Origin: a virus
Virus record (IMG/VR): IMGVR_UViG_3300037245_003639
Reading direction: 5' to 3' (one strand)
DNA: 64,000 bases
Shown: positions 1-64,000 of the stretch, piece by piece
Position numbering within the stretch: position 1 is the stretch's first letter
Layout of the letters: the number at the start of each line of letters is the position of its first letter
Made by a program: the position numbers and the translations under genes
The notes under the pieces: generated by a model
Databases searched by the model: none
What the model was told of the DNA's origin: nothing
The model's input: only the letters and a program-made list of their open reading frames with translations

Positions 1-1
1 A

Positions 2-1045
2 GTGGTGACTAAAAAACGGCGCGACAAAGCTCACAAAACTTTTGAAAAAGCACAAAGAAACTTTGAAGAAGCACAAAAAAGTCTTCAGATCCGACAGGCA
101 GCTTTAGGAGATTGGTGGGATCTCTATTCTGAATTAGGGGGTAAGGGCATCTACCATGTTGGCGCCTTGCAAGTTCTGCGACAGTTTGCAAAGAGCCATC
201 CACCAGGAACCGTTAAATCACTTACTCCCAAGGGGTTGAAGTGCTTTTTAGATTGGTTCTCTGACTCATATAGGACTCATGAGACCTTCGACGGACGCGT
301 CACGACCACAACAGAGATTCTCGGTCCTTATGTCAGAGCAAACGTGGACCATTCCAAATTACTGCTACCTGAGAACCCAAAACCCGAACTTCCCAAAGAT
401 GCCGAGCAAGAAATCAGAGATTTGCGCATCAAAGTAGCAGACGGCGAGCGCAAACGTATGCTCGCGATTGCGGAATCGGTCGATCTGGCAAGAGCTGGAG
501 ACGATTTAGTCGAGGTTGAATGCGGCAAACGAGATAACACAATCAAAATTCTCGAATCACAACTCAAAGCCTCCCTGGGAACCTGGACAACCAAAAGCGG
601 GGGAACCTGGACAACCAAAAGCGGTGAAACCATTCCAATCACCGAACTGTCGCTTGGCCATTTACGCAATGCAATAACTTATCTTGAACGCAAGATTCAG
701 GTTGATAATTTGCCAAGGCAAGATTTCTTCGACAATACTCTTGATACTCTTGTCTCCACCTATGTCCGGATGAAAATAGAACTACAGCGGCGAAACGTCG
801 GCGAGATTCGCGGGCAGTCCGCCAACCCGGCAGGATCAACCGCCGGGGCAGAGATGCTCTCCGACCCCAGATCTAAGAGCGCACCTTGTCCTTGTTGTCC
901 TGGCTGTGGGAGAGAAGGACAATTGGGCTCTCCCTCATCGCGGCAACCGCTTTCGCCATGGGATTGCATCAATGATGATTGTGAACGGAAAACTTTTTCT
1001 GACGACGGAGTTTTGCCAAACAAAGAACCCGTCGATATTTGGTAG
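2..1045 (+). CDS. hypothetical protein (5' partial), internal tandem GTWTTKSG repeat, C-terminal Cys cluster
   Basis: Long ORF from the window edge; 23-bp direct repeat ggaacctggacaaccaaaagcgg x2 at 579-624 encodes the repeat; no family recognised. Confidence 0.45.
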   Translation: MVTKKRRDKAHKTFEKAQRNFEEAQKSLQIRQAALGDWWDLYSELGGKGIYHVGALQVLRQFAKSHPPGTVKSLTPKGLKCFLDWFSDSYRTHETFDGRVTTTTEILGPYVRANVDHSKLLLPENPKPELPKDAEQEIRDLRIKVADGERKRMLAIAESVDLARAGDDLVEVECGKRDNTIKILESQLKASLGTWTTKSGGTWTTKSGETIPITELSLGHLRNAITYLERKIQVDNLPRQDFFDNTLDTLVSTYVRMKIELQRRNVGEIRGQSANPAGSTAGAEMLSDPRSKSAPCPCCPGCGREGQLGSPSSRQPLSPWDCINDDCERKTFSDDGVLPNKEPVDIW

Positions 1046-1054
1046 GAGATAACC

Positions 1055-1405
1055 ATGGGTGGAATGAACGAAAAAGTCATCGAGAGTAGGGTTGAGACCA
1101 GAATGCCTGCCGGTAAAGGCAGTAAACCCATTACCATCCGTAAAACTCGTATTCATGAGAATGAAGGCGAAGTCCACTTTCATGATGATGAATCCAAGCT
1201 CAAAGTGGCCGTTCCTAGCGGTAAATTTTGGGCAGCCTGGAGTACCAACGTGGGATTGCGAGATCTGCGATTCCATGATACGAAACGTGGTACTGCCGCC
1301 GTTCTTCACTTCACTCAAGCTCCAGTTGAAGTGACCATCGACGTTCAAAAATCCAACATAGGCCAATCCTTTAAACTGCTCAATGACTTTGCTATGGGAA
1401 AATAA
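1055..1405 (+). CDS. hypothetical protein, 116 aa
   Basis: ORF with SD ggagataacc before the ATG; tightly packed with neighbours. Confidence 0.5.
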   Translation: MGGMNEKVIESRVETRMPAGKGSKPITIRKTRIHENEGEVHFHDDESKLKVAVPSGKFWAAWSTNVGLRDLRFHDTKRGTAAVLHFTQAPVEVTIDVQKSNIGQSFKLLNDFAMGK

Positions 1406-1407
1406 CA

Positions 1408-1764
1408 ATGTACAATGACTTCCGCGATACCAACCGTGACCGCTGGCGTTTCACTTATACAGGCAAAGAACTTCTGCCTCACGCCAAGAAGCGTCAAGAA
1501 GAACTACATGTCCAAGAAGATGCTCTTCGTCAGAATATCCAGAAGTTGATGGGCGACAAATCTCAATCTGTGACCGGCGAGAAAGCGAAACGGCTGGAAA
1601 TCGCAGCCGTGAAAGCTGCCACGCAAGCTGAGCAGTTTGATGTCTTTGTCTATGAGTTCGAACGGAATCCAGATAAGGAACTCCAGCTTTCTGTCAGTGA
1701 TGTTGTCTTTTTTGGTATCGTCGGGCTGCCCGCTGATAAAGATCCCAACGAGTGTGAGTGGTAG
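1408..1764 (+). CDS. hypothetical protein, 118 aa
   Basis: ORF immediately after the previous stop. Confidence 0.45.
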   Translation: MYNDFRDTNRDRWRFTYTGKELLPHAKKRQEELHVQEDALRQNIQKLMGDKSQSVTGEKAKRLEIAAVKAATQAEQFDVFVYEFERNPDKELQLSVSDVVFFGIVGLPADKDPNECEW

Positions 1765-2126
1765 GAATGGCCGAACGAATTTTTCAAGAGTGGTATTGTA
1801 CTAAATCAGGTGGGGGCTGCGGGGGATATATCGTCTGTAAAATCAACATAGCCATCAACGGTATAGTTGAGATGGTCTGTCCCAATTGTGGGCATAAGCA
1901 CCAGCGAGTGATTGAAGACGGAATAATCAAAGAGCAGGGGCGTCATAGCGGCAAACCCACTCAAGAGATTTGTCCGACAAAGGCAGCTTGGAGCAAAAAG
2001 GCTCGTCTGGTATCAATGCAGAAAAATGCTGGGACGCACAACGAAAGAGACGGAGTAGTTCCTAAATCCGACAATGACTTTTTACAAGAATCCTGGCGAG
2101 AAAAATTCGGTGGGGTATTTGGATGA
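1758..2126 (+). CDS. hypothetical zinc-ribbon protein (CPNCG...C)
   Basis: ORF overlapping the upstream stop; CxxC pair. Confidence 0.45.
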   Translation: MVGMAERIFQEWYCTKSGGGCGGYIVCKINIAINGIVEMVCPNCGHKHQRVIEDGIIKEQGRHSGKPTQEICPTKAAWSKKARLVSMQKNAGTHNERDGVVPKSDNDFLQESWREKFGGVFG

Positions 2127-2518
2127 CTCTGGCGGTAACCGACGAAATCGATATAAGGAACCCACTAATGAGCACAGCAGTCCTTGATCGCTCAGTCAGA
2201 ACATTCGAGCATGGCAAAATGACTATCGAGATTCCAGAAGAACTAACTATTCTGGAAGATGGCCAACAACCAGAACCTTTCCAAGTTTGCTGGCGTTTTT
2301 TATCACAAAAAGACGGTGACAAGCGAGTAGTCTGGAATTCCGGCTCAATCCCTGAGATCAATGCAGCCAAGTCGATGTTTCAGACTTTGGTCTCGAAGGG
2401 AATGACGCCCTATCGAGTTGGCTCCGGTGGCCGAGCAACTCCAACAGTGATGAATGAATTCGACGCGGGTGCAGAAGAAGTCATCTTTATGCCAACGAAA
2501 ATGATCGTAGCGGGTTAA
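2123..2518 (+). CDS. hypothetical protein, 131 aa
   Basis: ORF, 4-nt overlap with the upstream gene. Confidence 0.4.
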   Translation: MTLAVTDEIDIRNPLMSTAVLDRSVRTFEHGKMTIEIPEELTILEDGQQPEPFQVCWRFLSQKDGDKRVVWNSGSIPEINAAKSMFQTLVSKGMTPYRVGSGGRATPTVMNEFDAGAEEVIFMPTKMIVAG

Positions 2519-2520
2519 GC

Positions 2521-3396
2521 ATGCCCTATGTAGACGCCGAGGTTCGAGAAAATATCAAGAGAAGTGCCATGGAAAACAAACTATACTATCCTGACTATAC
2601 ATATACATCATCAGGGAATATCCGCTACAACATCGAAGATGGGTCAGGGAAGATAGTCAAGTATTATTCCGAGCCCGCGTCCACCAGCACTTATAGTGGA
2701 CTTCACGAAGCCACCTATGGACTTGATCGAGAACTTCACGAAGCCACCTATATACTTGATCGCTCATTAGCCAAGAGTTTCATGGAATCCGCCAGCACCT
2801 CTGCGACTAGTAATGTATTTGATCGTGTATATACCAACATAACTGCGACAGAGGCTTTCAATTGCTATCTCAAATCCGACGATGTTCGCTGGAAGAAGTG
2901 GAAACAGGATGGTTGGGTTACTCAGCAACCTGCCCCTGCTGACAGCATCCGAGAACTTATCAGGGCGCGACAAACTCCGTTTATCGTCACTCATCGAAGA
3001 GTCGTCCGCCCCACCGATACGCGTGAGTTCCGCGCCCGAGAAACCTTATGCCGCATGATTGGAGATAAAGCTTTCCATGATTACGTTAGAAAGGGCTTCA
3101 CCAGCGTGCGAGCGAAATCAGGCCGAGTCTATCAAATCTTCCCTGGCGATAAGATGACAGTCGTTTGGGAAGACGGTAAAGCCATCCAGAATCTCTGCGT
3201 AGACCTGCGTGGCGGCTTTGCTCCAACTGATTCGGTCATTATGCGTCTAATTCTGGTCCAGACCGATGAGGCTGACTTCTGGGCTAAGTCCAACAAATCC
3301 GCTGTTTATACTGGCGCGAACAGAACAAATCAGGCAACAATCGACTTCCGACCGTTGCCTGAAATTTTTGCGGAATTGAAAGCGAGAGCCGCCTAA
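2521..3396 (+). CDS. hypothetical protein, 291 aa
   Basis: ORF; imperfect internal repeat (GLHEATYGLDRELHEATYILDR). Confidence 0.5.
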   Translation: MPYVDAEVRENIKRSAMENKLYYPDYTYTSSGNIRYNIEDGSGKIVKYYSEPASTSTYSGLHEATYGLDRELHEATYILDRSLAKSFMESASTSATSNVFDRVYTNITATEAFNCYLKSDDVRWKKWKQDGWVTQQPAPADSIRELIRARQTPFIVTHRRVVRPTDTREFRARETLCRMIGDKAFHDYVRKGFTSVRAKSGRVYQIFPGDKMTVVWEDGKAIQNLCVDLRGGFAPTDSVIMRLILVQTDEADFWAKSNKSAVYTGANRTNQATIDFRPLPEIFAELKARAA

Positions 3397-4268
3397 GAGA
3401 GCTTGCAGATTTGTTGTCTCAGCGAAGCTGCCTTCTCATAGTCAGCGTCTTTGATAGCTTGATCTTTCTCTGCCATGAGCCGTTCCCGCTTAGCTAATAT
3501 CTTTTGTGCCGTTCCCCGGCGTGCCCTTTTCAACTTTCGAATAGGGCCTTTTTCTTCCCGAGCAGCTATAACTCGTTCAAGTTGGAAAGGTAATGGAGCC
3601 AGAGATTGTTCACTTATAGCGTGTATGAATGTATAATCTTTGGGGTGTACCCGCCCTTCATCTTCAGCCATCATGATGACCTTGAAAAACACATCTATGT
3701 TGAGACTTTGATCTGAACTTATGTCTTGAAGATATTTCTGAACAGTTTCTTCAGTAATGCCGCATTCTTTCTCCATGAGAATTGGGATAAGATCTACGTG
3801 TTTAACATCATAATGATAGAAAGCATCACTGACATCAACTAGTTCCCCACCCAAGTCATCACAACAGAACATCCAACTGTCTTGCATGCTTTCAAAGATC
3901 AGAAGGGCACGAACATTTATTTGATTATCCTTCGAATAGCGGGACTCATCCAAATGGGGTCGCTCACGGTTTGAGAAATCTAGTATCGCCACTTGCTCAA
4001 TAACAGCAGTATATTGTTTGTTATCTAATAGCGTTTGGATTTCTTCTCCGAAAATTGTTCCTTTCATCATACGGCCTAAAGCTACTGCGTTCTTTTTGAC
4101 ATTCTCGAAGATTCGCTCAGTCTCTCTTTCCTGAGTCGTTTTATGGGCCTGCTCTCTAACTTCTTCATTACGATTTTGCAGCATTGAAATAATGGAATTT
4201 TTGAGTTCGTTCAGCTCATCAACCGATAGCTTTTCGAGTTCCATTTTTTCGGTTATATCGATTATCAT
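3393..4268 (-). CDS. UVR-domain protein (C-terminal UvrB/UvrC-like motif DADYEKAASLRQQI)
   Basis: Start chosen at MIIDITEK with SD AGGAG; the ORF track extends further upstream without a good RBS; UVR motif seen by eye. Confidence 0.5.
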   Translation of the reverse strand: MIIDITEKMELEKLSVDELNELKNSIISMLQNRNEEVREQAHKTTQERETERIFENVKKNAVALGRMMKGTIFGEEIQTLLDNKQYTAVIEQVAILDFSNRERPHLDESRYSKDNQINVRALLIFESMQDSWMFCCDDLGGELVDVSDAFYHYDVKHVDLIPILMEKECGITEETVQKYLQDISSDQSLNIDVFFKVIMMAEDEGRVHPKDYTFIHAISEQSLAPLPFQLERVIAAREEKGPIRKLKRARRGTAQKILAKRERLMAEKDQAIKDADYEKAASLRQQICKLS

Positions 4269-4344
4269 TGAGTTCTCCTCTGTTTGCATTATACAGAACA
4301 TTTGATAACAAATGCGCTGGACAGGTGTCTTTTTGAAATCTTCC

Positions 4345-4373
4345 TTGACAATCTCTCTCCAATGCAGTAATTT
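4345..4373 (+). promoter_or_regulatory. sigma70-type promoter TTGACA-N17-TAATTT for the GroES-like gene
   Basis: Hexamers read directly; divergent from the UVR gene. Confidence 0.5.
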
Positions 4374-4407
4374 ACAACTTATGAAAGCAGAGCAAAAAGA
4401 GACCTCC

Positions 4408-4698
4408 ATGGACACCGTAGAGCCCATTGGGCTCCGAGTGTTGGTACGCAAAGACGACGACCGCACGATGAGTAAAGGCGGCATCGTTTTGCCAGGGACA
4501 GTAGAGATTCCAGTCCTGACGGGTCGCATCGTTGCCATCTCAGTCCAAGTCGAGAACGACCCTGATTATCCCATCAGTCGATATGACAAAGTTCTACTCA
4601 ATCCATCAGGTTGCGTCCCCGTGGATTTAGAAGATGGTAATCGACTCTTCATAATCCCTGTGGATGATATAGTCGCTGTCATAAGAAAGGGCTCGTAG
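4408..4698 (+). CDS. groES: GroES/Cpn10-like co-chaperonin (phage gp31-type)
   Basis: About 96 aa; IGLRVLVRK...GGIVLPG...GRIVAISV...DKVLL aligns by eye with the GroES pattern (RVLVK..GGIVLP..GEVVAVG). Confidence 0.65.
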   Translation: MDTVEPIGLRVLVRKDDDRTMSKGGIVLPGTVEIPVLTGRIVAISVQVENDPDYPISRYDKVLLNPSGCVPVDLEDGNRLFIIPVDDIVAVIRKGS

Positions 4699-5147
4699 TG
4701 ATATCGATTACTATACCCTGGTTGAGCTTGGGCTCGCTGTGCGTTGCGGGGTTTGCTGTTGTGATGGCAATTCGCTCGACTAAACTGCATCGTCGGAGAA
4801 AAGCAGCATTGGTCGATGATTGGGACGAGGGCCAGCTAACTCCCACAGACGAACAAAAACACGAAGACCGAGAGATTCTGGGCGATGATTGGATTCTTCT
4901 CTACCACCAACTCCAAGCAGTCACGGGGGACGTAATTCGATATGAGATTTTATACCGCTTCTGCTACAAAATTGTAGAGAAGCCAGCGTATGCCGGCGGC
5001 ACATATGAATCGCCTCAAGGTACATACAAGCTTTCTGCTCTTAGTCTAAGAGGAGTACAGCACATTCTCTCGTTGTTCACATCTAGGCGAGGTCAGGTTG
5101 AAGCCATTCTGGCTAAATTCGCAAAAATAGAAAGACCATCATGTTAG
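4698..5147 (+). CDS. membrane protein (N-terminal TM), paralog of the next gene
   Basis: GTG start overlapping the upstream stop; hydrophobic N-terminus; shared GDDWILLYHQLQ / GEWLPFYQQLQ block. Confidence 0.45.
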   Translation: MISITIPWLSLGSLCVAGFAVVMAIRSTKLHRRRKAALVDDWDEGQLTPTDEQKHEDREILGDDWILLYHQLQAVTGDVIRYEILYRFCYKIVEKPAYAGGTYESPQGTYKLSALSLRGVQHILSLFTSRRGQVEAILAKFAKIERPSC

Positions 5148-5668
5148 CAGAAAGCTTTGCTATCAACCTTACTACCCAACATCTCGTCATCGCAGGCAGT
5201 TGCGTCGGTGCTATTCTGTTGCTTGGCATCACCGCCTGCATTTTCAGATATAAAGTAGTTCGACGACGCATAGCTTCTGCCGAGCAGGTACGAAGAGAAG
5301 AGCGGGATTGGGCGGCTAAGAGACACAGAGAGCAAGTGACCAAAGACGAAATGGAATTGGAGTTAGGAGAATGGTTACCTTTCTACCAACAACTTCAATA
5401 TGTGGAGGGCGTTTCACTGCGTCTGGCGTTCCTAAAGAAAGTCATGGGTAATCCGTCATGTCATACTCGCCGTGGTATACAGCACCTCGACCCAGCAACA
5501 GCCGAAGAATTGCCTAAGCTGACCATGGCAGGCATGGGTCATTTACTCAAACTGTTTCATCACGGATGGTCTGATAGTGGAAGACAACAGGCACAGCGAG
5601 ATGCTGAGGAACTTTTGACGCTTTACGTGGATTTTGATTTTCCTAAGTTTGAAGGAAGTTCCAGATGA
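5141..5668 (+). CDS. membrane protein, paralog of 4698-5147
   Basis: Same architecture as the preceding gene. Confidence 0.45.
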   Translation: MLAESFAINLTTQHLVIAGSCVGAILLLGITACIFRYKVVRRRIASAEQVRREERDWAAKRHREQVTKDEMELELGEWLPFYQQLQYVEGVSLRLAFLKKVMGNPSCHTRRGIQHLDPATAEELPKLTMAGMGHLLKLFHHGWSDSGRQQAQRDAEELLTLYVDFDFPKFEGSSR

Positions 5669-6651
5669 AAGCGAATATCGGGGTGGTCCTGACTGATGAT
5701 GGCAAGGGATTTCGTGCTCTCGCTATTGTGGACGATGTATTCCATCGCTTTGACAATACCACGTCAGACCCAGGAGTCACAGGGCCTGTTACTGGCGTTA
5801 TCTCAGATACCAACTGCTTTCACCGTTCTTTCAGACTGCCACCTATTGAAGCAAGTAAAATTCCTGGCATCATGAGGTTTGAAGCTCACCTACAAATCCC
5901 GTTCGATATGGAAGATGTTGGCTGGGATTATATTGTTGGAAACGATGAAAACGAACCAGACTGGTGTGCTGTGCTCTTTGCGGCTCGGCTCAATCTCATT
6001 GAGCGTCTGTTAGATGATTATCGGCTTGCGGGCATCGAAACAGATTGCATCATCCCTACCAACATTGCACTCTGGAATCTGGTTAAGCATACGGGCATCG
6101 AAGATTCCGTTATGCTCATTTACCCGCAGAGCGCCCCGCAGTTTGCGGGACGCTACAATCACTCGGTAACCGTGGCTGTCTATACAGACTCATATGTCTG
6201 GTGCCGCAATATTCCAATCAACCCGTTTGTTTTGGTTGATACCAGTCTTGATAGTGAGGTGCGAAATAGCGACGCCGCCGACCTCCTGGCCGAGATAAAA
6301 CGTTACATTGGATTCTATCAATCCATCAATCGTGATGAGAAAATTACTTGCGGTTTCACAGTCGGACTACCCGAAACAGTAACCCAATTCTTAGACAGTA
6401 ACCTGATATCCGAAGGCGTGCCTATCGAACCATGGCAACTCAACGAGCAACCTATAGAAGATATTGATGATGCCGTACTGGCTGGACTGGCTCTACACGA
6501 TCATAAGACCAACTTATTACCCAAGAAGAAAAAGTTCCATTTCCCCAAATTCCCATCGCTACCAGAAGCCAAAAGCCCCTTCTGGAGACCAGCAGCTATC
6601 ATCTGGTTTCTGGTGGCCATGTTTCTGACGCTGGTCAAGTTATTTACTTGA
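5665..6651 (+). CDS. hypothetical protein, 328 aa, with C-terminal TM anchor
   Basis: ATGA overlap with the upstream gene; C-terminal AAIIWFLVAMFLTLVKLF. Confidence 0.5.
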   Translation: MKANIGVVLTDDGKGFRALAIVDDVFHRFDNTTSDPGVTGPVTGVISDTNCFHRSFRLPPIEASKIPGIMRFEAHLQIPFDMEDVGWDYIVGNDENEPDWCAVLFAARLNLIERLLDDYRLAGIETDCIIPTNIALWNLVKHTGIEDSVMLIYPQSAPQFAGRYNHSVTVAVYTDSYVWCRNIPINPFVLVDTSLDSEVRNSDAADLLAEIKRYIGFYQSINRDEKITCGFTVGLPETVTQFLDSNLISEGVPIEPWQLNEQPIEDIDDAVLAGLALHDHKTNLLPKKKKFHFPKFPSLPEAKSPFWRPAAIIWFLVAMFLTLVKLFT

Positions 6652-6795
6652 CTGTCCCACCAACGTATTCCATATTTATAGTGTGAGACAAGGGTCTAAC
6701 CCAGACGGTCTTCCCCTGGCCATGCGGTTAGAGGCGGGTTCGCTTTCGGTGCTTGTAGCTCCGAACCCTTGCTTTTTGTTTATCAGGAGACAGTG

Positions 6796-7071
6796 ATGAG
6801 CGCAGGGCTGATTGCTTTGATTTCATTTGGACTGTTCGTTCTCCTGTTTCTCTTCTACGCCTTCAGCGTTCGGTCTCACTACGATAGGTTGCCTGTTTGT
6901 GGAAGATGTAAACACAAGTTGGAAAGAGAAGATATTACCAAAGAGAACGACGAGGGCAAAAAAATCAAAATTGGCTCGCGAGAGTTCTGTCCCGACTGTC
7001 GTGCAAAAGACTATAGAATGGCCGGTTGGTATTACGGCTATGTACCCAAAGGTAGCAGATTCGCCGAATGA
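6796..7071 (+). CDS. small membrane protein with zinc ribbon (CGRC...CPDC)
   Basis: Start at MSAGL with SD AGGAGA. Confidence 0.45.
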   Translation: MSAGLIALISFGLFVLLFLFYAFSVRSHYDRLPVCGRCKHKLEREDITKENDEGKKIKIGSREFCPDCRAKDYRMAGWYYGYVPKGSRFAE

Positions 7072-7080
7072 GATGCAAAC

Positions 7081-7398
7081 ATGGCCCACGAGATTGATCT
7101 CAACGACATCGCTGTCAATACAATAACCAGGGGAGGGCCAATGTCAATCGATGAAGCTGTACAGTTTAAGATAGAACAAACACTCAAACAAAAGAAACTC
7201 ATAGATGAACCAAAATCGACCGACATCGCTAAAGATGAAGCTCGGAAGATCTATGAGGTGTTCAATCACGAAATCGATGAAGTAAAAGCCGACGTTCAAA
7301 AGATGAATGAACGACAAGATCGTCTTTGGGATCAGATATTCACTGCTAAACCCGTGAATACTGGATTTTGGAGTTGGCTCGCTTTCTGGAGAAAATAA
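7081..7398 (+). CDS. hypothetical protein, 105 aa
   Basis: ORF. Confidence 0.4.
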   Translation: MAHEIDLNDIAVNTITRGGPMSIDEAVQFKIEQTLKQKKLIDEPKSTDIAKDEARKIYEVFNHEIDEVKADVQKMNERQDRLWDQIFTAKPVNTGFWSWLAFWRK

Positions 7399-7401
7399 GT
7401 C

Positions 7402-7590
7402 ATGAAATCCGAATCCCCAGACACGTTTGTTCGAGATCATGATGAAGCCATGACAACTATGCTGCGGGTGCTGCCCGATGCATTGTATAACTTCTTCGCC
7501 AAATGCAAGGACAAGGGCTTCTCTGAGGCACAGGCATTAACATTAACTACCGAGTTTTTGCGTTCTCTCTACGGGGTCAAATATAGATAG
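7402..7590 (+). CDS. hypothetical protein, 62 aa
   Basis: ORF directly after the previous stop. Confidence 0.35.
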   Translation: MKSESPDTFVRDHDEAMTTMLRVLPDALYNFFAKCKDKGFSEAQALTLTTEFLRSLYGVKYR

Positions 7591-7836
7591 GCCAAGAATA
7601 TCACGATCTTTGCACTAAGATGTCAGAATGAACGTTATTTATGATATGGAAACTCAAGATCCAGACGATCTCTTTGCTCTGGCTCTTCTGGCTTGGCATC
7701 CCAGTGACGTTACGTGCTGTAACAGTCACCCCTGGCTCCAGAGACCAAATCGGTATTGTCCAAGCCGCCCTAAAACGCCTAAACTGTCATGCTGGGATAG
7801 GCATTGGAGCTTTCAATCCCGACCATGATTCTGAAA

Positions 7837-10800
7837 TTACACCCTGGTCCTGAGTAACCAATTGCTGGCAGCAGCGGCCATATGTTGTTGAGCCCAATGC
7901 TCCATTGCGATGCGGGATCGCAATTCTTCTTGGACTTTCTCCCATTGAAGTATCTGAGCCACTTGCAGTTCTTTGCGAGTTGATTTATTCTGTCTTACCT
8001 TCTTGACATATGCTTTGTCAGCATTTTGAATGTTCTCAGAGATATGTCGTTTCTTCTGGACCAAATTGAAAATCACTTCGTCCTGAGTATTACCCATAAC
8101 CATATAATGGTTTGTCACAGGTAACTGGCTATTGACTCGGTGAGCCCGCCCTTCTACCTGGTCTGCATCTTTAGGTGTCCAAGAAATATCGTTGATGATA
8201 ACGTTCTGAGTGACGTTGGGAATATCTACTCCAGTCCCTGATGAGAGAATAGTCAAAACCAAAGCGTACATCGTTCCATTTGGAGTTTTGAACTCACGTA
8301 TAGTATGCTCTTTATGGACATCTCCTCCCATGGCCAATCCAACCTCATATGGTTCAATAAGTTCTTTAAGTTTAGTTGCAATCGCTTCTGCGGTGTCTCT
8401 GAAACAACTAAAGACGATTACCTTTTGTCCCGCAGATATAAAGCTAAACGCTTTATCTAAAGTCGCTGGGATCTTTGCGTCTGCAATGGCCATGCGTCGA
8501 GCAGTCAAACGAACAAGAGGTTCGTCTTTATCTTTGTTACTTTCCCGCATCCTGATATACCGACGTTCAGTGGCCAATTCAAGGTCACGTTGTTCCTGAG
8601 GGGTGGCTTCAGACTTTTCTACGTTGGTGGTTAGTTCGGGGATGTTTTCGTTGACTTCTTTTTTGGTTCTCTTTCTATAAACATCGGTCAAAACCAGAGA
8701 AGCTTTGAGAGCGGTAAACTTTTTCATGCGCTCAAAGACAATTTGCTTCAAACTGTTCATGTCGTTATCAATGGGTTCTTCTTCAGAAATTTGCAGAGCA
8801 ACAGCAAATTTATCATCCAAAGATAGATGGTCGAAATCAGGTCGCAGACGTTTCACAACATGACGCAAGAAGTCGCGGGTATTAGCAGGGTCCACTCGAA
8901 GATCTTCCCCCCGCATTTGGATTGTTTTGGAACCAGTATATTGGCGGAGAAAACCCGCCCGTCCCAGATAACCCAGTGGATGCCCAACTGCTAACAACTG
9001 ATTATGTAAGTCGTCAGGAGTATTTGCTGCCGTGGTTGCCGACGCGCCCCATTTGAATGGGATATTCTTGCCCGCTTGGATAACATTGCGAGAAGTAGCA
9101 GCATTAGGGTTCTTCACTAGATGACATTCATCCAGTATCATTACGTCAAAGTTGAGATTACGCATCGCTGCCAATCGTTCTTCTGCGTTAGCTCCCGCAA
9201 TTTTGGTATAGGACATGACCAGCCATTTGGTCATATCTGTCACCTGGTTCACATCTGTTGCGATGGTATCACAGAAGCCCCGCTGTTCAAACTGTTGTAA
9301 TTGACCTTCGTCAGCCCCAGTTGTAGCCAGAATACGCAAACCAAACTGCTCAACAACTGAAGCGGGCGTAAAGACCAAAACTCGACCAGTCGCCAGTTGT
9401 TGATTCCAGCGATTCTTTTCTTTAGTTCTCATGTCGGCAGCAACAATCATTTGCTCCGTCTTGCCAACACCAGGTTCATCACCCAAAATCGCGGACTGTC
9501 GAGAATATAACCAACGAACTCCCTCGGCCTGTAAAGGACGTAAACGATATGGCTCCTCATTGGGTTTATGGAATTCGTATTCCATCACTTCGTTATTGAA
9601 CTGTTCTTCATCAGGTACGTATAAACCCGTCTTCTGATCTCTCAATCTGTGACGAGCCGCACGAGTTTTGTAGTATTTGTCCAAAACTCCATTCAGAATC
9701 TCAGTAACTTGAACGTGTTTGCTGTTTCGCAACTCAGACCCAACTTTCAACACCAGGTCGTCTAAATTACTGGAGACCTGTTTTATGTTCAGAAGAGTCT
9801 GTAGATCACGGTAATTGCCATAAGTCCCTTTGAGATAGAGTCCCTTTTTCATGGCATAATGAGTGCCCGCAGGAGTAATCAACTCCTCACGTTTAGTGGC
9901 AATATCACGCCTACCTTTTGCCCGAGCCTCTTCAGCCATTGGACGAGGTTTGGCTCCCATGATTGGGAAAGCAAAGTTTACTAGATCCTCAATCACTGCT
10001 TTCAAATCTTTGCGTTGTTCTAGTCCTTCAAATGGAATGAAAATGTGGTAATCAGTATCGACTGTGGCATTCTCAAATATCAGATCAAATTGTAAACGAC
10101 GACTGGAAGCAGACTCTTCTTCCAGTTGAATTTGGTCTATAACATCAGTGTTAAATCCATCAGTCTCAAAAACGGATTTGAGCAAAGGGATATCGCTGAC
10201 TTGCAGGTTGGTCAAAACGACTTCGTTGGGGAAACGCTTATCCCGAACAACAGTTACACCTTTTGGCCCCAATTGCTCTCGTATCTTCTGTTGTATCGGA
10301 TTGCTCTCTGCTTTGAATGCTTTCGGATATTCTGGTAGATGACTGCTCCAAGCAATCCCGTAGTTGATATAATCAGGAGTAGATTCTACCACTCGGAAAC
10401 TGGTTACTCTCTGCTGCCGACTTTGAAAAGTCTGAGTTGCCTGCTCTTGTCGTTGCTGAGCCGCCTGCTCTAACTCCTGGGTTATCCTCCGAACATCCGC
10501 TTGTTGGTCCGCCATCGGATGGAAATACATAGAAAGTCCCATCAAAACATCATAAACACTGTTTGCAGATATGAGAGTAGTGCCACTATGATTTAGAACA
10601 TCCTGGGTGGCTGGGGATGTTTGCAGCTTCTGTAAGGCAGACCTAGCTCGATTATCTGTTTCTTCGGGAGTCCTTGACATAATATCTTGCAAATAGCCTT
10701 GAAGGGCTCGTGTAGAAGCGGAAGAAATATATACCTGTAAACTCGGGTCAAATGCCAACTTCATTAGGGCGTTCACAGGATTCTCCCACGTAGGGGCGAT

Positions 10801-10839
10801 AACTGTCTTTGCCATTCGAACTGAATGCGTCCAAACCAT
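7837..10839 (-). CDS. SNF2-family (DEAD/DEAH-box) helicase, about 1000 aa, with an unrecognised N-terminal domain of about 440 aa
   Basis: Walker A LGDEPGVGKT, motif II ILDECHLVKN, helicase-C motif QVEGRAHRVNS; TTG/ATG start ambiguity at 10839-10847. Confidence 0.85.
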   Translation of the reverse strand: MVWTHSVRMAKTVIAPTWENPVNALMKLAFDPSLQVYISSASTRALQGYLQDIMSRTPEETDNRARSALQKLQTSPATQDVLNHSGTTLISANSVYDVLMGLSMYFHPMADQQADVRRITQELEQAAQQRQEQATQTFQSRQQRVTSFRVVESTPDYINYGIAWSSHLPEYPKAFKAESNPIQQKIREQLGPKGVTVVRDKRFPNEVVLTNLQVSDIPLLKSVFETDGFNTDVIDQIQLEEESASSRRLQFDLIFENATVDTDYHIFIPFEGLEQRKDLKAVIEDLVNFAFPIMGAKPRPMAEEARAKGRRDIATKREELITPAGTHYAMKKGLYLKGTYGNYRDLQTLLNIKQVSSNLDDLVLKVGSELRNSKHVQVTEILNGVLDKYYKTRAARHRLRDQKTGLYVPDEEQFNNEVMEYEFHKPNEEPYRLRPLQAEGVRWLYSRQSAILGDEPGVGKTEQMIVAADMRTKEKNRWNQQLATGRVLVFTPASVVEQFGLRILATTGADEGQLQQFEQRGFCDTIATDVNQVTDMTKWLVMSYTKIAGANAEERLAAMRNLNFDVMILDECHLVKNPNAATSRNVIQAGKNIPFKWGASATTAANTPDDLHNQLLAVGHPLGYLGRAGFLRQYTGSKTIQMRGEDLRVDPANTRDFLRHVVKRLRPDFDHLSLDDKFAVALQISEEEPIDNDMNSLKQIVFERMKKFTALKASLVLTDVYRKRTKKEVNENIPELTTNVEKSEATPQEQRDLELATERRYIRMRESNKDKDEPLVRLTARRMAIADAKIPATLDKAFSFISAGQKVIVFSCFRDTAEAIATKLKELIEPYEVGLAMGGDVHKEHTIREFKTPNGTMYALVLTILSSGTGVDIPNVTQNVIINDISWTPKDADQVEGRAHRVNSQLPVTNHYMVMGNTQDEVIFNLVQKKRHISENIQNADKAYVKKVRQNKSTRKELQVAQILQWEKVQEELRSRIAMEHWAQQHMAAAASNWLLRTRV

Positions 10840-10867
10840 AAACAAACCTCATTTACTGATTTTCTAT

Positions 10868-10896
10868 TTGACATTACGGCCTAAATCAGGTAGTAT
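10868..10896 (+). promoter_or_regulatory. sigma70-type promoter TTGACA-N17-TAGTAT; leaderless (ATG 7 nt after the -10)
   Basis: Hexamers and spacing read directly. Confidence 0.5.
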
Positions 10897-10902
10897 CCTG
10901 CT

Positions 10903-11157
10903 ATGAGTGATATAACAGCAGAAGCCCTGCGCCAGTACAGAGTCATCTTGCACAACGATGACGTAACCTATTTTGTGCGGGCAGCTTGCGCTGTATCTCG
11001 TATTATGAACTGGCTTCTCTACAAAGCCCATCAACATGTCGAAGATGCCCAGTCGAACGGACAATCAGTCCTTTGTATTATACATTTTGAAAGAGCAGAA
11101 CAGATTCAGCAACTACTCGAAGATGAATATCTCACTGTGACTCTCGAAGCCGCATAA
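10903..11157 (+). CDS. clpS: ClpS-like Clp protease adaptor
   Basis: 84 aa; YRVILHNDDVTYFVRAA and LTVTLEAA resemble the ClpS core (YKVILVNDDYTPMEFV ... LLCTLEKA). Confidence 0.65.
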   Translation: MSDITAEALRQYRVILHNDDVTYFVRAACAVSRIMNWLLYKAHQHVEDAQSNGQSVLCIIHFERAEQIQQLLEDEYLTVTLEAA

Positions 11158-11173
11158 TTTTTGCTCAATTCGC

Positions 11174-11201
11174 TTGACAACAGTCCCAGATTTGTTACAC
11201 T
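11174..11201 (+). promoter_or_regulatory. sigma70-type promoter TTGACA-N16-TACACT driving a long ORF-less transcript
   Basis: Read directly; no ORF for about 400 nt downstream. Confidence 0.4.
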
Positions 11202-11207
11202 GTCAAT

Positions 11208-11560
11208 ATCGAATGAGCGCTTGTCGATCTGCCTGTCAGGTTTGAGACCATCCGTATCCTGCCAGAGCAGTATTAAAACGGGTTCCTGTACGTGAGCGTT
11301 GTTGCTTGGCCACGCTATAGTATCACAAGTAACCGTATGGATTAACGGGAGTTTCTTTTACCGATGTTCTTTCTCCCGCCAAATACGTAACAAAAGAACC
11401 TGGATCGACACAGTTTTGCTACCGACGCTTTTCTAGTGTCGATTATAATAAAGCGTGGACCGAACGCAGTTTTTCGCCATCGTTTTCTCTAGCGTCGGTT
11501 ACTATAAAACGAGGAGGACTGGCCTGCGGCCTAAACGCCCCCGGTCAGTCTCTTTTTATT
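11208..11560 (+). ncRNA. candidate structured non-coding transcript or long leader (about 350 nt) with two roughly 50-bp direct repeats
   Basis: Promoter at 11174-11201, terminator-like hairpin plus T-run near 11512-11560; no ORF; repeats at 11406-11455 and 11461-11511 carry complementary segments (accgacgc / gcgtcggt). Confidence 0.3.
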
Positions 11561-11575
11561 GACAGACCGATACTC

Positions 11576-11604
11576 TTGACAATCTCGTCATTTCTTCTTA
11601 CACT
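11576..11604 (+). promoter_or_regulatory. sigma70-type promoter TTGACA-N17-TACACT for gene 11622
   Basis: Read directly; SD GAGGAG follows. Confidence 0.5.
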
Positions 11605-11621
11605 CTGCATGAGGAGATTCA

Positions 11622-12770
11622 ATGAGTAATTTATTCATACCAGACAAAATCCGCGTCGGGTTTCAAAACCGCGAAGGCACGTATACAGGCCGATTGGCAT
11701 ACGTCATCTACTGGGATAAGAAGGGCGTACTGAGAAAAGAAAAATCCTGGCAAGGATGGCGCGATCAAGGGATCAAGCCCGAAGAATTCGAGAACACGCC
11801 ACAAGACGGATTTCATTTGAACAAAGATATCCAACGGTACAACTGGAGCCATTTCGGCTCAAACCGCTCTTATATCCGCATCTACGATTCCCGTGGCATC
11901 GAGTTCGAAATCACGCCCGAAAACCTAATAGGCCTCCTGACAGAGACTACCTGCTCCAAACGTGGTCTCGATGGCGAATTCGTCTATGCGTGGTGCGGTA
12001 CAGAACTTGTGCTACTTCCTTGTAGCGCAGAGGCTTACGGCAAAGCACAAGAATATACCAAGTTGCAGGGACAGAAAATCTCAGCCCGCGACCTGAAACC
12101 AGGATGCAGTTACACAACCAAAAAGTGTGAAGAAGTCATTTATATGGGGCGGTTCCCGTGGTTCACCTGGGAGCGCTATCGGGCCAAGAGTCGAATCTCC
12201 AAGAAGAAACATATCTTCGCTCATCCAGTGACGCCACAGTATAGCAACAGGTTCTTCCCTAAAAACGATGCCAATTTCTTGGCTGTGCTCAACAACGAAG
12301 ATGCGGTCACTAATTACGCTGAGTTGATCGATGAATTCAACGGTGATATTCATTCATCAATCATCACAGGATGGGAAACTAAACCACTCCGAATAAACCC
12401 GGAACAAGTATTTGCCCGAAGGGGTGAAAATTATTACGACGGGTTCAAACGCAGCGTATATACTCAAGAAGGTCGTGATACGGTCATTTTCTGGCGACTC
12501 ATTGCCGTCAACCATTCGTATGGGCATGGAAGCGACCATTGTCGCGGTTATCGTTTAGTAAAAATGGGAACCCTTGATACCCGAATACTGGTGTATAATA
12601 GTGAACGGAGCGAGGATGGCTATTATTATGACACCACTCACGATTCCAGGCCAGTGGATACGAAGGAACAAATCCTTGCTAAACTGGCAACGTTTGTCGA
12701 AGTAGACATGGTATTGAGCAGCGGAAAGAAGCTGCATCTAAAAAACATCGACTCAATCGCTGTGGACTGA
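11622..12770 (+). CDS. hypothetical protein, 382 aa
   Basis: ORF with strong SD. Confidence 0.55.
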   Translation: MSNLFIPDKIRVGFQNREGTYTGRLAYVIYWDKKGVLRKEKSWQGWRDQGIKPEEFENTPQDGFHLNKDIQRYNWSHFGSNRSYIRIYDSRGIEFEITPENLIGLLTETTCSKRGLDGEFVYAWCGTELVLLPCSAEAYGKAQEYTKLQGQKISARDLKPGCSYTTKKCEEVIYMGRFPWFTWERYRAKSRISKKKHIFAHPVTPQYSNRFFPKNDANFLAVLNNEDAVTNYAELIDEFNGDIHSSIITGWETKPLRINPEQVFARRGENYYDGFKRSVYTQEGRDTVIFWRLIAVNHSYGHGSDHCRGYRLVKMGTLDTRILVYNSERSEDGYYYDTTHDSRPVDTKEQILAKLATFVEVDMVLSSGKKLHLKNIDSIAVD

Positions 12771-12782
12771 TTGGAGGAACAC

Positions 12783-13250
12783 ATGGCAACGGCATTAACC
12801 ACCGATGAAGCTGTAATGGACCTATTGGTCAAAGTAGAACAGAAAAAAGAAGAGATCAAAAAGGCCAAGAAAAAGCCTCAATGGAAAACCAACTGCTCAA
12901 TAGGAGCAGACGCAGACCCCAAATCATCGCATGACCGCAAGAACATCCAAGTCATGCGAACAACGCAAGAAGTAATGGAATGGTATGCCTTCCTATTGCA
13001 AAAACGAGAATTCCTCAGGCAAGCTGCTGACGAACTTGGCATCACCGCCACCGAAGCCGACGCGGGATTGTCTTGGATGGCATATTCCATCCAAGACTGG
13101 CTCGCAGACCTCAAATCTCGGGTTGCTCAACTCACTATCGAGCAAAAACAGGCCGAGGTAAAAGCCCTGGATGCGCGGGTCAACAAACTCGTAAGCCCCG
13201 ACCAACGACGCTCCATGGAACTGGAAGCATTACAGCAAATCCTGGGATGA
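12783..13250 (+). CDS. hypothetical protein, about 155 aa
   Basis: Start MATALT with SD GGAGGA. Confidence 0.5.
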   Translation: MATALTTDEAVMDLLVKVEQKKEEIKKAKKKPQWKTNCSIGADADPKSSHDRKNIQVMRTTQEVMEWYAFLLQKREFLRQAADELGITATEADAGLSWMAYSIQDWLADLKSRVAQLTIEQKQAEVKALDARVNKLVSPDQRRSMELEALQQILG

Positions 13251-13283
13251 TGTTTTAGCACATCCCTTTTTCCCGCATTCCTA

Positions 13284-13313
13284 GGGACGCTCATTTTGAG
13301 CGTCCCTTTTTTT
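13284..13313 (+). terminator. rho-independent terminator gggacgctc-atttt-gagcgtccc followed by T7
   Basis: Perfect 9-bp stem plus T-run right after gene 12783-13250. Confidence 0.7.
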
Positions 13314-13317
13314 GCTC

Positions 13318-13346
13318 TTGACAGCCCTGTTATATTTCCTTACACT
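13318..13346 (+). promoter_or_regulatory. sigma70-type promoter TTGACA-N17-TACACT
   Basis: Read directly; SD AGGAGA and ATG at 13368. Confidence 0.45.
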
Positions 13347-13367
13347 GTTGTACTCAGGAGAAACAAC

Positions 13368-13772
13368 ATGAATGGTGTCACGTTCGAGATATCCGAAGAG
13401 CATCTGAAAATTGCGGGTGGTGTTGCTATCGGATTGCTCGTAATCATTTGCACTATCTTCGGAATCATATGGAAGAAGAAATCCAAAGCCCGTCACGAAA
13501 AGGAAGTGGAGAATTGGTATCGTGAACGTGTCAAGAAAATCTCTTCTGGGCGTCTCTACAAATTCAAAGGGGACCGAGATGGTGATCTCATCTGCCCTCT
13601 TTGTGCTCAATACACCCGTGATTATCACAAAGTCTATTTTAGAGAAGAAGATGAAGGCCGCTCAGATGCAATCGAAAATGGCTTGTCTCTGTTCCGCTGG
13701 CATGCTCGTTGTAATCACAAAACCTGCGGCTATGAATGGGTGATGAAGAGCCGTCTTGAGGAGACAATATGA
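13368..13772 (+). CDS. hypothetical protein with one TM and a Cys/His cluster
   Basis: Start MNGVTFE after the SD. Confidence 0.45.
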   Translation: MNGVTFEISEEHLKIAGGVAIGLLVIICTIFGIIWKKKSKARHEKEVENWYRERVKKISSGRLYKFKGDRDGDLICPLCAQYTRDYHKVYFREEDEGRSDAIENGLSLFRWHARCNHKTCGYEWVMKSRLEETI

Positions 13773-14140
13773 ATGGAAGTGCAAAGGGTGCAAAGGTCAC
13801 CAATAACCATCTGTACGATGGGTTCGCCGCAAGTCATAGAGGATGCACCACGGATACTCCCAACAACGCACTATCGGGTGATCGACCAAGTTAACGATAT
13901 GAAAAGAGAAGGTCGATGGCCCATCAAGTAACGGGTGCATTGCGACTACGACTATGGTGGATAAAGCCAACAAGGCACTCCAGGAATACCCAAATATTAT
14001 CCCCCCCGATATATTTGACGACGATGACCCTTTGCTGGTAGAATGCGTAAACTTATTGATGGACACAGGTTTCAGCTTTGCCACTGCGTGCAAAGGTGCT
14101 GTCGCTCTCAAACGAAAATATGACAAGTAGGAGTCCCATC

Positions 14141-14398
14141 ATGGAAGTCTCGGTTACATCTGTAATGACCTTCGGTATCGTTTGTTTCATTGGGGCATTG
14201 GTCTTTGGCGGGGCTGCTTCACTCCTCTTCTCTAAGGGCCATAAGTTAGTCATCCACAATTACCAATGCCCCAAAGGTGAAGAGCACAGTAACGCCGGAC
14301 TTTTCGTCTTCGGCGGCATTTGTTTTGTAATGGCCGCTGGTTCCATCGTGGGCATCTTCGCGACCGGTGTAAAGATATTCAAACAATTAACCTTCTAG
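14141..14398 (+). CDS. small membrane protein, 85 aa
   Basis: SD AGGAG; two hydrophobic segments. Confidence 0.45.
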   Translation: MEVSVTSVMTFGIVCFIGALVFGGAASLLFSKGHKLVIHNYQCPKGEEHSNAGLFVFGGICFVMAAGSIVGIFATGVKIFKQLTF

Positions 14399-14405
14399 GT
14401 GTATC

Positions 14406-15173
14406 ATGAACATCACCCGACGAAAATTCATAAGCACTGCTGCCACGGCTGCTGTAGCCGTGGTTCTCCCTCCCGTTTTGGCTAAACCCAAAAGTGTCCA
14501 AAAACAAATAAACGAATCTTGGGACTGGGCTAAAAAGCATGATACCGTCGTCAGCCTCCAACGCTTCCAACGCCCACCTATCCAAGTCTATTGTTTAGGC
14601 ACTGATGACAACCCTGTCACTTCGCTCGATATCCAAAACGTCATGCATTGGATAAAAGAAAATGCGAAGAAAGACAAAATCATGTTGGGGCGAGAACGAG
14701 ATACAGGGGTAACTACTTACGGACGTATTCCAGTCTACTACGAGTTCAAACCATGGTCAGGAGTCCAAAACATTCACTGCCGTCATTGCGTGATTGAGTG
14801 TCCTGGCCATGGTTTCTTGCAAGTCCGCATCGGAAGCGATAATCGTCCCGCTCAAAAGGAAGATTTGGAAGATATCGGAAGGCACTTAGCCGATGTTTTA
14901 ACTGATCCAGAATTGTCGATTGTCACGCACCATAATTTCGAAATGAGTTGGCATGAAACTCAGTATCCAGATACTTATGATGCGTTTGTCGTGCCTCATG
15001 ATTATCCTGATGTTCCCACTGATCGTGATATAGCAGGCGTTTGGCCTGGGAAATATATCTATCACGAAAGAAACCGCATTGTAACAGTAACCAAAACCTC
15101 GCCGGACGCGACGCGACCAACTCGGGCGGAATTCAATTTCCTTGTCGTCACAGATGGCGGTCACATCGCCTAG
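14406..15173 (+). CDS. exported protein with twin-arginine (Tat) signal peptide
   Basis: N-terminus MNITRRKFISTAATAAVAVVLPPVLA. Confidence 0.55.
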   Translation: MNITRRKFISTAATAAVAVVLPPVLAKPKSVQKQINESWDWAKKHDTVVSLQRFQRPPIQVYCLGTDDNPVTSLDIQNVMHWIKENAKKDKIMLGRERDTGVTTYGRIPVYYEFKPWSGVQNIHCRHCVIECPGHGFLQVRIGSDNRPAQKEDLEDIGRHLADVLTDPELSIVTHHNFEMSWHETQYPDTYDAFVVPHDYPDVPTDRDIAGVWPGKYIYHERNRIVTVTKTSPDATRPTRAEFNFLVVTDGGHIA

Positions 15174-15185
15174 GAGTAGCAGACG

Positions 15186-16124
15186 TTGCCGCAAAAACGG
15201 GTACATTTGGGTTTCACTCTTACGTGCAAAGATGACGGAGAGAGAACGTACAAACTCACTGATGATCCCCAACTGCTGCTGAATCCCGATTCGATTCTTC
15301 TCAATATGGACAGCTCAGGTGATTACGACGGCAGCCACGGCCCGTTTAATGAAGCTGTAGAGATTTTGCGGGCCAGAGTCAACCAGGGCTTGGAATCTTA
15401 CCAAGATCGAGTCACAACCAAATGGGAAACCGTCACAGTTCATGATAAGCCGTTTCTGAAACAAACTGTCGATGCTCTGCGGACTGTGGCGGTTGAAAGC
15501 AAACGGTTGGTCCTGACATCTAAGTACCAATACCTCGCACAAGATCTGGCCTCAATAGATCCGTCTTTTTACGTTCTAACAGGTAAGAAGGCGGAACGAT
15601 TTCTTTCCAATGGTCAGTCTTCTCGTGATCTGTTCGTTCTCCGATACGATGAACATCGACCGGCCCGCCTCAAACGAAATGCCCAGAAGCGCAAAGCTAA
15701 ACCTCCCCCGCCTCCTAAGATTTTACTCTCCATACATATTTTGCCCTTGGCCAACGCCCTAGATCACGTATTCAAACAGCAAACGGGTTTATACGTGCAT
15801 CTGGGAGCTACTTCTATGTATTCCAACGCCAACAAAGCCGGTACCATTGAGAACATGTGTCACGCCGTGCAAACCCTACGAAAACTCGGTATTAAGCCCC
15901 GCACTCTCAAAGACAACATCGATGCGAAATTGAAAACATTCTGGAGTTACGCTCTCAGCAGCAGCGAACGCGAGTCAAAAACCCGTCCTTGGCGGTCATT
16001 GGATGCTCTGGCAGAATATGTACGAAAGGCCAAGCCCCGGGACGACCGTGATATCGCTTACAAAAAATTGGTTGCCCAATTGAAGAGGATGTGCAATGTC
16101 AAAAAGCCCCACGCCGCTCGTTGA
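15186..16124 (+). CDS. hypothetical protein, 312 aa (TTG start assumed)
   Basis: ORF; SD AGGAG upstream of the TTG. Confidence 0.4.
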   Translation: MPQKRVHLGFTLTCKDDGERTYKLTDDPQLLLNPDSILLNMDSSGDYDGSHGPFNEAVEILRARVNQGLESYQDRVTTKWETVTVHDKPFLKQTVDALRTVAVESKRLVLTSKYQYLAQDLASIDPSFYVLTGKKAERFLSNGQSSRDLFVLRYDEHRPARLKRNAQKRKAKPPPPPKILLSIHILPLANALDHVFKQQTGLYVHLGATSMYSNANKAGTIENMCHAVQTLRKLGIKPRTLKDNIDAKLKTFWSYALSSSERESKTRPWRSLDALAEYVRKAKPRDDRDIAYKKLVAQLKRMCNVKKPHAAR

Positions 16125-16731
16125 AGTAACACCCATCATCACCGATGTTCAAGTCACAGGCGAACACGTCGTGGCTTTGCTGGTCTCACAGGTGGACGAG
16201 AACATCTTGGCTCGTGAGCAAGAAACCATCGAGAAAATCGATATTCTGAACAAAGCGACAGGGATGCTGGATGAAACCAACGCTAAAGAACTAAAGGATT
16301 TCGTCGCCAAAAAAGAACAGCAACTTAAGAAATCTGGAATTCTTGACGCGCTCAAGCAAATAGGCGTGTCAAAACCTTCAATCACGGTTGCACGGGATTT
16401 GAGGCATGATTTCTCAGGTTTCTTCTTTGTGATTACCATTGGCAGTGACCACGAACGTACACTGACCTATTTCGTCAAGACCACCATACCCAAGAAAATG
16501 ACCGAGATCACAGCCCAGATTAAAGTGAATCAGGCCGAAGCGGATGCGTTGACCACTTACTTGCTCGATCTACGTTCGTATCGCCAAAATAGTATGACTG
16601 GGCTCGAACGTTGGGCGCGGGGACAAATCGCAGCATCAGCTCTGAAACGAGCGGGCGGTGACATGGCCCAATTCGTCAAGCAACTGGAAAGCATTATGCC
16701 GAAGAGCCTCAAAAATCTGCTGACCGAATAG
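16096..16731 (+). CDS. hypothetical protein, 211 aa
   Basis: ORF overlapping the upstream gene end. Confidence 0.45.
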   Translation: MSKSPTPLVEVTPIITDVQVTGEHVVALLVSQVDENILAREQETIEKIDILNKATGMLDETNAKELKDFVAKKEQQLKKSGILDALKQIGVSKPSITVARDLRHDFSGFFFVITIGSDHERTLTYFVKTTIPKKMTEITAQIKVNQAEADALTTYLLDLRSYRQNSMTGLERWARGQIAASALKRAGGDMAQFVKQLESIMPKSLKNLLTE

Positions 16732-16743
16732 GAGTAAAACTTG

Positions 16744-17526
16744 ATGAAACAGAAGTTGATCTGGCGGGCCACCATGCGGACGGCGTCGATTCTGGCGATG
16801 GAGAAGTTGGTGAAGGCGCAGGCCGTGGACAAGCTGATTCTGATGAGTTTGTCGCTGGCGGAGGAACCCCAGCTCGATGGACGTATTGGTCGTATGGTTC
16901 GGCTGTGTCACGAACACGAGGTGGAGGTCGAGCACGGACGTTGGCTCTATCCCTGCCGGAGGGGTTTAGCAGGTTGGAATTACCGTGACATTTTCGATCC
17001 AAAGTTCTACTGGCAGACGATCGATCGGCTTATCCACGAGGCGAACGGGCTCGGAGCGGACGGGACGGCGCTCGATACGGAACCATACGCAAACAGTCCC
17101 TTAAAGGCTGCGCGTCGGGACTGGGATTCGTTCGCTGAACGTGCAATGCAAGAAGCAGTGCAGGCGGCAGTAGACGATGGGGCTTGGGTTGATACTCTTA
17201 TGCCGGCGCGAGCTAAGCCCGAAGATGGCGCGAGTATCTACAATGCGACGACTCCGCTGGGAAATGTGCTCGCAAAGTACACGTACTGGTACTGGGGTGC
17301 GAAGTATGTTCCTCCGCTGGCGACGCGCCCGTTCAGCATGCCGTCGATTTACGTCACACCTGACGGCAAGCACCCCGGCGGCAGTACGCGACAGACCTGG
17401 ACCTGGAAATTGTTACAGGACGAACTGGCCTGTCCATGGTTGCAAGACTACGATGAGGTCGCGATCTATCCCGGAGATTTCGACAATCAAATAGCAATCG
17501 CGGAGCAACTAATCAATCTGAGTTAG
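16744..17526 (+). CDS. hypothetical protein, 260 aa; locally GC-rich
   Basis: ORF; visibly higher GC than neighbours. Confidence 0.45.
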   Translation: MKQKLIWRATMRTASILAMEKLVKAQAVDKLILMSLSLAEEPQLDGRIGRMVRLCHEHEVEVEHGRWLYPCRRGLAGWNYRDIFDPKFYWQTIDRLIHEANGLGADGTALDTEPYANSPLKAARRDWDSFAERAMQEAVQAAVDDGAWVDTLMPARAKPEDGASIYNATTPLGNVLAKYTYWYWGAKYVPPLATRPFSMPSIYVTPDGKHPGGSTRQTWTWKLLQDELACPWLQDYDEVAIYPGDFDNQIAIAEQLINLS

Positions 17527-17547
17527 CGAGGACTGGAATCATCACGC

Positions 17548-19524
17548 TTGTTATGCATGGATATATTCATGAACGACCTTCTCAAAAGAATTGCAGAAAC
17601 CAAAGAAACTCTCAGCAGAGTCGGCACGAATCTCAAGAAACGTTTTGTCGGTATCGACGAAATGATAGATTCCGTGCTGGATAACCTGGAAGTTTGGCAC
17701 GCAATGCCCGAATTGATAGGTCGGCCTGTGATCATCAATTTATGGGGCATGACAGGTGTTGGTAAAACAGATTTAGTTCGACAATTGGCCAAAGAACTTT
17801 CTATGGTGGACCGGTTTGTCGAGGTCCAGATGGCCAACAAATCTGACAGTTCGTCTACTTCAATTCGGTCGATTCTGGCCCACTCATCTATCGAGCCTGA
17901 TGCCAAAGGCATTCTGTTGCTCGATGAGATCCAGCGTTATCGTACTGTGGATCAAAACGGCGTTGAAATTCATGATCACGACTTCCAAGATGTATGGATG
18001 CTACTCAGTGATGGATGTTTTGCTGGTGATAGTTCCGCCAAATCTGAGATTGTTGACCTGTTGTTCGGAGACCTATACTGGCAACAATACGAAAACCGAC
18101 CAGAGCCAACTACTGCCAAGGCCAAAAAGAAAAAAAAGGAAGAAGCAGCAAAAGCAAAACGCATCAAATACAAGCAATCCATCTGGGCTGCTCGTCATCT
18201 CAAACGAACGCTACGTTTAACTCAAAGCGTCGAAGAGATTATGATGTGGGACGAGGAACAGAAATACCATATGCTCACTGATGCTTTGAACAATCAGGAC
18301 ACATTCGAGGGTGACTCCTATCAACAATTGCTCATCTTCATCTCAGGCAACATTGATGAAGCTTATAGCATGGCGTCCAATACCGATGATGCGGATATGG
18401 ATGCTGATATCTTCTATGAATTCTCCAAGAGAATCAACTTCGTCTCCATTAAACGAGCCCTGTGTCGGCGATTCAAACCCGAACAAATAGCTCGTCTCGG
18501 CAATACCCATGTTATCTATCCGTCGCTGTCCAAAGCATCCTACCAGGAAATCGTCAATCGTAAAGTTGATGAAATCACACAGAAGATGCAAGAACATGGG
18601 ATGAGAATTACAGTGGATCAGTCTGTCAAAGACTGCATCTACCGCAACGGTGTTTTCCCGGCTCAGGGCGTCCGACCAGTGCTCTCCACGGTCAATGCTA
18701 TGCTTGGAAACGCTGTGCCTGGATTCTTCATGAAAGCCGTAGAACATGGAGTAAGTGAATTCCTTATTACCTGTGATGATGAATCTCAGGAACTTGTTGT
18801 CGCTATTGGTGAGCACGAATTTCGCCGGACAATAGAAGGCGGTATCGACAAAATCAAGAAAGAGCACGATATTCAACAAGTCCAACTTACGGCAGTCCAT
18901 GAAGCCGGGCATGCCGTGGTCTATGCCGTTCTTACTAATTTGACCCCGCTGCAAATCATTGCAAATACCTCAATGGAGAACAAAGAAGGATGGGTAGGTA
19001 TACATCATTCATCATTCTCCAAGGACAGTATCCTGCAACGTGTTTGCACCAACTTGGCAGGCATGGTCGCAGAGGATTGGGTATTTGGAGACCCAGATCG
19101 AACAGCCGGATGTTCTGGTGACGTTTATTACGCAACCAACTTGATTGGGTCGCTCATTCGTCAGTGGGCTATGAATGGCAGAGTTAGCTATAGCTCCAAT
19201 AGACATCAGGACTGCAACCCGGTCAACTTCGATATAGAAAGCACAAACGCAGAAATAGAACGGATAATGTCTGAGCAAAAAGAGCGAGCGAAAGATTTGC
19301 TCGAACGTCATCGCCCATTATTCGAAGCGACAGTTGTGGCACTCAATGATGGAACACAAGGCAAGCTCGTGGGAGTTATTTCGTCTGTGGAATTCCAAGC
19401 AATAGCAGCACGGTTTGGCACGGAATTGGAAATCCAGAGTGCCAAGGAAACCCCCTATGCCGACTATATGGGAATGTTCAAACAGTTTACTAAAAGCGTT
19501 GCCGCCGAGGAAGTCGCAACATGA
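17548..19524 (+). CDS. FtsH-like ATP-dependent metalloprotease: divergent P-loop ATPase domain plus peptidase M41 domain, no TM anchor
   Basis: Walker A GMTGVGKT, Walker B ILLLDEIQ; C-terminal HEAGHAVV ... GMVAEDWVFG ... YYATNLIGSLIRQWAMNG matches the FtsH M41 zinc site and C-terminal helix by eye. Confidence 0.7.
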   Translation: MLCMDIFMNDLLKRIAETKETLSRVGTNLKKRFVGIDEMIDSVLDNLEVWHAMPELIGRPVIINLWGMTGVGKTDLVRQLAKELSMVDRFVEVQMANKSDSSSTSIRSILAHSSIEPDAKGILLLDEIQRYRTVDQNGVEIHDHDFQDVWMLLSDGCFAGDSSAKSEIVDLLFGDLYWQQYENRPEPTTAKAKKKKKEEAAKAKRIKYKQSIWAARHLKRTLRLTQSVEEIMMWDEEQKYHMLTDALNNQDTFEGDSYQQLLIFISGNIDEAYSMASNTDDADMDADIFYEFSKRINFVSIKRALCRRFKPEQIARLGNTHVIYPSLSKASYQEIVNRKVDEITQKMQEHGMRITVDQSVKDCIYRNGVFPAQGVRPVLSTVNAMLGNAVPGFFMKAVEHGVSEFLITCDDESQELVVAIGEHEFRRTIEGGIDKIKKEHDIQQVQLTAVHEAGHAVVYAVLTNLTPLQIIANTSMENKEGWVGIHHSSFSKDSILQRVCTNLAGMVAEDWVFGDPDRTAGCSGDVYYATNLIGSLIRQWAMNGRVSYSSNRHQDCNPVNFDIESTNAEIERIMSEQKERAKDLLERHRPLFEATVVALNDGTQGKLVGVISSVEFQAIAARFGTELEIQSAKETPYADYMGMFKQFTKSVAAEEVAT

Positions 19525-19952
19525 GCGGTGACCTCGTATTTCGTTTTCTGCTCGGCCATCTGATTGGTGACTATCTGCTCCAAACCAACTGGATGGCTCT
19601 TAAAAAGAAATCCCAGACGATTCCCTGCCTCGTGCATTGCAGCGTTTGGACTGCCTGCGTATGCGCATGCCTACTGCCGGAACTTATTCAGCTTTCTATC
19701 CCGCGAATTTTCCTGGTCACAGTTCTGATATTTCTGTCGCACTTTTGGCTGGACCGTTTTGACCTGATTGAATGGTGGTTTCGTAAAATCGGCTCCCGTA
19801 GCTGGCGAGAGATGACACGAATCTATGACTACGGGAAACCGTCTCTTGAAAAGCAGGCCATGACCGCTTATACTGCCCTCGTCCAAACAGTGGCAGATAA
19901 TACGCTGCATCTGGCTTTTGTCTACTTGATTATTCGTTTCTTGGTGCCGTGA
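19521..19952 (+). CDS. membrane protein, 143 aa
   Basis: ATGA overlap with the FtsH-like gene; several hydrophobic segments. Confidence 0.45.
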   Translation: MSGDLVFRFLLGHLIGDYLLQTNWMALKKKSQTIPCLVHCSVWTACVCACLLPELIQLSIPRIFLVTVLIFLSHFWLDRFDLIEWWFRKIGSRSWREMTRIYDYGKPSLEKQAMTAYTALVQTVADNTLHLAFVYLIIRFLVP

Positions 19953-20278
19953 TGCTCGCTGTGGCTTTCACTCTAACAACCAAACATCTCGGAATCGCCA
20001 TTGCATCCATCTGCATAATCGTCCTAGTTTACTTGGTCCGAGAGGATATACAAGAACTCCTCGGCGATATCGCAGATGGCATTTGCGATGCTAAAAATGC
20101 TGTATGCGAAAACGTCAGGGAACGCATAGGAAGTATGGGTATTGTCTGTCTGCTGGCAGCAACAGGTTTTGGAATAGCCCTAATCTGCGGAACATCGTTG
20201 GCCTCCGCAGGTATAGTGACAGGGATAATACTCCTAATCATTCTCTTCTGCATGGCAGTAGACTGCGGGAAGTTCTAG
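19949..20278 (+). CDS. membrane protein, 109 aa
   Basis: Overlapping start; hydrophobic. Confidence 0.45.
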   Translation: MMLAVAFTLTTKHLGIAIASICIIVLVYLVREDIQELLGDIADGICDAKNAVCENVRERIGSMGIVCLLAATGFGIALICGTSLASAGIVTGIILLIILFCMAVDCGKF

Positions 20279-20430
20279 GGATATGAAAATCTGTAGATTT
20301 TGGCTTGACAAGAGTAGCAGTGTGATGTACGCTAAGATTACACGACGGGCAGACAGAATTTGAACTTCCACAATTGAAAATAAAGCCTGTCTCCCGTCGT
20401 ATTTTTGAATCCTCATTTGGGAGAAACACG

Positions 20431-20955
20431 ATGAAGAAGGTTTGCACTTTGGGACTCACAGTTTTGCTGGGTATGTGTAGCATCGGTTGTCAGTTCGGGG
20501 GCAGTCGTGACTCAGGCCAGGATCTCGATATCCGAGACTATGCCGACGACATCCAACGTTTCACCGAATTGGCTGCAAGCGTGGCTTTCCTGCGGGATGA
20601 TATCAAGGAATACAAAGAGCCAGTTTGTTCTGCTGTCTCAGAAGTTGTGAAAGTGCTCGAAAACATCCACGAGCCCGAAGCAACTTTCGCTCTCATACGT
20701 GAAGCCGCTCTCAACGCCATCCAAAACTTCGAACATCCCGATTTCATACCTCCTATCAAACATGTTACCACATTGGTAGTCGATCAAATTCTCAATGCGG
20801 TTTATAACCGAGTGGAAGGCAGATTCGGTAACCTGCTTGAGCGAGCAGACGCTGTTATCGTACTCAGCAATGCGGTTGCAACTGGTCTCAATAACGCCTG
20901 TATTAGCGCCATGAGTATTTCGACTTTCAGCGTAGAAGAACCCGCTAACAGATGA
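20431..20955 (+). CDS. putative lipoprotein
   Basis: Start MKKVCTLGLTVLLGMCSIGC (signal peptide plus lipobox-like SIGC) with SD GGGAGA. Confidence 0.55.
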   Translation: MKKVCTLGLTVLLGMCSIGCQFGGSRDSGQDLDIRDYADDIQRFTELAASVAFLRDDIKEYKEPVCSAVSEVVKVLENIHEPEATFALIREAALNAIQNFEHPDFIPPIKHVTTLVVDQILNAVYNRVEGRFGNLLERADAVIVLSNAVATGLNNACISAMSISTFSVEEPANR

Positions 20956-20972
20956 ACCCTGGAGACAAATTA

Positions 20973-21527
20973 ATGAAAGCATTTTTGTTTGTGATTGCAC
21001 TGGCAGTTGCCGCACAGGCAACAGACGTAGATCTCGAATGGAGGTTGATGGCCAACACGGCAATCCACCCTGGGGACAACGTTCAAGTGGGACTCTACGC
21101 GGTGGCTAGGGAGCCGGTCAGGATCGGCACGATGGATGTTATTGTGTTCTGGAACGCCGACGTTCTGGCACTGACGGGCGTCGATGACCAGGGACCATAT
21201 GATTGGTATTACTCAGGGTTCCGAGACGACCATTTGGCGGACGGTTTGAACGACACATGGAAAGACGGGAATGGCTATTATAAAGCTTGGGGTAGGATCG
21301 GTGGTTTACCCCGTGCCGTGCCCAAAGGTTTTTTGATCACGGTGGTTGAATTGACCGCGTTGACGCCCGGCGAGTGCCGGATCGAGATCGTCGCGGAGTA
21401 CGGCGAGGGCAGCGAGACTGCCGTGTGGGGCGGCGAGATTCCGGGAATCAATATCGTCGGCGTGATGGGCGATATTATCGTGACTGTCGAACCAAGTAAG
21501 CCAGTGAAAGAGTCCGTAACTACCTAA
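20973..21527 (+). CDS. secreted protein (signal peptide MKAFLFVIALAVAAQA)
   Basis: ORF; N-terminal signal. Confidence 0.5.
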   Translation: MKAFLFVIALAVAAQATDVDLEWRLMANTAIHPGDNVQVGLYAVAREPVRIGTMDVIVFWNADVLALTGVDDQGPYDWYYSGFRDDHLADGLNDTWKDGNGYYKAWGRIGGLPRAVPKGFLITVVELTALTPGECRIEIVAEYGEGSETAVWGGEIPGINIVGVMGDIIVTVEPSKPVKESVTT

Positions 21528-21552
21528 GACCATTTTGCAAGGAGATTTTCAA

Positions 21553-21657
21553 TGGAATTGGTGCTTTTCTTTCTCATAGCCATGCTAACGGGTACGCTAG
21601 GAGTCTTCGGGACTTTCCTTAGCGATATCATCAGCACCATCGGCGGGTTATTCTAAA
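21553..21657 (+). CDS. 34-aa hydrophobic peptide
   Basis: Strong SD AGGAGA 8 nt upstream; followed by a terminator. Confidence 0.35.
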
Positions 21658-21674
21658 CTTCAACATCGGCGAAT

Positions 21675-21712
21675 GAGAGACCCTGTGACTCAATACAGGG
21701 TCTCTCGTATTT
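21675..21712 (+). terminator. terminator hairpin gagagaccctg-N10-cagggtctctc with a weak T-tract
   Basis: 11-bp perfect stem. Confidence 0.5.
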
Positions 21713-21826
21713 AATCGCTTCTATCAACTCGTTTCCTAACACGGTTTACATTTTTTCTCCAGGCACTTCGTTATAAACTACTCACACCCACAAGGGTAGG
21801 AACCCAAATTTTTTCTTGACAATTCC

Positions 21827-21855
21827 TTGACAAAAGATACATAGGTCGGTAATAT
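21827..21855 (+). promoter_or_regulatory. sigma70-type promoter TTGACA-N17-TAATAT plus direct repeats gatacaact x2 (21881, 21903) before the RHH gene
   Basis: Read directly; possible auto-operator. Confidence 0.45.
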
Positions 21856-21911
21856 CTCGTTATCATCTGTATGGTCAGATGATACAACTTGTTGTCTTTG
21901 GAGATACAACT

Positions 21912-22178
21912 ATGCCACGGTCTAAGCAGTACGATCTGAAAAAGCGACCCGACATCGTGTCTGTACACCTCTCACCCGAAGCCAAGAAGCAACTCGATGG
22001 CGTCTGTAACCTGCGCGGCATGACCATCAAGATGCTGTTGGGACGCCTGATCGAATGGTTCGTGGATATGGACAAGACCGAACAGTCGGTCATCCTGGGC
22101 CTCGTCGAAGCCCAAGACGTGGAGGCGATTCTCGCCAAACACGCCCAATCCAAGAGTCGAGCCAAAACTCAGAAGTAA
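21912..22178 (+). CDS. small DNA-binding protein, possibly ribbon-helix-helix
   Basis: 88 aa; start MPRSKQYDL with SD GGAGA; N-terminal pattern fits a beta-strand then helix. Confidence 0.4.
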   Translation: MPRSKQYDLKKRPDIVSVHLSPEAKKQLDGVCNLRGMTIKMLLGRLIEWFVDMDKTEQSVILGLVEAQDVEAILAKHAQSKSRAKTQK

Positions 22179-22297
22179 CACAGCACTGGGATAGGGGCGA
22201 CAATAAGTCGCCCCACTCATTTTAATGTCTTGACAACCCAGACCATTTCCCTTACGCTGCGGCAGTGTTTACGAGTCCTTCAACGGAGAATAGACGA

Positions 22298-23551
22298 ATG
22301 GCCAAGGCAAAAACATCGCGGAAGGGAAAGACCCAGAAGCCTTCCAAACCAGAAGAACCCAAACTTGTTATCCCCAGACACTCTTGGATTACCCAGTCAC
22401 TCATAGGGGCTACAGAACTCACTGACGATAATATAGAGTCCCTCGACGCCGTAGTGAACGGTTGTGAGAAGTGTAAGAAGCCGAATCAGCGCTCCCCATT
22501 CAATACTGCCCAGGAATATGTCCAAACCGGCAAATGCAATATTCAATGCACGACCAGCGCCGGCGTTTTTGGAATCATAATTGACAAGGACGAGGCTCCG
22601 TTGGCCATTGCTCCGGATGGAAAACTCTTTTGGGCCAATTACGGCTGCCGTCAGCAGGCATTCAAGGAAAAACTGCTCAAAGATTACCGCATCTCGCCGC
22701 CGTGCGCTGCCGCAGTTATGTTCAATGGTGGTCTCACCATCATCCAGAACGGTGATGACGTAGATGATACGGACGGTATCAATGGCCTGGAAGCCCTGCC
22801 CACCATTAGTTTCCGTTGTCTTGCCCGCTTTTTTACGAAAAATCAATCCACAGCAACCGACTTCTCCCTCTCCAAGACCGGCTTCCAACTTTTGAACAAA
22901 GGAACTATCCTCGACTTCTCACCCGACGAAATTCGCAAACTCACAGCCAATCAACAGGAACGTTTCAAAAAGGCCAAAAGCAGCAACAACTCAATCTCCA
23001 AGAGAGCCAATGCCGCAAAACTCTTTCCGCCTGAGCCAGGGTTCGTATTGACCCGTAAAGACGGCTACGTCTGGCATCGCTCAGGTAGCTTCCTGTTTGC
23101 CTATAAAGGTATTCATGTCCTCATGGGCGTCGATGAGACGACCTATTTCGGCTGTGAACTGGCTGACCCAGCCAAGACGCTCAAAGCGGCTTATGAAAGC
23201 CTCATCCCACAGTCCATCCGCAAACTCAACTGCCCCCGTCAAGGCGAATGGTTTGCCGTAGCCACGGATAAGAAATATGACCGTCACAGTCCCGAAGTAC
23301 TAGCCTTCTTCGACGAAGAGTGCGGATGCAATTGCGACGAAACCTGGCCTGCCCTGCCCATCGACCACCCCGATGCAGCTTATCATCGAGTTCGCGGCGA
23401 TCTGGTGGTAATCACCAAAGAAGGTCTCATCGCCAAAAATCCCACGCTCATGCATAGCACCGAAGACCATACAGAACTGGAGTTGACAGGATGGTATCGC
23501 TTCGTCCGTAATACCGCCAAACGCTCTTTCTCCGAAGAAGGCGTCGATTGA
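22298..23551 (+). CDS. hypothetical protein, about 417 aa (basic N-terminus, Cys clusters)
   Basis: Start MAKAKTSRKG with SD GGAGAA. Confidence 0.5.
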   Translation: MAKAKTSRKGKTQKPSKPEEPKLVIPRHSWITQSLIGATELTDDNIESLDAVVNGCEKCKKPNQRSPFNTAQEYVQTGKCNIQCTTSAGVFGIIIDKDEAPLAIAPDGKLFWANYGCRQQAFKEKLLKDYRISPPCAAAVMFNGGLTIIQNGDDVDDTDGINGLEALPTISFRCLARFFTKNQSTATDFSLSKTGFQLLNKGTILDFSPDEIRKLTANQQERFKKAKSSNNSISKRANAAKLFPPEPGFVLTRKDGYVWHRSGSFLFAYKGIHVLMGVDETTYFGCELADPAKTLKAAYESLIPQSIRKLNCPRQGEWFAVATDKKYDRHSPEVLAFFDEECGCNCDETWPALPIDHPDAAYHRVRGDLVVITKEGLIAKNPTLMHSTEDHTELELTGWYRFVRNTAKRSFSEEGVD

Positions 23552-23829
23552 TGGCTATAGTAGAACAACATCACAAGAAGATGGATTGGCTGCTCGCGTT
23601 GGCTCTGGAACTGCCCGAGGCCGTCTACGAAGATTTAAAACAACTAGTAGAACAAGAACGGGCTCAACTAGCAACTTGTCGCAAGTTGTTGCGGGATGTT
23701 CTGCCCGAACATGTAACCACTGAGTCCCTGGACGACAGAGACGACGATGACAAAACCGGACGACGACCTTGTTCTACTAAGCTAATCACAATCGCTCAGG
23801 CCAGAGAGATACTGGCTGTCCTAGAGTAA
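23548..23829 (+). CDS. hypothetical acidic protein, 93 aa
   Basis: ATGA overlap. Confidence 0.4.
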   Translation: MMAIVEQHHKKMDWLLALALELPEAVYEDLKQLVEQERAQLATCRKLLRDVLPEHVTTESLDDRDDDDKTGRRPCSTKLITIAQAREILAVLE

Positions 23830-23832
23830 GAC

Positions 23833-24351
23833 ATGGACCTACAAACCTGCTCCAATTGCGGCAGAGAGTTCGACTTTGCCGAAGAAGGTTTTACCAACGA
23901 CGAGTGCTTTGTCTGTAACCCCGAATGCGGCAAGAAACTGGCTATCAAACTTGGATGGCATAGGGATGTTGCCAACTGGTCCTCCAAAAATCCGAGTGGC
24001 GGAACGCTCGACATCGAGATGCGCTGGACAATTAAAGCTGCTTACGATCACGCTGATCGCATTCGAAAACAAGCGCCACCTCACAAGCAAAATGTCATCG
24101 TAGAAACTGACGTGGCTAACGTACCCAAAAATTCGCGGAAGAAAGAGTCATCCATCAATCGGGCACTTCATTACGCATCAATCCGTCGCGGACAGGGTTG
24201 GACCTGGAAACAATTGCCCCGAAATACTCGTTGGCGTATCAAGTGGTGGCATTTCTGGTGCCTGAAACCATGGGGCTGGGTAGCTCTATGTTGGAGACAA
24301 AAGCGTATTCGTAAACTGGAACGACAACTCTTTGGAACAGAAATAAACTAA
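23833..24351 (+). CDS. hypothetical protein, 172 aa, N-terminal CxxC x2
   Basis: ORF. Confidence 0.45.
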   Translation: MDLQTCSNCGREFDFAEEGFTNDECFVCNPECGKKLAIKLGWHRDVANWSSKNPSGGTLDIEMRWTIKAAYDHADRIRKQAPPHKQNVIVETDVANVPKNSRKKESSINRALHYASIRRGQGWTWKQLPRNTRWRIKWWHFWCLKPWGWVALCWRQKRIRKLERQLFGTEIN

Positions 24352-24608
24352 TGCTCGTTGCCACTGAGGCTCTAACGTGAGACCCTTAGCCCACTGGGGA
24401 GCTTTAGCTCTCCTGGCTATCATCCTGATTGTTCTAACTCTCTGGGTTGCTGATTACGTAGAGCGGCTCTTTCCGTCTGAGGAGACACCCACAGTTCTGA
24501 TAAGTTACTTCTTGGCTTTCATCGGACTCTATGTCAGTATCACTGTTGTTGCTCTACTAACAGCACTAATCGTGGGATTCACCTATAACGTGAAACAACG
24601 GTCTAAAC

Positions 24609-25541
24609 ATGATAACTCGAAGAGAATTCCTTAAAACGTCCTCCACCGCCTTAGCGGCTCTCTCCCTGCCTTCTGTGGCGCTTGCCACCCAAACGCTCAG
24701 AAAACCCAATACAGGGCTTCTACGGCCCCCTGAGCAGCCTCTGAACATGGAGACCCTGGAAGACTGGCTCAACCAACTATCCATCTCACGTAAGGTACTG
24801 CTTTGCGACGATATCTCCAAAGTCGGTTGTATCCCCAGATATGAATTAGACATGCCAGTCCGCCGCAACCTTCGTAGAAACGCTCGTATCCTGGCTTGTT
24901 CCATAGATGGAGAGCAATTGCTGTGTCATCACGCACCACCGTACATGCGAGTACCCATCAATTTTCTATCTATTCCCGCGAAAATTGACCACAAGCCTCC
25001 AGACCAATGCAGCGAGTTCTATTTAGCATCATTGCTGGCTGATGAAGAAAACAAACGTCTTGTTTGGATGTGCAAACACGGAGCCAAACGAGAACGTATC
25101 AGATGCCCACTCAGCCCCGCTGTCCTCAATACCACCTTTAAAATGATCGAACAATATGATTGCATAGTCGAACACGTTGTCATCTCACCCACTGCTATTG
25201 AAACCCTCAGAGATTTTGGCGATGACTTCTTCGGTGAACCTCGTCAAGAGCAGCTCAAATACGGCACTCCCGCCTCGATGCAGGCGGTGCAGAAGAGGTA
25301 CGTGCTCCCAGATTGGCATCTCACCAAAGGCCATATATGGTGCGCTGATGTCATGCAAACTGCTTGGCTCAAACCAAACCAATTCATGGTCTTTGCTCGG
25401 CGTGATACCGTAGGACCACTCGTGCAAGAAAAAGCCCCTTACATCTACAGCGGTTTCGACCCAAAAGGAAACATCTGTGTCCATGTCGGGCATGCGCTAA
25501 TCAACCCACATCTGTGCATCTTTGCAGAGATAATGCTGTGA
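24609..25541 (+). CDS. exported protein with Tat signal peptide
   Basis: MITRREFLKTSSTALAALSLPSVALA. Confidence 0.55.
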   Translation: MITRREFLKTSSTALAALSLPSVALATQTLRKPNTGLLRPPEQPLNMETLEDWLNQLSISRKVLLCDDISKVGCIPRYELDMPVRRNLRRNARILACSIDGEQLLCHHAPPYMRVPINFLSIPAKIDHKPPDQCSEFYLASLLADEENKRLVWMCKHGAKRERIRCPLSPAVLNTTFKMIEQYDCIVEHVVISPTAIETLRDFGDDFFGEPRQEQLKYGTPASMQAVQKRYVLPDWHLTKGHIWCADVMQTAWLKPNQFMVFARRDTVGPLVQEKAPYIYSGFDPKGNICVHVGHALINPHLCIFAEIML

Positions 25542-25867
25542 TGACTCTACTAACCGCTCTTATCATTCAAAACCGCGAAATTCGCTGCGAAGCAGGTGGC
25601 CCCTGTACCCAAGGTGAACCCCACGAAATCGGCAAATGGGTCGGTTGGATCATGATCGATGAAGAGCGCTGGTCTCCGTTGCTCAATACCCCGCCCATCT
25701 ATGACTCAGAACAACAGGCCACACAAGAAATGGAAGCACTCGTTGCCAAGATTCGAGAAACAGACTTTGGTGACGATGTAGAACGATTACGTAACATCAT
25801 TGGGGAAGCGGCCCCGATAATCAACAAAATCATCCAAGGTGCAAACACATCAGGAGCGTCATCATGA
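25541..25867 (+). CDS. hypothetical protein, 108 aa
   Basis: TGATG overlap with the upstream stop; ATGA overlap with the ACP gene. Confidence 0.4.
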   Translation: MTLLTALIIQNREIRCEAGGPCTQGEPHEIGKWVGWIMIDEERWSPLLNTPPIYDSEQQATQEMEALVAKIRETDFGDDVERLRNIIGEAAPIINKIIQGANTSGASS

Positions 25868-26103
25868 CCATTGAAGAAATAGAAGAAAAAGTAATCCAAA
25901 TCGTTAGTGATATTGTAGGAGTTCCTCCTGACTCTCTCAACCGAGAAACATCGTTCAACGATTTGAATGCTGATTCGTTGGACACTGTGGAAGTTGTTAT
26001 GGAGTTTGAAGAAATCTTTATGATAGAAATCACTGACGATGATGCTGACAAACTCCTCACCCTCGGGCAATGTATCGACCATATCAAAGAATTGGTGAAA
26101 TAA
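25864..26103 (+). CDS. acpP: acyl carrier protein
   Basis: 79 aa; DLNADSLDTVEVVMEFEEIF, the canonical DSL phosphopantetheine site and helix II. Confidence 0.8.
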   Translation: MTIEEIEEKVIQIVSDIVGVPPDSLNRETSFNDLNADSLDTVEVVMEFEEIFMIEITDDDADKLLTLGQCIDHIKELVK

Positions 26104-26645
26104 TGACTGATTTTCACATGTTTTGGGGTGGCCCTTTTTCTCAATGGTATCCTTCAACATTTGAAGTAGAGGGAGTCAAATACAACTGCACAGAACAGTA
26201 CATGATGGCCAAAAAAGCACAACTCTTTGGAGATGAAGAAGCCATATCAAGAATCATGGCATCAAATAACCCCAAAGAACAAAAGCGTATCGGACGAACT
26301 GTAAAAGATTTTGTGGCAGAACGCTGGAATGCCATTTCCCGAGATGTGGTCTTCAGAGGCAATATGGCGAAATTCACTCAAGACCCAGCCCTTCAGAGAT
26401 TCATATTGGCGACTGGTGACCAGGAAATCGTTGAAGCCAGTCCCGAGGATACCATCTGGGGAATCGGTCTAGCTGCTGAAGACCCTCTGGCTCAGGATAG
26501 GGCCACATGGAAAGGTACTAACTGGCTTGGTGAAGTTATAATGAGCGTCAGGAGCACAATACGCTCTTTCCCAGAGCCGGAACCCGAGTGTCAGGTGGAA
26601 TTGATCAAACCAGTGGCTGAACGTGAAGTCGTACTGGACCCATGA
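26103..26645 (+). CDS. NADAR / YbiA-like (DUF1768) N-glycosidase-family protein
   Basis: TAATG overlap with acpP; motifs FSQWYPSTF, YMMAKKAQLFGD, AKFTQDPALQRFILATGDQEIVEASPEDTIWGIG parallel E. coli YbiA blocks. Confidence 0.7.
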   Translation: MTDFHMFWGGPFSQWYPSTFEVEGVKYNCTEQYMMAKKAQLFGDEEAISRIMASNNPKEQKRIGRTVKDFVAERWNAISRDVVFRGNMAKFTQDPALQRFILATGDQEIVEASPEDTIWGIGLAAEDPLAQDRATWKGTNWLGEVIMSVRSTIRSFPEPEPECQVELIKPVAEREVVLDP

Positions 26646-26672
26646 TTAAATCTTTTCCCGCGAATTTTTACC

Positions 26673-26701
26673 TTGACATACACCCTTACATGGGGTATAG
26701 T
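26673..26701 (+). promoter_or_regulatory. sigma70-type promoter TTGACA-N17-TATAGT with a TTTTCCCGCGAATTTTT box just upstream; no convincing ORF before the hairpin at 26808-26836
   Basis: Read directly. Confidence 0.4.
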
Positions 26702-26878
26702 GACTCTTGGTCATGAGTGACTTGGGGCCTAATCAACTCCAAACCGCGTGACACGCTTGCTAGTCACTTATGAACCTGGTGGATGCGGGTCATACCGCCC
26801 CTTGGTTCTGGCATTTCAAGCCAGGGCCATTTTTTTATGTCAGTTTGAGGCAATTGTCCAAGTTTCTTGGAAAATGCC

Positions 26879-26906
26879 TTGACAATAGCCAGGATTCCTG
26901 TATACT
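26879..26906 (+). promoter_or_regulatory. sigma70-type promoter TTGACA-N16-TATACT with the conserved leader TATACTCTCCTTAGACAAGGAG
   Basis: Same -10/leader cassette as the minus-strand early promoters. Confidence 0.5.
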
Positions 26907-26928
26907 CTCCTTAGACAAGGAGCGTAAA

Positions 26929-27261
26929 ATGCGAAGCGAAACCGACCGAATCTGTGCTGCAATCTTGGCTTACCCGCCTTTAGTAGCGGGTCATCCGGTC
27001 TCGAATAAGGCCCTTTCTGACCACGCTCAGGCCCATAGAAGTAACATGTATTGGGCTCTCACCCGAATGGTGAAACGAGGCACGTTGGAGAAACCCAGTC
27101 GAGGTACTTACAAACTCGTAAATCCCTCCCAAAGGTTGGCCGAGATTGCTGCTCAATGCAGCAAACAGCTTGCAGAACGTCAAATTACTGTAACTGTGAA
27201 CGGCCTGCGAGTAATGGGGACCGTAGATGACATCCGAGAACTCTTAATACAGGGAGCATAA
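26929..27261 (+). CDS. hypothetical protein, possibly a winged-helix regulator
   Basis: 110 aa; start after the cassette SD. Confidence 0.4.
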   Translation: MRSETDRICAAILAYPPLVAGHPVSNKALSDHAQAHRSNMYWALTRMVKRGTLEKPSRGTYKLVNPSQRLAEIAAQCSKQLAERQITVTVNGLRVMGTVDDIRELLIQGA

Positions 27262-27264
27262 CTT

Positions 27265-27603
27265 ATGCCAGCCCAATCAGCCAAACAGACATGGACCAAA
27301 GGGGAATGGAACAAACTACAGAAACGCAAGATCTCAGAAGCCGAATACTTTGGCTCTGTCGGAGACGTGAATATCGCTGACGCTGCCAGCACTATCACGA
27401 TCAACTGCCAATCACTCGATGCCGTCCAACAACTGGCCGACGCTGCTAATGCAGCCCTAGCACACTGGAAACGAGCAAAACATCAGAACCTTAAGTCCAA
27501 AACCGTCCGCAGCGCCCTACTACCCATTGATATGGTCAAATTCACGTACCACAAAGCAACTAACAAGATGACTTGCTTGGGATTCAAACGAAACTCTAAA
27601 TAA
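27265..27603 (+). CDS. hypothetical protein, 112 aa
   Basis: SD GGGAGC. Confidence 0.45.
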   Translation: MPAQSAKQTWTKGEWNKLQKRKISEAEYFGSVGDVNIADAASTITINCQSLDAVQQLADAANAALAHWKRAKHQNLKSKTVRSALLPIDMVKFTYHKATNKMTCLGFKRNSK

Positions 27604-27853
27604 CCCAACGGGACTCCCAAGGGAACCCCCCACACAGCAAAGTCACCGGTCTTTTTTAAATGGATGGCTTCATCTGGTGGGCGAAAAGAGTTCATAAAAT
27701 ACATACGCGCAAGCTTAACTAGTCATGGATGGCCTCCGCCGAGACAATATCACCGGTCTATTCCCGGGAAGGGGGGTAGTTGCTATGTCATATGGCTTAA
27801 AAGCATGCTTTGCACTGATCTCAAGTGGCCTGTGTGCCCGATCCCCTGCTGAT

Positions 27854-27930
27854 CTATTTAGTTAAGGATGTGGTAGGTCAGAGTTATTTAGTTAAGGCGA
27901 GGATATGGTAGGTCTATTTAGTTAAACAGC
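27854..27930. repeat. three direct repeats of about 30 bp (TATTTAGTTAAGG...TGGTAGGTC) at the convergent strand-switch point
   Basis: Units start at 27855, 27885 and 27915; followed by the GC hairpin gcgggccgcagcccgc at 27932-27947. Confidence 0.6.
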
Positions 27931-27986
27931 AAGCGGGCCGCAGCCCGCAGTAGGCCACGACCCGCTCTAGGTAATGGTGAGTCAGG

Positions 27987-28235
27987 TCAGGTCAACCAAA
28001 GGAAAAGCAAGGCCATGATGTAGGCCACGACGCGCAAGGTGCCCATGCGTCGAAATTGTCGGTCGGCGTCGTCGCACCTTACATCCGAGTGGTCGCTCGA
28101 CAGGATGTAGACACCCTTCCGCTCCGCTCGCCCGCTCATCCACATGCAGACGCAGCCAGTGAGAATCGGAATCAAACAGACGACCCACATGGGAATCGTC
28201 ATGCTTGCGGCTGGGACGCTCAAAGTAATTGGCAT
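27987..28235 (-). CDS. small membrane protein, 83 aa
   Basis: Start after cassette promoter 28268-28296; the N-terminal TM region resembles that of gene 50241-50891. Confidence 0.45.
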   Translation of the reverse strand: MPITLSVPAASMTIPMWVVCLIPILTGCVCMWMSGRAERKGVYILSSDHSDVRCDDADRQFRRMGTLRVVAYIMALLFLWLT

Positions 28236-28267
28236 CATTGCTTCTCCTTTAGCTTTGACCTACTTAG

Positions 28268-28296
28268 AGTATACCCTATGTTTCCGCCGCTGTCAA
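28268..28296 (-). promoter_or_regulatory. sigma70-type promoter TTGACA-N17-TATACT with conserved leader
   Basis: Read on the minus strand. Confidence 0.55.
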
Positions 28297-29220
28297 GTTC
28301 TTTTCGGATTTCTCTTCGGGTTTCTCTCTCAGCCCCGCTGTTTCGAGAGTCAATGCTACGGCGTTGCATGTACGATTGAGCAGTTGCATACATGCCTGTA
28401 TCGGCTCGCGGCCCTTGGCCCATGCAGTGATGTATTTGTAAGCCCCGCCTAGGTCAGCGTCACGTTCGTAACCGAGAGCATAGAGCAAAACAGCTCCACC
28501 TAATTCGGCTACGATTTCGCCGTCCGCGTATTCTCTGCTACCCTTGCCCCCTTGTGAATTCATCGCACCTAATCTATCATCGGCAGCATGTACTAATTCG
28601 TGGGCGAATGTCGAGACGTTTTCCACGCCGAGAGCGATAGCGTTTCGGCCACCGCTGTACCACCCTTGGGCGGCACCCGTTTGTCCGCTGTACGCTTGGA
28701 GCGACAGGCCCCACTCTTCGGCCACTTCACGCAGGGGTAGCCCGTCTAGGAATTCTTGGGCTTTGGCGTTGTCGGGCCGTGCCTTTTCCCATAGGTCGGG
28801 TTCGGTTATGTCGGTTTGCTCTAGGCCGAATACGGCCATGCCACGGAAACCGTAGATTATAAATCGGTCTTCGTCTGTACCATCATCGCCTTTGACGCTT
28901 CTCTTTCCCTTACAGGGGGCTAGGATAATGAAGGACTTTTCGCCCTGGCGTACTTGTCGTCCTACTTTTTTCCAGCCCGTCCATTCTGATGGGGGAAGGT
29001 CTACCCATTTCTTGCCGACTTTGTTCTTGGTCCTGCCGTAGGTCATGGCGTCGGACATGCCGCGCAAGGCGACGATCAGTTGATTTGACCAGCTATAGTT
29101 GCTGGCGTTTCGCCCGCCACATTTCAGGAATATGGGAGCGATAGCTTTCGGCAGCGTCCCCGCTTTGAACTGGCCGATGATGATGTCAGCGACGGATTCG
29201 GCTTGACCGTAGAGTTTCAT
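28276..29220 (-). CDS. ardC: ArdC-like antirestriction protein / zincin metallopeptidase (ssDNA-binding N-domain plus HExxH C-domain)
   Basis: About 314 aa; FAHELVHA, then GEIVAELGGAVLLYALG, parallel ArdC HELxH ... EELVAELGAAFL; ATGA overlap with the upstream gene. Confidence 0.7.
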   Translation of the reverse strand: MKLYGQAESVADIIIGQFKAGTLPKAIAPIFLKCGGRNASNYSWSNQLIVALRGMSDAMTYGRTKNKVGKKWVDLPPSEWTGWKKVGRQVRQGEKSFIILAPCKGKRSVKGDDGTDEDRFIIYGFRGMAVFGLEQTDITEPDLWEKARPDNAKAQEFLDGLPLREVAEEWGLSLQAYSGQTGAAQGWYSGGRNAIALGVENVSTFAHELVHAADDRLGAMNSQGGKGSREYADGEIVAELGGAVLLYALGYERDADLGGAYKYITAWAKGREPIQACMQLLNRTCNAVALTLETAGLREKPEEKSEKNLTAAET

Positions 29221-29561
29221 GCCAGAATCTCCACGTCCGCATCGGACAGACCTACACCTACCGACTCGGCCCACTCGGCGGTTGTTTTCGGCCAGTCCGT
29301 TGGCAAGCGATTCGAGTCAGGTACCATCGACGCAAAACGCAGAGGCGTTCGGTGTTGCAGTGGGTGAGCCCACCACTTTATCTCGGAATCGTCGGGCTGG
29401 TTGTCGGCAGGTACTACCAGGATAAGCATACCGGCGGGCAACATGCGGCGTTCGCCGGGATTGCCATGAACTGTCTGCTGGCGAGTCACTCCGATAGTAC
29501 GAATAACGTGGTTTTCGGGGCAGCGTCGGACAATCTTCTCACAGTCGCGACATAGAATCAT
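29217..29561 (-). CDS. hypothetical protein, 114 aa, N-terminal CxxC
   Basis: First gene after promoter 29585-29613; translationally coupled to the ardC-like gene. Confidence 0.45.
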   Translation of the reverse strand: MILCRDCEKIVRRCPENHVIRTIGVTRQQTVHGNPGERRMLPAGMLILVVPADNQPDDSEIKWWAHPLQHRTPLRFASMVPDSNRLPTDWPKTTAEWAESVGVGLSDADVEILA

Positions 29562-29584
29562 GTTTCACCTTTACCTTTACTCAT

Positions 29585-29613
29585 AGTATACATCAAGTTT
29601 CGGGGTTTGTCAA
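29585..29613 (-). promoter_or_regulatory. sigma70-type promoter TTGACA-N17-TATACT (perfect -35)
   Basis: Minus strand reads CCCTTGACAAACCCCGAAACTTGATGTATACT. Confidence 0.6.
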
Positions 29614-29678
29614 GGGTAAAAGTGGTTCTTTTTTCGGGCAGACGACGAAGGCGACGAGGTGATGCCAGCGCTTAATCC

Positions 29679-29733
29679 CACTTGAGATCAGTGTGTTCTA
29701 ATTTCCTTGCGAAAATTACACTGATCTCAAGTG
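29679..29733. repeat. inverted pair of the 15-bp element (F 29679-29693, R 29719-29733) around a 25-bp spacer holding a TTCCTTGCGAAAA half-box
   Basis: Perfect 15-bp inverted repeat read directly. Confidence 0.8.
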
Positions 29734-29830
29734 GGAGCTGCGGTTGAGCTGGTGGAGCGGACTCACTCGTGGCATAAAAAAAGGGCCAGCCTTTCGGCTG
29801 ACCCTACCCTTGATGCGAAACTACGCCAGT

Positions 29831-30085
29831 TTAGTAGTCGAGGCCACCTCCTCCTAAGCGGTCTTCGACGGCCTGATCGTGGAGTTGGTCACAAACGCAG
29901 GGGCTCATCAGGCAGTGGTCACAGTCGGCAGAGGGTGACTCGGGCGGCTCGCCCATCTCTTGGTCGAAACGGTCTAGGTCGTCTTCGTGAGCGTCGAGGG
30001 CGTCCTGTCCCGTTAGCATAACGTCTGTATGCCCACAGCAAGGCCAGTCGATGCAGCCGCAAGATCTGATTGGTACTCTGGCCAT
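29831..30085 (-). CDS. small Cys-rich acidic protein, 84 aa
   Basis: Cassette promoter 30117-30144 and SD GGGAGA. Confidence 0.45.
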   Translation of the reverse strand: MARVPIRSCGCIDWPCCGHTDVMLTGQDALDAHEDDLDRFDQEMGEPPESPSADCDHCLMSPCVCDQLHDQAVEDRLGGGGLDY

Positions 30086-30116
30086 TGGTTTGTCTCCCTT
30101 GCTTTGACCTACTTAG

Positions 30117-30144
30117 AGTATACCACATGTTTCTGGAATGTCAA
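30117..30144 (-). promoter_or_regulatory. sigma70-type promoter TTGACA-N16-TG-G-TATACT (extended -10) with conserved leader
   Basis: Read directly. Confidence 0.6.
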
Positions 30145-30290
30145 GTTCCAGTTGAGGGGTCTGTTGTTCATCCACTTGAGATCAGTGTGCTCGGGTGAAC
30201 GGAAAAAAGGCCAGCCTGACGGCTGACCCGCGCTGGGGGTTGGGATTTCGGGCCGTTCGTCTCACGGGTCCACGGCCTCGGGTTGCCCCG

Positions 30291-30560
30291 CTAACTTTTG
30301 ATGATTTCCACGTCATCGGGGCTGCGGAGGGTCACGAAATACGAGCGGACGATACGGTTGTTGGCGACTACCTGTCGGCCGTCGGCTCCCGACTTCCAGA
30401 TGTTGACTCGGAAGCAGCGTGCGGTAATCGGCCTTACATCCATCGACTCATCGGGGGCCAATTTCGGCTCGCCCTGTCGCTCTAACGCATCCGTGATGAT
30501 TGACTCGTTGGTCTTGGTTGGCTGTGTTTCGACTGGTTTCGTTGCGGTGGCGGTTTCCAT
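30291..30560 (-). CDS. hypothetical protein, 89 aa
   Basis: Cassette promoter 30590-30617. Confidence 0.45.
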   Translation of the reverse strand: METATATKPVETQPTKTNESIITDALERQGEPKLAPDESMDVRPITARCFRVNIWKSGADGRQVVANNRIVRSYFVTLRSPDDVEIIKS

Positions 30561-30589
30561 TGTTTGCTCCCTTGCTTTGACCTACTTAG

Positions 30590-30617
30590 AGTATACCACA
30601 GATTCCGCCATTGTCAA
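30590..30617 (-). promoter_or_regulatory. sigma70-type promoter TTGACA-N16-TATACT with conserved leader
   Basis: Read directly. Confidence 0.55.
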
Positions 30618-30882
30618 GTTCTTTGTTCAGGAATATCTAGCCACGCATTTACCACATTGCGTTGAACGACCTCTTGTTCCTCTGTCATTTTTCCGGGTCT
30701 CGGGTCCGCATCAGCCAGTATACGCTTTGCTTGGACTACTGCCAAGTTGTAGCGACGTACTGGATTTCGCTGGTGTCGCCGTCGCTCGACTCGCCGCTTT
30801 GCGGCAGCAGCGATTCGTTGAGCAGTTACCCACGGACATTCTGGTTGAGGCATCGCACCAGTCCTACTTGAGATCAGTGTTT

Positions 30883-31071
30883 CTAACGCGGACCGAGAGT
30901 CTCAGTATGGCGTGCAGTTATTTCGGCGGCTTTGTCTGCCGCTTGTTTGCGTACAGTTGCCGTCAAATCTTCCATGAAAACTTCCACACTCGATTCCAGG
31001 TCTTCTACGTCTGTAATGGTCATTAGGATCTGATTTACAATCCACTTGACCACTTGTTCGTAAGTTATCAT
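30883..31071 (-). CDS. hypothetical protein, 62 aa
   Basis: SD AGTAGGA; co-transcribed downstream of the tRNA-like gene. Confidence 0.4.
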   Translation of the reverse strand: MITYEQVVKWIVNQILMTITDVEDLESSVEVFMEDLTATVRKQAADKAAEITARHTETLGPR

Positions 31072-31129
31072 ATCCTACTCCAATGCTTCGCGTAGCACCG
31101 CTGTCTCACTTGAGATCAGTTCCTTAGTA

Positions 31130-31209
31130 TGGAGCCAGTAGGACTCGAACCTACAATCACCTGTATCTCGCGAGAAATACAGACGGCTTCCCAATTTGCC
31201 TATGGCCCC
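31130..31209 (-). tRNA. tRNA-like gene (80 nt) with canonical acceptor, D and T arms but a non-canonical, extended anticodon region
   Basis: 5' GGGGCCA pairs with 3' TGGCTCC (one G-U); D-loop AATTGGGAA; T-arm GTAGG-TTCGAGT-CCTAC; the central 22 nt are CTGTATT-TCTCGCGA-GATACAG (7-bp stem, 8-nt loop); no CCA encoded; own promoter at about 31270-31300. Confidence 0.45.
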
Positions 31210-31318
31210 AGGGGGCGGCGTGTCTCAGTCCGTCTGTTTGGAATGCCCATTCGGCCAGACAGAGCCGAGCGTCACGCCGCGCGATTCACAGCGTAGTATA
31301 CTCGCCCTTTCCACCTTG

Positions 31319-31477
31319 TCAACGGATAGGCGGATAGAATGGCTGGTGGTCATCGTCGAGCAACATGCCGTCGAACATCCACGGGACGAAGTGGTTGTTA
31401 TCCAGGACATGTTTTGAGGCTGTCGTGGCAGTAATTGCCAGCAGCACCAACAGGTAAACGGCAATTCGTTGTTTCAT
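31319..31477 (-). CDS. 52-aa secreted peptide (signal MKQRIAVYLLVLLAITATTA)
   Basis: Cassette promoter 31508-31535. Confidence 0.35.
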   Translation of the reverse strand: MKQRIAVYLLVLLAITATTASKHVLDNNHFVPWMFDGMLLDDDHQPFYPPIR

Positions 31478-31507
31478 GGTTTTATTCCCTTTGCTTTGAC
31501 CGTATGA

Positions 31508-31535
31508 AGTATACCACATGTGCGGGGTTTGTCAA
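31508..31535 (-). promoter_or_regulatory. sigma70-type promoter TTGACA-N16-TG-G-TATACT
   Basis: Read directly. Confidence 0.55.
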
Positions 31536-31700
31536 GTTCTTTTGTGGAATTTCCACCAAATCGCCGCAAGTTCACGAGTTCCTGTATCGCCGTTACGTCG
31601 GGGAAACCGATAGCGATCAAGGAATTGCCACAACGTCAATTTCCGGGCATCTTGTCGTATGGCTTTCACGGTTTGACTCCCTTGCTTTGACCTTATCAGA

Positions 31701-31729
31701 AGTATACCACACTTGCGGGAGATTGTCAA
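31701..31729 (-). promoter_or_regulatory. sigma70-type promoter TTGACA-N17-TATACT with conserved leader (drives a roughly 46-aa GTG-start ORF)
   Basis: Read directly. Confidence 0.5.
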
Positions 31730-31900
31730 GGGCATTTCCGAGTTCATTTCGATTTTACCGGGAAGGCCAGTGCCGCTGCCCGAGCACGCGCTGCCGGATC
31801 AGTCACTTGAGATCAGTGCGTTTGAATTTCTTTCCGCGAAAAAACGGCCCCGACCGGATGGTCGAGACCGTCTTGATGTTTTCCGTTAGGGGGTTGTAGG

Positions 31901-32173
31901 TTATCCGCCGGGTTTCGGTTTGGTGGGGATGGGGTCAAAAATCCCGCTAACTATGCCGTCCTCACAGCAGCAGTCATCGGCGTCGGGGCCATTGCCTGTT
32001 TGGTCGGCTGTGAACGTGAGATAAATGCCCATCTCACTCACTTGAATGGCTTTGACTACGCGTCTTACTTCGTCCTCCGTCACCGTCACCGTTTCCTCTG
32101 GTCGGGCGTTGGCGACTACCACCGTTGTTTTTCTCAGTCCTGCCCCTATTGGTTGTTTGTCACTGTCACTCAT
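31901..32173 (-). CDS. hypothetical protein, 90 aa
   Basis: SD AGGAG directly after a partial 15-bp element; the upstream gene's stop overlaps the element. Confidence 0.45.
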   Translation of the reverse strand: MSDSDKQPIGAGLRKTTVVVANARPEETVTVTEDEVRRVVKAIQVSEMGIYLTFTADQTGNGPDADDCCCEDGIVSGIFDPIPTKPKPGG

Positions 32174-32195
32174 GCTTGCTCCTACTTGAGATCAG

Positions 32196-32516
32196 TTAAA
32201 CGTATTCGTGGATGCCCGAGCAGACGCCACTGGCATGGCAAACTTCGCCAGCGACATCCCAGCCAACGTGGCCGCATTTGTTACAGAGGGTTTGTCGCCC
32301 TGTCGGTTCTTCTAGCAGCATTCGCAACGTAGCCATGGCGGCGATTCGGCAATCCAGCATACTCGCCAGACCTTGGACTTCGCCAAGGTCGTTTAGATGG
32401 CGCTCGTCATCCTTGACTGCTTGTTTAATTCCATCGAGCGTTATCTGTAAAGCTCGGATACGGGTGAGCGTATCGCCCTTTAGGTCGTCAAGTTTCTTTT
32501 GAGCTACTGCTCTCAT
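32196..32516 (-). CDS. hypothetical protein, 106 aa
   Basis: Cassette promoter 32545-32572. Confidence 0.45.
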   Translation of the reverse strand: MRAVAQKKLDDLKGDTLTRIRALQITLDGIKQAVKDDERHLNDLGEVQGLASMLDCRIAAMATLRMLLEEPTGRQTLCNKCGHVGWDVAGEVCHASGVCSGIHEYV

Positions 32517-32544
32517 GGACTCTCCCTTTGCCTTAACCTTTCTA

Positions 32545-32572
32545 AGTATACCACATCTCAGCAGATTGTCAA
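32545..32572 (-). promoter_or_regulatory. sigma70-type promoter TTGACA-N16-TATACT
   Basis: Read directly. Confidence 0.55.
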
Positions 32573-32683
32573 GCATAAAGTTGTTCTATTTATTAATTTC
32601 GTGTAGGTAATTCGGTGTTGAGTTATTTGGTGTGGGGTATGCGTATGAATTACTCACTTGAGATCAGTGCGGTCTACTCGATA

Positions 32684-32860
32684 CTACTTGGCCCTAATGA
32701 TTTTCGCAAGCTCCGCAGCGATTTGTCGGTTGCTGTTGCCGTCTTGAAACATTTGAAGCCCCTTGTCTCTCACGTCGTCGTCATGCCAGTGGGCATTGGC
32801 TTTTGCTTTTCCTACCAAGTCCCACAACATCATCAGGATAAGACCTTGTTGACTCGCCAT
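32684..32860 (-). CDS. hypothetical protein, 58 aa
   Basis: Promoter 32878-32905. Confidence 0.4.
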   Translation of the reverse strand: MASQQGLILMMLWDLVGKAKANAHWHDDDVRDKGLQMFQDGNSNRQIAAELAKIIRAK

Positions 32861-32877
32861 GTTTGCTCCCTTTGCTA

Positions 32878-32905
32878 AGTATATCACATCTCAGCAGATT
32901 GTCAA
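32878..32905 (-). promoter_or_regulatory. sigma70-type promoter TTGACA-N16-TATACT
   Basis: Read directly. Confidence 0.5.
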
Positions 32906-32967
32906 GAGAAAATTAGAACATCTACACGAAGGAGACAAAGATGGAGAAACTCCAAGTTGGCACTGGC

Positions 32968-33022
32968 CACTTGAGATCAGTGCATCTTTAGAAGATTCGA
33001 TGACCCACACTGATCTCAAGCG
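32968..33022. repeat. inverted pair of the 15-bp element (F 32968-32982; R 33008-33022 imperfect, 13/15)
   Basis: Read directly. Confidence 0.7.
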
Positions 33023-33046
33023 AGTTCCATTTAAGATCTTTTGCTC

Positions 33047-33198
33047 TTTATTAACTTTATGCTGTCTTGTAACTCGTTTATTTGCAAGGGTTTATGGAAG
33101 CCCGATTTAACTATGTCAGTGATGTGATTTTAGCTTTTATACTGTTTTATAACTCGTTTGTTTACAAGGGTTTATGAGAGGTCTGATTTAGACTATTT
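33047..33198. repeat. two direct repeats of about 72 bp (TTATRCTGTYTTRTAACTCGTTTRTTTRCAAGGGTTTATG...)
   Basis: Units 33047-33116 and 33127-33198, about 80% identical. Confidence 0.6.
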
Positions 33199-33240
33199 CG
33201 ATGGTGTGGATTAATAAAGATCGCTCTGCTTAAATAAAAA

Positions 33241-33270
33241 CCGCCCAAGCGTGAACTTGAGCGGTTAGGT
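33241..33270 (-). terminator. rho-independent terminator (ccgctcaag-N6-cttgggcgg plus U-tract) after gene 33289-33639
   Basis: Stem and T-run read on the minus strand. Confidence 0.6.
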
Positions 33271-33288
33271 CAAAGTGGTAAGGGGTTG

Positions 33289-33639
33289 CTACCTTTCGTC
33301 GGGAAACATCAGAGTGATGCCACCGCTTCCGTTGGCCCCAATCCATACGTCTTTGCCCGTGACGTTTCCTCCGAGGCCTTCCGTCCACAGATGATCAGCG
33401 GGGTTGCCCTTTACAATCAGCAGAGCGTCCTGGATGAGTGGGATGGCTCGCTGTTCGAACGTCCTGTCGTCCTGGACGGCTTCGATGGCTTCGTGGACTC
33501 TGACGGTCAAGAAGACTCGGACTCCAAACTTGGCTGGAAATGGCTCACCAATCATGCCGTCTTCGAGCGCGTCGTCGTCGGTATAGACGCTGATAGGGTC
33601 GCCAAACATCTCGGTCATCGGGTCTTTTGCTTTGCTCAT
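33289..33639 (-). CDS. hypothetical protein, 116 aa; leaderless (ATG 6 nt after the -10 TACTAT)
   Basis: Promoter 33646-33674 (TTGACA-N17-TACTAT). Confidence 0.45.
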   Translation of the reverse strand: MSKAKDPMTEMFGDPISVYTDDDALEDGMIGEPFPAKFGVRVFLTVRVHEAIEAVQDDRTFEQRAIPLIQDALLIVKGNPADHLWTEGLGGNVTGKDVWIGANGSGGITLMFPDER

Positions 33640-33689
33640 GTATGAATAGTAACCCATGTTTGCCACTTTGTCAAGCGAAAAATTGGTTC

Positions 33690-33703
33690 TTTTCCGCGGA
33701 AAA
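33690..33703. promoter_or_regulatory. perfect 14-bp palindrome TTTTCCGCGGAAAA about 16 bp upstream of the -35 (centre near -62)
   Basis: Read directly. Confidence 0.5.
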
Positions 33704-33900
33704 TTGAAGAGTTTGCGAATTTTGTAATTTTGTAACTTTGTAACTGTTTCGCAATTTCGCAATTTTGCAACTTTGTAACTGTTGCAACTTTGCAAGTATT
33801 TGCAACTTTGCAACTTTGCAACTTTGCAACTTTGCAACTTTGCAACTTTGCAACTTTGCAACTTTGCAACTTTGCAACTTTGTATTTGCAACTTTGCGAA
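33700..33900. repeat. microsatellite: 8-bp unit TTGCAACT (about 13 pure copies at 33796-33896, degenerate copies upstream)
   Basis: Read directly; the ORF-track products with KVAKLQSCK repeats are artefacts of it. Confidence 0.85.
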
Positions 33901-33935
33901 GATTCAACTATTTCAAGTTTGGGTGGAACCAGGTT

Positions 33936-34012
33936 CACTTGAGATCAGTGTAAAAAGTAATTTCGTGTAGGTAATTCCGTGTTGCAATTTCGTGTAGCAC
34001 TGATCTCAAGTG
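33936..34012. repeat. inverted pair of the 15-bp element (F 33936-33950, R 33998-34012) enclosing three AATTYCGTGTWG iterons
   Basis: Read directly. Confidence 0.8.
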
Positions 34013-34061
34013 GGCCTGGTCAGCGCTCCATCAGGGTGGCCTGCTTGCCCTTTTATGTGGG

Positions 34062-34097
34062 CGCAAAAAAAGAGCGACCCATTTCTGGATCGCTCTA
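34062..34097 (-). terminator. rho-independent terminator (agagcga-N12-tcgctct plus U7) after gene 34141-34341
   Basis: Read on the minus strand. Confidence 0.65.
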
Positions 34098-34140
34098 CCG
34101 CGCAAGCAAGCGGATTTCTCCGCTTGCCCTCTACCGCCCG

Positions 34141-34341
34141 CTAGTCGTCGAGCGTGACGGGTACGAGTTTCACCCGAATCAGTTTCGTTTCGTCCCTTTC
34201 AGGATGCGGGTGATGGTAGTGGACGATCACGCCTTCGTCGTCAGAGCCGACGGGTTCTGGCGCTTCGGCGCGAGCGCTCTCCTCCAGCCCTACTTTGATG
34301 CACGCGATCAAACTCTTTTTCTCTGCCGCCGTCATTGCCAT
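34141..34341 (-). CDS. hypothetical protein, 66 aa
   Basis: ORF. Confidence 0.4.
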   Translation of the reverse strand: MAMTAAEKKSLIACIKVGLEESARAEAPEPVGSDDEGVIVHYHHPHPERDETKLIRVKLVPVTLDD

Positions 34342-34392
34342 TGTTGGCGCTCCTTATGTAGGTTTTAGTGGTCCTCACACATTTGTGCTACC

Positions 34393-34881
34393 TTATCCTA
34401 CAAGTCGTTGTTGTTGGGCTAATCGAGCGTCACGGATGCGGGTTGCCGTCTCGCGCTCGATAGACCTTACTTCTTTGTCGGATGGCCCTGCCAGTTTATC
34501 CAGCGGCGTATCACAGTCCATCCCCGTCAAATCCAACTCCACAGTCTCGCCGCTTTGCTCGGCCATTTCGAGAGCATCCCCGATAACATCGAGTTTGCTC
34601 ATGGTCAGACAGAGCCGTGCTCCATCATGGTGACAGAGTAGGGCGAAATGCTCAGCAGACAGACCCATCAGGAAGTCGATGGTACGCTCGGATCTTGGCG
34701 TATACTGGGTAAACATCGACGTTAGTAACCGATGGCGGTTGCCCGTTGTAACGTCTACCACTTTGCCGTGAGGCGAAGCCACGTTGTTGTATCTGCCGCT
34801 TCCCGGTTTGCGGCCAGCTTCGGCTCTGCGTTTCTTATGTATGCCACTGTCGGCTGTTCTGTCCTGAATTGCTATGCTCAT
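34393..34881 (-). CDS. hypothetical protein, 162 aa
   Basis: Promoter 34916-34944 (TTGACA-N17-TAAACT). Confidence 0.45.
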   Translation of the reverse strand: MSIAIQDRTADSGIHKKRRAEAGRKPGSGRYNNVASPHGKVVDVTTGNRHRLLTSMFTQYTPRSERTIDFLMGLSAEHFALLCHHDGARLCLTMSKLDVIGDALEMAEQSGETVELDLTGMDCDTPLDKLAGPSDKEVRSIERETATRIRDARLAQQQRLVG

Positions 34882-34972
34882 TGTGGTTCCCTTTCATCGC
34901 TTTGACCATACCAGTAGTTTACAGTGCGTTTCTGGTCCTGTCAAGGCTTTGTCAAGGATTTTCTCACTAACT

Positions 34973-35710
34973 TTACGCCAAGCCCATTGTCCGCCGATAC
35001 TCGGCTTCGTCCATCGGGACGCCACCAGCGGGAGCCGCTTCCATGCCGCTTGTCGTGACAACGTGACGGCGGCTGTACTCCAATGCTTCGGTCGAGTCGT
35101 ACTCAATCGGGCTGTCTTGCGTCGGGTCGGTGACAATCCACGTATGACCGAGAGCGTGAAACTCGGTAACTCCCCGCATACAGAGTTGCGTATACGGTCG
35201 CCACTGGCCGAAACGTCCAGCCATTTTCTGTCCGTTAGGCTGGATTTTCACGCCGTCAGTATAGAAACCCGCCAGCGGATACAGGTCACGCTCTAGCGGG
35301 TCATAGTTACGGCCGCGGCCCGTCAAAACGGGAGCGTGACGGGAGCCGTTACCCTTTTCCCGATTGTAGTTGATACAGGATACCCAGCGGAGCGTACGAG
35401 CGGCTTGTAGGATGATTTTCTCACCCGGGCGTCGGGCTGGCTTTTCTCGCAAGTCGTAACGCTTGCCGTCAGGTCCGTAGACGATGCTAGCATTACTTCT
35501 ATCAGGATGCGTTTGTCCATCGTCAGTAACGAGCTTGGAATGGTCGCCACAACGCACCAGCGTCCCGCTTTCCGTCATGTTGGGGGGCGGATAGCGGGAA
35601 TAAACGTCGGTACGTCGGACAATGTTAGCAGTGAAGATTCGCCACGGTGATTTAGCGATAATATCAAACGTCGCTTTGACTTCCTGTCGCCTGATATGGT
35701 AAGTCGCCAT
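34973..35710 (-). CDS. hypothetical protein, 245 aa (His-containing block EFHALGHTW; possible hydrolase)
   Basis: Promoter 35739-35768 (TTGACA-N18-CATAAT) and the conserved leader. Confidence 0.45.
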   Translation of the reverse strand: MATYHIRRQEVKATFDIIAKSPWRIFTANIVRRTDVYSRYPPPNMTESGTLVRCGDHSKLVTDDGQTHPDRSNASIVYGPDGKRYDLREKPARRPGEKIILQAARTLRWVSCINYNREKGNGSRHAPVLTGRGRNYDPLERDLYPLAGFYTDGVKIQPNGQKMAGRFGQWRPYTQLCMRGVTEFHALGHTWIVTDPTQDSPIEYDSTEALEYSRRHVVTTSGMEAAPAGGVPMDEAEYRRTMGLA

Positions 35711-35763
35711 GCTATCCCTTTCGCTTTGACCTATAGGGATTATGGCCTATGTTGGGCTTGCTG

Positions 35764-36018
35764 TCAAGTTCTTTTTGGCTTAAAATTCTCGGGATGCGCG
35801 GTCTTGCGAACGTCAACGTAGTCACGAACCGCTTGCTTCGTAGCTACATGAACCCAGCTTTTGTCTGGGAAGTCGATTCGCCAGTAACGGGTACGATAGA
35901 TACCGTCCCCAAAATCCTTCGGTGTCCCACATTGTCCCCAATTGCAGTAACAATGTACAGGGACTATCTTACAGCCCTTGTATGTCCAGTTTTTGCGGCG
36001 GTCTGGTTTCATGCTCAA
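35764..36018 (-). CDS. small Cys-rich protein, 84 aa
   Basis: ORF. Confidence 0.4.
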   Translation of the reverse strand: MSMKPDRRKNWTYKGCKIVPVHCYCNWGQCGTPKDFGDGIYRTRYWRIDFPDKSWVHVATKQAVRDYVDVRKTAHPENFKPKRT

Positions 36019-36113
36019 ACCCTACAGCAGATTCGGCAGGTTGTCAAGTTCTTTTGCGAGAAAACTCGACTAACCGGCCAAGCAGGAGGCCAGCGTCCAC
36101 TTGAGATCAGTGT

Positions 36114-36445
36114 TCATCCTGAGTTGTCAGCCCCCTCCATAGCAGTCGTGACAGCGTCGGCAATCTTAGCGGGGTTTGCGTTTCTGATAAGCGGATACAA
36201 CGCCACTAGCAGGGATTCCACGCCGTCGGTAAAACCGTTAGCAAACAGACGGTCTCTCACGTCGCATTCGAACGTGCCTTGCAGCTCGCTCTTGGCATCT
36301 TGGATGCTGGCTGTGCTACCGTCGCATTCGTAGCAACAGTTATCCTGCCCGCAATGGTCGCAGGTCTGACGAGGCAACGCCGATGCGATGCTATTCTCAA
36401 CCAACTCGATTTCGACATTCTGTGGATATACTCGAAATTTCACGC
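36114..36445 (-). CDS. hypothetical Cys-rich protein, 110 aa (GTG start)
   Basis: SD GGAGGA directly after the 15-bp element at 36455-36469; stop followed by the element at 36098-36112. Confidence 0.45.
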
Positions 36446-36605
36446 CAGTCCTCCACTTGAGATCAGTGCTCTTCCTACTCTACGCCACTTGAATTCTGTC
36501 GGCATCACGAGTCCTCAACTCCTGAAACGGTAGTTTACCTGATACCGGCTGGCTTGTCAAGGGAATTATATGTTCATTTTATGAGAAATTTATTCAGAGT
36601 TGGGG

Positions 36606-36634
36606 TTGACAAATGCTTGACAGTGTTGTATACT
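36606..36634 (+). promoter_or_regulatory. plus-strand sigma70-type promoter TTGACA-N17-TATACT inside the minus-strand block
   Basis: Read directly. Confidence 0.5.
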
Positions 36635-36640
36635 TCATTC

Positions 36641-36800
36641 TGTTGAGTGAATGGAATGGCCCATAGGAGGCCGAAACCCGCGCAGGAGAATCGCCTATGC
36701 GAACCGGAAACACCTGGTCAAGTTCCTAATTATTGGTCAACATCGCGCAGACGTACCGTTCGACATACGGTCCCGGGTCCAAACCCGGGGCCGTTTTTAT
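36641..36800 (+). ncRNA. candidate sRNA of about 160 nt between promoter 36606-36634 and terminator cccggg-tccaaa-cccggg plus T-tract (36772-36799)
   Basis: The only ORF, 36651-36839, runs through the terminator and has no SD. Confidence 0.4.
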
Positions 36801-36891
36801 TTCGTGTTGCAATTCAGTGTTAGCACTGATCTCAAGTGAGTGATCCAGGGTGACAGATTATGTCACCTTCGACGACCTCGTCATCTGCTTA

Positions 36892-36929
36892 AATAAAAAA
36901 ACCGCCAGCAATCTTTCGATCACTGACGG
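36892..36929 (-). terminator. rho-independent terminator (gccgtcag-N14-ctggcgg plus U7) after gene 36946-37512
   Basis: Read on the minus strand. Confidence 0.5.
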
Positions 36930-36945
36930 CATAAAGTATTCGGTG

Positions 36946-37512
36946 TTAGTCTTCGGGTATCAGATGCGTCACATCCAATTCCTGGTCGAACAGGATTGTC
37001 GCGCATGTCGCAGGCAGCATGTCAGTATCCAGGTCGAGGTGCATCGCCGAGGCCACATCCTCGCAGATACTATCAGGAGCGTGAAAGTCCTCGTGGACAG
37101 CAACAAAGAATGGGAAGACGTAGACCCGTTCGCCTTCCTTCCGATCCAGGTAACTCAAGTCAAGGGCAGCGTCGATACGGGCCAACAGGGCTTCCGAGTG
37201 GGCGATTGCGTCTCTGTTTCTTTCGCCATCGTCGTGTCGAGCAGGAGAACTAGGAAGTTCCAACTCCGCTTGTGCGCTGTCGATGCGGCCCTCCACATCC
37301 TCCCGATACTCCAGAACCAGTTTGTGAAGCTCCACGATGAGATTGGGCTGGGCAAACAGGTCAGCCCATTCACCGTAATTCTCGTCCCCTGGGCGACGGA
37401 TTTCTTCGACGTTGCCATGTATGTCTCGGCGACGGATTTTACCGTCATCATCGGGGAACTCGATTACCCCGCCATCGGAAAGCTCGAAACCACCTTCGGA
37501 GAATTTGCCATT
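36946..37512 (-). CDS. hypothetical acidic protein, about 188 aa (GTG start after AAAAAGGAG)
   Basis: Promoter TTGACA-N17-TATATT at about 37533-37562; the longer ORF-track start overlaps the -10. Confidence 0.45.
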
Positions 37513-37575
37513 CACTGTGAACTCCTTTTTGACCACTGAAGTAATATACCACATCTGAAGTGAATTGTCAAGGGG

Positions 37576-37682
37576 GAATGTTCAAAAAAAAGCCACGGCG
37601 ATGGCGCGTCCGCCGCAGCTTGCTCGCAACTAGCTGGTCAAAGCCTGAAAGGAGCCACTGAACGTGGTTCCCAGTTACGAGC
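37576..37682 (-). ncRNA. candidate sRNA of about 105 nt: promoter TTGACA-N17-TACAAT (37689-37717), no ORF, hairpin plus U8 terminator
   Basis: Read directly. Confidence 0.35.
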
Positions 37683-37717
37683 AATAGCATTGTATCGGGA
37701 GCGGGCATGATTGTCAA

Positions 37718-37776
37718 ACAAAAAGCCCGCCGGTCGAATCCCTGTTGTCGCGAACAGCAGGGAAAGACCAGCGGGC
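37718..37776 (-). terminator. strong rho-independent terminator (11-bp outer stem enclosing an 8-bp inner hairpin, plus U-tract) after the small ORF 37823-38029
   Basis: Read on the minus strand. Confidence 0.65.
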
Positions 37777-37822
37777 TATCATTCATTATGTCACATAAGC
37801 CTCGGCTTGGACGACGCTATCG

Positions 37823-38029
37823 TTAGAAGATTGCGAACTTTCGTCCTACAGTATGAGTCATTCTAACTTCACAAATGCAATGGCGGGTTGATACCGCCAG
37901 CCGAGGACTGTCTAACGAGAGGAAGAGAGCTTCAAGCTCCGTTGGCGTGGTAGCGATAGCATCTTGCGGAACTGCTGGGATTGCAGATGCCGTCGCTGCA
38001 AAAATGATAAGCTCAAAGCCAATCACCAT
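37823..38029 (-). CDS. 68-aa hydrophobic peptide; leaderless (ATG 6 nt after the consensus TATAAT)
   Basis: Promoter 38036-38063 (TTGACA-N16-TATAAT). Confidence 0.35.
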   Translation of the reverse strand: MVIGFELIIFAATASAIPAVPQDAIATTPTELEALFLSLDSPRLAVSTRHCICEVRMTHTVGRKFAIF

Positions 38030-38075
38030 GAGTGTATTATACCATTAAAGGACAGGTTGTCAAGCAAAAACGGAT

Positions 38076-38540
38076 TTACTTTCCGATACGGTCTTCTCTC
38101 AGATTCTCTCGTCGCTCAAGTTCTAACTCGTCATATATGTCGTCGGTCTCGCGCATTTGTTCGTGATACAACGCCTCTGCCAAACCATTGAGCGTACAGT
38201 AGGCGTTGTACTGAACGATAGTCAGCATTAGGCCCATCAGCGAATCGAATGTCCCATGTCCAGTCTCGTCGAACTCATTTGGCGATTCATCGTGGCGAGA
38301 TGGACCTTGCTCGAATCTCACCAGTGACCACTTGAAGTAGGGCTGGTCCACAGATGCAAACATGCTCTTGGACCCCGACCCATCTGGTACCTTGCGAGTT
38401 GCCGCTTCTGGGAAGAGAGCCCACATGCCAGCGTTGATGCAGTCGCCTTCGTCGCTGATTTGGATTTGGTCGTCAGGGATTTGGAGCAGACTTGCTGCCT
38501 TTATCACAAACGGCAGTTGTTTTTCAAGCTCAAGTTTCAT
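38076..38540 (-). CDS. hypothetical acidic protein, 154 aa
   Basis: -10 TAGACT 6 nt before the ATG; a 15-bp element sits about 25 bp upstream of the -10 where a -35 would be expected. Confidence 0.45.
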   Translation of the reverse strand: MKLELEKQLPFVIKAASLLQIPDDQIQISDEGDCINAGMWALFPEAATRKVPDGSGSKSMFASVDQPYFKWSLVRFEQGPSRHDESPNEFDETGHGTFDSLMGLMLTIVQYNAYCTLNGLAEALYHEQMRETDDIYDELELERRENLREDRIGK

Positions 38541-38606
38541 GTTGGTAGTCTACTTCATCCTGGTGAGCGACGCCGTTCCACTTGAGATCAGTGTCGCTCG
38601 GCCTTC

Positions 38607-38753
38607 ACTCACCGATTTCGTCCAATGCCCCCAGCACAGCGGCTTCTAGCTTCTCAAACGCTGTCTGCTTACTCCCGTCAATCGGGTGAACAACCTCTTG
38701 CTCTGGGTCGATGCCTTGATTTCGCAAGATTTCTTCGATAAGTTCATTCATCT
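38607..38753 (-). CDS. hypothetical protein, 48 aa
   Basis: Promoter TTGACA-N17-TAGACT (38772-38798). Confidence 0.35.
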
Positions 38754-38820
38754 TTGCTCCCTTGCGGGTAGTCTACTCCATCCGCGAAAGTTTGTCAAGG
38801 ACGGATTCGGAACTAGCTTG

Positions 38821-39204
38821 TCAGAATCGTTCGACCAGCTCTGCGACGCGAGCCACAGCGGCAGCTCGTCGCGCCACTTCACTTGAGATCAGTGTCGCTT
38901 TGCTCAAACCCATCGTGGCTTCAAATGCAGCTACGTCTTGTTCGATTGCAGCCAAGGCACTCTCTTCTAAGGAAGTATCACGGCCACGGGCCTGCCCGTT
39001 TTTGATGCGAACTCTTAGGGATTCCGCGTTGAAAGTGGGATAATGAATGGTTAGGTCGTTATACCCTTCGACCCGGAGGCTGTTACGATACTCACCCCAA
39101 TTCGGCCCGATGAAACGAGCAACGGTTTCGCCGTCCCCGTTTACTTCCAATTCAAAACGCTCTTTCTCATCAGAGATAAGCGTTTTGACGTATATTTCGT
39201 CCAC
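38821..39204 (-). CDS. hypothetical protein, 127 aa (contains a 15-bp element in frame, encoding TLISSE)
   Basis: ORF. Confidence 0.45.
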   Translation of the reverse strand: MDEIYVKTLISDEKERFELEVNGDGETVARFIGPNWGEYRNSLRVEGYNDLTIHYPTFNAESLRVRIKNGQARGRDTSLEESALAAIEQDVAAFEATMGLSKATLISSEVARRAAAVARVAELVERF

Positions 39205-39225
39205 GGGTCAGAACCTCACTTGAGA

Positions 39226-39600
39226 TCAGTGCCCTTGTTCCACGGCCAACTGTTTGAGTTTCATCTTGGCTATCTGTTTGGCATACTTGCGGAGCATCTT
39301 CTTCGCTCCAGCAGCCATCCTAAGCGTTATGTCTCCACGCCAGTTGGCAATGCGACCACCGAAGTCGCCATCCCGCCCATTGTAACCAATTCGGTTGAGA
39401 GCGATAGTCCGACCAGCGTCTTGCTCTTCGTTGGTCTGTTGCGAATGAATCATCTTAGCGGCCCGTTTCAAGGCAGCCCGATGTTCACGTAGGTTGATGT
39501 CGCAAGTAGAATCAAACCACTCACGAATCGCTTTAGCCTTGGCGTTGAGTTCTTTCGTTGTCATTGGCCCGTGCCTTTCGGGCTTTCTTGCCCCTGGCAT
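39226..39600 (-). CDS. hypothetical protein (start uncertain: MPGARK or MTTKEL); stop TGA lies inside the 15-bp element 39217-39231
   Basis: An out-of-frame 48-aa basic ORF (39537-39683) is TAATG-coupled to the upstream gene. Confidence 0.4.
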   Translation of the reverse strand: MPGARKPERHGPMTTKELNAKAKAIREWFDSTCDINLREHRAALKRAAKMIHSQQTNEEQDAGRTIALNRIGYNGRDGDFGGRIANWRGDITLRMAAGAKKMLRKYAKQIAKMKLKQLAVEQGH

Positions 39601-39678
39601 TCGGTTGTTTGGGAGGAACTATCACGGTGACTTCTACGGGTCGGCTACCCAACGTCAAAACTGCCAGTCGCTTATCCA

Positions 39679-39927
39679 TTAGCTTGTCCTCGCGTTCACT
39701 TTCCACTTATTGCCACAGTTCCCCCGACAAAAAGCCTCGTCCCCCATAATTTCCACTGTCCCTGATTGGCAGAGCGGACATTCACGGTTAGGAGGAGGCT
39801 CAATCGTTGGCTTGAAGTTGGCGTACCGTTCGTAATGCTCGGTACAAAAGTCGAAGTGGCCGACATGATGCGATGCTCGCTTATCGCAACGCTCATCTGG
39901 TTTTAGTAGTTGCCAGTTGCATCTCAT
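39679..39927 (-). CDS. zinc-finger protein, 82 aa
   Basis: Cys/His pairs. Confidence 0.4.
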   Translation of the reverse strand: MRCNWQLLKPDERCDKRASHHVGHFDFCTEHYERYANFKPTIEPPPNRECPLCQSGTVEIMGDEAFCRGNCGNKWKVNARTS

Positions 39928-40011
39928 GTCGGTATCTTACTCTATTCTGGTTGAATTGTCAAGCGGAACTTTGTTCTATTTCGTGTTGCAATTCCGTGTT
40001 GGAATTCCGTG

Positions 40012-40674
40012 TTAGGCAGCGGCTTCTACTTGCTTGCGGACTTCATCGTCCACGCTATCCAGCATCCCGTTTTCCGTAGGGTCGCTGCCATAGAAACCCC
40101 AGCATGAATCGCCAGTTTCCCCTCTTCCGCCGCATTCGCCACAGGGCGGCTTGCGGACGATGTAGCCGTAGGTATCGCCCGCGAGAAACTGACTGTAGAT
40201 TTCCACTTCGGCAACCAACGCTGCCGTTATCCGCGCGAGCAATTCGTCGGTCAGAAATTCAGGGTTGCTTTCCGGACAGAATTCTTCGATAATCCTCCGC
40301 TTTGTGATGTAAATCCAACCGACTTGCCCCCAGTCCCATCCCGCCGAATCACAGGCGCGAAACGCATCGTTGCTGGTCCGCAAGGCAAGGCCGCTATGGT
40401 CCATGAGAAACAGCGGAAGTATCACTTCGATTCCGTCGCTCACATGCTCTTCCTGGCATGTATGAATCGAATGCAAGTGGGCCTTCAATCCATCCCAGTC
40501 CTTGAAGTCTTCGGAGCGATAGTCATGTTCGTCGCCCAGATTGTAGCGACCGTGGAAGCAAACCATCGTTCCGAGGTTATCCCAGTCACGGGGACTTTCG
40601 GGGTCAGAGTCAGAGTGAATCTCAAACTGACCACCATTGGAAAGTTGAATCGTCTGAATCGGGTCCAATTTCAT
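40012..40674 (-). CDS. hypothetical protein, 220 aa
   Basis: The TTTTCCGCGGAAA box lies between the -35 and -10 of its promoter (40726-40738). Confidence 0.5.
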   Translation of the reverse strand: MKLDPIQTIQLSNGGQFEIHSDSDPESPRDWDNLGTMVCFHGRYNLGDEHDYRSEDFKDWDGLKAHLHSIHTCQEEHVSDGIEVILPLFLMDHSGLALRTSNDAFRACDSAGWDWGQVGWIYITKRRIIEEFCPESNPEFLTDELLARITAALVAEVEIYSQFLAGDTYGYIVRKPPCGECGGRGETGDSCWGFYGSDPTENGMLDSVDDEVRKQVEAAA

Positions 40675-40739
40675 CTCCTGTTAGCGTAGCTCGCTTTGCT
40701 AGCTTGATAGATGAACCTTACCAGATTTTCCGCGGAAAG

Positions 40740-41192
40740 TCAAGACAAAATTTGCTGTTTCAGTTCTTCGGCCACAGCGGGCAAGTCCAAGTCGAAGCCC
40801 GTCCCCAGAATGCTACTCACGCCGATAGCCAATTCGGTTTCCTTGTCGCTCAGCGGAGGAACATCTTGCAGCGCAAGATGATCCACGGATCGTTGTAACG
40901 CCTTGGCATCGGCCAGCGGCAAAGTGAGACTAACTTCGATGCCATCGTCCTTAAGCTCGAATCCGATTGTGGTCTCAACGTCGTTCGTCGGCTTCTTGAC
41001 CTTGGCCAAGTCTTTCGACAAGGCCGTCGCCAAGACGCCTTCAAAAGCGCCAAGGTCGCCTTCCAGAATTCCCGCGTGAGAAGCGAGAAGTTGTCGGAGA
41101 ACCTTAGCGTCGTCCGCAGGGAGAGTTAGATTCGCCTGAACGCCATTGTCCCTAACTTCAAACTCAACGCTGGTTTCAACTTCGCTACTCAT
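40740..41192 (-). CDS. hypothetical protein with an internal duplicated domain of about 60 aa
   Basis: Two repeats of E(F/V)E(L/V)(K/R)D(N/D)G(V/I)...LTLP...DAKAL. Confidence 0.45.
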   Translation of the reverse strand: MSSEVETSVEFEVRDNGVQANLTLPADDAKVLRQLLASHAGILEGDLGAFEGVLATALSKDLAKVKKPTNDVETTIGFELKDDGIEVSLTLPLADAKALQRSVDHLALQDVPPLSDKETELAIGVSSILGTGFDLDLPAVAEELKQQILS

Positions 41193-41698
41193 TCTGTTAC
41201 TCCTGCAAGTTTGAGTTCATCCCTCCACTCTCGTCCACATTTATTGCAGCGGACAAAACGACAAACCCCGTGGTCATACGTTTCATACGCCCCGCACATC
41301 AGGTCGTCACTGCCGCATTCTTCCTTCATGCAGCGGACGCCACCTTGCTCAATGTATCGGCTCAGTTCGCCTGCCGTGAATTCCCCATCGCAATCGAGCA
41401 AACGAGCATCTTCACGAGCAGGCTCAAGGTCGATGATATGCGTCGGGTCTTCTGCATTGATGTCCCCCCAGACAATCAAACGCAATCTCCCGTGGAAACG
41501 CTCCAGCAGAATCGGATGGGCTTGGCTCGCTGTTCGAATGTCCTGCTGTCTTGGACGGCTTCGAGTTTCGGCAGTCATTTCCCCGTAACCCTGAACCCCA
41601 ATCAGAAGAGCCAGCCCATCCTTCTCTAGTTGGACTGATACTTGGGTTTTCTCGGTATGTTCATCAGAAACGTCTCGAAGCGTGAAATCAATATTCAT
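41189..41698 (-). CDS. hypothetical protein, 169 aa
   Basis: ATGA overlap. Confidence 0.45.
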   Translation of the reverse strand: MNIDFTLRDVSDEHTEKTQVSVQLEKDGLALLIGVQGYGEMTAETRSRPRQQDIRTASQAHPILLERFHGRLRLIVWGDINAEDPTHIIDLEPAREDARLLDCDGEFTAGELSRYIEQGGVRCMKEECGSDDLMCGAYETYDHGVCRFVRCNKCGREWRDELKLAGVTE

Positions 41699-41707
41699 CG
41701 CAATCTC

Positions 41708-42004
41708 CTACCCAGCGCGGGGCCACGCATAACCACAACCGTCAACTCGCCACGAATACTCCTCGTTGCCCACCCGAACCACAGGGCCGTCCAACGCGCG
41801 AACGTCGTTGTGGTTGATAGACGTGACCTTCACTTCCATGAATTGACCATCAACGTAGGTAACAGCCTTTTGTCCCCGCTTCAAAGTCGCAAACCTCTCG
41901 TTGACCTTTGACCATGATTCAAAATCCCCTTCCGCGAATTTCACGTAGTCAGGAGAAATCGCAATGGCTTGTTCTCTCGTGATAACGCCTTTGGTTAGTT
42001 TCAT
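41708..42004 (-). CDS. hypothetical protein, 98 aa
   Basis: ORF. Confidence 0.4.
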   Translation of the reverse strand: MKLTKGVITREQAIAISPDYVKFAEGDFESWSKVNERFATLKRGQKAVTYVDGQFMEVKVTSINHNDVRALDGPVVRVGNEEYSWRVDGCGYAWPRAG

Positions 42005-42112
42005 GCCTGGAGCTTACCACCGCCCCTTGGGATTGTCAAGGGGTGACTTCGAGTTCAAAAACAGAGCCCAGCCACCTTCGTCCCGGATCTCACTTGAGAT
42101 CAGTGTGAACCG

Positions 42113-42445
42113 TCAACCCATCTGGCGGAATTCAATCTCCGTATCGTCCTGGATAACCATCTCCACAATCTCACGGCCATTGCGGTCCACGAGTTCTTTC
42201 AACGGAGTGCCCCCATACAGAAAGTCGGCAATCTTCATCAGTTGGTAGGACAAGACGCCCGCAGCAAGCTTGTTGCGACGGCTCTCGGGGCAATGCTTGA
42301 GAGCACATGCCACAGTTTCGACAAAATCTTTCCGAAGGCTGATGGTGATTACTCCATCATCAGCATCAGCTTCGTCAATGTTGAACAACTGCGCCATCGG
42401 CGAGCGGCTATTCTCCGCTGGGGGATTCTCTCTTGTTTCAGGCAT
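42113..42445 (-). CDS. hypothetical protein, 110 aa
   Basis: Stop followed 8 nt later by the 15-bp element. Confidence 0.45.
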   Translation of the reverse strand: MPETRENPPAENSRSPMAQLFNIDEADADDGVITISLRKDFVETVACALKHCPESRRNKLAAGVLSYQLMKIADFLYGGTPLKELVDRNGREIVEMVIQDDTEIEFRQMG

Positions 42446-42461
42446 TTTGGTCTGTTCCTAG

Positions 42462-42764
42462 TTAGTAGGGAGCAGTCTCTAGTCCTGTTTCAGGATGCTT
42501 TGCTTTGGCTCGCAAGCCAAGAGCAATGAGTTGAGCGAGTTCGAGTGACTGCATCGGCATTGAATCAATCTCATCCGCAGCCCCACCTTGCTCGACCATT
42601 TCGGGAGGAGCATTCCCATCCACTTGCCAACTTTCCAACTCTTCGGCAGCGGCATTCAGCTCATCGGCAGTCACAGCATAAACATCGCAAACCTTTGCAA
42701 TGGTTTTTTTCGTTGGTTCGGACATCGCTGTTTCAACATCCACGAAAACATCACGAAGGGCCAT
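42462..42764 (-). CDS. hypothetical protein, about 100 aa
   Basis: Promoter 42786-42814 (TTGACA-N17-TATAGT) and SD GGAGAA. Confidence 0.45.
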   Translation of the reverse strand: MALRDVFVDVETAMSEPTKKTIAKVCDVYAVTADELNAAAEELESWQVDGNAPPEMVEQGGAADEIDSMPMQSLELAQLIALGLRAKAKHPETGLETAPY

Positions 42765-42887
42765 TTTGTTTCTCCTATTGACCCAACTATACATTGCCAT
42801 TGGTGGTTTGTCAAGGATAATTTTCAGTGCGGGAAATTCCGTGTTGCGAATTTCGTGTTGAGGCCCAGCCCCGGGCTAACATTAATC

Positions 42888-42945
42888 CACTTGAGATCAG
42901 TGCTAAGCAATTTCGTGTTGGGTATAGCTACACTGATCTCAAGTG
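42888..42945. repeat. inverted pair of the 15-bp element (F 42888-42902, R 42931-42945) enclosing one AATTTCGTGTTG iteron
   Basis: Read directly. Confidence 0.8.
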
Positions 42946-42996
42946 GCCTGGTTGCAGCGCCTGGTGGGAGCTACCTCGTCTTGAAAATGCGGGCGC

Positions 42997-43063
42997 AAAA
43001 AAACCGCTCACGAGACCCAAGTAGGAGGACCATCGGTCCCTTGGGGCGTGCTCTCGTAAGCGG
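42997..43063 (-). terminator. terminator hairpin with long stem and large loop, plus U7, after gene 43086-43490
   Basis: Read on the minus strand. Confidence 0.45.
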
Positions 43064-43085
43064 CAGCTTTGGGTAAGCTGTAAGA

Positions 43086-43490
43086 TTAGTCGAGCTTAGG
43101 TTCCGGCAAGCTCCACAGTTCGCAGTAATCTCTCAGAACGACTTTCTGGCAATCCGCAGGCAAGTCCTCGAAACGGATGCGCCGTCCAAGATTAGGGTTG
43201 TGACGACAGATACGGCCCACTTGCTCAGTCCAGCCGTGAGGGCAATCGATGATGGTTTGGCTCTCGCCATGCATACAGATATGGCGCGGGTCCGCGCTCA
43301 TCCCCACGTACTGAAACCACGGCAATTTATGGTAAGGCGTATGTTTCGGTATGCCACGTTGACGATAGCGGCCCGTATAGCAGACCGTATAGCGGTCATT
43401 CTCATCGGGGCCTGAATCCCATACTCGAATCCAGCGGGGGATGCCCTGAGGCATGAGACGTTCAACTCGGTCTGCCTGTCTCTTAGTCAT
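43086..43490 (-). CDS. hypothetical Cys/His-rich protein, 134 aa
   Basis: TTTCCCGCGGAAAA box at 43549-43562 upstream of its promoter. Confidence 0.45.
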   Translation of the reverse strand: MTKRQADRVERLMPQGIPRWIRVWDSGPDENDRYTVCYTGRYRQRGIPKHTPYHKLPWFQYVGMSADPRHICMHGESQTIIDCPHGWTEQVGRICRHNPNLGRRIRFEDLPADCQKVVLRDYCELWSLPEPKLD

Positions 43491-43678
43491 GTCAATAGCT
43501 TACCCCATCACGCCCGATTTGTCAATCCCATTTTGATGTTCCATTTGATTTCCCGCGGAAAAGTTTGAAGGCTATAGATATGCGTCTCTTCTGGTATTCC
43601 GTGTTGGCCTACATCGCTCTCTGTTAAAAGAGCAGGGACGGGCCATGTAGACCCGTCCCTTTGTCATCCCTCCCTCTC

Positions 43679-45172
43679 CTAGTTCTCGGTATCCTCCAGA
43701 CCCGACGAAATAGCGTCCGCATCGGCTTCCACTTCGGCATCAGCGTCGGAAGTATCCTCCGCCGTATCCGTCAGGTCCGCAGCGGGAGCGTCCTCGACAA
43801 CGGGAGCGTCCGCAACAGGCAGGGTCTCGACAACGGGCTCGGGCTCGGTCTCGACCCTCTTAGTCGGCTGACGCTTCGGACGCTTCGCCTTGGGCTTGGG
43901 CTTGGGCTTCGCCTTGGGCTTCGCCTTGGGCTTCGCCTTGGGCTTCGCCTTGGGCTCGGGAGCCTCTTCCGTCTCTTCCACTTCGGCCCGCAACGCTTGA
44001 CGGGACTCGTGGGTAAGGGCGTCACCGCAGCGGAGACCGATGATGCAGGTAATCCGCTTGTCGCCACGGTCATCCCCGAAGGTCATCGCCATCGGCTGGT
44101 CGATAACCGCATTACGGAGACCAAAGCAGGCCAGGACGGTCGGGTTGTTGCGGGTCTGGACGCCCATATTGTAGAAAATGGCATCCTCAGCCGCTTCCTC
44201 ATCATCCCACGACTCCAGGAAGTAATCCCACGCCGACTTGCCGTCCTCATCGTGGGTTGCCTTGGCGTTCATGAGCTTCTTGACCGCCGCAACCAACGCA
44301 GCCTTGCTGACGCTGTTACCGACGATGGGTTCGGCCAGGGCCTTGAAAGTGATACCCTTCGTATTCTCACTCTCAACCGCCTTGGCGATTTGAGCGTAGG
44401 TCATTGCCTTGCCGCTACGCATGAGACGGCCAGCGGTCGCCAACTGGTTCGGCAGCATGACCACAGGCGTACCCTGGGTACGGTCGCCTGTCCACGGGAC
44501 GGTCGTAACGCTGTTGTTGACCTGAAAGACGATGTTGCGGATTTCGTCCTCACGGCCACGAAACGCCAGACGTTTCGCGCAGATCACGTTGGCGCCGTAG
44601 GTATTGCTACCCGTGGAACCGTGAAAAACGTCGATAGCGTGACTTTTGTCGTCGCCAATGACGTACTCGGATTTGCCCACTATCACGAGATGGCCTTCAC
44701 CCGTGACATTGCGACGAACATCCTTGAGAGCCTGCGCCCGTCCGAAAGTAATGCTGATGCCGTAGCCCGGTTTCCACGCCGGGAGATGGGAAGACCAGTT
44801 TTCGGGCTGTTCCTGATTGCGGCTGGCCTGTCCATTGCCAGCAAAAGTCATTCCCAGACTCTTGGCCGCAGCCAGCAAAACGGGCTGATGGACCGCCGGG
44901 ACAGCCGGGACGTGCTTCGCATCGCGACCCGCATACAGGGCCTTGTTCATGCTGTCGTCGCTGTAGGTCTCGGTTGTCTCATCCCACTCGCCCCACTTCG
45001 CCTCAATCTCCGCCACCGTGAACCGACCACCATTGACCTCAGCCACGGTCAACTTCTCGCCAGCGACCAGCTTGTGGGCCAGGGTTACGAGATGATCAGG
45101 CTTCACAGGCAGGAGGAGATTGCAGACAGGCGGGGCCGTCTTCGGTTTGCTCTTACTCTTGGCCATTTGCAA
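43679..45172 (-). CDS. hypothetical protein, 497 aa, with a C-terminal lysine-rich tandem repeat (PKAK)n, histone H1-like tail
   Basis: 12-bp DNA repeat gccttgggcttc at 43905-43950; promoter 45242-45270 (TTGACA-N17-TAAACT). Confidence 0.5.
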   Translation of the reverse strand: MQMAKSKSKPKTAPPVCNLLLPVKPDHLVTLAHKLVAGEKLTVAEVNGGRFTVAEIEAKWGEWDETTETYSDDSMNKALYAGRDAKHVPAVPAVHQPVLLAAAKSLGMTFAGNGQASRNQEQPENWSSHLPAWKPGYGISITFGRAQALKDVRRNVTGEGHLVIVGKSEYVIGDDKSHAIDVFHGSTGSNTYGANVICAKRLAFRGREDEIRNIVFQVNNSVTTVPWTGDRTQGTPVVMLPNQLATAGRLMRSGKAMTYAQIAKAVESENTKGITFKALAEPIVGNSVSKAALVAAVKKLMNAKATHDEDGKSAWDYFLESWDDEEAAEDAIFYNMGVQTRNNPTVLACFGLRNAVIDQPMAMTFGDDRGDKRITCIIGLRCGDALTHESRQALRAEVEETEEAPEPKAKPKAKPKAKPKAKPKPKPKAKRPKRQPTKRVETEPEPVVETLPVADAPVVEDAPAADLTDTAEDTSDADAEVEADADAISSGLEDTEN

Positions 45173-45286
45173 TTTCTCCAGTTACCAGTGATTCGTGAAG
45201 GTTGCCAGCAACATGCTTTCAACCGTTTATCCGATAGAAGTAGTTTACTCGATGGGTTCAGGATTGTCAAGCACTCTTTTGGAATT

Positions 45287-45517
45287 TTATTCGTTCCGTT
45301 TGGCAATCACCATAACCTCATCCAAAGTGAGATGTAGGTTTTTGGCGACGAGCGCGATAATCTCATCCTGCGACAACTCAGGGTCGGCGGCAATGCCTCT
45401 GTAGTAAAGGTCATGGTCGGCAGGAAAAGTCTCCGCCGGTGAAAACCAGATGTGATACGATGTGCCCAGTACCACTATCACGACGAATGAAATCAAAGTC
45501 CAAAGCGTCTTCCTGAG
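45287..45517 (-). CDS. membrane-anchored protein, about 77 aa
   Basis: Promoter 45546-45574 is a near-duplicate of the one at 45242-45270; SD GGTGGAG. Confidence 0.4.
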   Translation of the reverse strand, partial: LRKTLWTLISFVVIVVLGTSYHIWFSPAETFPADHDLYYRGIAADPELSQDEIIALVAKNLHLTLDEVMVIAKRNE

Positions 45518-46055
45518 CATGATCAAACTCCACCAAATCCAGCCCCCGATTCTCATAGGTTACTCAGTGGGTTCAGGATTGTCAAGCACCACTTTGGAAT
45601 TTTCTGGAATTTCTCGTGCAGGCTCACAGGGATGCCGATAGGTCTGGCCATCACAATGAACCCACTCCCCATCCCCCGCGGTAATAGCCCCACCACAATT
45701 CTGGCAGACGTAATTGCCATTACAGTATTTCAACTCTAAAAGATCGCCCAAATTACATTTGGTCCAATCCATTATGATTCTCCCTGGTTATCGCTCATGT
45801 GCAGCATCCTGTCCCAAAGCCATTCTGCATCGAAGAATTTTAGGAGCCAAGTCGCGTAGATCACTCTCAGCTACAAGAACGATGTCTTGACTCACTCCAG
45901 ATGGGGATTGACGGAGACGACGACGATGAATAGCCCGATTTTGAGCATTGAAATTCCAGCGAACCATTAGCTCAGAAAGACGCTGTTGGATTAGCTGTCT
46001 GCAATTCATGTGGTAATCTCCATGTGCAGCATCCTATCGAACCCCCGAGAGATTG

Positions 46056-46997
46056 TCAAGCAAAAACTGGGTGATGCACGGCCAAATGTTTTTGACCATT
46101 CGGAGTTATCATCCGTCCCCGTGATGTCCTGTCTATCATCCCCAGACTCAACAAAATCGGTTCCACGGTCTCTTCAATCACTTCAACCTGTTGACCCAGC
46201 CGACCAGCAATTCCACCCACACCACGGGGACCAGGAGTATCAGCCAATATCCTAAGATACTCAACATGCAACTCTTCAAGACCAATCGGGTCTATTCCTT
46301 CCAACCTAATGGCCAACTGACAATGAACCAACGTCAATTCAGAAGCATGGGAAGCCAAAAAGACATTGCGAACTTTCTCGGCCAACCTTTTAGCTTGCCG
46401 AGGAATTCCTAAACAACGTTTGGCTATGTACTCCAGGTGTGGATAATTCGTGTCAACGCCTTGAGATTCAAAATACTTGTGAAGGATGGTTATCAGGTCG
46501 TTGACTGAATACCTGCCCACTCGCCAGATGTTACCGAACCGTTTTACAAACGATGCCTGATCCAATTCGTCTCGTCGAGTAGTGGCAGCCATCAAAGTAT
46601 ACGGAGCCAAACCAATGGTTTTAGTTGGCAACAATATCCGAGGACTCTCTCGATCCATAGGATAATAGAAGACTTCTTGTTGTGGCTCGGAAAGTCTTTG
46701 AACTTCATCGATGAAGAGCAGCAAAGGTTTGCCTGCTTGAATAGCAGCTTCGTTAGCAGAAAGTAAGCGTTGAATGATTTGGTCCCGCGTCTTCAGTGCA
46801 GCAGCTTCAGTTACAATCGAGTAGTAACCGAGTTCTTCTGCAATGGCTAACGCAAGCGCAGTCTTACCAGTGCCACCAACCCCTTCGAGCAGAGTATGTG
46901 GGAAGACTTCACCTGTCTGACGACAGGCCTCGATATCGATATGGGCGCGAGCTTTCTCACGCCGCAAACCGATCAGTTTATCTAAACCTTTTGTCAT
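46056..46997 (-). CDS. ruvB: RuvB-like AAA+ ATPase (Holliday-junction branch-migration motor family)
   Basis: LLEGVGGTGKTALA, LLFIDEVQRLSEPQQEVFYYPMD, TLMAATTRRDEL, GIPRQAKRLAEKVRN, RTSRGRMIT parallel E. coli RuvB blocks. Confidence 0.8.
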   Translation of the reverse strand: MTKGLDKLIGLRREKARAHIDIEACRQTGEVFPHTLLEGVGGTGKTALALAIAEELGYYSIVTEAAALKTRDQIIQRLLSANEAAIQAGKPLLLFIDEVQRLSEPQQEVFYYPMDRESPRILLPTKTIGLAPYTLMAATTRRDELDQASFVKRFGNIWRVGRYSVNDLITILHKYFESQGVDTNYPHLEYIAKRCLGIPRQAKRLAEKVRNVFLASHASELTLVHCQLAIRLEGIDPIGLEELHVEYLRILADTPGPRGVGGIAGRLGQQVEVIEETVEPILLSLGMIDRTSRGRMITPNGQKHLAVHHPVFA

Positions 46998-47001
46998 ATT
47001 G

Positions 47002-47427
47002 TTAGGGCAAGTCCCCGACGCTCTCCAGAATGCTAGTTGGGTCGCCCTCTACTTGCCAGTACAGCGTGTCAGTGGTCAGGTCTACCCCAATTAGAGAATA
47101 GACGATATCACGCAGAACCACTGTACCCGTAAGTCGCATACTCAAATGTTCATCGAACGCTTCAATGTCCCACATCATCACTTCACCTAACGTGATAGCA
47201 ATAACGCCCTCCACATGACCGACGAACCCAGGCTCACTGTAATCAGCCGCAGGGTCAGCATTGTCTTTCGCCTGTTTACGAATCGTCTCGATGGACAGCG
47301 GTTCCTTTAGACAAACGGCCAGAAGATTCAACGTATGTTGAGCGCACCCCAGGACCGTGTCGTCGATTTCACCATCTCTACCCATAGCGTGGGAATACTG
47401 TTCTGCAAAGGTTTTCATGGCTCCCAT
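47002..47427 (-). CDS. hypothetical protein, 141 aa
   Basis: ORF. Confidence 0.45.
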   Translation of the reverse strand: MGAMKTFAEQYSHAMGRDGEIDDTVLGCAQHTLNLLAVCLKEPLSIETIRKQAKDNADPAADYSEPGFVGHVEGVIAITLGEVMMWDIEAFDEHLSMRLTGTVVLRDIVYSLIGVDLTTDTLYWQVEGDPTSILESVGDLP

Positions 47428-47876
47428 TTTATTCCTCCAGGTCGAAATAGCGGGTCATGTTATTTTCCTCACCATGTTTGGTACCTTGGGGTTTTTAAAG
47501 ACTTTGATGCACTGTTTTAGAACGGCAGGGTCAATTTGAAACTCTCTCCTCGACCCGAAGTCCATCTGAAAGTCAACGCCATCCAGTTTCTTCTCAAAGA
47601 TGAACTCGTCATACCCAGTCGGGAGAGTCGGCTCAGGCAGGGGGTCGAAACCCATCGCCATTCGCAACGCATTGTCTGACCGCAGTTTTAGTCGAGCAGC
47701 TTCTTGCTCAACAGTCAACCCCGAAAATCCACTCAAACCCGTAGTGACTGGACGAGACGGGGCAGACCCACTTTTCGCGGGAACAATTTGAAGCCGCTCA
47801 GCCAGCAGTGTGTCTCGACGTATATTCACCCGTTGGCAAAGACCATTCCAGGCCATGAGCTTCGAGTTGTCCATCA

Positions 47877-48371
47877 CTACTCTGGCCCCCATCCACAACC
47901 TTGACAGAAGACGCTTGTTGCCCCTTGAATCAAACTGCAAGAGCAATTAGGGCAGCCATCCCCCTGTTGCGGCGGATGCTTACCACCGCATACCGACAGC
48001 GGCTTGCCACATTCACAGTCGCAAGAACACGGAGATTCATAGCAGGTTGAGCATAACGGATCCCAACCCAGAACCTTATGAACTTTGTTCATCATCTCAA
48101 TCGGGAGCGTCCCAACGTCCGTACAGCCCTCGATCTCAAAGTCGTTGGCCAAGTCGATCAGCAGCTTGGATGTTTCGTCCACGGTCACATTGAGCACCTC
48201 AATGCCGACCTGATCATCAAGGTCATGGACAAACCCCTCACTTTCCCCATACTTCATAGCATGAAGAATCGCTGCCTGCACCGCTCGTTGAAGTTGCTTA
48301 TCGGGAATCGAGCCCGAACCATCAGGATCGATTAGCGACGTGCGTAATGTGACGTTGATTTGAATGTCCAT
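47877..48371 (-). CDS. hypothetical protein with a C-terminal Cys-rich cluster
   Basis: ORF. Confidence 0.4.
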   Translation of the reverse strand: MDIQINVTLRTSLIDPDGSGSIPDKQLQRAVQAAILHAMKYGESEGFVHDLDDQVGIEVLNVTVDETSKLLIDLANDFEIEGCTDVGTLPIEMMNKVHKVLGWDPLCSTCYESPCSCDCECGKPLSVCGGKHPPQQGDGCPNCSCSLIQGATSVFCQGCGWGPE

Positions 48372-48428
48372 GTTGTTTCTCCAGTTGGATGAAGTATACC
48401 CTATCCAGCAGAGTTTGTCAAGGGCAAT

Positions 48429-48839
48429 CTAATGTTCTTCGATTGCTACATCGGCCACGCAAACTACCGTCGTTTCTGCATGGTCATGCTCAAACCCACT
48501 GTTCTCTGCAAATTTGAGAGCCCTATTCACCGCCTGTTGAGCAGCCGACTCAGACGCTTCCTTAGTCAACGCTCCATCAGAATCCACCTGCAATGTCACT
48601 CTGATTACAACTTCACAGACAGTTCCATCCTTCTTCGGCGGAATGGAGCATCGCCCATCTTTTACCACCACGCGAATTTGGAGTTCTCGTAATCGATCAT
48701 TGAACTCGCGCGAGGTACTGTCCGCATGGAAGTTCGCCTCAGTCATAAATTGAATGAACCTAACGAATGCTTTTTCCCTGATTCCATATTCCAACATCGC
48801 CTGAACGAAAGCCAGCAATCTTTTTTGTTCTTCTGTCAT
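48429..48839 (-). CDS. hypothetical protein, 136 aa
   Basis: ATGA overlap with the upstream small ORF. Confidence 0.45.
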   Translation of the reverse strand: MTEEQKRLLAFVQAMLEYGIREKAFVRFIQFMTEANFHADSTSREFNDRLRELQIRVVVKDGRCSIPPKKDGTVCEVVIRVTLQVDSDGALTKEASESAAQQAVNRALKFAENSGFEHDHAETTVVCVADVAIEEH

Positions 48840-49330
48840 AGTCTAGGTCTCCGCATCCCTTTTGGACGCTTCTTGGGTTGTGGCTTGGAAGGTCTTGAAG
48901 CAGGAGGCCGACCAGACCCACTTGAGATCAGTGTCTTGGGACGCCCCCGTTTGAGCTTCGTGGTGGATTTCCTGGCCTTTGCCGACATGCAACCCTGGAG
49001 TCTAAGATGAGCCCCAGGCCAACAGGACTGACAGTCTTTGCATTCAAACCAATCAGGACAGGTTGGCATCTCTTTGATGCTGCGTTGGCAATCAGGACAG
49101 GTAGGCATCCTACTTTCCTAGACGGAAGCAGAACCAACGATGAGCGGCCTTGTCCGGTGAACGTTGCTGAGCAGCAAAATGCGTTGTCTCTTGACCTCGG
49201 AAATTCGGCCCTTCCCCGTCTGCTACTGCAAGCAATTCGCGAGCCAAGCGGCGAGCTTCGTCACGATTGACGTGGATTCGCTCCATAACCGAACCATGCT
49301 CACTTGAGATTTTTTCAGTAGTAACCTTCA

Positions 49331-49504
49331 TCAGAAGCCCTCCAAAAGTAACGCTCGAATCTTGGCAACTCGACGTTCTTTACGATGCGTAAGGGTCTTC
49401 GTGAAACGCCCCGGCGTCTCTCCATGACGATGAAGCCGAGATGACCAATACTCTCGGTCTCTCGGAGCCTCACGAGACTTGCTACCTGTATGTCGTCGTT
49501 GCAT
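49331..49504 (-). CDS. 57-aa basic protein; leaderless (ATG 6 nt after the -10)
   Basis: Promoter 49511-49539 (TTGACA-N17-TATAGT). Confidence 0.4.
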   Translation of the reverse strand: MQRRHTGSKSREAPRDREYWSSRLHRHGETPGRFTKTLTHRKERRVAKIRALLLEGF

Positions 49505-49737
49505 GATTGAACTATAACGTGACCTTGACAGATTGTCAAGCGTACTTGGTGAGAAACTTGGTGATCCGTGGGTAATACTCACAGGCCGTCACGATCAACA
49601 TGCTGGCCACAGCGTATCGCCAATTCTCTACGTTAGGAGCAACCAGCGATAGGCCATAGGAGATAGCCCCACAGGCAACTATCCAACAGATAAGGTCAAG
49701 AAGGCGAATCACAACTTTGTTCATGTCGTATCCTCAA

Positions 49738-50244
49738 TTAACCTTGCGAAACAGATTGCCGTATCAACTGGTACATATGAACCTTCATGTCCGCCACAGA
49801 CATAAATTCTGTGACAGGTTCGTTCCCCTCTCCAGAATCTAATTGAAGTTGCCAACGCTCAGGACCATTTTGGACCAACGAGTACCGTTGGTTAGTTTGA
49901 GCCGTCAACCGGCCAAGCAAATCAAAAGGATGTTCGTGAGACAACATTCCATTCACGGCCAGCCAGTCAAACAACTCCCCTTCACTCGTGATGAAGTCCC
50001 CGCCGGGGTGATTGGTCTCTCTGCTGTCATGGCAGAGCGTGAATCCACAGCCCTTGCAACGAAACGAATAAATCCCGTCACAGTCGTCCGTCGAATGGTC
50101 CGTCTCACCATAGTTACAGGCAAACGCATCTCCACCCTGAGATTCGAGCGATTCAACCACCGTGGACTGTACCACGTCAGTTAAGACTTCCTCAAGAACC
50201 GTCTCCCCGCATTGCGGGCATTTGAAGTTGAGATCGACTCTCAT
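49738..50244 (-). CDS. hypothetical Cys-rich protein, 168 aa
   Basis: ORF. Confidence 0.45.
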   Translation of the reverse strand: MRVDLNFKCPQCGETVLEEVLTDVVQSTVVESLESQGGDAFACNYGETDHSTDDCDGIYSFRCKGCGFTLCHDSRETNHPGGDFITSEGELFDWLAVNGMLSHEHPFDLLGRLTAQTNQRYSLVQNGPERWQLQLDSGEGNEPVTEFMSVADMKVHMYQLIRQSVSQG

Positions 50245-50891
50245 CCGTTATCCCCAATGAAATTGGACGTAATCGCATTCGCCGTATCATCAGGATAAAA
50301 GTGCATCTGAGCCAACGAAACCTCACCCGGTAATTCATGCCGCAAATGAGCCCACAGCTTCCTACTCAATGACATACGCCGCCCTTCGCTGTTGTCAAAG
50401 ATTGTATAGTAGTCAGATGCAGGAGCGACCGACGCTGCCAATTCCTCATCACAACGCTCATGCGCCCAGTAAACAAACTCCACTTTGCCCCCTGGGAGGT
50501 CATACTCCGTCGTGAACTCATGCTTCATCTCGAAAAACGGCTTCCCCTGTGAGACAGCAGCGGGCTTCGAGACCGCCACCTGGATAGCCATCCACAGGAA
50601 CAACATCATAGCCACATACGCCATAACCCGCCAAAAACCCATGCGACAGAAGTTGATGTTCGGATGGTCCTGAGTATTGAAGTCACCACTCGATACCTTC
50701 GCAATACCCACGGCCTCATTCACCCCAGACCGCCACATGGCAAAGATACCCGCAAGCATTGGAAGGATGACAAATACCCACGTAGGAATCACGATGCTGA
50801 ATGACGGAAAACTCAAAATCAAAGCGTTCATTTCGGCTCCTCTTGCCAGTAGACAATCCAGTTTGACGCCCCTAGTTGAGAACAGGGGCAA
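50241..50891 (-). CDS. membrane protein, 216 aa
   Basis: ORF; N-terminal TM region resembles gene 27987-28235. Confidence 0.45.
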   Translation of the reverse strand: MPLFSTRGVKLDCLLARGAEMNALILSFPSFSIVIPTWVFVILPMLAGIFAMWRSGVNEAVGIAKVSSGDFNTQDHPNINFCRMGFWRVMAYVAMMLFLWMAIQVAVSKPAAVSQGKPFFEMKHEFTTEYDLPGGKVEFVYWAHERCDEELAASVAPASDYYTIFDNSEGRRMSLSRKLWAHLRHELPGEVSLAQMHFYPDDTANAITSNFIGDNG

Positions 50892-51168
50892 CAGTCAAGG
50901 TGTCCCAGTACCATCCCGACTCATCAGGCCCGTGAGCATCGTCATCGTAGGCAAGGTCATCAATGACCAAAGCCGTGCCATCACCCAGGGGTATAACGAC
51001 GTGTCGGTCATTGCCCTCACGATCTTTCAATCTTTGTATGGTTGTTTCGTCGAGACTGTCCAAGAACTTCTCAACCAGTGTATCCCGTTGAGACGAGTGG
51101 GTCTCTACGTCGATCTGTGCTTCGTTGAGTTGAACTTCTGTGTCGCTTAGTTGAGCTATGATATTCAC
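50872..51168 (-). CDS. hypothetical acidic protein, 98 aa (GTG start)
   Basis: SD GGGAG; promoter TTGACA-N17-TAGGAT at about 51200-51240. Confidence 0.4.
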   Translation of the reverse strand: MNIIAQLSDTEVQLNEAQIDVETHSSQRDTLVEKFLDSLDETTIQRLKDREGNDRHVVIPLGDGTALVIDDLAYDDDAHGPDESGWYWDTLTVAPVLN

Positions 51169-51336
51169 GTCAAACTCCCAAAACCAAGGTTTCCATGTCC
51201 GAATCGAATCCTACCACTCAACGTCCAGATTGTCAAGGCTATTTACGTGGTTCAGAATTTCCCAGTTAAAAGGAATATATTAACACGCACGCATGAAGCC
51301 GCTGTTGGAAATGGAGGCTCCGCCGCGCTGAAGAGC

Positions 51337-51381
51337 CACTTGAGATCAGTGCGCTGAAATGGAAGACACTGATCTCAAGTG
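51337..51381. repeat. inverted pair of the 15-bp element with a 15-bp spacer (F 51337-51351, R 51367-51381)
   Basis: Read directly. Confidence 0.8.
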
Positions 51382-51480
51382 ATGTGTGCTAAGCCGGCGC
51401 TAGATCATCCGCGATCGCGAATCCAGAAGATTTTGATTAACGAATTGTCCGAAATGGGAAATAAAGGAGCTGTCCTTCCC

Positions 51481-51536
51481 CACTTGAGATCAGTGTCCTG
51501 TTTATCAGACCTTGAAACTTACACTGATCTCAAGTG
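51481..51536. repeat. inverted pair of the 15-bp element with a 26-bp spacer (F 51481-51495, R 51522-51536)
   Basis: Read directly. Confidence 0.8.
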
Positions 51537-51860
51537 AGCGTGTGCCAGGGTATTTCATACCGCATATTATCTCAATCGGAATGGGGGGAACAAAAAGTGG
51601 AAACAAAGCGCGGACCCAGGACATCCCCCAATGTCCCGAGTCTCTTCTTTCCCCAGGAGAACACCTGAGCCTACACAGCTTTCAATTCTATGGGCCAAAA
51701 TGCAAGTCAATTTTCATCCACTTTCTCCTATTATACAAGGAATGTGTGTCCAATTATCAGAAGATTATATATGCACACTACTTCATATCCCAGTTCATTT
51801 CAATAAGAACTATTTTAAGAAGTTCAATTAGGACAATAGAAAAGTTGCGAGCCGCATCGA

Positions 51861-52060
51861 TGGAATCTTTGTTCTTTGGGGTTTGATTGTTGTGTTCTAA
51901 TGGAATCTTTGTTCTTTGGGGTTTGATTGTTGTGTTCTAATAGAATCTTTTTATTGATGGTAGAATCTTTGTTTTTTGGGGTTTGATTGTTGTGTTCTAA
52001 TAGAATCTTTTTATTGATGTTTATTGATGGTAGAATCTTTCTGTTGATATTGTGTTCTAG
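51861..52060. repeat. 40-bp tandem repeat T(G/A)GAATCTTTGTTYTTTGGGGTTTGATTGTTGTGTTCTAA (3 full units plus a degenerate one) interleaved with AT-rich 20-mers
   Basis: Units at 51861, 51901, 51961 and about 52031. Confidence 0.85.
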
Positions 52061-52093
52061 TTTTTCAAACCCAAAAATCTAATGTTTGAAATC

Positions 52094-52152
52094 TATTTCG
52101 TGTTGGGTTTCATGTTCCTGGGAATTTCGTGTTGGGTTGAATTTCGTGCTGG
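52094..52152. repeat. three AATTTCGTG(T/C)TGG iterons
   Basis: Copies at 52094, 52123 and 52140. Confidence 0.7.
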
Positions 52153-52252
52153 TTGAGCTACTGTGTTATTCTGTGGTTCAAAATGGGTCTCAGTGGGTGC
52201 ATTTCCCTGTTATTCCCTGGTAGACCCAATAAATGGTCTGCATTTCATAAAG

Positions 52253-52396
52253 TTATTCGGTGCAGCCCCTTCAATTCAGTGCATTCCTGTAGCCAAATTC
52301 CAATTCGGTGCAAGGTTAATGGTATTCTGTGTCTATTTGAATTCGGTGCAAGGCTATTCGGTGCAAGAATAGAGCGTGATTGAATTCGGTGCAAGG
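52253..52396. repeat. six direct copies of (G/C)AATTCGGTGCAAGG-like iterons
   Basis: Copies at 52253, 52272, 52299, 52338, 52354 and 52382. Confidence 0.75.
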
Positions 52397-52591
52397 TTTA
52401 TTCTATGTCTTATTTTGTGCTAGTTATGGAATTCTGGTAGTGAATCTAGCAGCGAAGGCATCGTAGCATTTGTGAATTTGGTGTCTGATATGGAAACCGA
52501 GTCTGGTTCGATTCCATTTGAATGGGAGAGTGAGCAGGTCTATTGCGTAGTGGCCTAATTCGTGCTGGACAAGACCTAAGCAGACCAAAGT

Positions 52592-52855
52592 TCATTCAAA
52601 CCCTCGGACGTAAATGTTTTTGGTATTTGGGTCATAGACTCCGGTACGGGATGGGAATCCTTGTGGAATGGTTCTTGGTCTTCTGATGGTAGGGAGTAGG
52701 TACTTGATTTGCCATTTACCGATATTCAGTGCTGTATATACTTTTGGTCCTCCATCCCCTTGTTGGTTACAGTATGGACAAGTAGAGGATGTGTGCAGAT
52801 CGTTCCAGTCTAGCTGGTGATGGCAGAAGTAGCAGTGTTGGGTTTGTTTTACCAT
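52592..52855 (-). CDS. zinc-finger protein, 87 aa (CxxC...CxxC; possibly an HNH-type nuclease)
   Basis: Promoter TTGACC-N17-CATAAT with the TTTCCGCGGAAAA box upstream. Confidence 0.4.
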   Translation of the reverse strand: MVKQTQHCYFCHHQLDWNDLHTSSTCPYCNQQGDGGPKVYTALNIGKWQIKYLLPTIRRPRTIPQGFPSRTGVYDPNTKNIYVRGFE

Positions 52856-52923
52856 ATAGTGATTATGGGGGACATGGGGGTATTGGTCAAGGGGGCTTTG
52901 AATTTCTTTCCGCGGAAAATGGG

Positions 52924-53427
52924 TTATTGTGCAAAGTAATTATCCAGATGTTGCACGAGTTTCTTTGATGGGAATATGGCTGTTTGGTTTTGTCTCTGTT
53001 CTTCTATGAAGTATCCTTGGCTGACGAGCATTCCATAGGCGGTTGCGTTATCGACGATGCCATTTCCGCTGGATGAAAAGACGCCTTTGCCACGCCATGA
53101 GAGTGGCTCTCCTGGGTCTCCATTGGCGTTTATTACGGCAGCGCTGATGGTTTGGGCCACCATGGCTTCTGTTTCGGCTCCGCGTCTGCGGTTTGGAAAC
53201 AGGTGACAGAGACTGCGTTTGTCTATTTGGGCTTTGAGTCTTGTTACGTCTGCTACGGTGGCTTTCATGGGTTTCCTTAGCTCCGTTTCTCGGTATCCCT
53301 CGCAATGAAGCAGCGTGTTGTGCATCAAATCGCGAATCCATTGGCAGGACTGCCTATTGTTGACATACTCGTAAAAGGCCCATTGGTAGGAGCCTTCTGT
53401 GGGTGTTTCTTTTAGGGTGGTGGTCAT
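52924..53427 (-). CDS. hypothetical protein, about 167 aa
   Basis: Start MTTTLKE; 5'UTR CCAATTTTCGCGGAGA provides the SD. Confidence 0.45.
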   Translation of the reverse strand: MTTTLKETPTEGSYQWAFYEYVNNRQSCQWIRDLMHNTLLHCEGYRETELRKPMKATVADVTRLKAQIDKRSLCHLFPNRRRGAETEAMVAQTISAAVINANGDPGEPLSWRGKGVFSSSGNGIVDNATAYGMLVSQGYFIEEQRQNQTAIFPSKKLVQHLDNYFAQ

Positions 53428-53452
53428 ATTCAATTCTCCGCGAAAATTGGGT

Positions 53453-54049
53453 TTAGGATGCGTCGCGTACCCAATCGTGTTCACTTCCGTAATCGCAACC
53501 TTCGGGTGGCAATGTGCTACGGATAGGACAGGTTTCGTCATCGTCCTGGGGGCCGTTGCGGACTTTTTTGCACCAGCAGCAAATGGCCGATTGCGTTCCG
53601 GCAACCCTGGGGCCTAACAATGGAGCAGAGCCACGCTGACAACATGCAAGGAAGTCGTCTACTGCCTCACCTGTAAAGAGTGGAGTTTCCTTGACCTGAA
53701 TAGTAGACAAGCCCGTTCTATTCAAGCGGTCAACTCTCTCTGAGTAGCTAATTGTCTCGTTCATCCAATCAGGAATAGGAACTCTGGACAAGAAAAAGCC
53801 ACTAAAAGTGGCTCTCTTTTGTTCCCAACCGCCACCGGTTCCTGTGTGATACAAGTCCATTTTGTAAGGGAACAGGTATCCGATATCTGATAAGAACTGT
53901 TCGATTCGTGATGTTTTTACATGACGCACGCCGAGGAAACTGCGGAAAGCTTGGCCGGACAGACAAACGCAGTCGGCTTTGGATTGCCAACAGAGACGAG
54001 CAAGATACTCGGCCATCTTCTTGTGATTGATTCTATCAAAGTTATTCAT
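53453..54049 (-). CDS. hypothetical Cys-rich protein, 198 aa
   Basis: Same 5'UTR element, GCCAATTTTCGCGGAGA. Confidence 0.45.
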   Translation of the reverse strand: MNNFDRINHKKMAEYLARLCWQSKADCVCLSGQAFRSFLGVRHVKTSRIEQFLSDIGYLFPYKMDLYHTGTGGGWEQKRATFSGFFLSRVPIPDWMNETISYSERVDRLNRTGLSTIQVKETPLFTGEAVDDFLACCQRGSAPLLGPRVAGTQSAICCWCKKVRNGPQDDDETCPIRSTLPPEGCDYGSEHDWVRDAS

Positions 54050-54203
54050 CTTGCTCTCCGCGAAAATTGGCTAGAGTACAATTTTTACGAGCCAGTAAAC
54101 CAGACCGTTGAATAGAGCAGTGATGCTCAGGCCAACCATAAGCCACCACACGCAGCGTGGTATTGTGATTGTTTTGGGCTCAAAGAGCCAGGCGATAATG
54201 TTC

Positions 54204-54695
54204 TCAATCACCTCTCGCTCCTGTCGTTGTCGTTAGCTTTGCTTTGAGTTGTTCCATGGCTTCCCGGGCTTTCCTGGTTTGCTTTTCCCTTAATTTAGCT
54301 TCATAGGGTTTACTCAGATTATCCGCTTCTGCGAGGATAGCCTGTAGGCATTCTCGTTCTTCGGATGACAGGCAGAGTTCCTTTCCGTGATGCCCGGGAT
54401 GCCACCGCAGCATCCCGCGGATTTCCTGGCTTTTCTGCATTATTCGCCAATGTTCTATTGGTATAAGCCCATAGTTGTCATGTCGTTTGTAGACTTCTGG
54501 ATTGATTGAGATTGTATCGTCGGTTCTGGAAATATCAAGCGTGATCCAGTAGTCGGTTGAAAGCCACGTTGTCAGGAAGAGGCAGGCTACTGCTAGGAAA
54601 ACCATAGCGGGGGCAAGTCCCGACTTGCCCTTATCACGTATGGCGATTGCAATCGCCGCGATTATGATGATGATTCCGGGGATAAGAACTAGCAT
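54204..54695 (-). CDS. membrane protein (MLVLIPGIIIIIA...), tandem paralog
   Basis: About 50% identical to 54770-55216. Confidence 0.45.
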   Translation of the reverse strand: MLVLIPGIIIIIAAIAIAIRDKGKSGLAPAMVFLAVACLFLTTWLSTDYWITLDISRTDDTISINPEVYKRHDNYGLIPIEHWRIMQKSQEIRGMLRWHPGHHGKELCLSSEERECLQAILAEADNLSKPYEAKLREKQTRKAREAMEQLKAKLTTTTGARGD

Positions 54696-54769
54696 GATTC
54701 TCTCCTATCGTTTGGCTCGTCCAAGAGGATTTCGCTCAATTGCTTGCAGCCGAGCGATAATGTTCTCAA

Positions 54770-55216
54770 TCATTTCTCATTCCATCGCTCTTGGAACTCT
54801 TCCGTCACTTTTATGACCTGTTTTTTCCTGAATTCTTCGCTGTATGGGCGTTGAACTTCAAGCGTTTTCGCGATAATTGCTTGGAGATTTGCTTGTTCAT
54901 CATCGGACAGATAGGATCGGTTCCGTCTCAAGAAGTCAGAAGCCTCTTTGCCTTTGTCCATGATACGCGAGTCGGCTATTGGTATAAGCCCATAGTTGCT
55001 ATGTCGTTTGTAGACTTCCGTGTTGAATGAGATTGTATTGTCGGTTCTGGAAATATCGAGTGTGACCCAATAGCAGTTTGAAAGCCACGCTGTCAGGACG
55101 ACAAAGATTATCGCTAGACCAGCCATAACGGGAGCAAATTCTGAACCGGGCCTGCAACACACGACGATCACGAGCAACGCGATTATGATGATGATTCCGG
55201 GGATGAGAACTAGCAT
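54770..55216 (-). CDS. membrane protein, tandem paralog of 54204-54695
   Basis: Shared N-terminus and YKRH(S/D)NYGLIPI block. Confidence 0.45.
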   Translation of the reverse strand: MLVLIPGIIIIIALLVIVVCCRPGSEFAPVMAGLAIIFVVLTAWLSNCYWVTLDISRTDNTISFNTEVYKRHSNYGLIPIADSRIMDKGKEASDFLRRNRSYLSDDEQANLQAIIAKTLEVQRPYSEEFRKKQVIKVTEEFQERWNEK

Positions 55217-55596
55217 GATTCTCTCTTATCTGCCTCTTCGTCGAGACGAGCATTGATTTCGTCTAATGTTTCGTAGCTGACGGGATGCGGCTCTTGCTCC
55301 AAGTTTCGCCGCACTTGCTGCGCGTGTTCTTGTAACGTGGGCGGTTTTTGGCCGGTGATTTCACAAACTTGCTTTTTGAACCGCCAGCCGAGATAGACGA
55401 TGTTCGTGCGCAGTCGCCGCAGGCCCCGATAGGTTTTGACGGCAACGTACAATGTTACCAACGCTGTCAACCACCACCACCAATGCTCAGGGGCCTTGCA
55501 AATCTTCCAGACAGATAGCAAGAAAAGCAGGCCAAAAATGATGCTCCCTCGGTATTCCTTGGCGATATACAACCAATGTTCGATTTTGCGTCTCAT
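55210..55596 (-). CDS. membrane protein, 128 aa
   Basis: Promoter 55651-55679 (TTGACA-N17-TATACT). Confidence 0.45.
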   Translation of the reverse strand: MRRKIEHWLYIAKEYRGSIIFGLLFLLSVWKICKAPEHWWWWLTALVTLYVAVKTYRGLRRLRTNIVYLGWRFKKQVCEITGQKPPTLQEHAQQVRRNLEQEPHPVSYETLDEINARLDEEADKRESC

Positions 55597-55714
55597 TTGG
55601 ATCCTTTCGGAATTTGCATTTCCTCACTCAGGCCTCTTTCTGTTAAGAGCAGTATAGGGGATATGGGGGAGATTGTCAAGGGTATATACTAAGTGCTACT
55701 TTTGGGAAAATGGC

Positions 55715-55942
55715 TCATGTTGTCCATGGCTCGCCTTCATCGAGTACATCAATCATGCCCGCGGACATGTCTGGTTCTTCGCTGTTGTCGAGCACGATAG
55801 AGACATTCATAGATGCCTTGTGCCCGATCCAGTTGATATGCACTGGGGCATCGAGCAGTTCACAGCCATCGGGCACTTTATTGAGGACATCCCGCAATTC
55901 GCCCCAAGTAACTGAACCTGCTTTACCTGCGCTAGTAATCAT
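55715..55942 (-). CDS. small acidic protein, 75 aa
   Basis: Promoter TTGACA-N17-TATAGT at about 55975-56005. Confidence 0.4.
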   Translation of the reverse strand: MITSAGKAGSVTWGELRDVLNKVPDGCELLDAPVHINWIGHKASMNVSIVLDNSEEPDMSAGMIDVLDEGEPWTT

Positions 55943-56029
55943 CTGTTTCCTTTCACTTGAACGCGGGTTTTACTCATAGGCTCACTATATCTCATTGACA
56001 GAAATTTGTCAAGGTAAATATTCAGTGTA

Positions 56030-56677
56030 TCACGTCCATGATGTAGGTGGAGCGACAGGCTCGTATCCGATTGAATTCCTGCCCTCTAAGACAGCCGATG
56101 GCACATCTGCGAAAAGGGGTTCATAACGCTGGTACAGGGTTGGAAGTTCCTCTAGGTAATTGAAGTCTCTGACCTGCTCTTTGACGAGTTCGATTTCGCG
56201 TGGTGAGAGTCGGTGAGGGCGTAGGCAGGTGGTTAAGGCTGAGCAATGAACTTTTGGACCATTGATCGCCTGCATAAGTCCCACATATGGTTTTCGAGTG
56301 ATAATTTCCCAAGCAGCTCCTCTTAGTCCTCCGAGGGCCACTCGATTGGCTTTGGTCCAGTGTTGGAAATGCTCCAATACTCCGCGCAAAGCTGGTTCCA
56401 CTTTATAGCGGACGGCCAGGACAATCACAGGAAGTTCTTTATGTAGCAGAGAGGGAGGAATAGGCTGGAGCAAGATGGCCATTTGTGCGAATATCTCATG
56501 CTTGTCGGCAAATTCTAGCAATTTGTCGGTAGTTTTTTCTGGTTCAATATCTCCGCCGGAAACAAAACCGGATTTACCAATGGGTCTGATGGTCCATGCG
56601 GTTCTATCGGGGGCAGTCAATAGATCCAGAACAGGAAAGGTGAAGTCTTCTATGTATGTTATGGGATTTGCAATCAT
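56030..56677 (-). CDS. hypothetical protein, about 215 aa
   Basis: Start MIANPITY; the longer ORF-track start overlaps a neighbouring ORF. Confidence 0.4.
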   Translation of the reverse strand: MIANPITYIEDFTFPVLDLLTAPDRTAWTIRPIGKSGFVSGGDIEPEKTTDKLLEFADKHEIFAQMAILLQPIPPSLLHKELPVIVLAVRYKVEPALRGVLEHFQHWTKANRVALGGLRGAAWEIITRKPYVGLMQAINGPKVHCSALTTCLRPHRLSPREIELVKEQVRDFNYLEELPTLYQRYEPLFADVPSAVLEGRNSIGYEPVAPPTSWT

Positions 56678-57118
56678 GCGAACATATCCTTTTCGCAGTT
56701 GGTTTGTCGTTTGAGTGATTGGAAAATGGTGCGAGCACATCGTTGATTTTCTGTGAGTGATTATCCTTCACCAGATGGAAGAGCACCCAAATTTCCTTGA
56801 TGGAGATGGTGAAGAGTTGCGGCTTTTGTGCAGATATGCGTTCCAACATGGCATCGAATAAGAAATGCACCCGCTCCAATCTGGTGAGTTTGGCAGTCTT
56901 GGCTGTTTGGTGAATATGGGATTTACCGATTGAGATGTTGGCATTCAGTCGGATTGGTTGTGCTTGTGTTACTGAGGAGCAGAATCGTTTTGTTACGCCT
57001 TTGAGTGCCTCGAAGCAGGCTGCTGGGATCAGTTCATCTCTAGGATAGCCGAAATAACCCAGACTAACTGGTAGTTGTTCATCGATATCTATCATTTTGA
57101 TGACTTCTTTATGTTGAT

Positions 57119-57601
57119 TTAGTCCATTTTGTCTTTGAACCTACCCACGTCGATGGCCTGGGGAACCATATCGAGGGTTCCGTCTCTGATTACATCAATC
57201 CAATGCCATCCAACTCTCGGAGCGAACATTCTCACGAATAGGTATCCATCTTCTTCCATGGCCCAGACAGGCACATTCAGATCAGAGGAGAGCAAATCAG
57301 GTTCGTCAGCGGGCTGGTGGAGCATTTCCTGATAGACATCACGAGTGAAGAGTCGAATAACAAGGCTATGTCGTTTTTTCTTCGCAGCGGCTTCTTGAGC
57401 GAAACGTAGGCATCCTAAATGGTTGAATCCTTTGGGGAGCCCCAGGGCAATCGAGCCAATGCCAACAGAGGTAGTCCCGGGGCGCCAACCAGCGCAAGTT
57501 TGGCCTTCTTGAGGAGTTCCTTGTAGATCGAAAGCTCCACATTGAGCATTTATGCCAGCAACGCAGCCGGGGCATTGGAACTTTTCTACCATGTCTTTCA
57601 T
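57119..57601 (-). CDS. hypothetical Cys-rich protein, 160 aa
   Basis: ORF. Confidence 0.45.
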   Translation of the reverse strand: MKDMVEKFQCPGCVAGINAQCGAFDLQGTPQEGQTCAGWRPGTTSVGIGSIALGLPKGFNHLGCLRFAQEAAAKKKRHSLVIRLFTRDVYQEMLHQPADEPDLLSSDLNVPVWAMEEDGYLFVRMFAPRVGWHWIDVIRDGTLDMVPQAIDVGRFKDKMD

Positions 57602-57607
57602 GGGGTT

Positions 57608-57991
57608 TTATCCTTTGAAGACTTCGACAGGTTTTTGGTTCTCATCGACGGCTACGAAAACAAGAGTTGCTTGAGTGACGAATCCTTCCGCTAATGGAAT
57701 GTGGTTAGCATAAGCCAGAACATGTACTACAATGGAACTTTTGCCGACTTTGATGGTTTCGACAAAGAAGCTAACAACATCGCCTACTTGGACAGGTTTA
57801 CGGAACTCGATTTTGTCCATTGCGATGGTGACGAATTTGATGTTTTCGACCCCTGCGGCTTTACCCGCTTCTTCGGCGTGGATGGCTCCAGCTTGATCGA
57901 TATAGCTGAGAAGAACGCCACCAAAGATGATGCCATGAGGGTTGGTATCTTTGGGCATCATCATAACTTTGATTGCAGGGTCGTTATGCAT
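57608..57991 (-). CDS. hot-dog fold acyl-CoA thioesterase (YciA/4HBT-like)
   Basis: NPHGIIFGGVLLSYIDQAGAIHA ... VGDVVSF parallels the YciA-type N-terminus. Confidence 0.6.
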   Translation of the reverse strand: MHNDPAIKVMMMPKDTNPHGIIFGGVLLSYIDQAGAIHAEEAGKAAGVENIKFVTIAMDKIEFRKPVQVGDVVSFFVETIKVGKSSIVVHVLAYANHIPLAEGFVTQATLVFVAVDENQKPVEVFKG

Positions 57992-58284
57992 TATTTGTTC
58001 CTCACTCGGATGTCAGCCCCATGGTTTGTTGGAAGCTGTTCCGGTCCATTTCCAGAATGCGCAGAGCCTTTTCTTCCTCGCTGGTTGATAAGCCCTGTTG
58101 TTGTCGGTCGGCAATGCGTTGTTGCAATTGTGGCTCGTGGAGCAATTCTTCGTCATCAAAGCCAGCGTTCAAGATGATAAACGGTGCCACTTCATCTTCA
58201 TAGCGAACAAATCGGATGCTAGCGGTAATGATTCGGTAAAACGCCCATTCGACTGATCGTCTAACTGGTCGTCTAACCATTCAC

Positions 58285-58602
58285 CTATCCCCCGCTAAGT
58301 CCGTTGCTGAACGTTTGCACGACTTCCAGTACAGTCAGTTGCACTTTGACTGCTCTAACAACTGGACATTCATCGCGGAATTGCGGCTCATCGCCTTCCT
58401 GGTTATGACCTTGCTGCAAAGAACTACTGAGCATTCTTGATACCGTATCAATGTCGAAAGATTCGTGACCATCTTCCTTGCGAACCAGGACGTAGCAGAT
58501 GGAAGGATCTGGATCGGGCTTCTCCCTGGCGGCTTCTTGGAGTTGTGCCAGCAGAGCCTCAACTTCTGGTATTTGGCGTTTGGCTTCTTCTCGTGTCATC
58601 AT
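58285..58602 (-). CDS. hypothetical protein, 105 aa
   Basis: Promoter 58609-58637 (TTGACA-N17-TAAAAT) with the extended palindrome 58641-58659 upstream. Confidence 0.4.
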   Translation of the reverse strand: MMTREEAKRQIPEVEALLAQLQEAAREKPDPDPSICYVLVRKEDGHESFDIDTVSRMLSSSLQQGHNQEGDEPQFRDECPVVRAVKVQLTVLEVVQTFSNGLSGG

Positions 58603-59968
58603 AGCTACATTTTATCTGAGAGGTTGTTGATTGTCAATGATTTTCATCCGCGGAAAATGGATGGCGGATGATTTTGTGTCCCTGAGTTCTCCAGCCCTCG
58701 ATGTACTCATTGAGTTTATCGTCGGGGTTTGCGGATATGTCTCCAGCGACAATTTGATACTCAGCTACTTCGATGCTGAGCAGACCTCGTTCATCCTCGG
58801 CCACGTCTTCTATGCCAATGATGGAATAGAAGTTCATTGGTTTGCCTTCAAATCCTTCTTGTTGTTTTAGGTGGATAGTTGCCATATCAGAATATTGTTC
58901 CTCCACAACAGAAGTAGATTGACAACATAACAATGGCCATGAAGATGAAAGTGACCCATGGGGTTCTTTTGGGTTTTGGTTGAGGCCAATGGCCTGTCTC
59001 TTGCATCATTTTGATGTACTCGTCTTCTACGCCTTTTTGATGCGCATGCAAGCAATCTTGGCAGATGCCAACATGTAGATAATCAGGAGAATAGTTGCCG
59101 CAATGACGACAGTAGCCAGCCATTAGGTTTCACTCGCTTCATTCTCATCGTCTACCCTGAAAATCATGTTCAATTCGTCGAATGGGTCAGGTGGCGGTCG
59201 GGTTTCAGGGTCATAGTGAAACACTCTACTACAGTGGGGTGATTCGACAAGCAACCGCTGGCCATTATCTCTGATGGAGCAAGCTCGAAAGACGCAGCCA
59301 TCGATATGACGGGCAGTCGAGGCGTATTTCATGGCCTTTTGTCGGGCGTCTGCATAGGTTAATTCATCGGCCACCGCTGCTCCAATTGCTGACGTTTATC
59401 TTTGAGCATTTGTTTGGCCCAGTTTTGTAGGACAACATCTAGTTCACATATGGCCTGCCCCAGGATGTCGTTGATAGCATCCAGTTCTTTTTCAATCTGG
59501 CGGTAGATTTCGTTGCCGCGGATTTTCTGGGTTCTCAGTTCATGCTCTGAGAGACAGACGAAGACGTAAGTTCTACCCATCCAGAAGGTCATTTGTTGTT
59601 CCAATAGACTGAGACGCTGATGCTGTTCCACAGGACAATCACCCACCCGAAACCAACCAGAACCCTGTTGACGATTTCCGGTTGGCCGGTAATGGGGGTG
59701 ATCCGCAGGATAACGAATCCCACCGCAACAGCAATGGCACTGACTAAAACTTTCCAGTTCACTAGTGTTTCCTCAGCCTAAGTTTCATCTCTGTCGTTAT
59801 CAGGGTTAAACGACTCTGGTCTTGACTGGTGAATTCAATGGGCTGATTCGCAGCCGTGAGCATTTTGGCTACGAGTTCAGCCTCAACCAATCTGCGATAT
59901 TCTGCCAACAGGTTTGGGCCTGCCATGTTACGAATTTCTTTGTAAGAGGCTGGAGTTCTGGCCATCAC

Positions 59969-60250
59969 TTATCCTATAAGGTCAGTGGTTTCCTTGTCGT
60001 CTTTGGCGATCGCTCGATTGCAATAAGCCACGATAGCCACAGCGTTAATTACCAACAGGACCGCACCAATAACGGCCTGTTTCGGTGAGCGAGCAGTTAG
60101 CAGTATACCGATAGAGGCCAGTTCTCCGAGGATATTGAATAAAAACAATGCCTTCCAGAACCAGTGCTCCGGTTTCAGCACAGGCTTGCCGCATCTGGCG
60201 CAAAACTTAGCGGCGCCTGCAATTAGTTGGCCGCATTTGGTGCAATTCAT
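59969..60250 (-). CDS. zinc-ribbon plus 2-TM membrane protein, 93 aa
   Basis: CxxC...CxxC, then hydrophobic segments. Confidence 0.4.
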   Translation of the reverse strand: MNCTKCGQLIAGAAKFCARCGKPVLKPEHWFWKALFLFNILGELASIGILLTARSPKQAVIGAVLLVINAVAIVAYCNRAIAKDDKETTDLIG

Positions 60251-60690
60251 GATCCTGCACTCACTCTTGCTATTGCTGCCTTGGCGTCATACTTTATCTC
60301 TTCCAACGTCTTTGAGTGGTCACATTTCCACTCAAAGAATGGCCCAGTACGCCCACTGCCACAATAACCGTTTTCCCCAATTTGTTCAATGTCATACCAG
60401 CCGATTTTGATGCAACCAATTTGATGGTTTCTGTGAGCATCATCATCACCATGAACGAAGTAGTTCTTGAGCCGATTTTTGGCATGACGAATCGCAGCCA
60501 AGATAGCACGAGGCATCAATGATTCGGGTCTCGGTGTCTCGTTAGGAGCATCTTCGGGCAGCGTGAAAAGAGTAACGATAGCCCGTTCACGTCGGCCACC
60601 CGCGTTGGCGTCATCATAAGTAACCGCTACTTCGACTTCGAGGCATCTCATGTCTAACTCCCGCTCCAGTGTCGCTGCATGTCGCACCAT
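60247..60690 (-). CDS. hypothetical protein, 147 aa
   Basis: ATGA overlap. Confidence 0.4.
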   Translation of the reverse strand: MVRHAATLERELDMRCLEVEVAVTYDDANAGGRRERAIVTLFTLPEDAPNETPRPESLMPRAILAAIRHAKNRLKNYFVHGDDDAHRNHQIGCIKIGWYDIEQIGENGYCGSGRTGPFFEWKCDHSKTLEEIKYDAKAAIARVSAGS

Positions 60691-60757
60691 CCTTCCAGTT
60701 GGAGGATAACCGATTAGTGAGAGATTGTCAAGCGTAATTTATGGTTCTGTCGTTGCA

Positions 60758-61174
60758 CTATCCAAACATATCTCTCAATTGTGCGTCTCTACGCTTTTTT
60801 GCGTTGGCTTCCCATCCTACCAGCGTGGGGTCTTGTTCTTCACTGGTATTCGCCGCTAACCGCCAGCGGTTGAGACGATTGTAGTCTTTGATGGTATCGT
60901 GGATGATTTCTATGTGTTTTTCACCGCTGATTGTAATTCCCTGCTCGTCTCGCCCTCTGGTATCTCCCCTGACGAACATTTTATCCGCCGCTCTCCATTC
61001 GGGGAAATTGCAAGAAACGAGCCTGAGGCCATAGGGTCCACTATACTCACTACAGCAGACGCAGCCCTCGGGGTAATGAAATTCATCGCCGCGAAATTCT
61101 TGACGAACGACTACCAACTCCCATTTGTCATCGCCCAGTTTGGTTATCTTGACTTTCAGAGCATCCTGCATCAT
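60758..61174 (-). CDS. hypothetical protein, 138 aa
   Basis: ORF. Confidence 0.4.
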   Translation of the reverse strand: MMQDALKVKITKLGDDKWELVVVRQEFRGDEFHYPEGCVCCSEYSGPYGLRLVSCNFPEWRAADKMFVRGDTRGRDEQGITISGEKHIEIIHDTIKDYNRLNRWRLAANTSEEQDPTLVGWEANAKKRRDAQLRDMFG

Positions 61175-61784
61175 CAGCCTTTCTGAATTCCAATTGTTAA
61201 AGTCTTGTCATAATCACGCCTGTTGCAGTGTAAGGGAAATGGCTGTGATTGTCAATGGTGTTTTATTAGTGCAGGAATGTTATTTCAAGGCTTGTTCGAC
61301 GAGTTGGTTCTTAGTCATTGGGAAGTTTGCCGTGCAGGATGTTCATCACCAACTCAATTTGAAAGAGATTGTCAAGGGTTTTTATTGGTGCGGAAAGAAT
61401 CGATCGTCGGTGAATTCAGGGTTAGTGAAGCCGATTATAGAGTGAGTAGTTCCTATCAGCTCATGTTCCAACACGCCGGCTTGATGAGTATGGATCACTT
61501 CAACTGCATCGGCATCGGGGAATTGGCCCTTGACTTCATGAACTAGTTTGTCAGCCCTGCGAATTCGTGAAACTTTGCGGTGAATGATGATAGTCTCGAT
61601 CATGCTGTCAATATACTCCTAGGAGACTATTTGTCAAGGTAGAAATAGACGGTTCTAAGGCAAGGCTCCACCCACCGTCAAGTCTAATTTTTCGGAGACT
61701 TACCGCTTAGCCGACTACAAAACGGCAGCTTCCTAGCCCTGCTGGCAACTAAGGATGCAGTTGTAGAGCATTTGGTTTGAATTG

Positions 61785-62861
61785 TCAAGGACGGAGATTC
61801 CTAAAATACTCATCTTCTTCCGCGAATTTTACATGAGATAACCAATTGGCGGATTGATGCAGTACAGAGAGATACTTGGCTGGGATATTGCCATAGACTG
61901 CTACCGTATCAAGCATATAATCCTGTTCATGTTCGGCTTCATAGAAATCATAACCAATCAGATGAGCGAGAGCATTTTTGGTTTCAGCTTCTTCGACAGG
62001 AGTTTCGCCAGCGATTTCGGGCATATAGCCGTCAGCCTTCATGGCATTGAGGTCGATCGCAATAACGGTCTCGCCATAGCTCTCTAGGGATGCATGGGGA
62101 CTGTCAGTATATTCAGGGCTGATAGTGAAAACGGCAGGCCCCATATCTTTGTTGCTGAGCCCTCGCGTATCTTCTCGGGCTTCGAGGCCGGTCACCATTA
62201 TGGCGTCAAGGTTTTCTTCGATCGTAGCGTGATAAAGAACCGCTCCTGGACCTACGCTTTCCCAAAACTCTTTGGATTTGTTTTGTTCTGGAAAGTAGTC
62301 CTCGGGTTGTTCTGCGGCATCTTCTATCCACTCCTCAGCAGAATCCCATTTGGTAAAACTTCCATCATCATTCTGTTCTACCACCCATAATTCAGGGACT
62401 TCCTTGCCCCACGCATTTTTGTTGGCACCGACTTCGATGGTGAGTATTTTTTTGCCTGTGGGAGCCTCTACAGTATCGTAGTTGATATTGTGCTTGTCCA
62501 TTATTTGTCGGAGACGTTCCATGTCTCCATTATCTATATAGAACTCAAGTATCTCGTTATCAAACCAATTCTCATAATCTTCTGGCTTAGGGGATTCAGG
62601 CTCACGAGAATTGTATTCTATTTGCTGCAAATAGCGGTCGTAGTTCGGGTCTCCTGTCACAGGATTCTGTTGTATCCACTGTAGGAGTTCTTTCCAAGGT
62701 TGAGATGCGGCCTGATTAATTTGAGCATCTTCCACCAACGAATCATAGTAAGTCACAGCTTCGCGGGGAAATGCTCGTCGAATCTCTAACGCACGTTTGA
62801 CGGCAGCGGCCATGCGTTGCGCTAGGTCGCTAAGTTGAGCTATCTTCTGAACCCAGTTCAC
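61785..62861 (-). CDS. hypothetical acidic protein, 358 aa
   Basis: ORF. Confidence 0.45.
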   Translation of the reverse strand: MNWVQKIAQLSDLAQRMAAAVKRALEIRRAFPREAVTYYDSLVEDAQINQAASQPWKELLQWIQQNPVTGDPNYDRYLQQIEYNSREPESPKPEDYENWFDNEILEFYIDNGDMERLRQIMDKHNINYDTVEAPTGKKILTIEVGANKNAWGKEVPELWVVEQNDDGSFTKWDSAEEWIEDAAEQPEDYFPEQNKSKEFWESVGPGAVLYHATIEENLDAIMVTGLEAREDTRGLSNKDMGPAVFTISPEYTDSPHASLESYGETVIAIDLNAMKADGYMPEIAGETPVEEAETKNALAHLIGYDFYEAEHEQDYMLDTVAVYGNIPAKYLSVLHQSANWLSHVKFAEEDEYFRNLRP

Positions 62862-63340
62862 TCCTGGTCTCCGAATCTAAGTCTGCGGATTCCCATTGAC
62901 CTGCTGAATTCGAGTTCATCGTCAATCATCTCATAGACTTTACCAACCATAACCTTAACCAGTTCCATTCTCCACCGCTGTAATCCTCCTGGCTCTCGCG
63001 GAAGTTCACGGGATATCTTCTGGCTATATTGCGTGGAGTTTATCAAACTTTGATCTTCGCCCATCAGGGTAATGTAAATCATGGTATCGCCACCGAATTG
63101 GGAGAACTGATCATTTACATTGAGTTCAGCTTTTATCCCAGCCTCGTTTTGGAACAAAGCTATCCTGGCAGTGGAATACTCAGCCGGGTCTGCTACACGT
63201 TGGCTTGAACCAAGTAATGTAAACTGACCCAATTGTGGGTGGGGTTGCTGTTGGAAGATATTTCCCACGTCACTAATCCAATCCCCGATTCCATTGCCTG
63301 GAGGGGGAACCTGGGCCAAACTTTTGTGCAACCAATTCAT
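62858..63340 (-). CDS. hypothetical protein, 160 aa
   Basis: ATGA overlap; ATTTCCGCGGAAGGAAAAG box in the 47-nt intercistronic gap upstream (63369-63386). Confidence 0.45.
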   Translation of the reverse strand: MNWLHKSLAQVPPPGNGIGDWISDVGNIFQQQPHPQLGQFTLLGSSQRVADPAEYSTARIALFQNEAGIKAELNVNDQFSQFGGDTMIYITLMGEDQSLINSTQYSQKISRELPREPGGLQRWRMELVKVMVGKVYEMIDDELEFSRSMGIRRLRFGDQE

Positions 63341-63389
63341 ATCCTTAGAATTGCCTCTAAAGGGGTGCTTTTCCTTCCGCGGAAATAGT

Positions 63390-63995
63390 TTAGAGATGTC
63401 GCTGAATCTTGCGAATGATATCTTTGCTCACAGGGCCAGTTCTATACCCTTGTCGCCAATCATTCGATTTTCGGAACGCTTCATTCTGAATGGGACAATA
63501 GGTGATACGACAACCATTATCTGCGTAACAGACGCCTTGAGACATGAAATCGGCTGGCAGAAGGCCCCCTGTGGCCTTGAGAATGATGCCTTTGTGGGGT
63601 CTATGGGCCTGATCAAGCGACAAATCAATAAGCATCGAATCCAAAACGATAGCTACAATGTGGCTGAGACCCGTATTGTCAATCGCTACTGAATAGGCCC
63701 CCTGAGCCAGCCATGCTTGACTTTCTTCTCTCGATTGGGGATATCCGCTTTTGGCATCGAAGAGTTCTACAAACTTAGGATTCATGACTTCGAACAGACA
63801 TGCTTGCGGACGGGCGCCGATTTTGAAGTGGTTGAGGACTTTGATAACGACTTTGGTTGAGGCTACACAGGAATCCACCTTGAACCACTTGAGGATTTCT
63901 GGTCTGCCATATTTGCAAAGCAGTTTGCAGATTCTATCCTGTCGTTTTGTCATCGGTGGAGTTCGATTCCCATGTTTCCAGGAACCACTCTTCAA
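63390..63995 (-). CDS. hypothetical protein, 201 aa
   Basis: ORF. Confidence 0.45.
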   Translation of the reverse strand: MKSGSWKHGNRTPPMTKRQDRICKLLCKYGRPEILKWFKVDSCVASTKVVIKVLNHFKIGARPQACLFEVMNPKFVELFDAKSGYPQSREESQAWLAQGAYSVAIDNTGLSHIVAIVLDSMLIDLSLDQAHRPHKGIILKATGGLLPADFMSQGVCYADNGCRITYCPIQNEAFRKSNDWRQGYRTGPVSKDIIRKIQRHL

Positions 63996-64000
63996 TAGTG

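Follow-up and report, generated by a model that had tools for sequence, protein, structure and literature searches.

A conserved and oriented 15-bp element as a candidate boundary site between transcription units in the presumed early block of a phage-like element

A 15-bp word, CACTGATCTCAAGTG (hereafter S), recurs in near-identical copies within a single gene block of the 64,000-nt stretch of viral DNA analysed here (the window), and we tentatively favour the reading that S is the site of a putative element-encoded DNA-binding protein and would act as an oriented, stoperator-like transcription-unit boundary or roadblock. A scan for CACTTGAGATCAGTG with up to two mismatches yields 27 matches, 19 on the plus and 8 on the minus strand, all within 27813-51536; zero copies lie in 1-27812 and 51537-64000, the other 40 kb of the window. 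Twenty-three copies are perfect, three have one mismatch and one has two, with none at three mismatches and 13 matches at four, against 14.4 expected from shuffles; dinucleotide-shuffled controls give a mean of 0.25 copies and a maximum of 1. The preliminary description had called 27 copies in a 24-kb block far beyond chance, and both the number and the confinement hold on recounting; most of its coordinates also stand, with two off by one (32184 becomes 32183, and 36455 becomes 36454).

The copies sit outside coding sequence, with at most five of the 27 in a called open reading frame in a block that is 73% coding by our own gene calls (binomial p = 4e-9), and three of these frames are low-scoring plus-strand ones that are probably spurious. 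The element is also present in five related metagenomic genomes (L009, L010, L083, L085 and L087), which share with the window a 245-aa protein at 45-76% identity. Across all six genomes the consensus is R-CACTGAT[C/G]TCA-NNNN, with the core CACTGAT[C/G]TCA invariant and the last 4 nt fixed within a genome and lineage-specific between genomes (AGTG, GGTN, AT[CG][CT]). The all-or-none conservation within the window, amid unrelated flanks, and the bipartite pattern of the family speak for the boundary reading, and so do the antisense copies 36824 and 27813, which fit an end-of-unit rule. The former closes a plus-strand unit of its own, made up of a promoter (36606-36634), an RNA of ~150 nt, a terminator (36767-36794) and ~30 nt before S, an arrangement kept in L009, L083 and L085; the latter lies, in all relatives, where the converging left-flank operon ends, and its composite with the adjoining palindrome is kept in 7/7 related loci.

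The position of S relative to genes follows two patterns, 0-14 nt past a stop codon or 20-25 nt past a terminator hairpin. At least 16 unpaired sense copies begin between -6 and +14 nt relative to a stop codon, and of 17 gaps between a terminator hairpin and S, 12 measure 20-25 nt (p ~8e-8 versus a uniform spread); copies are also found just past the terminators of opposite-strand units. This coupling to unit ends is a further point for the boundary reading. The next sigma-70 promoter usually lies 50-85 nt downstream (Table 1). A rule of 0-25 nt after the stop, as first proposed, applies to its original examples (36098, 30865, 42091 and 32183) and equally to 38579 and 32655, and does not cover the copies that follow a terminator hairpin and for the divergent pairs, which lie ~100-150 nt after a stop. 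The stop codon inside the copy at 39217, the copy behind the tRNA-like gene at 31107, and the Shine-Dalgarno sequence and start 9-12 nt beyond 36454, 32183 and 30865 (likewise 39217) were all described correctly. The proposal that 38579 replaces a -35 box is not supported, as the downstream TAGACT is only 6 nt before the ATG and other copies have no fixed -10.

The block itself consists of closely packed small genes on the minus strand, served by near-consensus sigma-70 promoters and hairpin terminators, and the sigma-70 sites, rather than S, act as its promoters. Their number, ~25 before small genes, makes the label "early-gene block" reasonable, and the block is presumably early. S is confined to the region densest in such host-type promoter and terminator modules, and many block promoters nevertheless have no S; between 43.5 and 49.5 kb there are six without a copy within 130 nt upstream, and that half of the block contains one lone copy (48919). 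A second repeat, M3, is located either within S pairs or immediately before -35 boxes; its core ACAC[G/C/T]GAAT is similar to the 5' half of S, and it has the form of a tandem operator-like repeat. The confinement of S to this region and its likeness to M3 count in favour of the boundary reading, and the promoters of the 43.5-49.5 kb part count against it.

Table 1 Copies of S and associated signals in the window. For S, the strand is the one on which CACTGATCTCAAGTG reads; pair spacings are centre to centre; SD, Shine-Dalgarno sequence.
Feature	Coordinates	Strand	Context
S	27813-27827	+	outermost boundary copy, points into block; palindrome AAAAGCATGCTTT directly 5'
S, sense member of divergent pair (40 bp)	29679-29693	-	-35 box 65 nt downstream
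S, antisense member, pair with 29679	29719-29733	+	48 nt from terminator hairpin 29782-29805
S	30173-30187	-	21 nt past terminator hairpin 30208-30229; 28 nt before -35 at 30144
S variant G15A	30865-30879	-	3 nt past stop of 30883-31071; SD and ATG 11 nt downstream
S variant C1A	31107-31121	-	8 nt past tRNA 3' end; 35 nt before ATG at 31071
S	31804-31818	-	~24 nt past hairpin and T-run (~31843-31872); 74 nt before -35 at 31729
S variant C1A, G15A	32183-32197	-	overlaps stop of 32196-32516; SD and ATG 9 nt downstream
S	32655-32669	-	14 nt past stop of 32684-32860; 82 nt before -35 at 32572, M3 array between
S, sense member of divergent pair (40 bp)	32968-32982	-	62 nt before -35 at 32905
S variant T14C, antisense member, pair with 32968	33008-33022	+	
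S, sense member of divergent pair (62 bp)	33936-33950	-	pair encloses three M3 repeats
S, antisense member, pair with 33936	33998-34012	+	58 nt from terminator hairpin 34071-34096
S	36098-36112	-	1 nt past stop of 36114-36443
S in 5' UTR	36454-36468	-	63 nt downstream of sigma-70 promoter 36532-36560; SD and GTG 10 nt downstream
S, antisense to block genes, sense to own plus-strand unit	36824-36838	+	
S	38579-38593	-	11 nt past stop of 38605-38751; 38 nt before ATG at 38540
S	38880-38894	-	in last 24 codons of called ORF 38821-39204; 81 nt before -35 at 38798
S	39217-39231	-	holds TGA stop of 39226-39564; GTG start 12 nt downstream
S	42091-42105	-	7 nt past stop of 42113-42445; 51 nt before -35 at 42039
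S, sense member of divergent pair (43 bp)	42888-42902	-	one M3 in spacer; 73 nt before -35 at 42814
S, antisense member, pair with 42888	42931-42945	+	
S, lone copy in S-poor half	48919-48933	-	between genes 49110-49331 and 48429-48839; in doubtful 49-aa ORF
S, sense member of divergent pair (30 bp)	51337-51351	-	100 nt before -35 at 51236
S, antisense member, pair with 51337	51367-51381	+	
S, sense member of divergent pair (41 bp)	51481-51495	-	upstream (right) edge of block
S, antisense member, pair with 51481	51522-51536	+	outermost copy on right
~25 near-consensus sigma-70-type promoters (CTTGACAATCT, 16-17 nt, TATACT)	28268-51236 (lowest to highest promoter coordinate)	-	before small genes
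Intrinsic-terminator-like hairpins	29782-29805, 30208-30229, 33239-33266, 34071-34096, 36901-36930	-	precede S copies or pairs
Terminator-like hairpin	27933-27948		before S copy 27813
M3 arrays (AATTYCGTGTTG, 13-bp period, 1-3 copies)	within 32595-52151: 32595-32620, 33959-33997, 36798-36823, 39977-40014, 42835-42860, 42909-42920, 43595-43606, 52094-52151	+	

The geometry of close S pairs points to a bound protein. In the six genomes all 25 such pairs diverge, with no convergent case (sign test 3e-8), and their centre-to-centre distances cluster at 30-34, 40-44 and 62 bp, which are whole helical turns (period ~10.5 bp, phase near zero, Rayleigh p ~1e-5), with the reservation that these statistics take in some orthologous pairs and are not fully independent. 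Such phasing suggests that proteins bound along the same face of the helix contact each other. Among the four roles first offered for the element, with none chosen, that of a site bound by a phage regulator or nucleoid-organising protein fits best, given the phased divergent pairs and the use of both orientations, and further given the copies just past terminators and the division of the motif into conserved and lineage-specific parts.

In the model that we favour, S would be recognised, as double-stranded DNA, by a sequence-specific protein encoded by the phage-like element. This protein would bind a lone site much as a monomer does, using one part for the 11 invariant bp at the 5' end and another for the 4 lineage-specific bp at the 3' end, while proteins on a divergent pair might touch across 3, 4 or 6 helical turns. 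The bound site would be an oriented barrier delimiting the many short host-RNA-polymerase units of the block. Since S lies past a stop codon or terminator and ahead of the next sigma-70 promoter, polymerase that reads through would be stalled and released there and the next unit insulated; a unit would be shut off where S falls between promoter and gene, and divergent pairs would be two-way barriers. The anatomy, the conservation and the spacing rules are observed; from them we infer protein binding, the polarity of the block to transcription and its likely timing, in early shut-off or in silencing. A polymerase stalled by a roadblock halts ~14 nt upstream of the obstacle, and with such a footprint the 20-25 nt gap would place its active site in the U-tract of the terminator. 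A difficulty is that a roadblock right after a stop codon would stall polymerase within the last codons of the upstream gene, and a simple roadblock alone does not account for divergent-only pairs. Regarding the protein itself, the conserved proteins of the block have no match in Pfam, PHROG-function or PDB and a DNA-binding protein was not found among them; the AlphaFold model of the shared 245-aa protein is poor (pLDDT 56).

A parallel is found in the Cluster A mycobacteriophages, where a monomer carrying one conserved and one variable DNA-binding domain reads an asymmetric site and halts elongation (PMC9283540), and roadblock proteins that help delimit transcription units have been reviewed (PMC10310618). 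S resembles these "stoperators" in kind and differs from them in layout. The stoperator system includes operator copies overlapping the -35 or -10 box, whereas no copy of S overlaps either, a point against the favoured reading.

The main rival, less probable and still to be taken seriously, is that a phage-encoded RNA polymerase, T7-like, otherwise non-canonical or virion-borne, uses S as a compact promoter, with transcription starting at or just past the 3' end of S and divergent pairs serving as back-to-back promoters. Like T7-type promoters, S has near-identical copies with no degenerate tail; it is intergenic, follows terminators and precedes genes, sometimes 9-12 nt ahead of a start codon with its Shine-Dalgarno sequence, a purine directly follows it in 27 of 27 window copies, its pairs are divergent only, and its sequence shifts from lineage to lineage as though it tracked a cognate protein. 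The orientation of the 110 copies in the six genomes cuts both ways, since the majority are co-oriented with the genes (72 sense versus 38 antisense) and the 38 others aim at the 3' ends of converging genes, where there is nothing to transcribe. Moreover, for each gene downstream of S the operon also supplies a sigma-70 promoter upstream of that gene, a fixed -10-like partner of S is absent, and the putative promoter would be missing from the 40 kb of flanks in which a phage polymerase is expected to act and limited to the one region already full of host-type promoters. Neither the helical phasing of pairs nor the fixed terminator gap is expected of promoters, and no RNA polymerase gene was seen in the 64-kb window of a complete genome of ~403 kb.

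It is rather unlikely that S is instead a distal operator, through which a regulator would control initiation at the adjacent sigma-70 promoters, not elongation, by activation, by repression through looping or by KorB-like spreading. In most modules of all six genomes S is indeed 50-85 nt upstream of the -35 box, a further genome, L013, has a different 13-mer at a similar distance, S occurs with M3 arrays and a TTTCCGCGGAAA-like palindrome upstream of promoters, and the helical phasing of the pairs suggests that binding is cooperative. S nevertheless lies anywhere from 19 to 119 nt from the -35 box, without helical phasing (p 0.17-0.35), and is therefore unlike a classical face-of-helix activator of that promoter. 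About a third of the sense copies have no downstream promoter and are found 9-38 nt before a start codon or within a 5' UTR, many block promoters lack S, and what S is tightly coupled to is the preceding stop codon or terminator rather than the promoter.

It is very improbable that S works at the RNA level, either by marking where polycistronic early transcripts are processed or punctuated between cistrons or by binding a translational or RNA-stability factor there. Two thirds of the copies are co-oriented with the mRNA, several are placed precisely between a stop codon and the Shine-Dalgarno sequence and start that follow, and one is just past a tRNA 3' end; many others, however, are downstream of intrinsic terminators, one third are on a strand without a detectable promoter, and the pairs are phased by the DNA helix. 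The CACT/AGTG dyad shows no covariation, its CACU/AGUG stem having no compensatory changes and being broken in 33% of variant cells, and Rfam holds no matching family.

Least probable of all is a recombination or mobility signal (a cassette boundary, homing-endonuclease target or miniature mobile element) or a host REP-like repeat: the block is mosaic between relatives, with genes varying between conserved anchors, and the inverted pairs superficially recall REP or BIME elements, but the exact 17-mer occurs only as isolated single matches (67 in 185,579 species genomes and 5 in IMG/VR), the block showed no integrase, transposase or HNH gene, nothing speaks for a homing-endonuclease target in particular, the flanks of S copies have nothing in common past 16 nt, and homology between the window and L009 begins at a sigma-70 promoter, not at S.

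Searching the window with up to two mismatches finds 27 matches to the 15-bp element CACTTGAGATCAGTG (hereafter S), 19 on the plus strand and 8 on the minus strand, all lying within one 24-kb block and none in the flanking 40 kb. Dinucleotide shuffles give a mean of 0.25 matches. A count against shuffled controls, here made over the 64-kb window, and a search of related genomes had both been proposed in the preliminary description, whose number of copies, division between strands and confinement to a block of about 24 kb are borne out, except that two of its coordinates were one base off and should read 32183 and 36454. Read in the orientation common to the minus-strand genes, the element is CACTGATCTCAAGTG. 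Its conservation is all-or-none, with 23 perfect copies, three with one mismatch, one with two and none with three, and four-mismatch matches number 13 against 14.4 expected from the shuffles. A purine adjoins the 5′ end in 26 of the 27 copies and the 3′ end in every one, and beyond these purines the flanks carry no information. S is asymmetric, and its CACT...AGTG dyad is not conserved.

The block has a G+C content of 0.50-0.55 compared with 0.46-0.48 in the flanks, and nearly all of its genes, according to our own gene prediction and that of JGI for an identical contig, are on the minus strand and mostly small, the predictions for small ORFs being approximate. The same strand carries about 25 near-consensus sigma-70-type promoters (CTTGACAATCT, 16-17 nt, TATACT), many with a repeated 5′ UTR, GGTCAAAGCAAGGGAG, after them, and the block contains many hairpin-plus-T-run terminators. 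With this abundance of promoters and terminators, the block resembles a host-polymerase early region built of promoter-gene-terminator modules, and S is therefore not the promoter of the block. Although 73% of the block is coding, at most five of the 27 copies lie in a called ORF (p = 4e-9), and three of those ORFs are doubtful. The block also occurs as a separate contig of 24,317 bp in another metagenome (JGI Ga0484852_0000309), the ends of which fall at the two repeat-rich edges; the Logan contig L007 runs across the left junction, showing that block and flank are contiguous. Further promoters of the same type lie outside the block.

No close relatives were found among GenBank phages or PLSDB plasmids, nor by protein in IMG/VR, and no record was found of the exact 382-aa protein. 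Relatives were reached through the ArdC-like protein and a 245-aa protein, which led to metagenomic contigs comprising identical copies of the locus (L006-L008, L081, L082) and five related genomes (L009, L010, L083/L084, L085/L086 and L087) with 45-76% identity in the 245-aa protein. The promoter-gene-terminator modules are alike in all relatives, and each of the five genomes has an S-type element at similar density, in a lineage-specific form. Bases 1-11 are invariant save for C or G at position 8, and the last four bases are constant inside one genome and different between lineages. In the relatives that reach past the block boundary (L009, and L086 for about 2 kb) S ends at the same place, and a non-coding composite at the left edge, CACCGGTC...ATATGTC...AAAAGCATGCTTT-S followed after about 30 nt by ATTTAGTT repeats, is kept in all seven related loci; in the window three repeats of TCTATTTAGTTAAGG follow S there. 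The more distant contig L013 has another 13-mer, CCGAAATAAGTGC, in the slot of S, in the order terminator, about 20 nt, motif, 45-84 nt, promoter. Its eight copies at L013 2229-12474 are all sense, that is, they read with the genes, and a conserved palindrome, TTTCCGCGGAAA, lies between the 13-mer and the promoter.

The coordinates of S relative to the surrounding transcription units follow a clear pattern. In at least 16 instances among the six genomes, an unpaired sense copy starts at -6 to +14 nt counted from the stop codon upstream; where the gene has a terminator hairpin, S follows that hairpin by 20-25 nt in 12 of 17 instances (p ~8e-8 relative to uniformly spread gaps). Relative to the block genes, 72 of the 110 copies in the six genomes are sense and 38 antisense. 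All 25 pairs less than 90 bp apart are divergent, with their 5′ ends facing, and none is convergent (3e-8); the centre-to-centre distances of 30-34 bp (n=11), 40-44 bp (n=11), 56 bp (n=1) and 62 bp (n=2) correspond to about 3, 4 and 6 helical turns, with phase near zero (Rayleigh p ~1e-5 at 10-10.5 bp), both p-values being optimistic because the set includes pairs that are orthologous in different genomes. Several of the unpaired antisense copies prove to be sense to another unit. The copy at 36824 comes after a plus-strand promoter with its ~150-nt RNA and terminator, an arrangement kept in L009, L083 and L085, and the boundary copy stands at the end of the converging left-flank operon. The plus-strand unit preceding 36824, set inside a minus-strand block, has a consensus promoter, a strong terminator, no convincing ORF and no Rfam match, and its RNA may be a small RNA; pairing of such an RNA to S was rejected, as by eye the unit contains no stretch complementary to S.

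The spacers of the pairs often contain one to three copies of M3, a third repeat family (AATTYCGTGTTG, 13-bp period), which also lies directly upstream of several -35 boxes and whose core resembles the 5′ half of S. M3 is kept in L009, L010, L083 and L085, and its arrays look like an operator array for another regulator.

Features of the window and forms of the S element
Feature	Position	Strand	Sequence or remark
Block with all 27 S matches	27813-51536	plus and minus	CACTTGAGATCAGTG
S form, window and L083			CACTGATCTCAAGTG
S form, L009 and L087			CACTGATGTCAAGTG
S form, L010			CACTGATGTCAGGTN
S form, L085			CACTGATGTCAAT[CG][CT]G
Near-consensus sigma-70-type promoters	28268-51236	minus	extended conserved -35 region CTTGACAATCT, -10 TATACT
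Further promoters of the same type	4344, 11575, 55670, 60722, 61366		CTTGACAATCT/TATACT
M3 tandem arrays	32595-32620, 33959-33997, 36798-36823, 39977-40014, 42835-42860, 42909-42920, 43595-43606, 52094-52151		
Left-edge non-coding composite	27760-27930		
Segment matching contig Ga0484852_0000309	27747-52063		
Gene of ArdC-like protein	28276-29220		
Gene of 245-aa protein	34973-35710		
tRNA gene	31129-31210	minus	82 nt
sigma-70 promoter of the tRNA gene	31295-31322		
Tandem 8-bp units	33764-33897	minus	GCAAAGTT, ~14 copies
ORF overlapped by the 8-bp array	33289-33891		
S pair adjoining the 8-bp array	33936/33998		
Plus-strand unit	36606-36800	plus	
Promoter of the plus-strand unit	36606-36634	plus	
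Terminator of the plus-strand unit	36767-36794	plus	
Right block edge	51860-52400		
Unusual genes	17557-27603, 46056-46997, 28276-29220		including AAA+/M41 (FtsH-like) protease

That S is the promoter of a phage polymerase would explain the identity of the copies, the exclusively divergent pairs and the purine that follows the element, but it would leave unexplained the helical phasing of the pairs, the spacing between S and the terminators, and the confinement to a sigma-70-rich block. T7-type promoters each precede genes in their own orientation and serve middle or late genes, whereas 38 of the 110 S copies face the 3′ ends of converging genes and the flanking 40 kb has none. The 64-kb window contains no phage RNA polymerase gene, but the genome may reach ~403 kb. 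Overall the promoter reading appears unlikely. A sigma-70 promoter or a MotA-box-like substitute for the -35 box was rejected, as no -10 box lies at a fixed downstream distance and the real sigma-70 promoters are separate and abundant. The reverse complement of S could provide a -35 box (TTGACA in L009, L087 and L085); by eye, a usable -10 box within the spacer is found in only two of 11 short pairs, both in L085, and this was deemed opportunistic.

A distal operator acting on initiation is less likely still. S is usually separated from the next sigma-70 -35 box by 50-85 nt, with a range of 19-119, and this spacing shows no helical periodicity (p 0.17-0.35). In the window every copy is clear of the -35 and -10 boxes of the predicted sigma-70 promoters, the closest lying 28 nt upstream, and the copy at 36454 is within a 5′ UTR, 63 nt downstream of a promoter. 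About one-third of the sense copies have no promoter after them and lie 9-38 nt before a start codon, and in seven or eight cases the SD shares bases with the 3′ end of S.

As an RNA punctuation site S is very improbable. Among 23 distinct variants the 4-bp CACU/AGUG stem has 33% of its cells unpaired and no compensatory changes, folding energies of the flanks are near background, and Rfam found only the tRNA, so that an RNA hairpin was rejected; in addition, many copies are past terminators, on the non-coding strand or on a strand with no detectable promoter. The helical phasing of the pairs points to S acting as double-stranded DNA. A recombination signal, a homing target or a host repeat, taken jointly, are scarcely credible, since the homology break between the window and L009 falls at a promoter and not at S, and the exact 17-mer is not a repeat in any of 185,579 GTDB species genomes. 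The 67 isolated single matches in these genomes, together with isolated chance matches in the IMG/VR viral scan, speak, though not absolutely, against the host REP-like repeat that the preliminary description had considered as the contrary outcome. A metagenome scan with the boundary pattern gave no match, the collection probably lacking the source samples. Dam methylation at GATC as the functional core was dismissed, as most relatives have GATG, and by eye S does not fit the consensus of IHF, CRP, LexA or DnaA sites.

The element is most simply explained as the site of a sequence-specific DNA-binding protein encoded by the phage-like element, because its conservation is all-or-none, its halves are conserved and lineage-specific, respectively, and it is used in both orientations and in phased head-to-head pairs. 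A DNA-binding regulatory site of some sort is rather probable, and the narrower reading as a boundary or roadblock site is plausible, with a little less than even confidence. S is coupled closely to stop codons and to terminator hairpins, whichever strand carries the unit, but loosely to the next promoter, and this contrast suggests a boundary function. Bound S would stop read-through polymerase and insulate or silence the next unit, and the divergent pairs would be two-way barriers. When a bacterial RNA polymerase meets a roadblock, its active site comes to rest about 14 nt short of the obstacle, and a gap of 20-25 nt would therefore hold it 6-11 nt past the hairpin, in the normal release zone. 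A bolder and rather unlikely reading is that S and its putative protein constitute a dedicated boundary system for the transcription units of a phage early region. In it, a polar roadblock placed at a constant 20-25 bp beyond weak hairpins, or immediately beyond stop codons, would keep host RNA polymerase within the release zone and thereby insulate dozens of tandem strong promoters, the phased divergent pairs would serve as two-way insulators, and the 3′ half of S would co-evolve with the protein between lineages. To our knowledge, no composite terminator that joins a hairpin and a roadblock at fixed spacing has been described for phages or bacteria, nor such a geometry for any phage early region. 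Roadblock proteins have been proposed to help set the limits of transcription units (PMC10310618), and the boundary reading of S would fit this idea.

PHROGs and Pfam searches of about 100 window proteins revealed no regulator in the conserved core, and neither a repressor homologue nor an HTH protein was identified among the conserved block proteins. Conserved early proteins, besides that of 245 aa, are those of 162 aa (34393-34881), 157 aa (33289-33762), 189 aa (36946-37515) and 112 aa (39226-39564). One of 67 small proteins, its gene not located, has a weak winged-helix match (AbiEi_4 / Mrr_N). For the conserved 245-aa protein, the quality of the AlphaFold2 model was too low to allow a fold search, and the profile of the protein had no PDB match.

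By analogy, S would work most like the stoperators and the unexplained 21-22-bp repeats of T1-like phages; its sequence was not found in the literature searched. Stoperators of Cluster A mycobacteriophages are 13-bp asymmetric sites with more than 20 near-identical copies in short intergenic spaces, oriented with transcription by host RNA polymerase and spread over the whole genome of temperate siphophages, where some overlap early lytic promoters as operators; their binder, the immunity repressor (L5 gp71 / TipsytheTRex), is a monomer with an HTH and a Stoperator domain, one conserved and one variable in DNA binding, and halts elongation (PMC9283540). S is similarly short (15 bp), asymmetric, near-identical in more than 20 copies, intergenic and in part correlated in orientation with transcription, and has the conserved and lineage-variable parts expected for a two-domain monomeric binder. 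However, S falls outside the stoperator family in its present definition, because within the 64-kb window it occupies one block, with the same boundary in relatives, instead of being spread throughout, has no promoter-overlapping copies and obeys the orientation rule in two-thirds of cases only, and because no repressor homologue was found. It also differs in that the antisense third is mostly in helically phased divergent pairs, that S is spaced from terminator hairpins, and that lysogeny is not indicated. The repeats of the T1-like phages TLS, T1 and Stevie are likewise asymmetric and mainly intergenic, with 16-21 direct copies oriented with transcription in a genome of promoter-gene-terminator modules, and stoperator or enhancer roles have been proposed (PMC11447400, PMC4319613). 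Unlike S, they have the sequence aaATAGCACnnnTTGnTAAAA, are more degenerate, and lie genome-wide about 76 nt upstream of start codons, with no divergent pairs described.

Other systems share single features. The early region of T4-type phages is hyperplastic, and its small ORFs each carry a repeated early promoter and stem-loop (PeSL, promoter-early stem-loop); the promoter/5′ UTR cassette of the block (AAAAGAACTTGACA...TATACT...GGTCAAAGCAAGGGAG) is likewise repeated and marks the start of homology between relatives, recalling the shuffled cassettes of those phages; S, in contrast, is separate from the cassette, has no conserved spacer to the promoter and occurs also without one. The OB sites of IncP KorB and the matS sites of MatP offer at least a dozen identical sites per protein, at variable promoter distance or within one replicon domain, but are palindromic and orientation-free, whereas S is an asymmetric, oriented element linked to the places where transcription units end. 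Polar terminators mediated by proteins are known in Tus-Ter acting against RNA polymerase and in the TTF-I/Reb1 sites flanking rDNA units (partly cited in PMC10310618). The proposed role of S would be alike, with a DNA-bound protein halting polymerase by orientation at a site after one unit and upstream of the next promoter, although those systems belong to other organisms and polymerases.

If S is a protein-dependent boundary, a lineage of large uncultivated phage-like elements uses a single protein and a single DNA word to organise, and probably to switch off, its whole host-takeover region; the terminator-coupled, paired, one-domain layout would be new, with no earlier description. Such a compact orthogonal site-and-protein pair could insulate synthetic transcription units, and the conserved and lineage-specific halves would offer a natural series for the evolution of DNA-binding specificity. 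Were S instead a promoter, its many antisense copies would mean that early genes undergo programmed antisense transcription, also unusual. In either reading, S serves as a marker of the early block and of its limits in metagenomic contigs from this family.

The 64-kb window has no structural genes, and its source is called phage-like. Its gene content comprises PHROG matches of unknown function, a SNF2 helicase, the AAA+/M41 protease and a tRNA, with an acyl-carrier protein, a 4HBT thioesterase and NADAR in the left flank and a RuvB-like ATPase and the ArdC-like anti-restriction metallopeptidase in the block; a ClpS-like adaptor is among the small ORFs, its exact gene not placed. The tRNA gene, with its own sigma-70 promoter, has an Rfam score of 50 bits and is assigned no identity by ARAGORN owing to an odd anticodon loop. 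The array of 8-bp units has an iteron-like look, adjoins an S pair with its M3 array and overlaps the 5′ part of an ORF. In the right flank (51.6-64 kb) TCCGCGGAA recurs five times. At the right block edge, about 900 bp have no convincing gene and show in order four to five tandem ~40-bp units (ATGGAATCTTTGTTCTTTGGGGTTTGATTGTTGTGTTCTA), M3 repeats and five copies of AATTCGGTGCAAG, a possible origin, partition site or control region.

Follow-up and report, generated by a model that had tools for sequence, protein, structure and literature searches.

A viral tRNA-like gene of alanine tRNA ancestry carries a closed hairpin in place of the anticodon arm

A 64,000-nucleotide stretch of viral DNA (IMG/VR record IMGVR_UViG_3300037245_003639, here called the window) contains a single tRNA-like gene in which canonical acceptor, D and T arms are combined with a closed hairpin where the anticodon stem-loop would be. 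Comparison with related contigs suggests that the gene arose from a phage tRNA-Ala and is maintained by selection as a functional small-RNA gene, and that its product does not decode and acts in trans as a tRNA-bodied RNA. We assign this reading a probability of about one half. The source is treated here as a huge phage or a similar giant element. The protein encoded at 11622-12770 has homologues in Bacillus and Vibrio phages of 150-195 kb. Other recognizable ORFs in the window encode an SNF2-type helicase, an FtsH-like protease and a RuvB-like ATPase; most ORFs are orphans, and no structural genes were seen in the window. A megablast search of positions 29000-33500 against phage and plasmid records returned no near relative.

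An earlier note on this DNA had described a tRNA-like gene on the minus strand at 31209-31130, and two programs bear this out. The Rfam tRNA family RF00005 matches this interval end to end with 50.3 bits (E = 8.5e-08 for the whole window), so that the covariance-model check proposed in the note comes out well above the gathering score of 29. The score is close to the 53.5-59.1 bits of real relatives that have a normal anticodon arm. ARAGORN reports the same interval as "tRNA-???", a tRNA of unknown type, with a two-base "anticodon (cg)". In a permissive Rfam scan of the 64 kb, this was the sole tRNA match, and no other tRNA-like element was found.

The gene reads GGGGCCA-UA-GGCA-AAUUGGGA-AGCC-G-UCUGUAUUUCUCGCGAGAUACAGG-UGAUU-GUAGG-UUCGAGU-CCUAC-UGGCUCC-A, and its features are collected in Table 1. 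The minimum-energy and centroid folds are both a cloverleaf of -31.3 kcal/mol (z = -3.25). A 7-bp acceptor stem with one G-U pair, a GG in the D loop and a canonical T loop had all been recognized at the outset, and both the sequence and the fold agree: the acceptor helix begins G1-C72, G2-C71, G3.U70, G4-C69, the D arm has G18 and G19, and the T arm has U54, U55 and C56 with the G53-C61 pair. The other nucleotides of the tertiary fold (U8, A14, A15/U48, A21 and A58) are also present. As noted before, no CCA is encoded; A73 is followed by UAC. A U at position -1 precedes G1. A U at -1 and a U after A73 suit RNase P and the 3' processing of CCA-less precursors.

Table 1. Positions of features at the tRNA-like locus and of the orthologous genes.
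Feature	Position	Strand	Basis
tRNA-like RNA gene, tRNA-Ala-derived, 80 nt, CCA not encoded	31130..31209	-	Rfam, ARAGORN, fold, orthologues
Acceptor stem, 5' strand GGGGCCA, pairs with UGGCUCC at 31137-31131	31203..31209	-	Sequence, fold
D arm GGCA-AAUUGGGA-AGCC, with A14, G18, G19, G20 and A21	31185..31200	-	Sequence
Closed hairpin in place of the anticodon stem-loop, UCUGUAUUUC-UCGC-GAGAUACAGG, 24 nt	31160..31183	-	Minimum-energy and centroid folds
T arm GUAGG-UUCGAGU-CCUAC	31138..31154	-	Sequence, fold
Acceptor stem, 3' strand UGGCUCC and discriminator A73, then U	31130..31137	-	Sequence
Sigma-70-type promoter TTGACA-N16-TATACT, dedicated to the tRNA-like gene	31295..31322	-	11/12 consensus matches
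5' leader without an ORF, about 79-86 nt; forms a long imperfect hairpin at 31280-31215; last nucleotide U(-1)	31210..31288	-	Fold
Copy of the repeated motif ACTGATCTCAAGTG, core of 14 nt, 9 nt past A73	31107..31120	-	Repeat count
Downstream ORF, 62 aa, orphan protein, GGAG Shine-Dalgarno sequence	30883..31071	-	ORF list
Orthologous gene in L078	7201-7279		Rfam, 41.4 bits
Orthologous gene in L079	1300-1395		Rfam, 33.7 bits

The arm that occupies the place of the anticodon stem-loop is 24 nucleotides long, and not 22 as first given, a count from which U27 had been dropped. It holds the palindrome UCUCGCGAGA and can be drawn in three ways: as 8 bp with an 8-nt loop, as 9 bp with a 6-nt loop (the drawing of ARAGORN), or as 10 bp closed by a UCGC tetraloop, the last being both its minimum-energy and its centroid form. 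The earlier drawing, 7 bp with an 8-nt loop, thus survives in part, because an 8-nt loop can be drawn on 8 bp, but it is not the form of lowest energy. The accompanying statement that the normal 5-bp stem and 7-nt loop are missing is correct. Searching viral contigs with the arm sequence gave no matches. A meaning of UCGCGA as a restriction site or palindrome was considered and dropped, since its counts in the window are ordinary; the arm palindrome has no other copy there.

Orthologues were sought through homologues of a neighboring ArdC-like protein, which led to the related metagenomic contigs L078 (76% protein identity), L079 (68%) and L080 (58%). Collinearity between L078 and the window extends over more than 16 kb, and both L078 and L079 carry a syntenic tRNA-like gene. 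The genes that flank it are not conserved among the relatives. Among the other contigs with ArdC homologues, L212 and L213-216 proved to be unrelated elements, and L217 is a short relative of L080 that lacks the gene. A search of viral contigs with the D-arm pattern plus a long insert gave no matches.

The L078 gene has the same arm as the window gene at all 24 positions. Its T-stem pair 50-64 is C-G where the window has U-A, acceptor positions 6 and 7 are U and G where the window has C and A, with pairing to G67 and U66 kept, and its variable loop is one nucleotide shorter. The L079 gene has the same body as that of L078, but its arm is an unrelated 41-nt hairpin made of 7 bp, an internal loop, 6 bp and a 10-nt loop, which includes no anticodon-type loop of 7 or 8 nt and no GC dinucleotide. 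The 3' acceptor strand, UGGCUCC, is identical in all three orthologues. A search of the window, L078 and L079 for sequences antisense to the arm yielded only chance-level 9-11-mers. L080 has a more distant homologue at a different position in the gene order. It is promoter-driven, ORF-less and partly degenerate, with a perfect T arm, a UAGCUCCA 3' end and a long hairpin; its 5' strand lacks G4 and its D arm has decayed. Thus, the cloverleaf is not indispensable across the wider lineage.

These arms bear directly on whether the RNA could read codons. The earlier note had entertained a functional but unusual tRNA with a frameshift or suppressor-type loop, and the possibilities of this kind are a tRNA-Ala(CGC), a +1 frameshift or suppressor tRNA with the 8-nt loop UCUCGCGA on an 8-bp stem, or a tRNA-Ala that contains an intron. 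ARAGORN does still report a tRNA, and in the drawing with 8 bp and 8 nt, and only in that drawing, the arm has C-U-CGC-G-A at its center, as expected of a canonical alanine anticodon loop. Against this, only 4 nt are left unpaired in the loop of both the minimum-energy and the centroid fold. A review of non-canonical natural tRNAs (PMC7609411) gives anticodon stems of 5 bp, or of 6 bp in tRNA-Sec-like, tRNA-Pyl and some mitochondrial tRNAs, and the window arm, with 8-10 bp, exceeds this 6-bp maximum by 3-5 bp. The combination that marks an elongator tRNA, namely a 5- to 6-bp stem, a 7-nt loop, U33 and a 3-nt anticodon, is not seen in the window gene, nor is the 5-bp stem with an 8-nt loop of a +1 frameshift suppressor, because the stem has at least 8 bp and L079 has no such loop. 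The L079 arm contains no GC dinucleotide; therefore, no alanine anticodon NGC is possible there, even after simple excision. An intron fares no better, as Rfam finds no intron family in the window, and the extra length of 7 nt in the window gene is too short for a bulge-helix-bulge or group I intron. With no anticodon loop, and with an arm that is several base pairs too long in the window and far longer in L079, the RNA would be unable to decode, and we consider any decoding tRNA very unlikely.

The sequence of the gene has been preserved much better than that of the neighboring coding region. Outside the arm, the window and L078 share an identity of 0.86, compared with 0.51 at roughly four-fold synonymous sites of ArdC; the corresponding values are 0.79 and 0.37 for the window and L079, and 0.89 and 0.43 for L078 and L079. 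At a neutral identity of ~0.51, arithmetic from the synonymous sites puts the probability of 24 identical arm positions out of 24 near 1e-7. The arm shared by the window and L078 is thus constrained at the level of its sequence.

The pattern of changes points to the kind of constraint that acts on the body. An alignment (A2) of the RNAs from the window, L078 and L079 with five normal relatives has acceptor and T stems that are 100% paired, and six pairs change on both sides. Its covariation score is 0.516, compared with 0.114 in shuffled alignments, and none of 500 shuffles reaches 0.516. In the acceptor helix, the first four pairs are invariant and pairs 5-7 covary. In the T stem, the three orthologues have U-A, C-G and U.G at 50-64, and A-U, A-U and G-C at 51-63. 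Body identity far above that of synonymous sites, together with the paired stems, argues that the gene is under purifying selection as a structured RNA, as judged from three clear orthologues, all of them metagenomic.

The same data make it improbable that the gene is a decaying tRNA-Ala pseudogene, or an element acting at the level of DNA, such as a palindromic operator or the remnant of an attachment site, that happens to keep a tRNA shape. There is some reason to raise this idea: the arm is palindromic as DNA, the copy in L080 shows partial degeneration, and aberrant expanded tRNA-like genes are common in viral contigs, with at least 110 distinct examples. However, the near-neutral rate and decaying stems of a tRNA pseudogene are not what is found here. 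Conservation is far above neutral, changes in the stems compensate one another, and a strong promoter is dedicated to the gene, whose position is syntenic. It resides in the middle of a collinear block, away from any integration junction, and the palindrome is neither repeated elsewhere in the window nor present in L079. The suggestion of a disrupted tRNA, taken as a neutral relic, is refuted by the synteny, by conservation above that of synonymous sites and by the compensatory stem changes.

The acceptor end of the RNA retains more than its shape. In bacteria, the determinants of alanine identity are A73, G2-C71, G3.U70, G4-C69 and G20 (PMC9976931, Table 1). All five are present in the window gene as well as in L078 and L079, and none of them is located in the anticodon. 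The window RNA is therefore a likely substrate of alanyl-tRNA synthetase (AlaRS), with charging predicted from these identity elements. With three clear orthologues, all metagenomic, conservation of G3.U70 is inseparable from that of the first five acceptor pairs.

A pattern that forces an alanine acceptor and an over-long body recovered 73 viral loci, several with closed arms. As an unbiased control, viral contigs were searched for tRNA-like genes defined only by a fixed common D arm and T loop and by a spacing between the two that is 3-19 nucleotides longer than usual, which gave at least 110 distinct sequences. Expanded tRNA-like genes are thus common in viral contigs, across all identities, and among the matches listed G3.U70 occurs in 9 of 110 distinct sequences. 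This control shows no alanine enrichment, and the idea of an alanine-specific class of aberrant viral tRNAs was dropped. For the same reason, alanine charging of the window RNA may be inherited baggage.

The likely source of this inheritance is indicated by the unusual D arm of the gene, GGCUAAUUGGGAAACC. A metagenome scan with a pattern combining this D arm with the alanine acceptor found 12 genes of normal length (71-72 nt). Nine are tRNA-Ala genes with a UGC or CGC anticodon (four are identical in sequence), and the remaining three have a GUC anticodon on the alanine acceptor. ARAGORN, applied to six loci with Ala genes, reported several tRNAs at every one and arrays of 20-42 tRNAs at three; arrays of this size are typical of huge phages. 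One contig that carries a gene matching the pattern is 434 kb long. The same pattern had no matches in 185,579 cellular genomes.

The window gene shares with this viral tRNA-Ala(UGC/CGC) lineage (L083-L094) the acceptor with G3.U70 and A73, the D arm, a T arm with GGUUCGANUCC, the UAUU variable loop and a comparable Rfam score. The outer four pairs of its arm also match the ancestral anticodon stem of relatives such as L084. Because the D arm, outer arm pairs and variable loop are shared, the gene is a viral tRNA-Ala whose anticodon arm was remodeled into a closed helix at its loop end alone, and it descends from the tRNA-Ala lineage of huge-phage tRNA arrays. It differs from that lineage in having a closed hairpin of 24 nt (41 nt in L079) instead of the 7-nt loop and inner stem. 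It also differs in residing alone in an early-type region, with its own sigma-70 promoter, and not in an array.

Closed arms are seen elsewhere too. A 288-kb contig (L043) carries an alanine-type gene that encodes CCA and has an 8-bp arm capped by UUCG, located beside a normal tRNA-Ala(UGC) gene. A non-alanine gene (L029) has an 8-bp arm capped by GCAA. Both appear to be independent closed-arm tRNA-like genes in the tRNA regions of other jumbo phages. No description of closed-arm phage tRNA-like genes was found in the open-access full-text literature.

The gene has a promoter of its own, one of ~33 TTGACA-N16/17-TAnnnT sites in the window. The promoter sequence reported earlier is present, but ~20 nt upstream of the place given for it and partly outside the range of the note; its -35 hexamer overlaps the stop codon of an upstream 66-aa ORF. 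When 31288-31121 is folded, the leader hairpin and the cloverleaf form two distinct domains in a structure of -69.8 kcal/mol (z = -3.19). In L078 and L079, the place of the leader is taken by a small Arg-rich ORF, whose 3' part aligns in patches with the leader; the tRNA-like gene there begins 7-10 nt past the stop codon of this ORF.

Downstream of the tRNA-like gene, a Shine-Dalgarno sequence and an ORF had been pointed out, and both are present. In a homologue search, the sole database match of the 62-aa product was itself, on a 403-kb contig; identical copies of the tRNA-like gene locus occur in three samples. The ORF is missing at the corresponding position in L078 and L079 and so is not a conserved partner of the RNA. 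The 199-aa protein encoded after the gene in L078 has, like the 62-aa protein, no homologues beyond this lineage. Thus, comparison of the window with its relatives revealed no conserved protein partner adjoining the tRNA-like gene.

This arrangement is relevant to another proposal of the earlier note, a tRNA-like handle for RNase P or RNase Z, which is viable. According to this proposal, the RNA is cis-acting "punctuation": the only purpose of the fold is to have an early transcript cut at fixed points by RNase P and by RNase Z or RNase E, and the piece released is a by-product. The cuts would define the 5' end of the mRNA downstream and the 3' end of the RNA upstream (the small-ORF mRNA in L078 and L079, the hairpin leader in the window). 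The mascRNA element of MALAT1 and the tRNA-like elements of the herpesvirus MHV68 work as processing handles. In favor of a handle, the gene lies within a same-strand series and is not separated from the next gene by an intrinsic terminator; in L078 and L079, it follows closely on the small ORF. The U or C found at -1 in the window and its orthologues and the U after A73 suit tRNA end-processing. Moreover, RNase P makes no use of the anticodon arm, in keeping with the replacement of that arm.

A pure handle, however, needs no specific arm sequence, and the complete identity of the arm between the window and L078, at a time when synonymous sites have fallen to ~50%, is left unexplained. The window gene has its own promoter and an ORF-less leader, which leaves no message upstream for a handle to punctuate. 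Relatives do not share the flanking genes, and the next unit has its own repeated promoter-like motif. For these reasons we regard the handle as possible but doubtful. Should processing be its sole function, the gene would be the equivalent, in a bacterial virus, of 3'-end formation of the mascRNA type.

The promoter-like motif, ACTGATCTCAAGTG, corresponds to the 15-bp element that had been reported to follow the 3' end of the tRNA-like gene. The element is present, but it begins 9 nt past A73, has a core of 14 nt and belongs to a repeat family unrelated to the RNA. There are 27 copies in the window between 27.8 and 51.5 kb, compared with 0.16 expected. Read against the ORF list, all 27 are located between ORFs and oriented as the downstream gene, often in divergent pairs 17-49 nt apart. 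G-R-R follows the motif. Some copies directly precede a Shine-Dalgarno sequence, and the others have a sigma-70 promoter 40-100 nt downstream. A search for divergent motif pairs in viral contigs gave no matches. Neither this wide repetition nor the alanine identity set was part of the earlier note.

At equivalent places, the relatives have ACTGATGTCAAGT (L078 and L079) or ACTGATGTCAGGT (L080 and L217). The motif follows the tRNA-like gene after 8-9 nt in the window and L079, and ~60 nt later in L078, past a GC-rich hairpin. Because the motif is long, invariant within a genome and co-varying between genomes, the simplest explanation is that it is the recognition site of a factor encoded by the element. 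That factor is most likely an RNA polymerase or sigma factor of the element itself, with the motif as its promoter, and the copy at 31107-31120 probably starts the next transcription unit and is not part of the tRNA-like RNA. A pairing of the arm strand GAGAU-A-CAG with the repeated motif CUGAUCUC was also considered. In L078 the motif has changed but the arm has not; the two do not covary, and the pairing was rejected.

The wider neighborhood has an early character. From ~28 to 43 kb, a near-consensus sigma-70 promoter precedes many small minus-strand genes, and several of these promoters are followed by the conserved 5' UTR GGTCAAAGCAAGGGAG, whereas the promoter of the tRNA-like gene leads into its ORF-less leader. 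Genes of an anti-defense type reside 2-5 kb away, including those for the ArdC-like anti-restriction protein (28276-29274) and a NADAR-domain protein (26070-26645).

If the gene is a maintained, non-decoding RNA that acts in trans, the following course may be envisaged. Host RNA polymerase would transcribe it from its near-consensus sigma-70 promoter or, in the relatives, from behind the small ORF. The intact stack of acceptor and T arm and the elbow formed by the D and T arms would allow host tRNA machinery to mature the RNA: RNase P would cut between U(-1) and G1, the 3' end would be trimmed after A73, and CCA would be added. The complete bacterial alanine set would then probably lead to charging by AlaRS, and the over-long arm, having no anticodon loop, would prevent decoding. 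We infer such processing, charging, action in trans and the existence of a target from the elements that the gene has retained.

The mature RNA would presumably act early in infection, its tRNA body providing processing, stability and recognition by tRNA-binding proteins. The lineage-specific hairpin could be a displayed payload, as in a natural "tRNA scaffold," or a device that removes the RNA from translation and so makes it a mimic or decoy. An early neighborhood of anti-defense type makes a role as mimic or decoy attractive, although this role is conjectured from gene context.

Phage tRNAs are usually explained as helpers for codon usage or as replacements for tRNAs destroyed by nucleases of host defense, and both of these roles need decoding. 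A tRNA whose decoding has been ablated, yet which is kept under strong purifying selection, has a strong promoter of its own and retains all that maturation and charging with alanine require, points to a non-translational job for the tRNA body in a huge phage. A target, if one is found, could reveal a new RNA-based mechanism of host takeover or counter-defense.

A broader generalization, which we put forward tentatively and consider rather unlikely, is that large phages repeatedly evolve "anticodon-ablated" tRNAs that are matured, and in this case charged with alanine, but are barred from the decoding center, and that these form a distinct class of effector RNAs. Its members would be the window gene and the examples capped by UUCG or GCAA (L043, L029 and L007/L097). 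Candidate roles for such RNAs are as decoys or competitive inhibitors for tRNA-directed immune nucleases or tRNA-modifying toxins, as aminoacyl donors for non-ribosomal reactions, and as natural scaffolds that display a host-specific hairpin.

Several known RNAs resemble the window RNA in part. The tRNA-like domain of tmRNA likewise has an acceptor of alanine identity (G3.U70 and A73) and a T arm, and reads no codon by an anticodon. However, tmRNA lacks a D stem and a closed hairpin on the anticodon side, and its two acceptor strands are separated by a tag reading frame and pseudoknots, whereas the window RNA is a complete 80-nt cloverleaf. ARAGORN finds no tmRNA in the window, and Rfam returns the tRNA family alone. 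YrlA (Y RNA-like) RNAs, whose partners are Ro60/Rsr proteins, have been mentioned for jumbo phages (PMC7824862). As with the window RNA, these are non-coding RNAs of some large phages that mimic tRNA. Their topology is the reverse, because a YrlA RNA has its ends on the Ro-binding helix of the anticodon side and a closed "acceptor," whereas the window RNA has its ends in the acceptor stem. No TROVE/Ro60 domain was found when the 40 larger ORFs of the window were scanned against Pfam.

Processing elements that resemble tRNA include mascRNA of MALAT1, the viral tRNA-like RNAs of MHV68 and the RNase P-processed C4 RNA of P1/P7. Like these, the window RNA is cloverleaf-like, has a non-functional anticodon region and is part of a longer transcript; cleavage by RNase P and addition of CCA are expected for it. 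Elements of this type are not known to keep a full synthetase identity set. The window RNA differs from them in that it is a recent and clear derivative of tRNA-Ala, with an arm under constraint at the sequence level.

The window RNA also resembles a product of engineering. In "tRNA scaffold" chimeras, the anticodon stem-loop is swapped for an RNA of interest, and the chimeras are stably expressed in E. coli. The window RNA has the identical architecture, an intact tRNA body with a hairpin on the anticodon stem, for which maturation by tRNA enzymes and high stability are predicted. It differs in being natural and conserved and in having a payload of 24-41 nt. If a target is found, this gene would also be a natural precedent for tRNA-scaffold designs in RNA engineering.

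The 14-nt motif ACTGATCTCAAGTG, one copy of which begins just past the tRNA-like gene, occurs 27 times between 27814 and 51540 of the window, on both strands and exclusively in intergenic positions. Six divergent pairs, with spacings of 17-49 nt, are among these copies. Its counterpart is ACTGATGTCAAGT in the two related elements L078 and L079, and ACTGATGTCAGGT in the more distant relative L080 and its short relative L217. The motif probably serves as a promoter, or as the site recognised by a factor that the element itself encodes. Among the genes of the window, none was recognised as a single-subunit RNA polymerase.

In four intervals of the window (see table), plus-strand copies lie opposite the ends of minus-strand genes. 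Each copy is followed, some 60-80 nt further on, by the hairpin that terminates the converging gene. Should the motif act as a promoter, transcription from these copies would produce short non-coding or antisense RNAs, several of them sharing a CCUGGU-type start.

Near-consensus sigma-70 promoters of the pattern (a)cTTGACAA-N16/17-(tg)GTATACT form a dense series at 28268-43525, mainly on the minus strand, with 33 sites across the whole window. Several are followed by an identical 5' UTR, taGGTCAAAGCAAGGGAG, and a small ORF, constituting a repeated promoter-UTR cassette that is also present in L078 and L079.

In both L078 and L079, a small arginine-rich ORF ends 7-10 nt before the start of the tRNA-like gene. 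Only DNA remnants of this ORF are left in the window, within the leader and behind a newly placed promoter. L080 carries an ORF-less RNA with a perfect T arm, the 3' end UAGCUCCA and a long internal hairpin, and its 5' segment GGAGUAG is able to pair with the 3' end. This RNA is homologous to the tRNA-like gene, in degenerate or remodelled form, and lies elsewhere in the gene order.

Features of the window and of other viral and metagenomic contigs
Feature	Location	Strand	Remarks
NADAR-domain protein	window 26070-26645	+	E=6e-53
163-aa protein	window 26770-27261	+	AbiEi-antitoxin/Mrr_N winged-helix match, sub-threshold
ArdC-like zincin anti-restriction protein	window 28276-29274	-	
Motif copy opposite gene end	window 29720-29805	+	
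Motif copy opposite gene end	window 33999-34096	+	
Motif copy opposite gene end	window 36825-36930	+	
Motif copy opposite gene end	window 42932-about 43010	+	
Arginine-rich ORF	L078:7072-7197	+	41 aa; common VWPPR...RRI...DPWR[SQ]Y
Arginine-rich ORF	L079:1117-1293	+	58 aa; same common pattern
ORF-less RNA	L080:1502-1682	+	~150 nt, sigma-70-driven
Closed-arm tRNA-like	L043:4536-4615	-	
Closed-arm tRNA-like	L029:3841-3917	-	
Closed-arm tRNA-like	L029:4884-4966	-	
Closed-arm tRNA-like	L007:7549-7628		
Closed-arm tRNA-like	L097:about 1626-1706		
tRNA, anticodon GUC (aspartate)	L086:8203-8273		normal length
tRNA, anticodon GUC (aspartate)	L087:523-593		normal length
tRNA, anticodon GUC (aspartate)	L089:5197-5267		normal length
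tmRNA	L034:5772-6303	-	viral contig; tag ANADETFYALAA
tRNA, anticodon UUA (ochre suppressor-type)	L091:5773-5847	+	part of a 42-tRNA array

Near the tRNA-like gene, the NADAR-domain, 163-aa and ArdC-like genes are candidate counter-defence genes.

The closed-arm genes of four other large phage contigs are independent occurrences, with anticodon-arm helices of at least 8 bp capped by UUCG or GCAA tetraloops. The L043 gene encodes CCA and adjoins a normal tRNA-Ala(UGC), and those of L007 and L097 have the arm in common but differ in their acceptor stems. Three tRNAs on metagenomic contigs of 11-70 kb combine an aspartate anticodon with the complete alanine acceptor GGGGUAG/CUACUCC, including G3.U70, and with A73. 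They are candidate mistranslating tRNAs that would naturally insert alanine at Asp codons. Two genes directly adjoin the tabulated tmRNA: a tRNA-Phe and a tRNA-like gene that is aberrant and of alanine type.

A similar style of organisation is seen in L212 (JGI 3300018080, a 60.7-kb contig), an unrelated element reached through its ArdC homologue. It has many TTTCTCTTGACA promoters and eight copies of a 12-13-mer, CCGAAATAAGTGC, that differs from the window motif. The pairing of host-type promoters with an element-specific motif may be a wider pattern.

Follow-up and report, generated by a model that had tools for sequence, protein, structure and literature searches.

The window, by which we mean the whole 64,000-nucleotide stretch analysed here, comes from a giant mobile element, uncultivated and probably a huge phage, whose genome is at least 403 kb long. 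Genes in the region described below run on the minus strand. About 34 consensus sigma70-type promoters of the pattern CTTGACA-N16/17-TAnnnT are predicted on this strand, and the promoter regions of this arm are repeat families in their own right. The neighbouring genes resemble an early or anti-defence region, with an ArdC-like gene and mostly acidic products. Members of a 220-aa protein family encoded there are found close to the termini of several large phage genomes, and on plasmids too. For almost all of the element's proteins the function is unassigned. No nucleotide match to the region is found in public phage records. At the Rfam gathering score the repeats have no match, and the only match of the window is a tRNA (31130-31209).

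A 12-bp direct repeat, AATTYCGTGTTG, is observed between 32.6 and 55.0 kb (Table 1). Six exact matches are found, all on the plus strand, against 0.03 expected; allowing one mismatch raises the count to 17, again all plus, against fewer than one expected. A position weight matrix scan yields 17-18 strong hits on one strand, none on the other and fewer than one in shuffled sequences. Two weak copies, at 36811 (two mismatches) and 32624 (three mismatches), are still in register. The motif consists of 12 informative positions with flanks that are not conserved, and in its functional sense, the direction of the genes, it reads CAACACGRAATT. Six further copies at 52.25-52.39 kb belong to a variant, AATTCGGTGCAA, with the pattern [AT]ATTC[AG]GTGC at 52254, 52273, 52302, 52340, 52355 and 52383; the form AATTCGGTGCAAGG matches exactly three times. 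Variant and main motif have the core CACNRAATT in common. The first-pass annotation had reported the repeats, their single orientation and the six-fold variant, all of which are real. Its starts are mostly correct, with 33958 and 43596 corrected to 33959 and 43595, and with the copy at 55014, inside a gene, added. The helical-repeat spacing it described is not observed: the copies are spaced 12-15 bp from start to start in clusters and irregularly, 15-38 bp, in the 52-kb region, against 10.5 bp.

Table 1. Motif copies and associated features of the window; rows marked minus are read in the gene direction.
Feature	Coordinates	Strand	Remarks
Copies with at most one mismatch (starts)	32595, 32609, 33959, 33973, 33986, 36798, 39977, 39990, 40003, 42835, 42849, 42909, 43595, 52094, 52123, 52140, 55014	+	
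Cluster A	32595..32635	-	CTACACGAAATT, CAACACCGAATT, weak CCACACCAAATA
Cluster B	33959..33997	-	three copies: CTACACGAAATT, CAACACGGAATT, CTACACGAAATT
Cluster C	36798..36822	-	CAACACGAAATA and variant TAACACTGAATT
Predicted promoter	39934..39962	-	TTGACA-17-TAAGAT
Cluster D	39977..40014	-	three copies, 13-bp period
Cluster E	42835..42860	-	two copies, 14-bp period
Single copy	42909..42920	-	within 28-nt loop of hairpin 42888-42945
Single copy	43595..43606	-	CAACACGGAATA, 69 bp upstream of -35, promoter 43497-43525
Large non-coding region	51170..52591		nine copies, conserved box CACTGAGACCCATTTTGAACCACA, two 15-mer hairpins, tandem repeats
Three main-type copies	52094..52151	-	spacing 17 and 29 bp; three L075 copies align with them
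Six variant copies	52254..52394	-	(T/C)TGCAC(C/T)GAAT(T/A), irregular spacing, kept in L075
Isolated one-mismatch copy	55014..55025	-	CAACACGGAAGT, inside gene 54770-55216

At the promoters 32572, 39962 and 42814, arrays of one to three copies lie upstream of the -35 element, with 14-22 bp in between. The proximal copy ends 22 bp upstream in cluster A (promoter 32545-32572), 14 bp in cluster D and 20 bp in cluster E (promoter 42786-42814). The promoter next to cluster D is predicted to drive an operon (39927-39226) for an 82-aa zinc-ribbon protein and a basic 112-aa protein, while the promoter near the single copy CAACACGGAATA serves gene 43086-43490. In the same promoter-proximal zone a second motif is found, the palindrome TTTCCGCGGAAA, which shows that the genome uses this zone for operators. 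A degenerate extra copy between the last strong copy and the -35 is not significant (p = 0.057).

Other arrays of the window lie in loops between 15-bp inverted repeats that are sited after terminators. Cluster B fills the loop of 47 nt that separates the inverted 15-mers 33936-33950 and 33998-34012, with a terminator (34071-34096) upstream, and the module around the 42909 copy, in the order terminator, hairpin, motif and promoter, recurs in relatives. Cluster C abuts an inverted 15-mer (36824-36838); near it a further variant, TAACACCGAATA (36937-36948), overlaps the stop codon of gene 36946-37554. The earlier placement of copies inside the inverted pairs 33936-34012 and 42888-42945 is correct. 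So is the overlap of copy 40003-40014, the distal one of cluster D, with the end of gene 40012-40674, to which it provides the TAA stop. A position right after gene ends, also proposed, is a by-product of the location between a gene end and the next promoter. The densest array had been assigned to 51.8-52.4 kb; nine copies are found there, but 51.86-52.02 kb is a 40/60-bp tandem repeat without relation to the motif. The tandem repeats of this non-coding region are window-specific. The intragenic copy at 55014 probably stands outside the motif system.

We compared the window with five related metagenomic elements (L057, L058, L059, L075 and L079; about 73-92% nucleotide identity). Absence of the motif from homologous regions of related phages had been named beforehand as the observation that would speak against it; the motif is present in these relatives. 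Over the six elements 43 copies are in sense orientation and one is antisense (p = 5e-12). Nearly half of the clusters (13 of 27) end 11-29 bp upstream of a -35, at gaps of 11, 14, 14, 15, 16, 17, 18, 20, 21, 21, 22, 23 and 29 bp. This promoter linkage has P = 5e-17, or about 2e-9 when intergenic DNA alone is counted, and all motif-associated promoters, which are predicted, have an exact TTGACA. In L057, with about 90% nucleotide identity in coding DNA, three repeats are retained and their spacers altered next to a promoter region that is 100% identical. L058, L059 and L075 show about 73-75% nucleotide identity; these three and L079 share the gene order, and the motif is again found upstream of promoters. 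Copies are also located within promoter spacers (L059, 7986; L079, about 13224) and in 5' leaders (L059, 10865/10877; L079, 14996), which are operator-like positions. The more distant L076 carries a drifted variant, TAACACYGAATT, likewise upstream of promoters. At orthologous promoters the presence and copy number of the motif vary among the relatives.

Scans of IMG/VR with the 15-mer and with a double 12-mer give single chance matches only, and the more distant IMG/VR relatives of protein 40012-40674 are without the motif. Double 12-mers in a genome collection give only unrelated matches. One is a 15-bp tandem repeat in a Nostoc coding sequence, another is a pair that precedes a Pirellulales gene (sufB-like by eye), and the rest are palindromic operators before small genes whose N-termini look antitoxin-like by eye. 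A metagenome scan for the module of hairpin plus motif recovers no element other than those already compared, and full-text literature searches with the motif strings return primers or nothing.

We interpret CAACACGRAATT as the putative operator of a sequence-specific DNA-binding regulator that would control a subset of the sigma70-type promoters, and we give this reading about an even chance. The regulator is probably encoded by the element itself. It is more likely a repressor or modulator than an obligatory activator, since TTGACA is already perfect in these promoters, their -10 is good and the gap to the -35 shows no phasing. Each asymmetric 12-mer would be bound by one protein unit, in arrays of one to three head-to-tail sites at about -50 to -90 from the transcription start. 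In relatives, sites within the -35/-10 spacer or the 5' leader would be bound as well, and the nine-site array of the 52-kb non-coding region would form the densest binding platform. Repression could proceed by occlusion, by trapping of RNA polymerase or by a roadblock. Conservation in six terminator-hairpin modules is limited to the 15-mer arms and the 12-mer, the terminators and spacers being non-homologous. The copies downstream of terminators argue for an action on DNA rather than on RNA. Of the options offered by the first-pass annotation (iterons, ParR-type arrays and transcription-factor arrays), the third agrees best with the promoter-linked clusters, and no Rep- or ParR-like gene is found in the window.

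Some observations sit less easily with operators. A simple repressor does not require a near-absolute orientation bias, and the 12 of 43 copies in loops of 15-bp inverted repeats are not explained by double-stranded binding. Eight copies, the 52-kb array included, are distant from any predicted promoter. The motif is inconstant at orthologous promoters, and the promoters themselves are predictions.

A binder was sought among 61 right-arm and 39 left-arm proteins, none of which has a clear match to a family of DNA-binding regulators, Rep or Par proteins. Searches of Pfam, PHROGs and NCBIfam with the 61 right-arm proteins give no Rep family, and there are no hits to helix-turn-helix, ribbon-helix-helix or ParB families among the element proteins searched. 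Ten basic or promoter-adjacent proteins have no Pfam hit at E<0.01, in a listing extended to E=5. By position, the best candidate is the basic 112-aa protein (39226-39564); its model is confident and all-helical, yet matches no DNA-binding fold. The model of the zinc-ribbon protein encoded with it (39679-39927) is unusable (pLDDT 44). The protein flanking the big array (53453-54049) has no homologue besides itself. A binder, if found, would put a name to a new DNA-binding family and to a regulon of genes with a probable early or anti-defence role; the motif already offers a testable handle on gene control, with a defined 12-bp site and a short list of target promoters.

The DNA at 51.2-52.6 kb is a candidate for a control region or an origin. 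Any iteron-like or centromere-like role would be confined to the 52-kb array. With iterons, this array would be an initiator-bound replication origin and the promoter-proximal copies auxiliary sites for autoregulation or copy control, as at the incA and incC loci of plasmids P1 and F. We regard this as unlikely, although nine same-orientation copies lie in 1.4 kb of non-coding DNA conserved in L075. The array adjoins the most AT-rich DNA of the window (lowest GC at 51.7-52.1 kb) and the minimum of the cumulative GC skew at about 51.0-51.5 kb. Same-strand genes flank both sides, so the skew change is not due to a switch of transcription direction. A RuvB/clamp-loader-like gene lies downstream, and in L079 a beta-clamp gene adjoins it. 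On the other side, the skew shows no clear rise afterwards and is flat beyond 53.5 kb, and instead of a DnaA-box cluster only one box with one mismatch (52940) is found near 52 kb. Classical iterons are 17-22 bp long, phased at about 22 bp (about two helical turns) and present in three or more copies per origin. Here the units are 12 bp at irregular 12-38 bp spacing, no Rep-type initiator gene is found adjacent, and most clusters lie at promoters of unrelated small genes over 20 kb.

The strict strand bias and the hairpins could instead point to a signal that is read on single-stranded DNA or on RNA, with the motif exposed in a hairpin loop above a 15-bp stem, or on one strand. It might act in priming or as a single-strand promoter-like element on entering or replicating single-stranded DNA. 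The 12 copies in loops belong to stable, perfect 15-bp hairpins; as single strands the modules form stable folds in which the motif stays largely unpaired (z = -4.4 to -7.8). Some copies lie in 5' leaders, and the early or anti-defence character of the neighbouring genes would fit. We nevertheless see little probability in this reading. The other 31 of the 43 copies lie outside hairpins, the modules are poorly transcribed because they stand downstream of intrinsic terminators, and the tight linkage to the -35 is a property of double-stranded promoters. In L058 and L075 the two hairpin arms have a central mismatch. A related proposal, to which we assign a similarly small chance, is that an orientation-locked intergenic code is made up of the 12-mer and the 15-mer CACTGATSTCAAGTG, with the 12-mer single-stranded in loops between terminators and promoters. 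If so, single-stranded DNA or an extruded structure would be read as a priming or entry signal or as a polar insulator, not as a duplex operator.

Centromere-like sites of a partition or global-regulator system (ParR/parC, TubR/tubC, omega or KorB type), with repression of promoters close by as a second role, appear quite improbable. Short direct repeats in arrays, with several clusters over the element and many beside promoters, would suit such a system; tubC has a 12-bp unit akin to the motif, and the KorB and omega regulons have a similar scattered, promoter-linked layout. But genes of the ParA, ParM, TubZ, ParB and ParR-like families are not found in the 64-kb window, and no array stands just upstream of a parM/parR or tubR/tubZ operon, the arrangement of type II and III centromeres. 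The only actin-fold protein found (5665-6651) was rejected as a ParM since it is PilM-like, and the copy nearest to it is 26 kb away. Arrays of one to three units are also below typical centromeres. That the repeats are functionless relics of duplicated promoter cassettes or slippage products is very improbable: the repeat-family nature of the promoter regions and the differences between relatives in copy number and presence would allow it, but conservation is limited to 12 positions between unrelated flanks, repeats are retained while spacers change, the motif survives in elements whose proteins are 45-79% identical, and the strand and position biases are extreme.

Several known systems have features in common with the proposed operators. 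Same-orientation repeats clustered in AT-rich non-coding DNA, with extra copies elsewhere, are shared with the iterons of P1, F, R6K and pSC101 and with the 12-bp repeats of tubC; unit length and spacing are unlike iterons, initiator and TubZ/TubR genes are not found, and most copies here are attached to promoters of unrelated genes. The head-to-tail sites of OmpR/PhoB and the marboxes of MarA/SoxS are likewise asymmetric, fixed in orientation and upstream of the -35, reaching about -100. Both kinds depend on helical phasing or on set distances, usually at promoters with a weak -35. The fixed orientation to the promoter is observed here (43 versus one in six elements), whereas gaps to the -35 spread continuously over 11-29 bp, copies repeat every 12-15 bp and the -35 itself is perfect. 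The omega repressor of pSM19035, which binds cooperatively, also has short-repeat arrays upstream of several promoters. Its 7-bp heptads are contiguous, seven to ten per array and of mixed orientations, and they double as centromeres. In contrast, the sites here are 12 bp long, one to three per array and of single orientation, and no ribbon-helix-helix protein is detected. Through the KorB operators (OB) of the IncP plasmid RK2, a single plasmid-encoded protein governs a global regulon; each OB is a palindrome of 13 bp to which a ParB-family dimer binds. As with OB, one short motif occurs about a dozen times per element and would serve several transcription units, with copies just upstream of the -35, tens to hundreds of bp off, or far from promoters. 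The 12-mer differs in being asymmetric, tandem and orientation-locked, and a ParB-like gene is not found. An element-encoded cognate protein, as expected of a global repressor, is missing among the proteins searched, but the same site is present at several promoters, including overlaps with core and leader (32572, 39962, 42814 and 43525 in the window, with the spacer and leader copies of L059 and L079). Short direct-repeat operators are a well-known type of feature, and the motif is most likely such an ordinary control element in an unstudied genome.

Six exact copies of the 12-bp direct repeat AATTYCGTGTTG are found by a pattern scan of the window, all of them on the plus strand, against 0.03 expected. 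With up to one mismatch the number rises to 17, again all on the plus strand, between 32.6 and 55.0 kb. The iteron-like direct repeats reported by the first-pass annotation are thus real, and so are the six copies of its related variant at 52.25-52.39 kb. Two of its start coordinates are off by one. The helical-repeat spacing that it described has to be replaced by an intra-cluster spacing of 12-15 bp. A weight matrix of the main motif has 12 informative positions with unconserved flanks. Its strong matches, 17-18 in number, are confined to one strand, and shuffled sequences give fewer than one. The main motif and the variant have the core CACNRAATT in common, and hybrid copies such as CAACACCGAATT bridge the two types. 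Genes are on the plus strand at 0-27.8 kb and on the minus strand at 28-64 kb, so that, read along the transcripts, the motif is CAACACGRAATT.

The minus strand carries about 34 predicted promoters of full consensus (TTGACA-N16/17-TAnnnT), close to one for every small gene, and the window contains 36 exact, gene-oriented CTTGACAA boxes. Consensus sigma70-type promoters with the form CTTGACA-N16/17-TAnnnT are unusually dense at 28268-61637 (minus) and 4345-26907 (plus), also about one per small gene; those at 28.2-32.9 kb form a subfamily in which the leader taggtcaaagcaagggag is conserved and the extended -10, TGTGGTATACT, is shared. Several repeat clusters lie close to predicted minus-strand promoters. 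Cluster A (32595-32635) ends 22 bp upstream of the -35 of promoter 32572, cluster D (39977-40014) 14 bp upstream of that of promoter 39962, and cluster E (42835-42860) 20 bp upstream of that of promoter 42814. Promoter 43525 has a lone copy 69 bp upstream.

Searching phage records at the nucleotide level and scanning IMG/VR for the motifs revealed nothing related. Protein-anchored look-ups led to five related metagenomic elements (L057, L058, L059, L075 and L079) whose gene order is common to the window. The nucleotide identity is about 90% in coding DNA for L057 and about 73-75% for L058, L059 (= L060) and L075, whose proteins are 45-79% identical. The 12-mer is retained in all five relatives. 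Over the six elements (125 kb) we count 43 sense copies versus one antisense copy (p = 5e-12), and for 13 of the 27 clusters the distance from the cluster end to a predicted -35 downstream is 11-29 bp (P = 5e-17; 2e-9 allowing for only a quarter of the DNA). In L057, the three repeats of cluster D are intact with changed spacers between them, and the sequence between the last repeat and the start codon (72 bp) matches the window completely. Copies are also observed within the -35/-10 spacer (L059 at 7986, L079 at about 13224) and in 5' leaders (L059 at 10865/10877, L079 at 14996). The presence of the motif at orthologous promoters differs among relatives, which is the usual behaviour of binding sites. 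The more distant L076 carries TAACACYGAATT, there too upstream of promoters, and the motif is absent from elements still more distant than L076.

Other copies are associated with a 15-mer, CACTGATCTCAAGTG in gene sense, which occurs 27 times at 27813-51536, in sense orientation at 19 sites and inverted at the other 8. Seven of these 8 have a sense partner at a distance of 15-47 nt, and some of the pairs are perfect. The loops between inverted 15-mers are occupied by the three copies of cluster B (33959-33997) and the single copy at 42909, and cluster C (36798-36822) touches a 15-mer arm. The hairpin modules with the 12-mer sit downstream of intrinsic terminators. When six of these modules, taken from four elements, are aligned, conservation is restricted to the 12-mer and the 15-mer arms. 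Of the 43 copies, 12 are displayed in the loops of hairpins that are stable as single strands. The central base of the 15-mer is the G variant in L058, L059 and L075 and C in L079, like in the window. To be noted, 15-mer copies are often exactly at gene 3' ends, and the stop codons at 39226 and 32196 are the TGA within the 15-mer.

In addition, five promoters have the palindrome TTTCCGCGGAAA in the promoter-proximal zone that the 12-mer also uses, at least four of the five sites being directly upstream of a -35 or, at 40729, within the -35/-10 spacer. L057 and L059 carry the palindrome too. It resembles the operator of another regulator, a dimeric one, and its position indicates that this zone serves operators in this genome. 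Between promoter 33674 and the hairpin module with three copies there is an 8-bp tandem repeat, TTTGCAAC, of about 22 units (33712-33897), which produces a spurious repetitive ORF start. On the opposite (+) strand, a strong intrinsic terminator (36767-36794) lies about 130 nt beyond a consensus promoter (36606-36634), which suggests a putative antisense small transcript of about 160 nt from 36606-36800. This divergent promoter is kept in L059 and L079, and Rfam gives no match for the transcript.

What the analysis shows directly is the motif together with its bias to one strand, its link to promoters and its conservation. The 12-mer would be a DNA-level protein-binding site controlling a subset of promoters. 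Three features point to a putative repressor or modulator and away from an obligatory activator: the full consensus that the associated promoters already have, unphased distances to the -35, and copies in the spacer and the leader in relatives. This reading leaves the near-absolute orientation bias and the copies in hairpin loops unaccounted for. The best positional lead to the binder is the operon downstream of the three-repeat promoter. For its basic 112-aa protein the predicted structure is helical and confident, and a fold comparison gave no informative match; the predicted model of its zinc-ribbon protein is unusable.

The 1.4-kb non-coding region at 51.17-52.59 kb, with nine copies, aligns with a non-coding region of L075, and conservation is concentrated in six variant copies, three main copies, the box CACTGAGACCCATTTTGAACCACA and an AT-rich box. 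The 40/60-bp tandem repeats in its AT-rich part (51860-52019) are specific to the window and absent from the homologous L075 region. The AT content of the window peaks in this region, which also adjoins the minimum of the cumulative GC skew, although the flanking genes on both sides share one strand. It may thus act as an origin or centromere, but protein-family searches of the window found neither an initiator nor a partition gene.

We read the source as a giant mobile element, probably a huge phage. The longest source contig in the cluster tables has 403,172 bp, two window proteins match phage families, and the family of the 220-aa protein (40012-40674) occurs on plasmids and near an end in several large phage genomes. 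Within the window neither capsid nor terminase genes are found. The function of nearly all proteins is unknown; recognisable ones include ArdC-like, RuvB homologue, SNF2 helicase, FtsH-like, NADAR, ACP, ClpS and PilM-like proteins. The content of 28-51 kb resembles an early or anti-defence region, and proteins there are mostly strongly acidic (pI 4.1-5.5). In L079 (1243-3912) the RuvB homologue adjoins a DNA polymerase III beta-clamp gene, a neighbourhood that hints at a replication role. The PilM-like protein belongs to the Amuc_1101 family, which takes its name from a protein of Akkermansia; the host may therefore be a member of the Planctomycetes-Verrucomicrobia group. For the tRNA gene, ARAGORN gives an unusual anticodon loop and assigns no amino acid.

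Genes, hairpins and palindromes located in the window
Feature	Coordinates	Strand	Remarks
GroES-like ORF	4383-4697	+	by-eye judgement
PilM-like actin-fold protein	5665-6651	+	Amuc_1101 family, E = 3e-13
ArdC-like metallopeptidase	28276-29274		
tRNA gene	31130-31209	-	Rfam 50 bits; 15-mer copy 8 nt downstream
Protein with lysine/proline-rich (PKAK)n tail	43679-45172		tail at C-terminal end
RuvB homologue	46056-46997		NCBIfam 9e-54; also weak clamp-loader matches
Paralogous membrane-protein genes, tandem pair	54204-54695, 54770-55216		286-nt repeat, 77% identity
15-mer hairpins (examples)	29679-29733, 32968-33022, 33936-34012, 42888-42945, 51337-51381, 51481-51536		
Palindrome TTTCCGCGGAAA	33691-33702, 40727-40738, 52907-52918, 58645-58656, 63374-63385		core TCCGCGGA; 5 vs 0.9 expected

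The systems nearest in function are the operators of the global regulators KorB and omega of mobile elements, together with tandem asymmetric sites of the OmpR/PhoB or MarA type. The resemblance to iterons and tubC is less close. The repeats lack at least one tested defining feature of each of these families, so our claim is limited to repeats that work like such systems. The repeats are real and conserved, and they are a familiar kind of feature.
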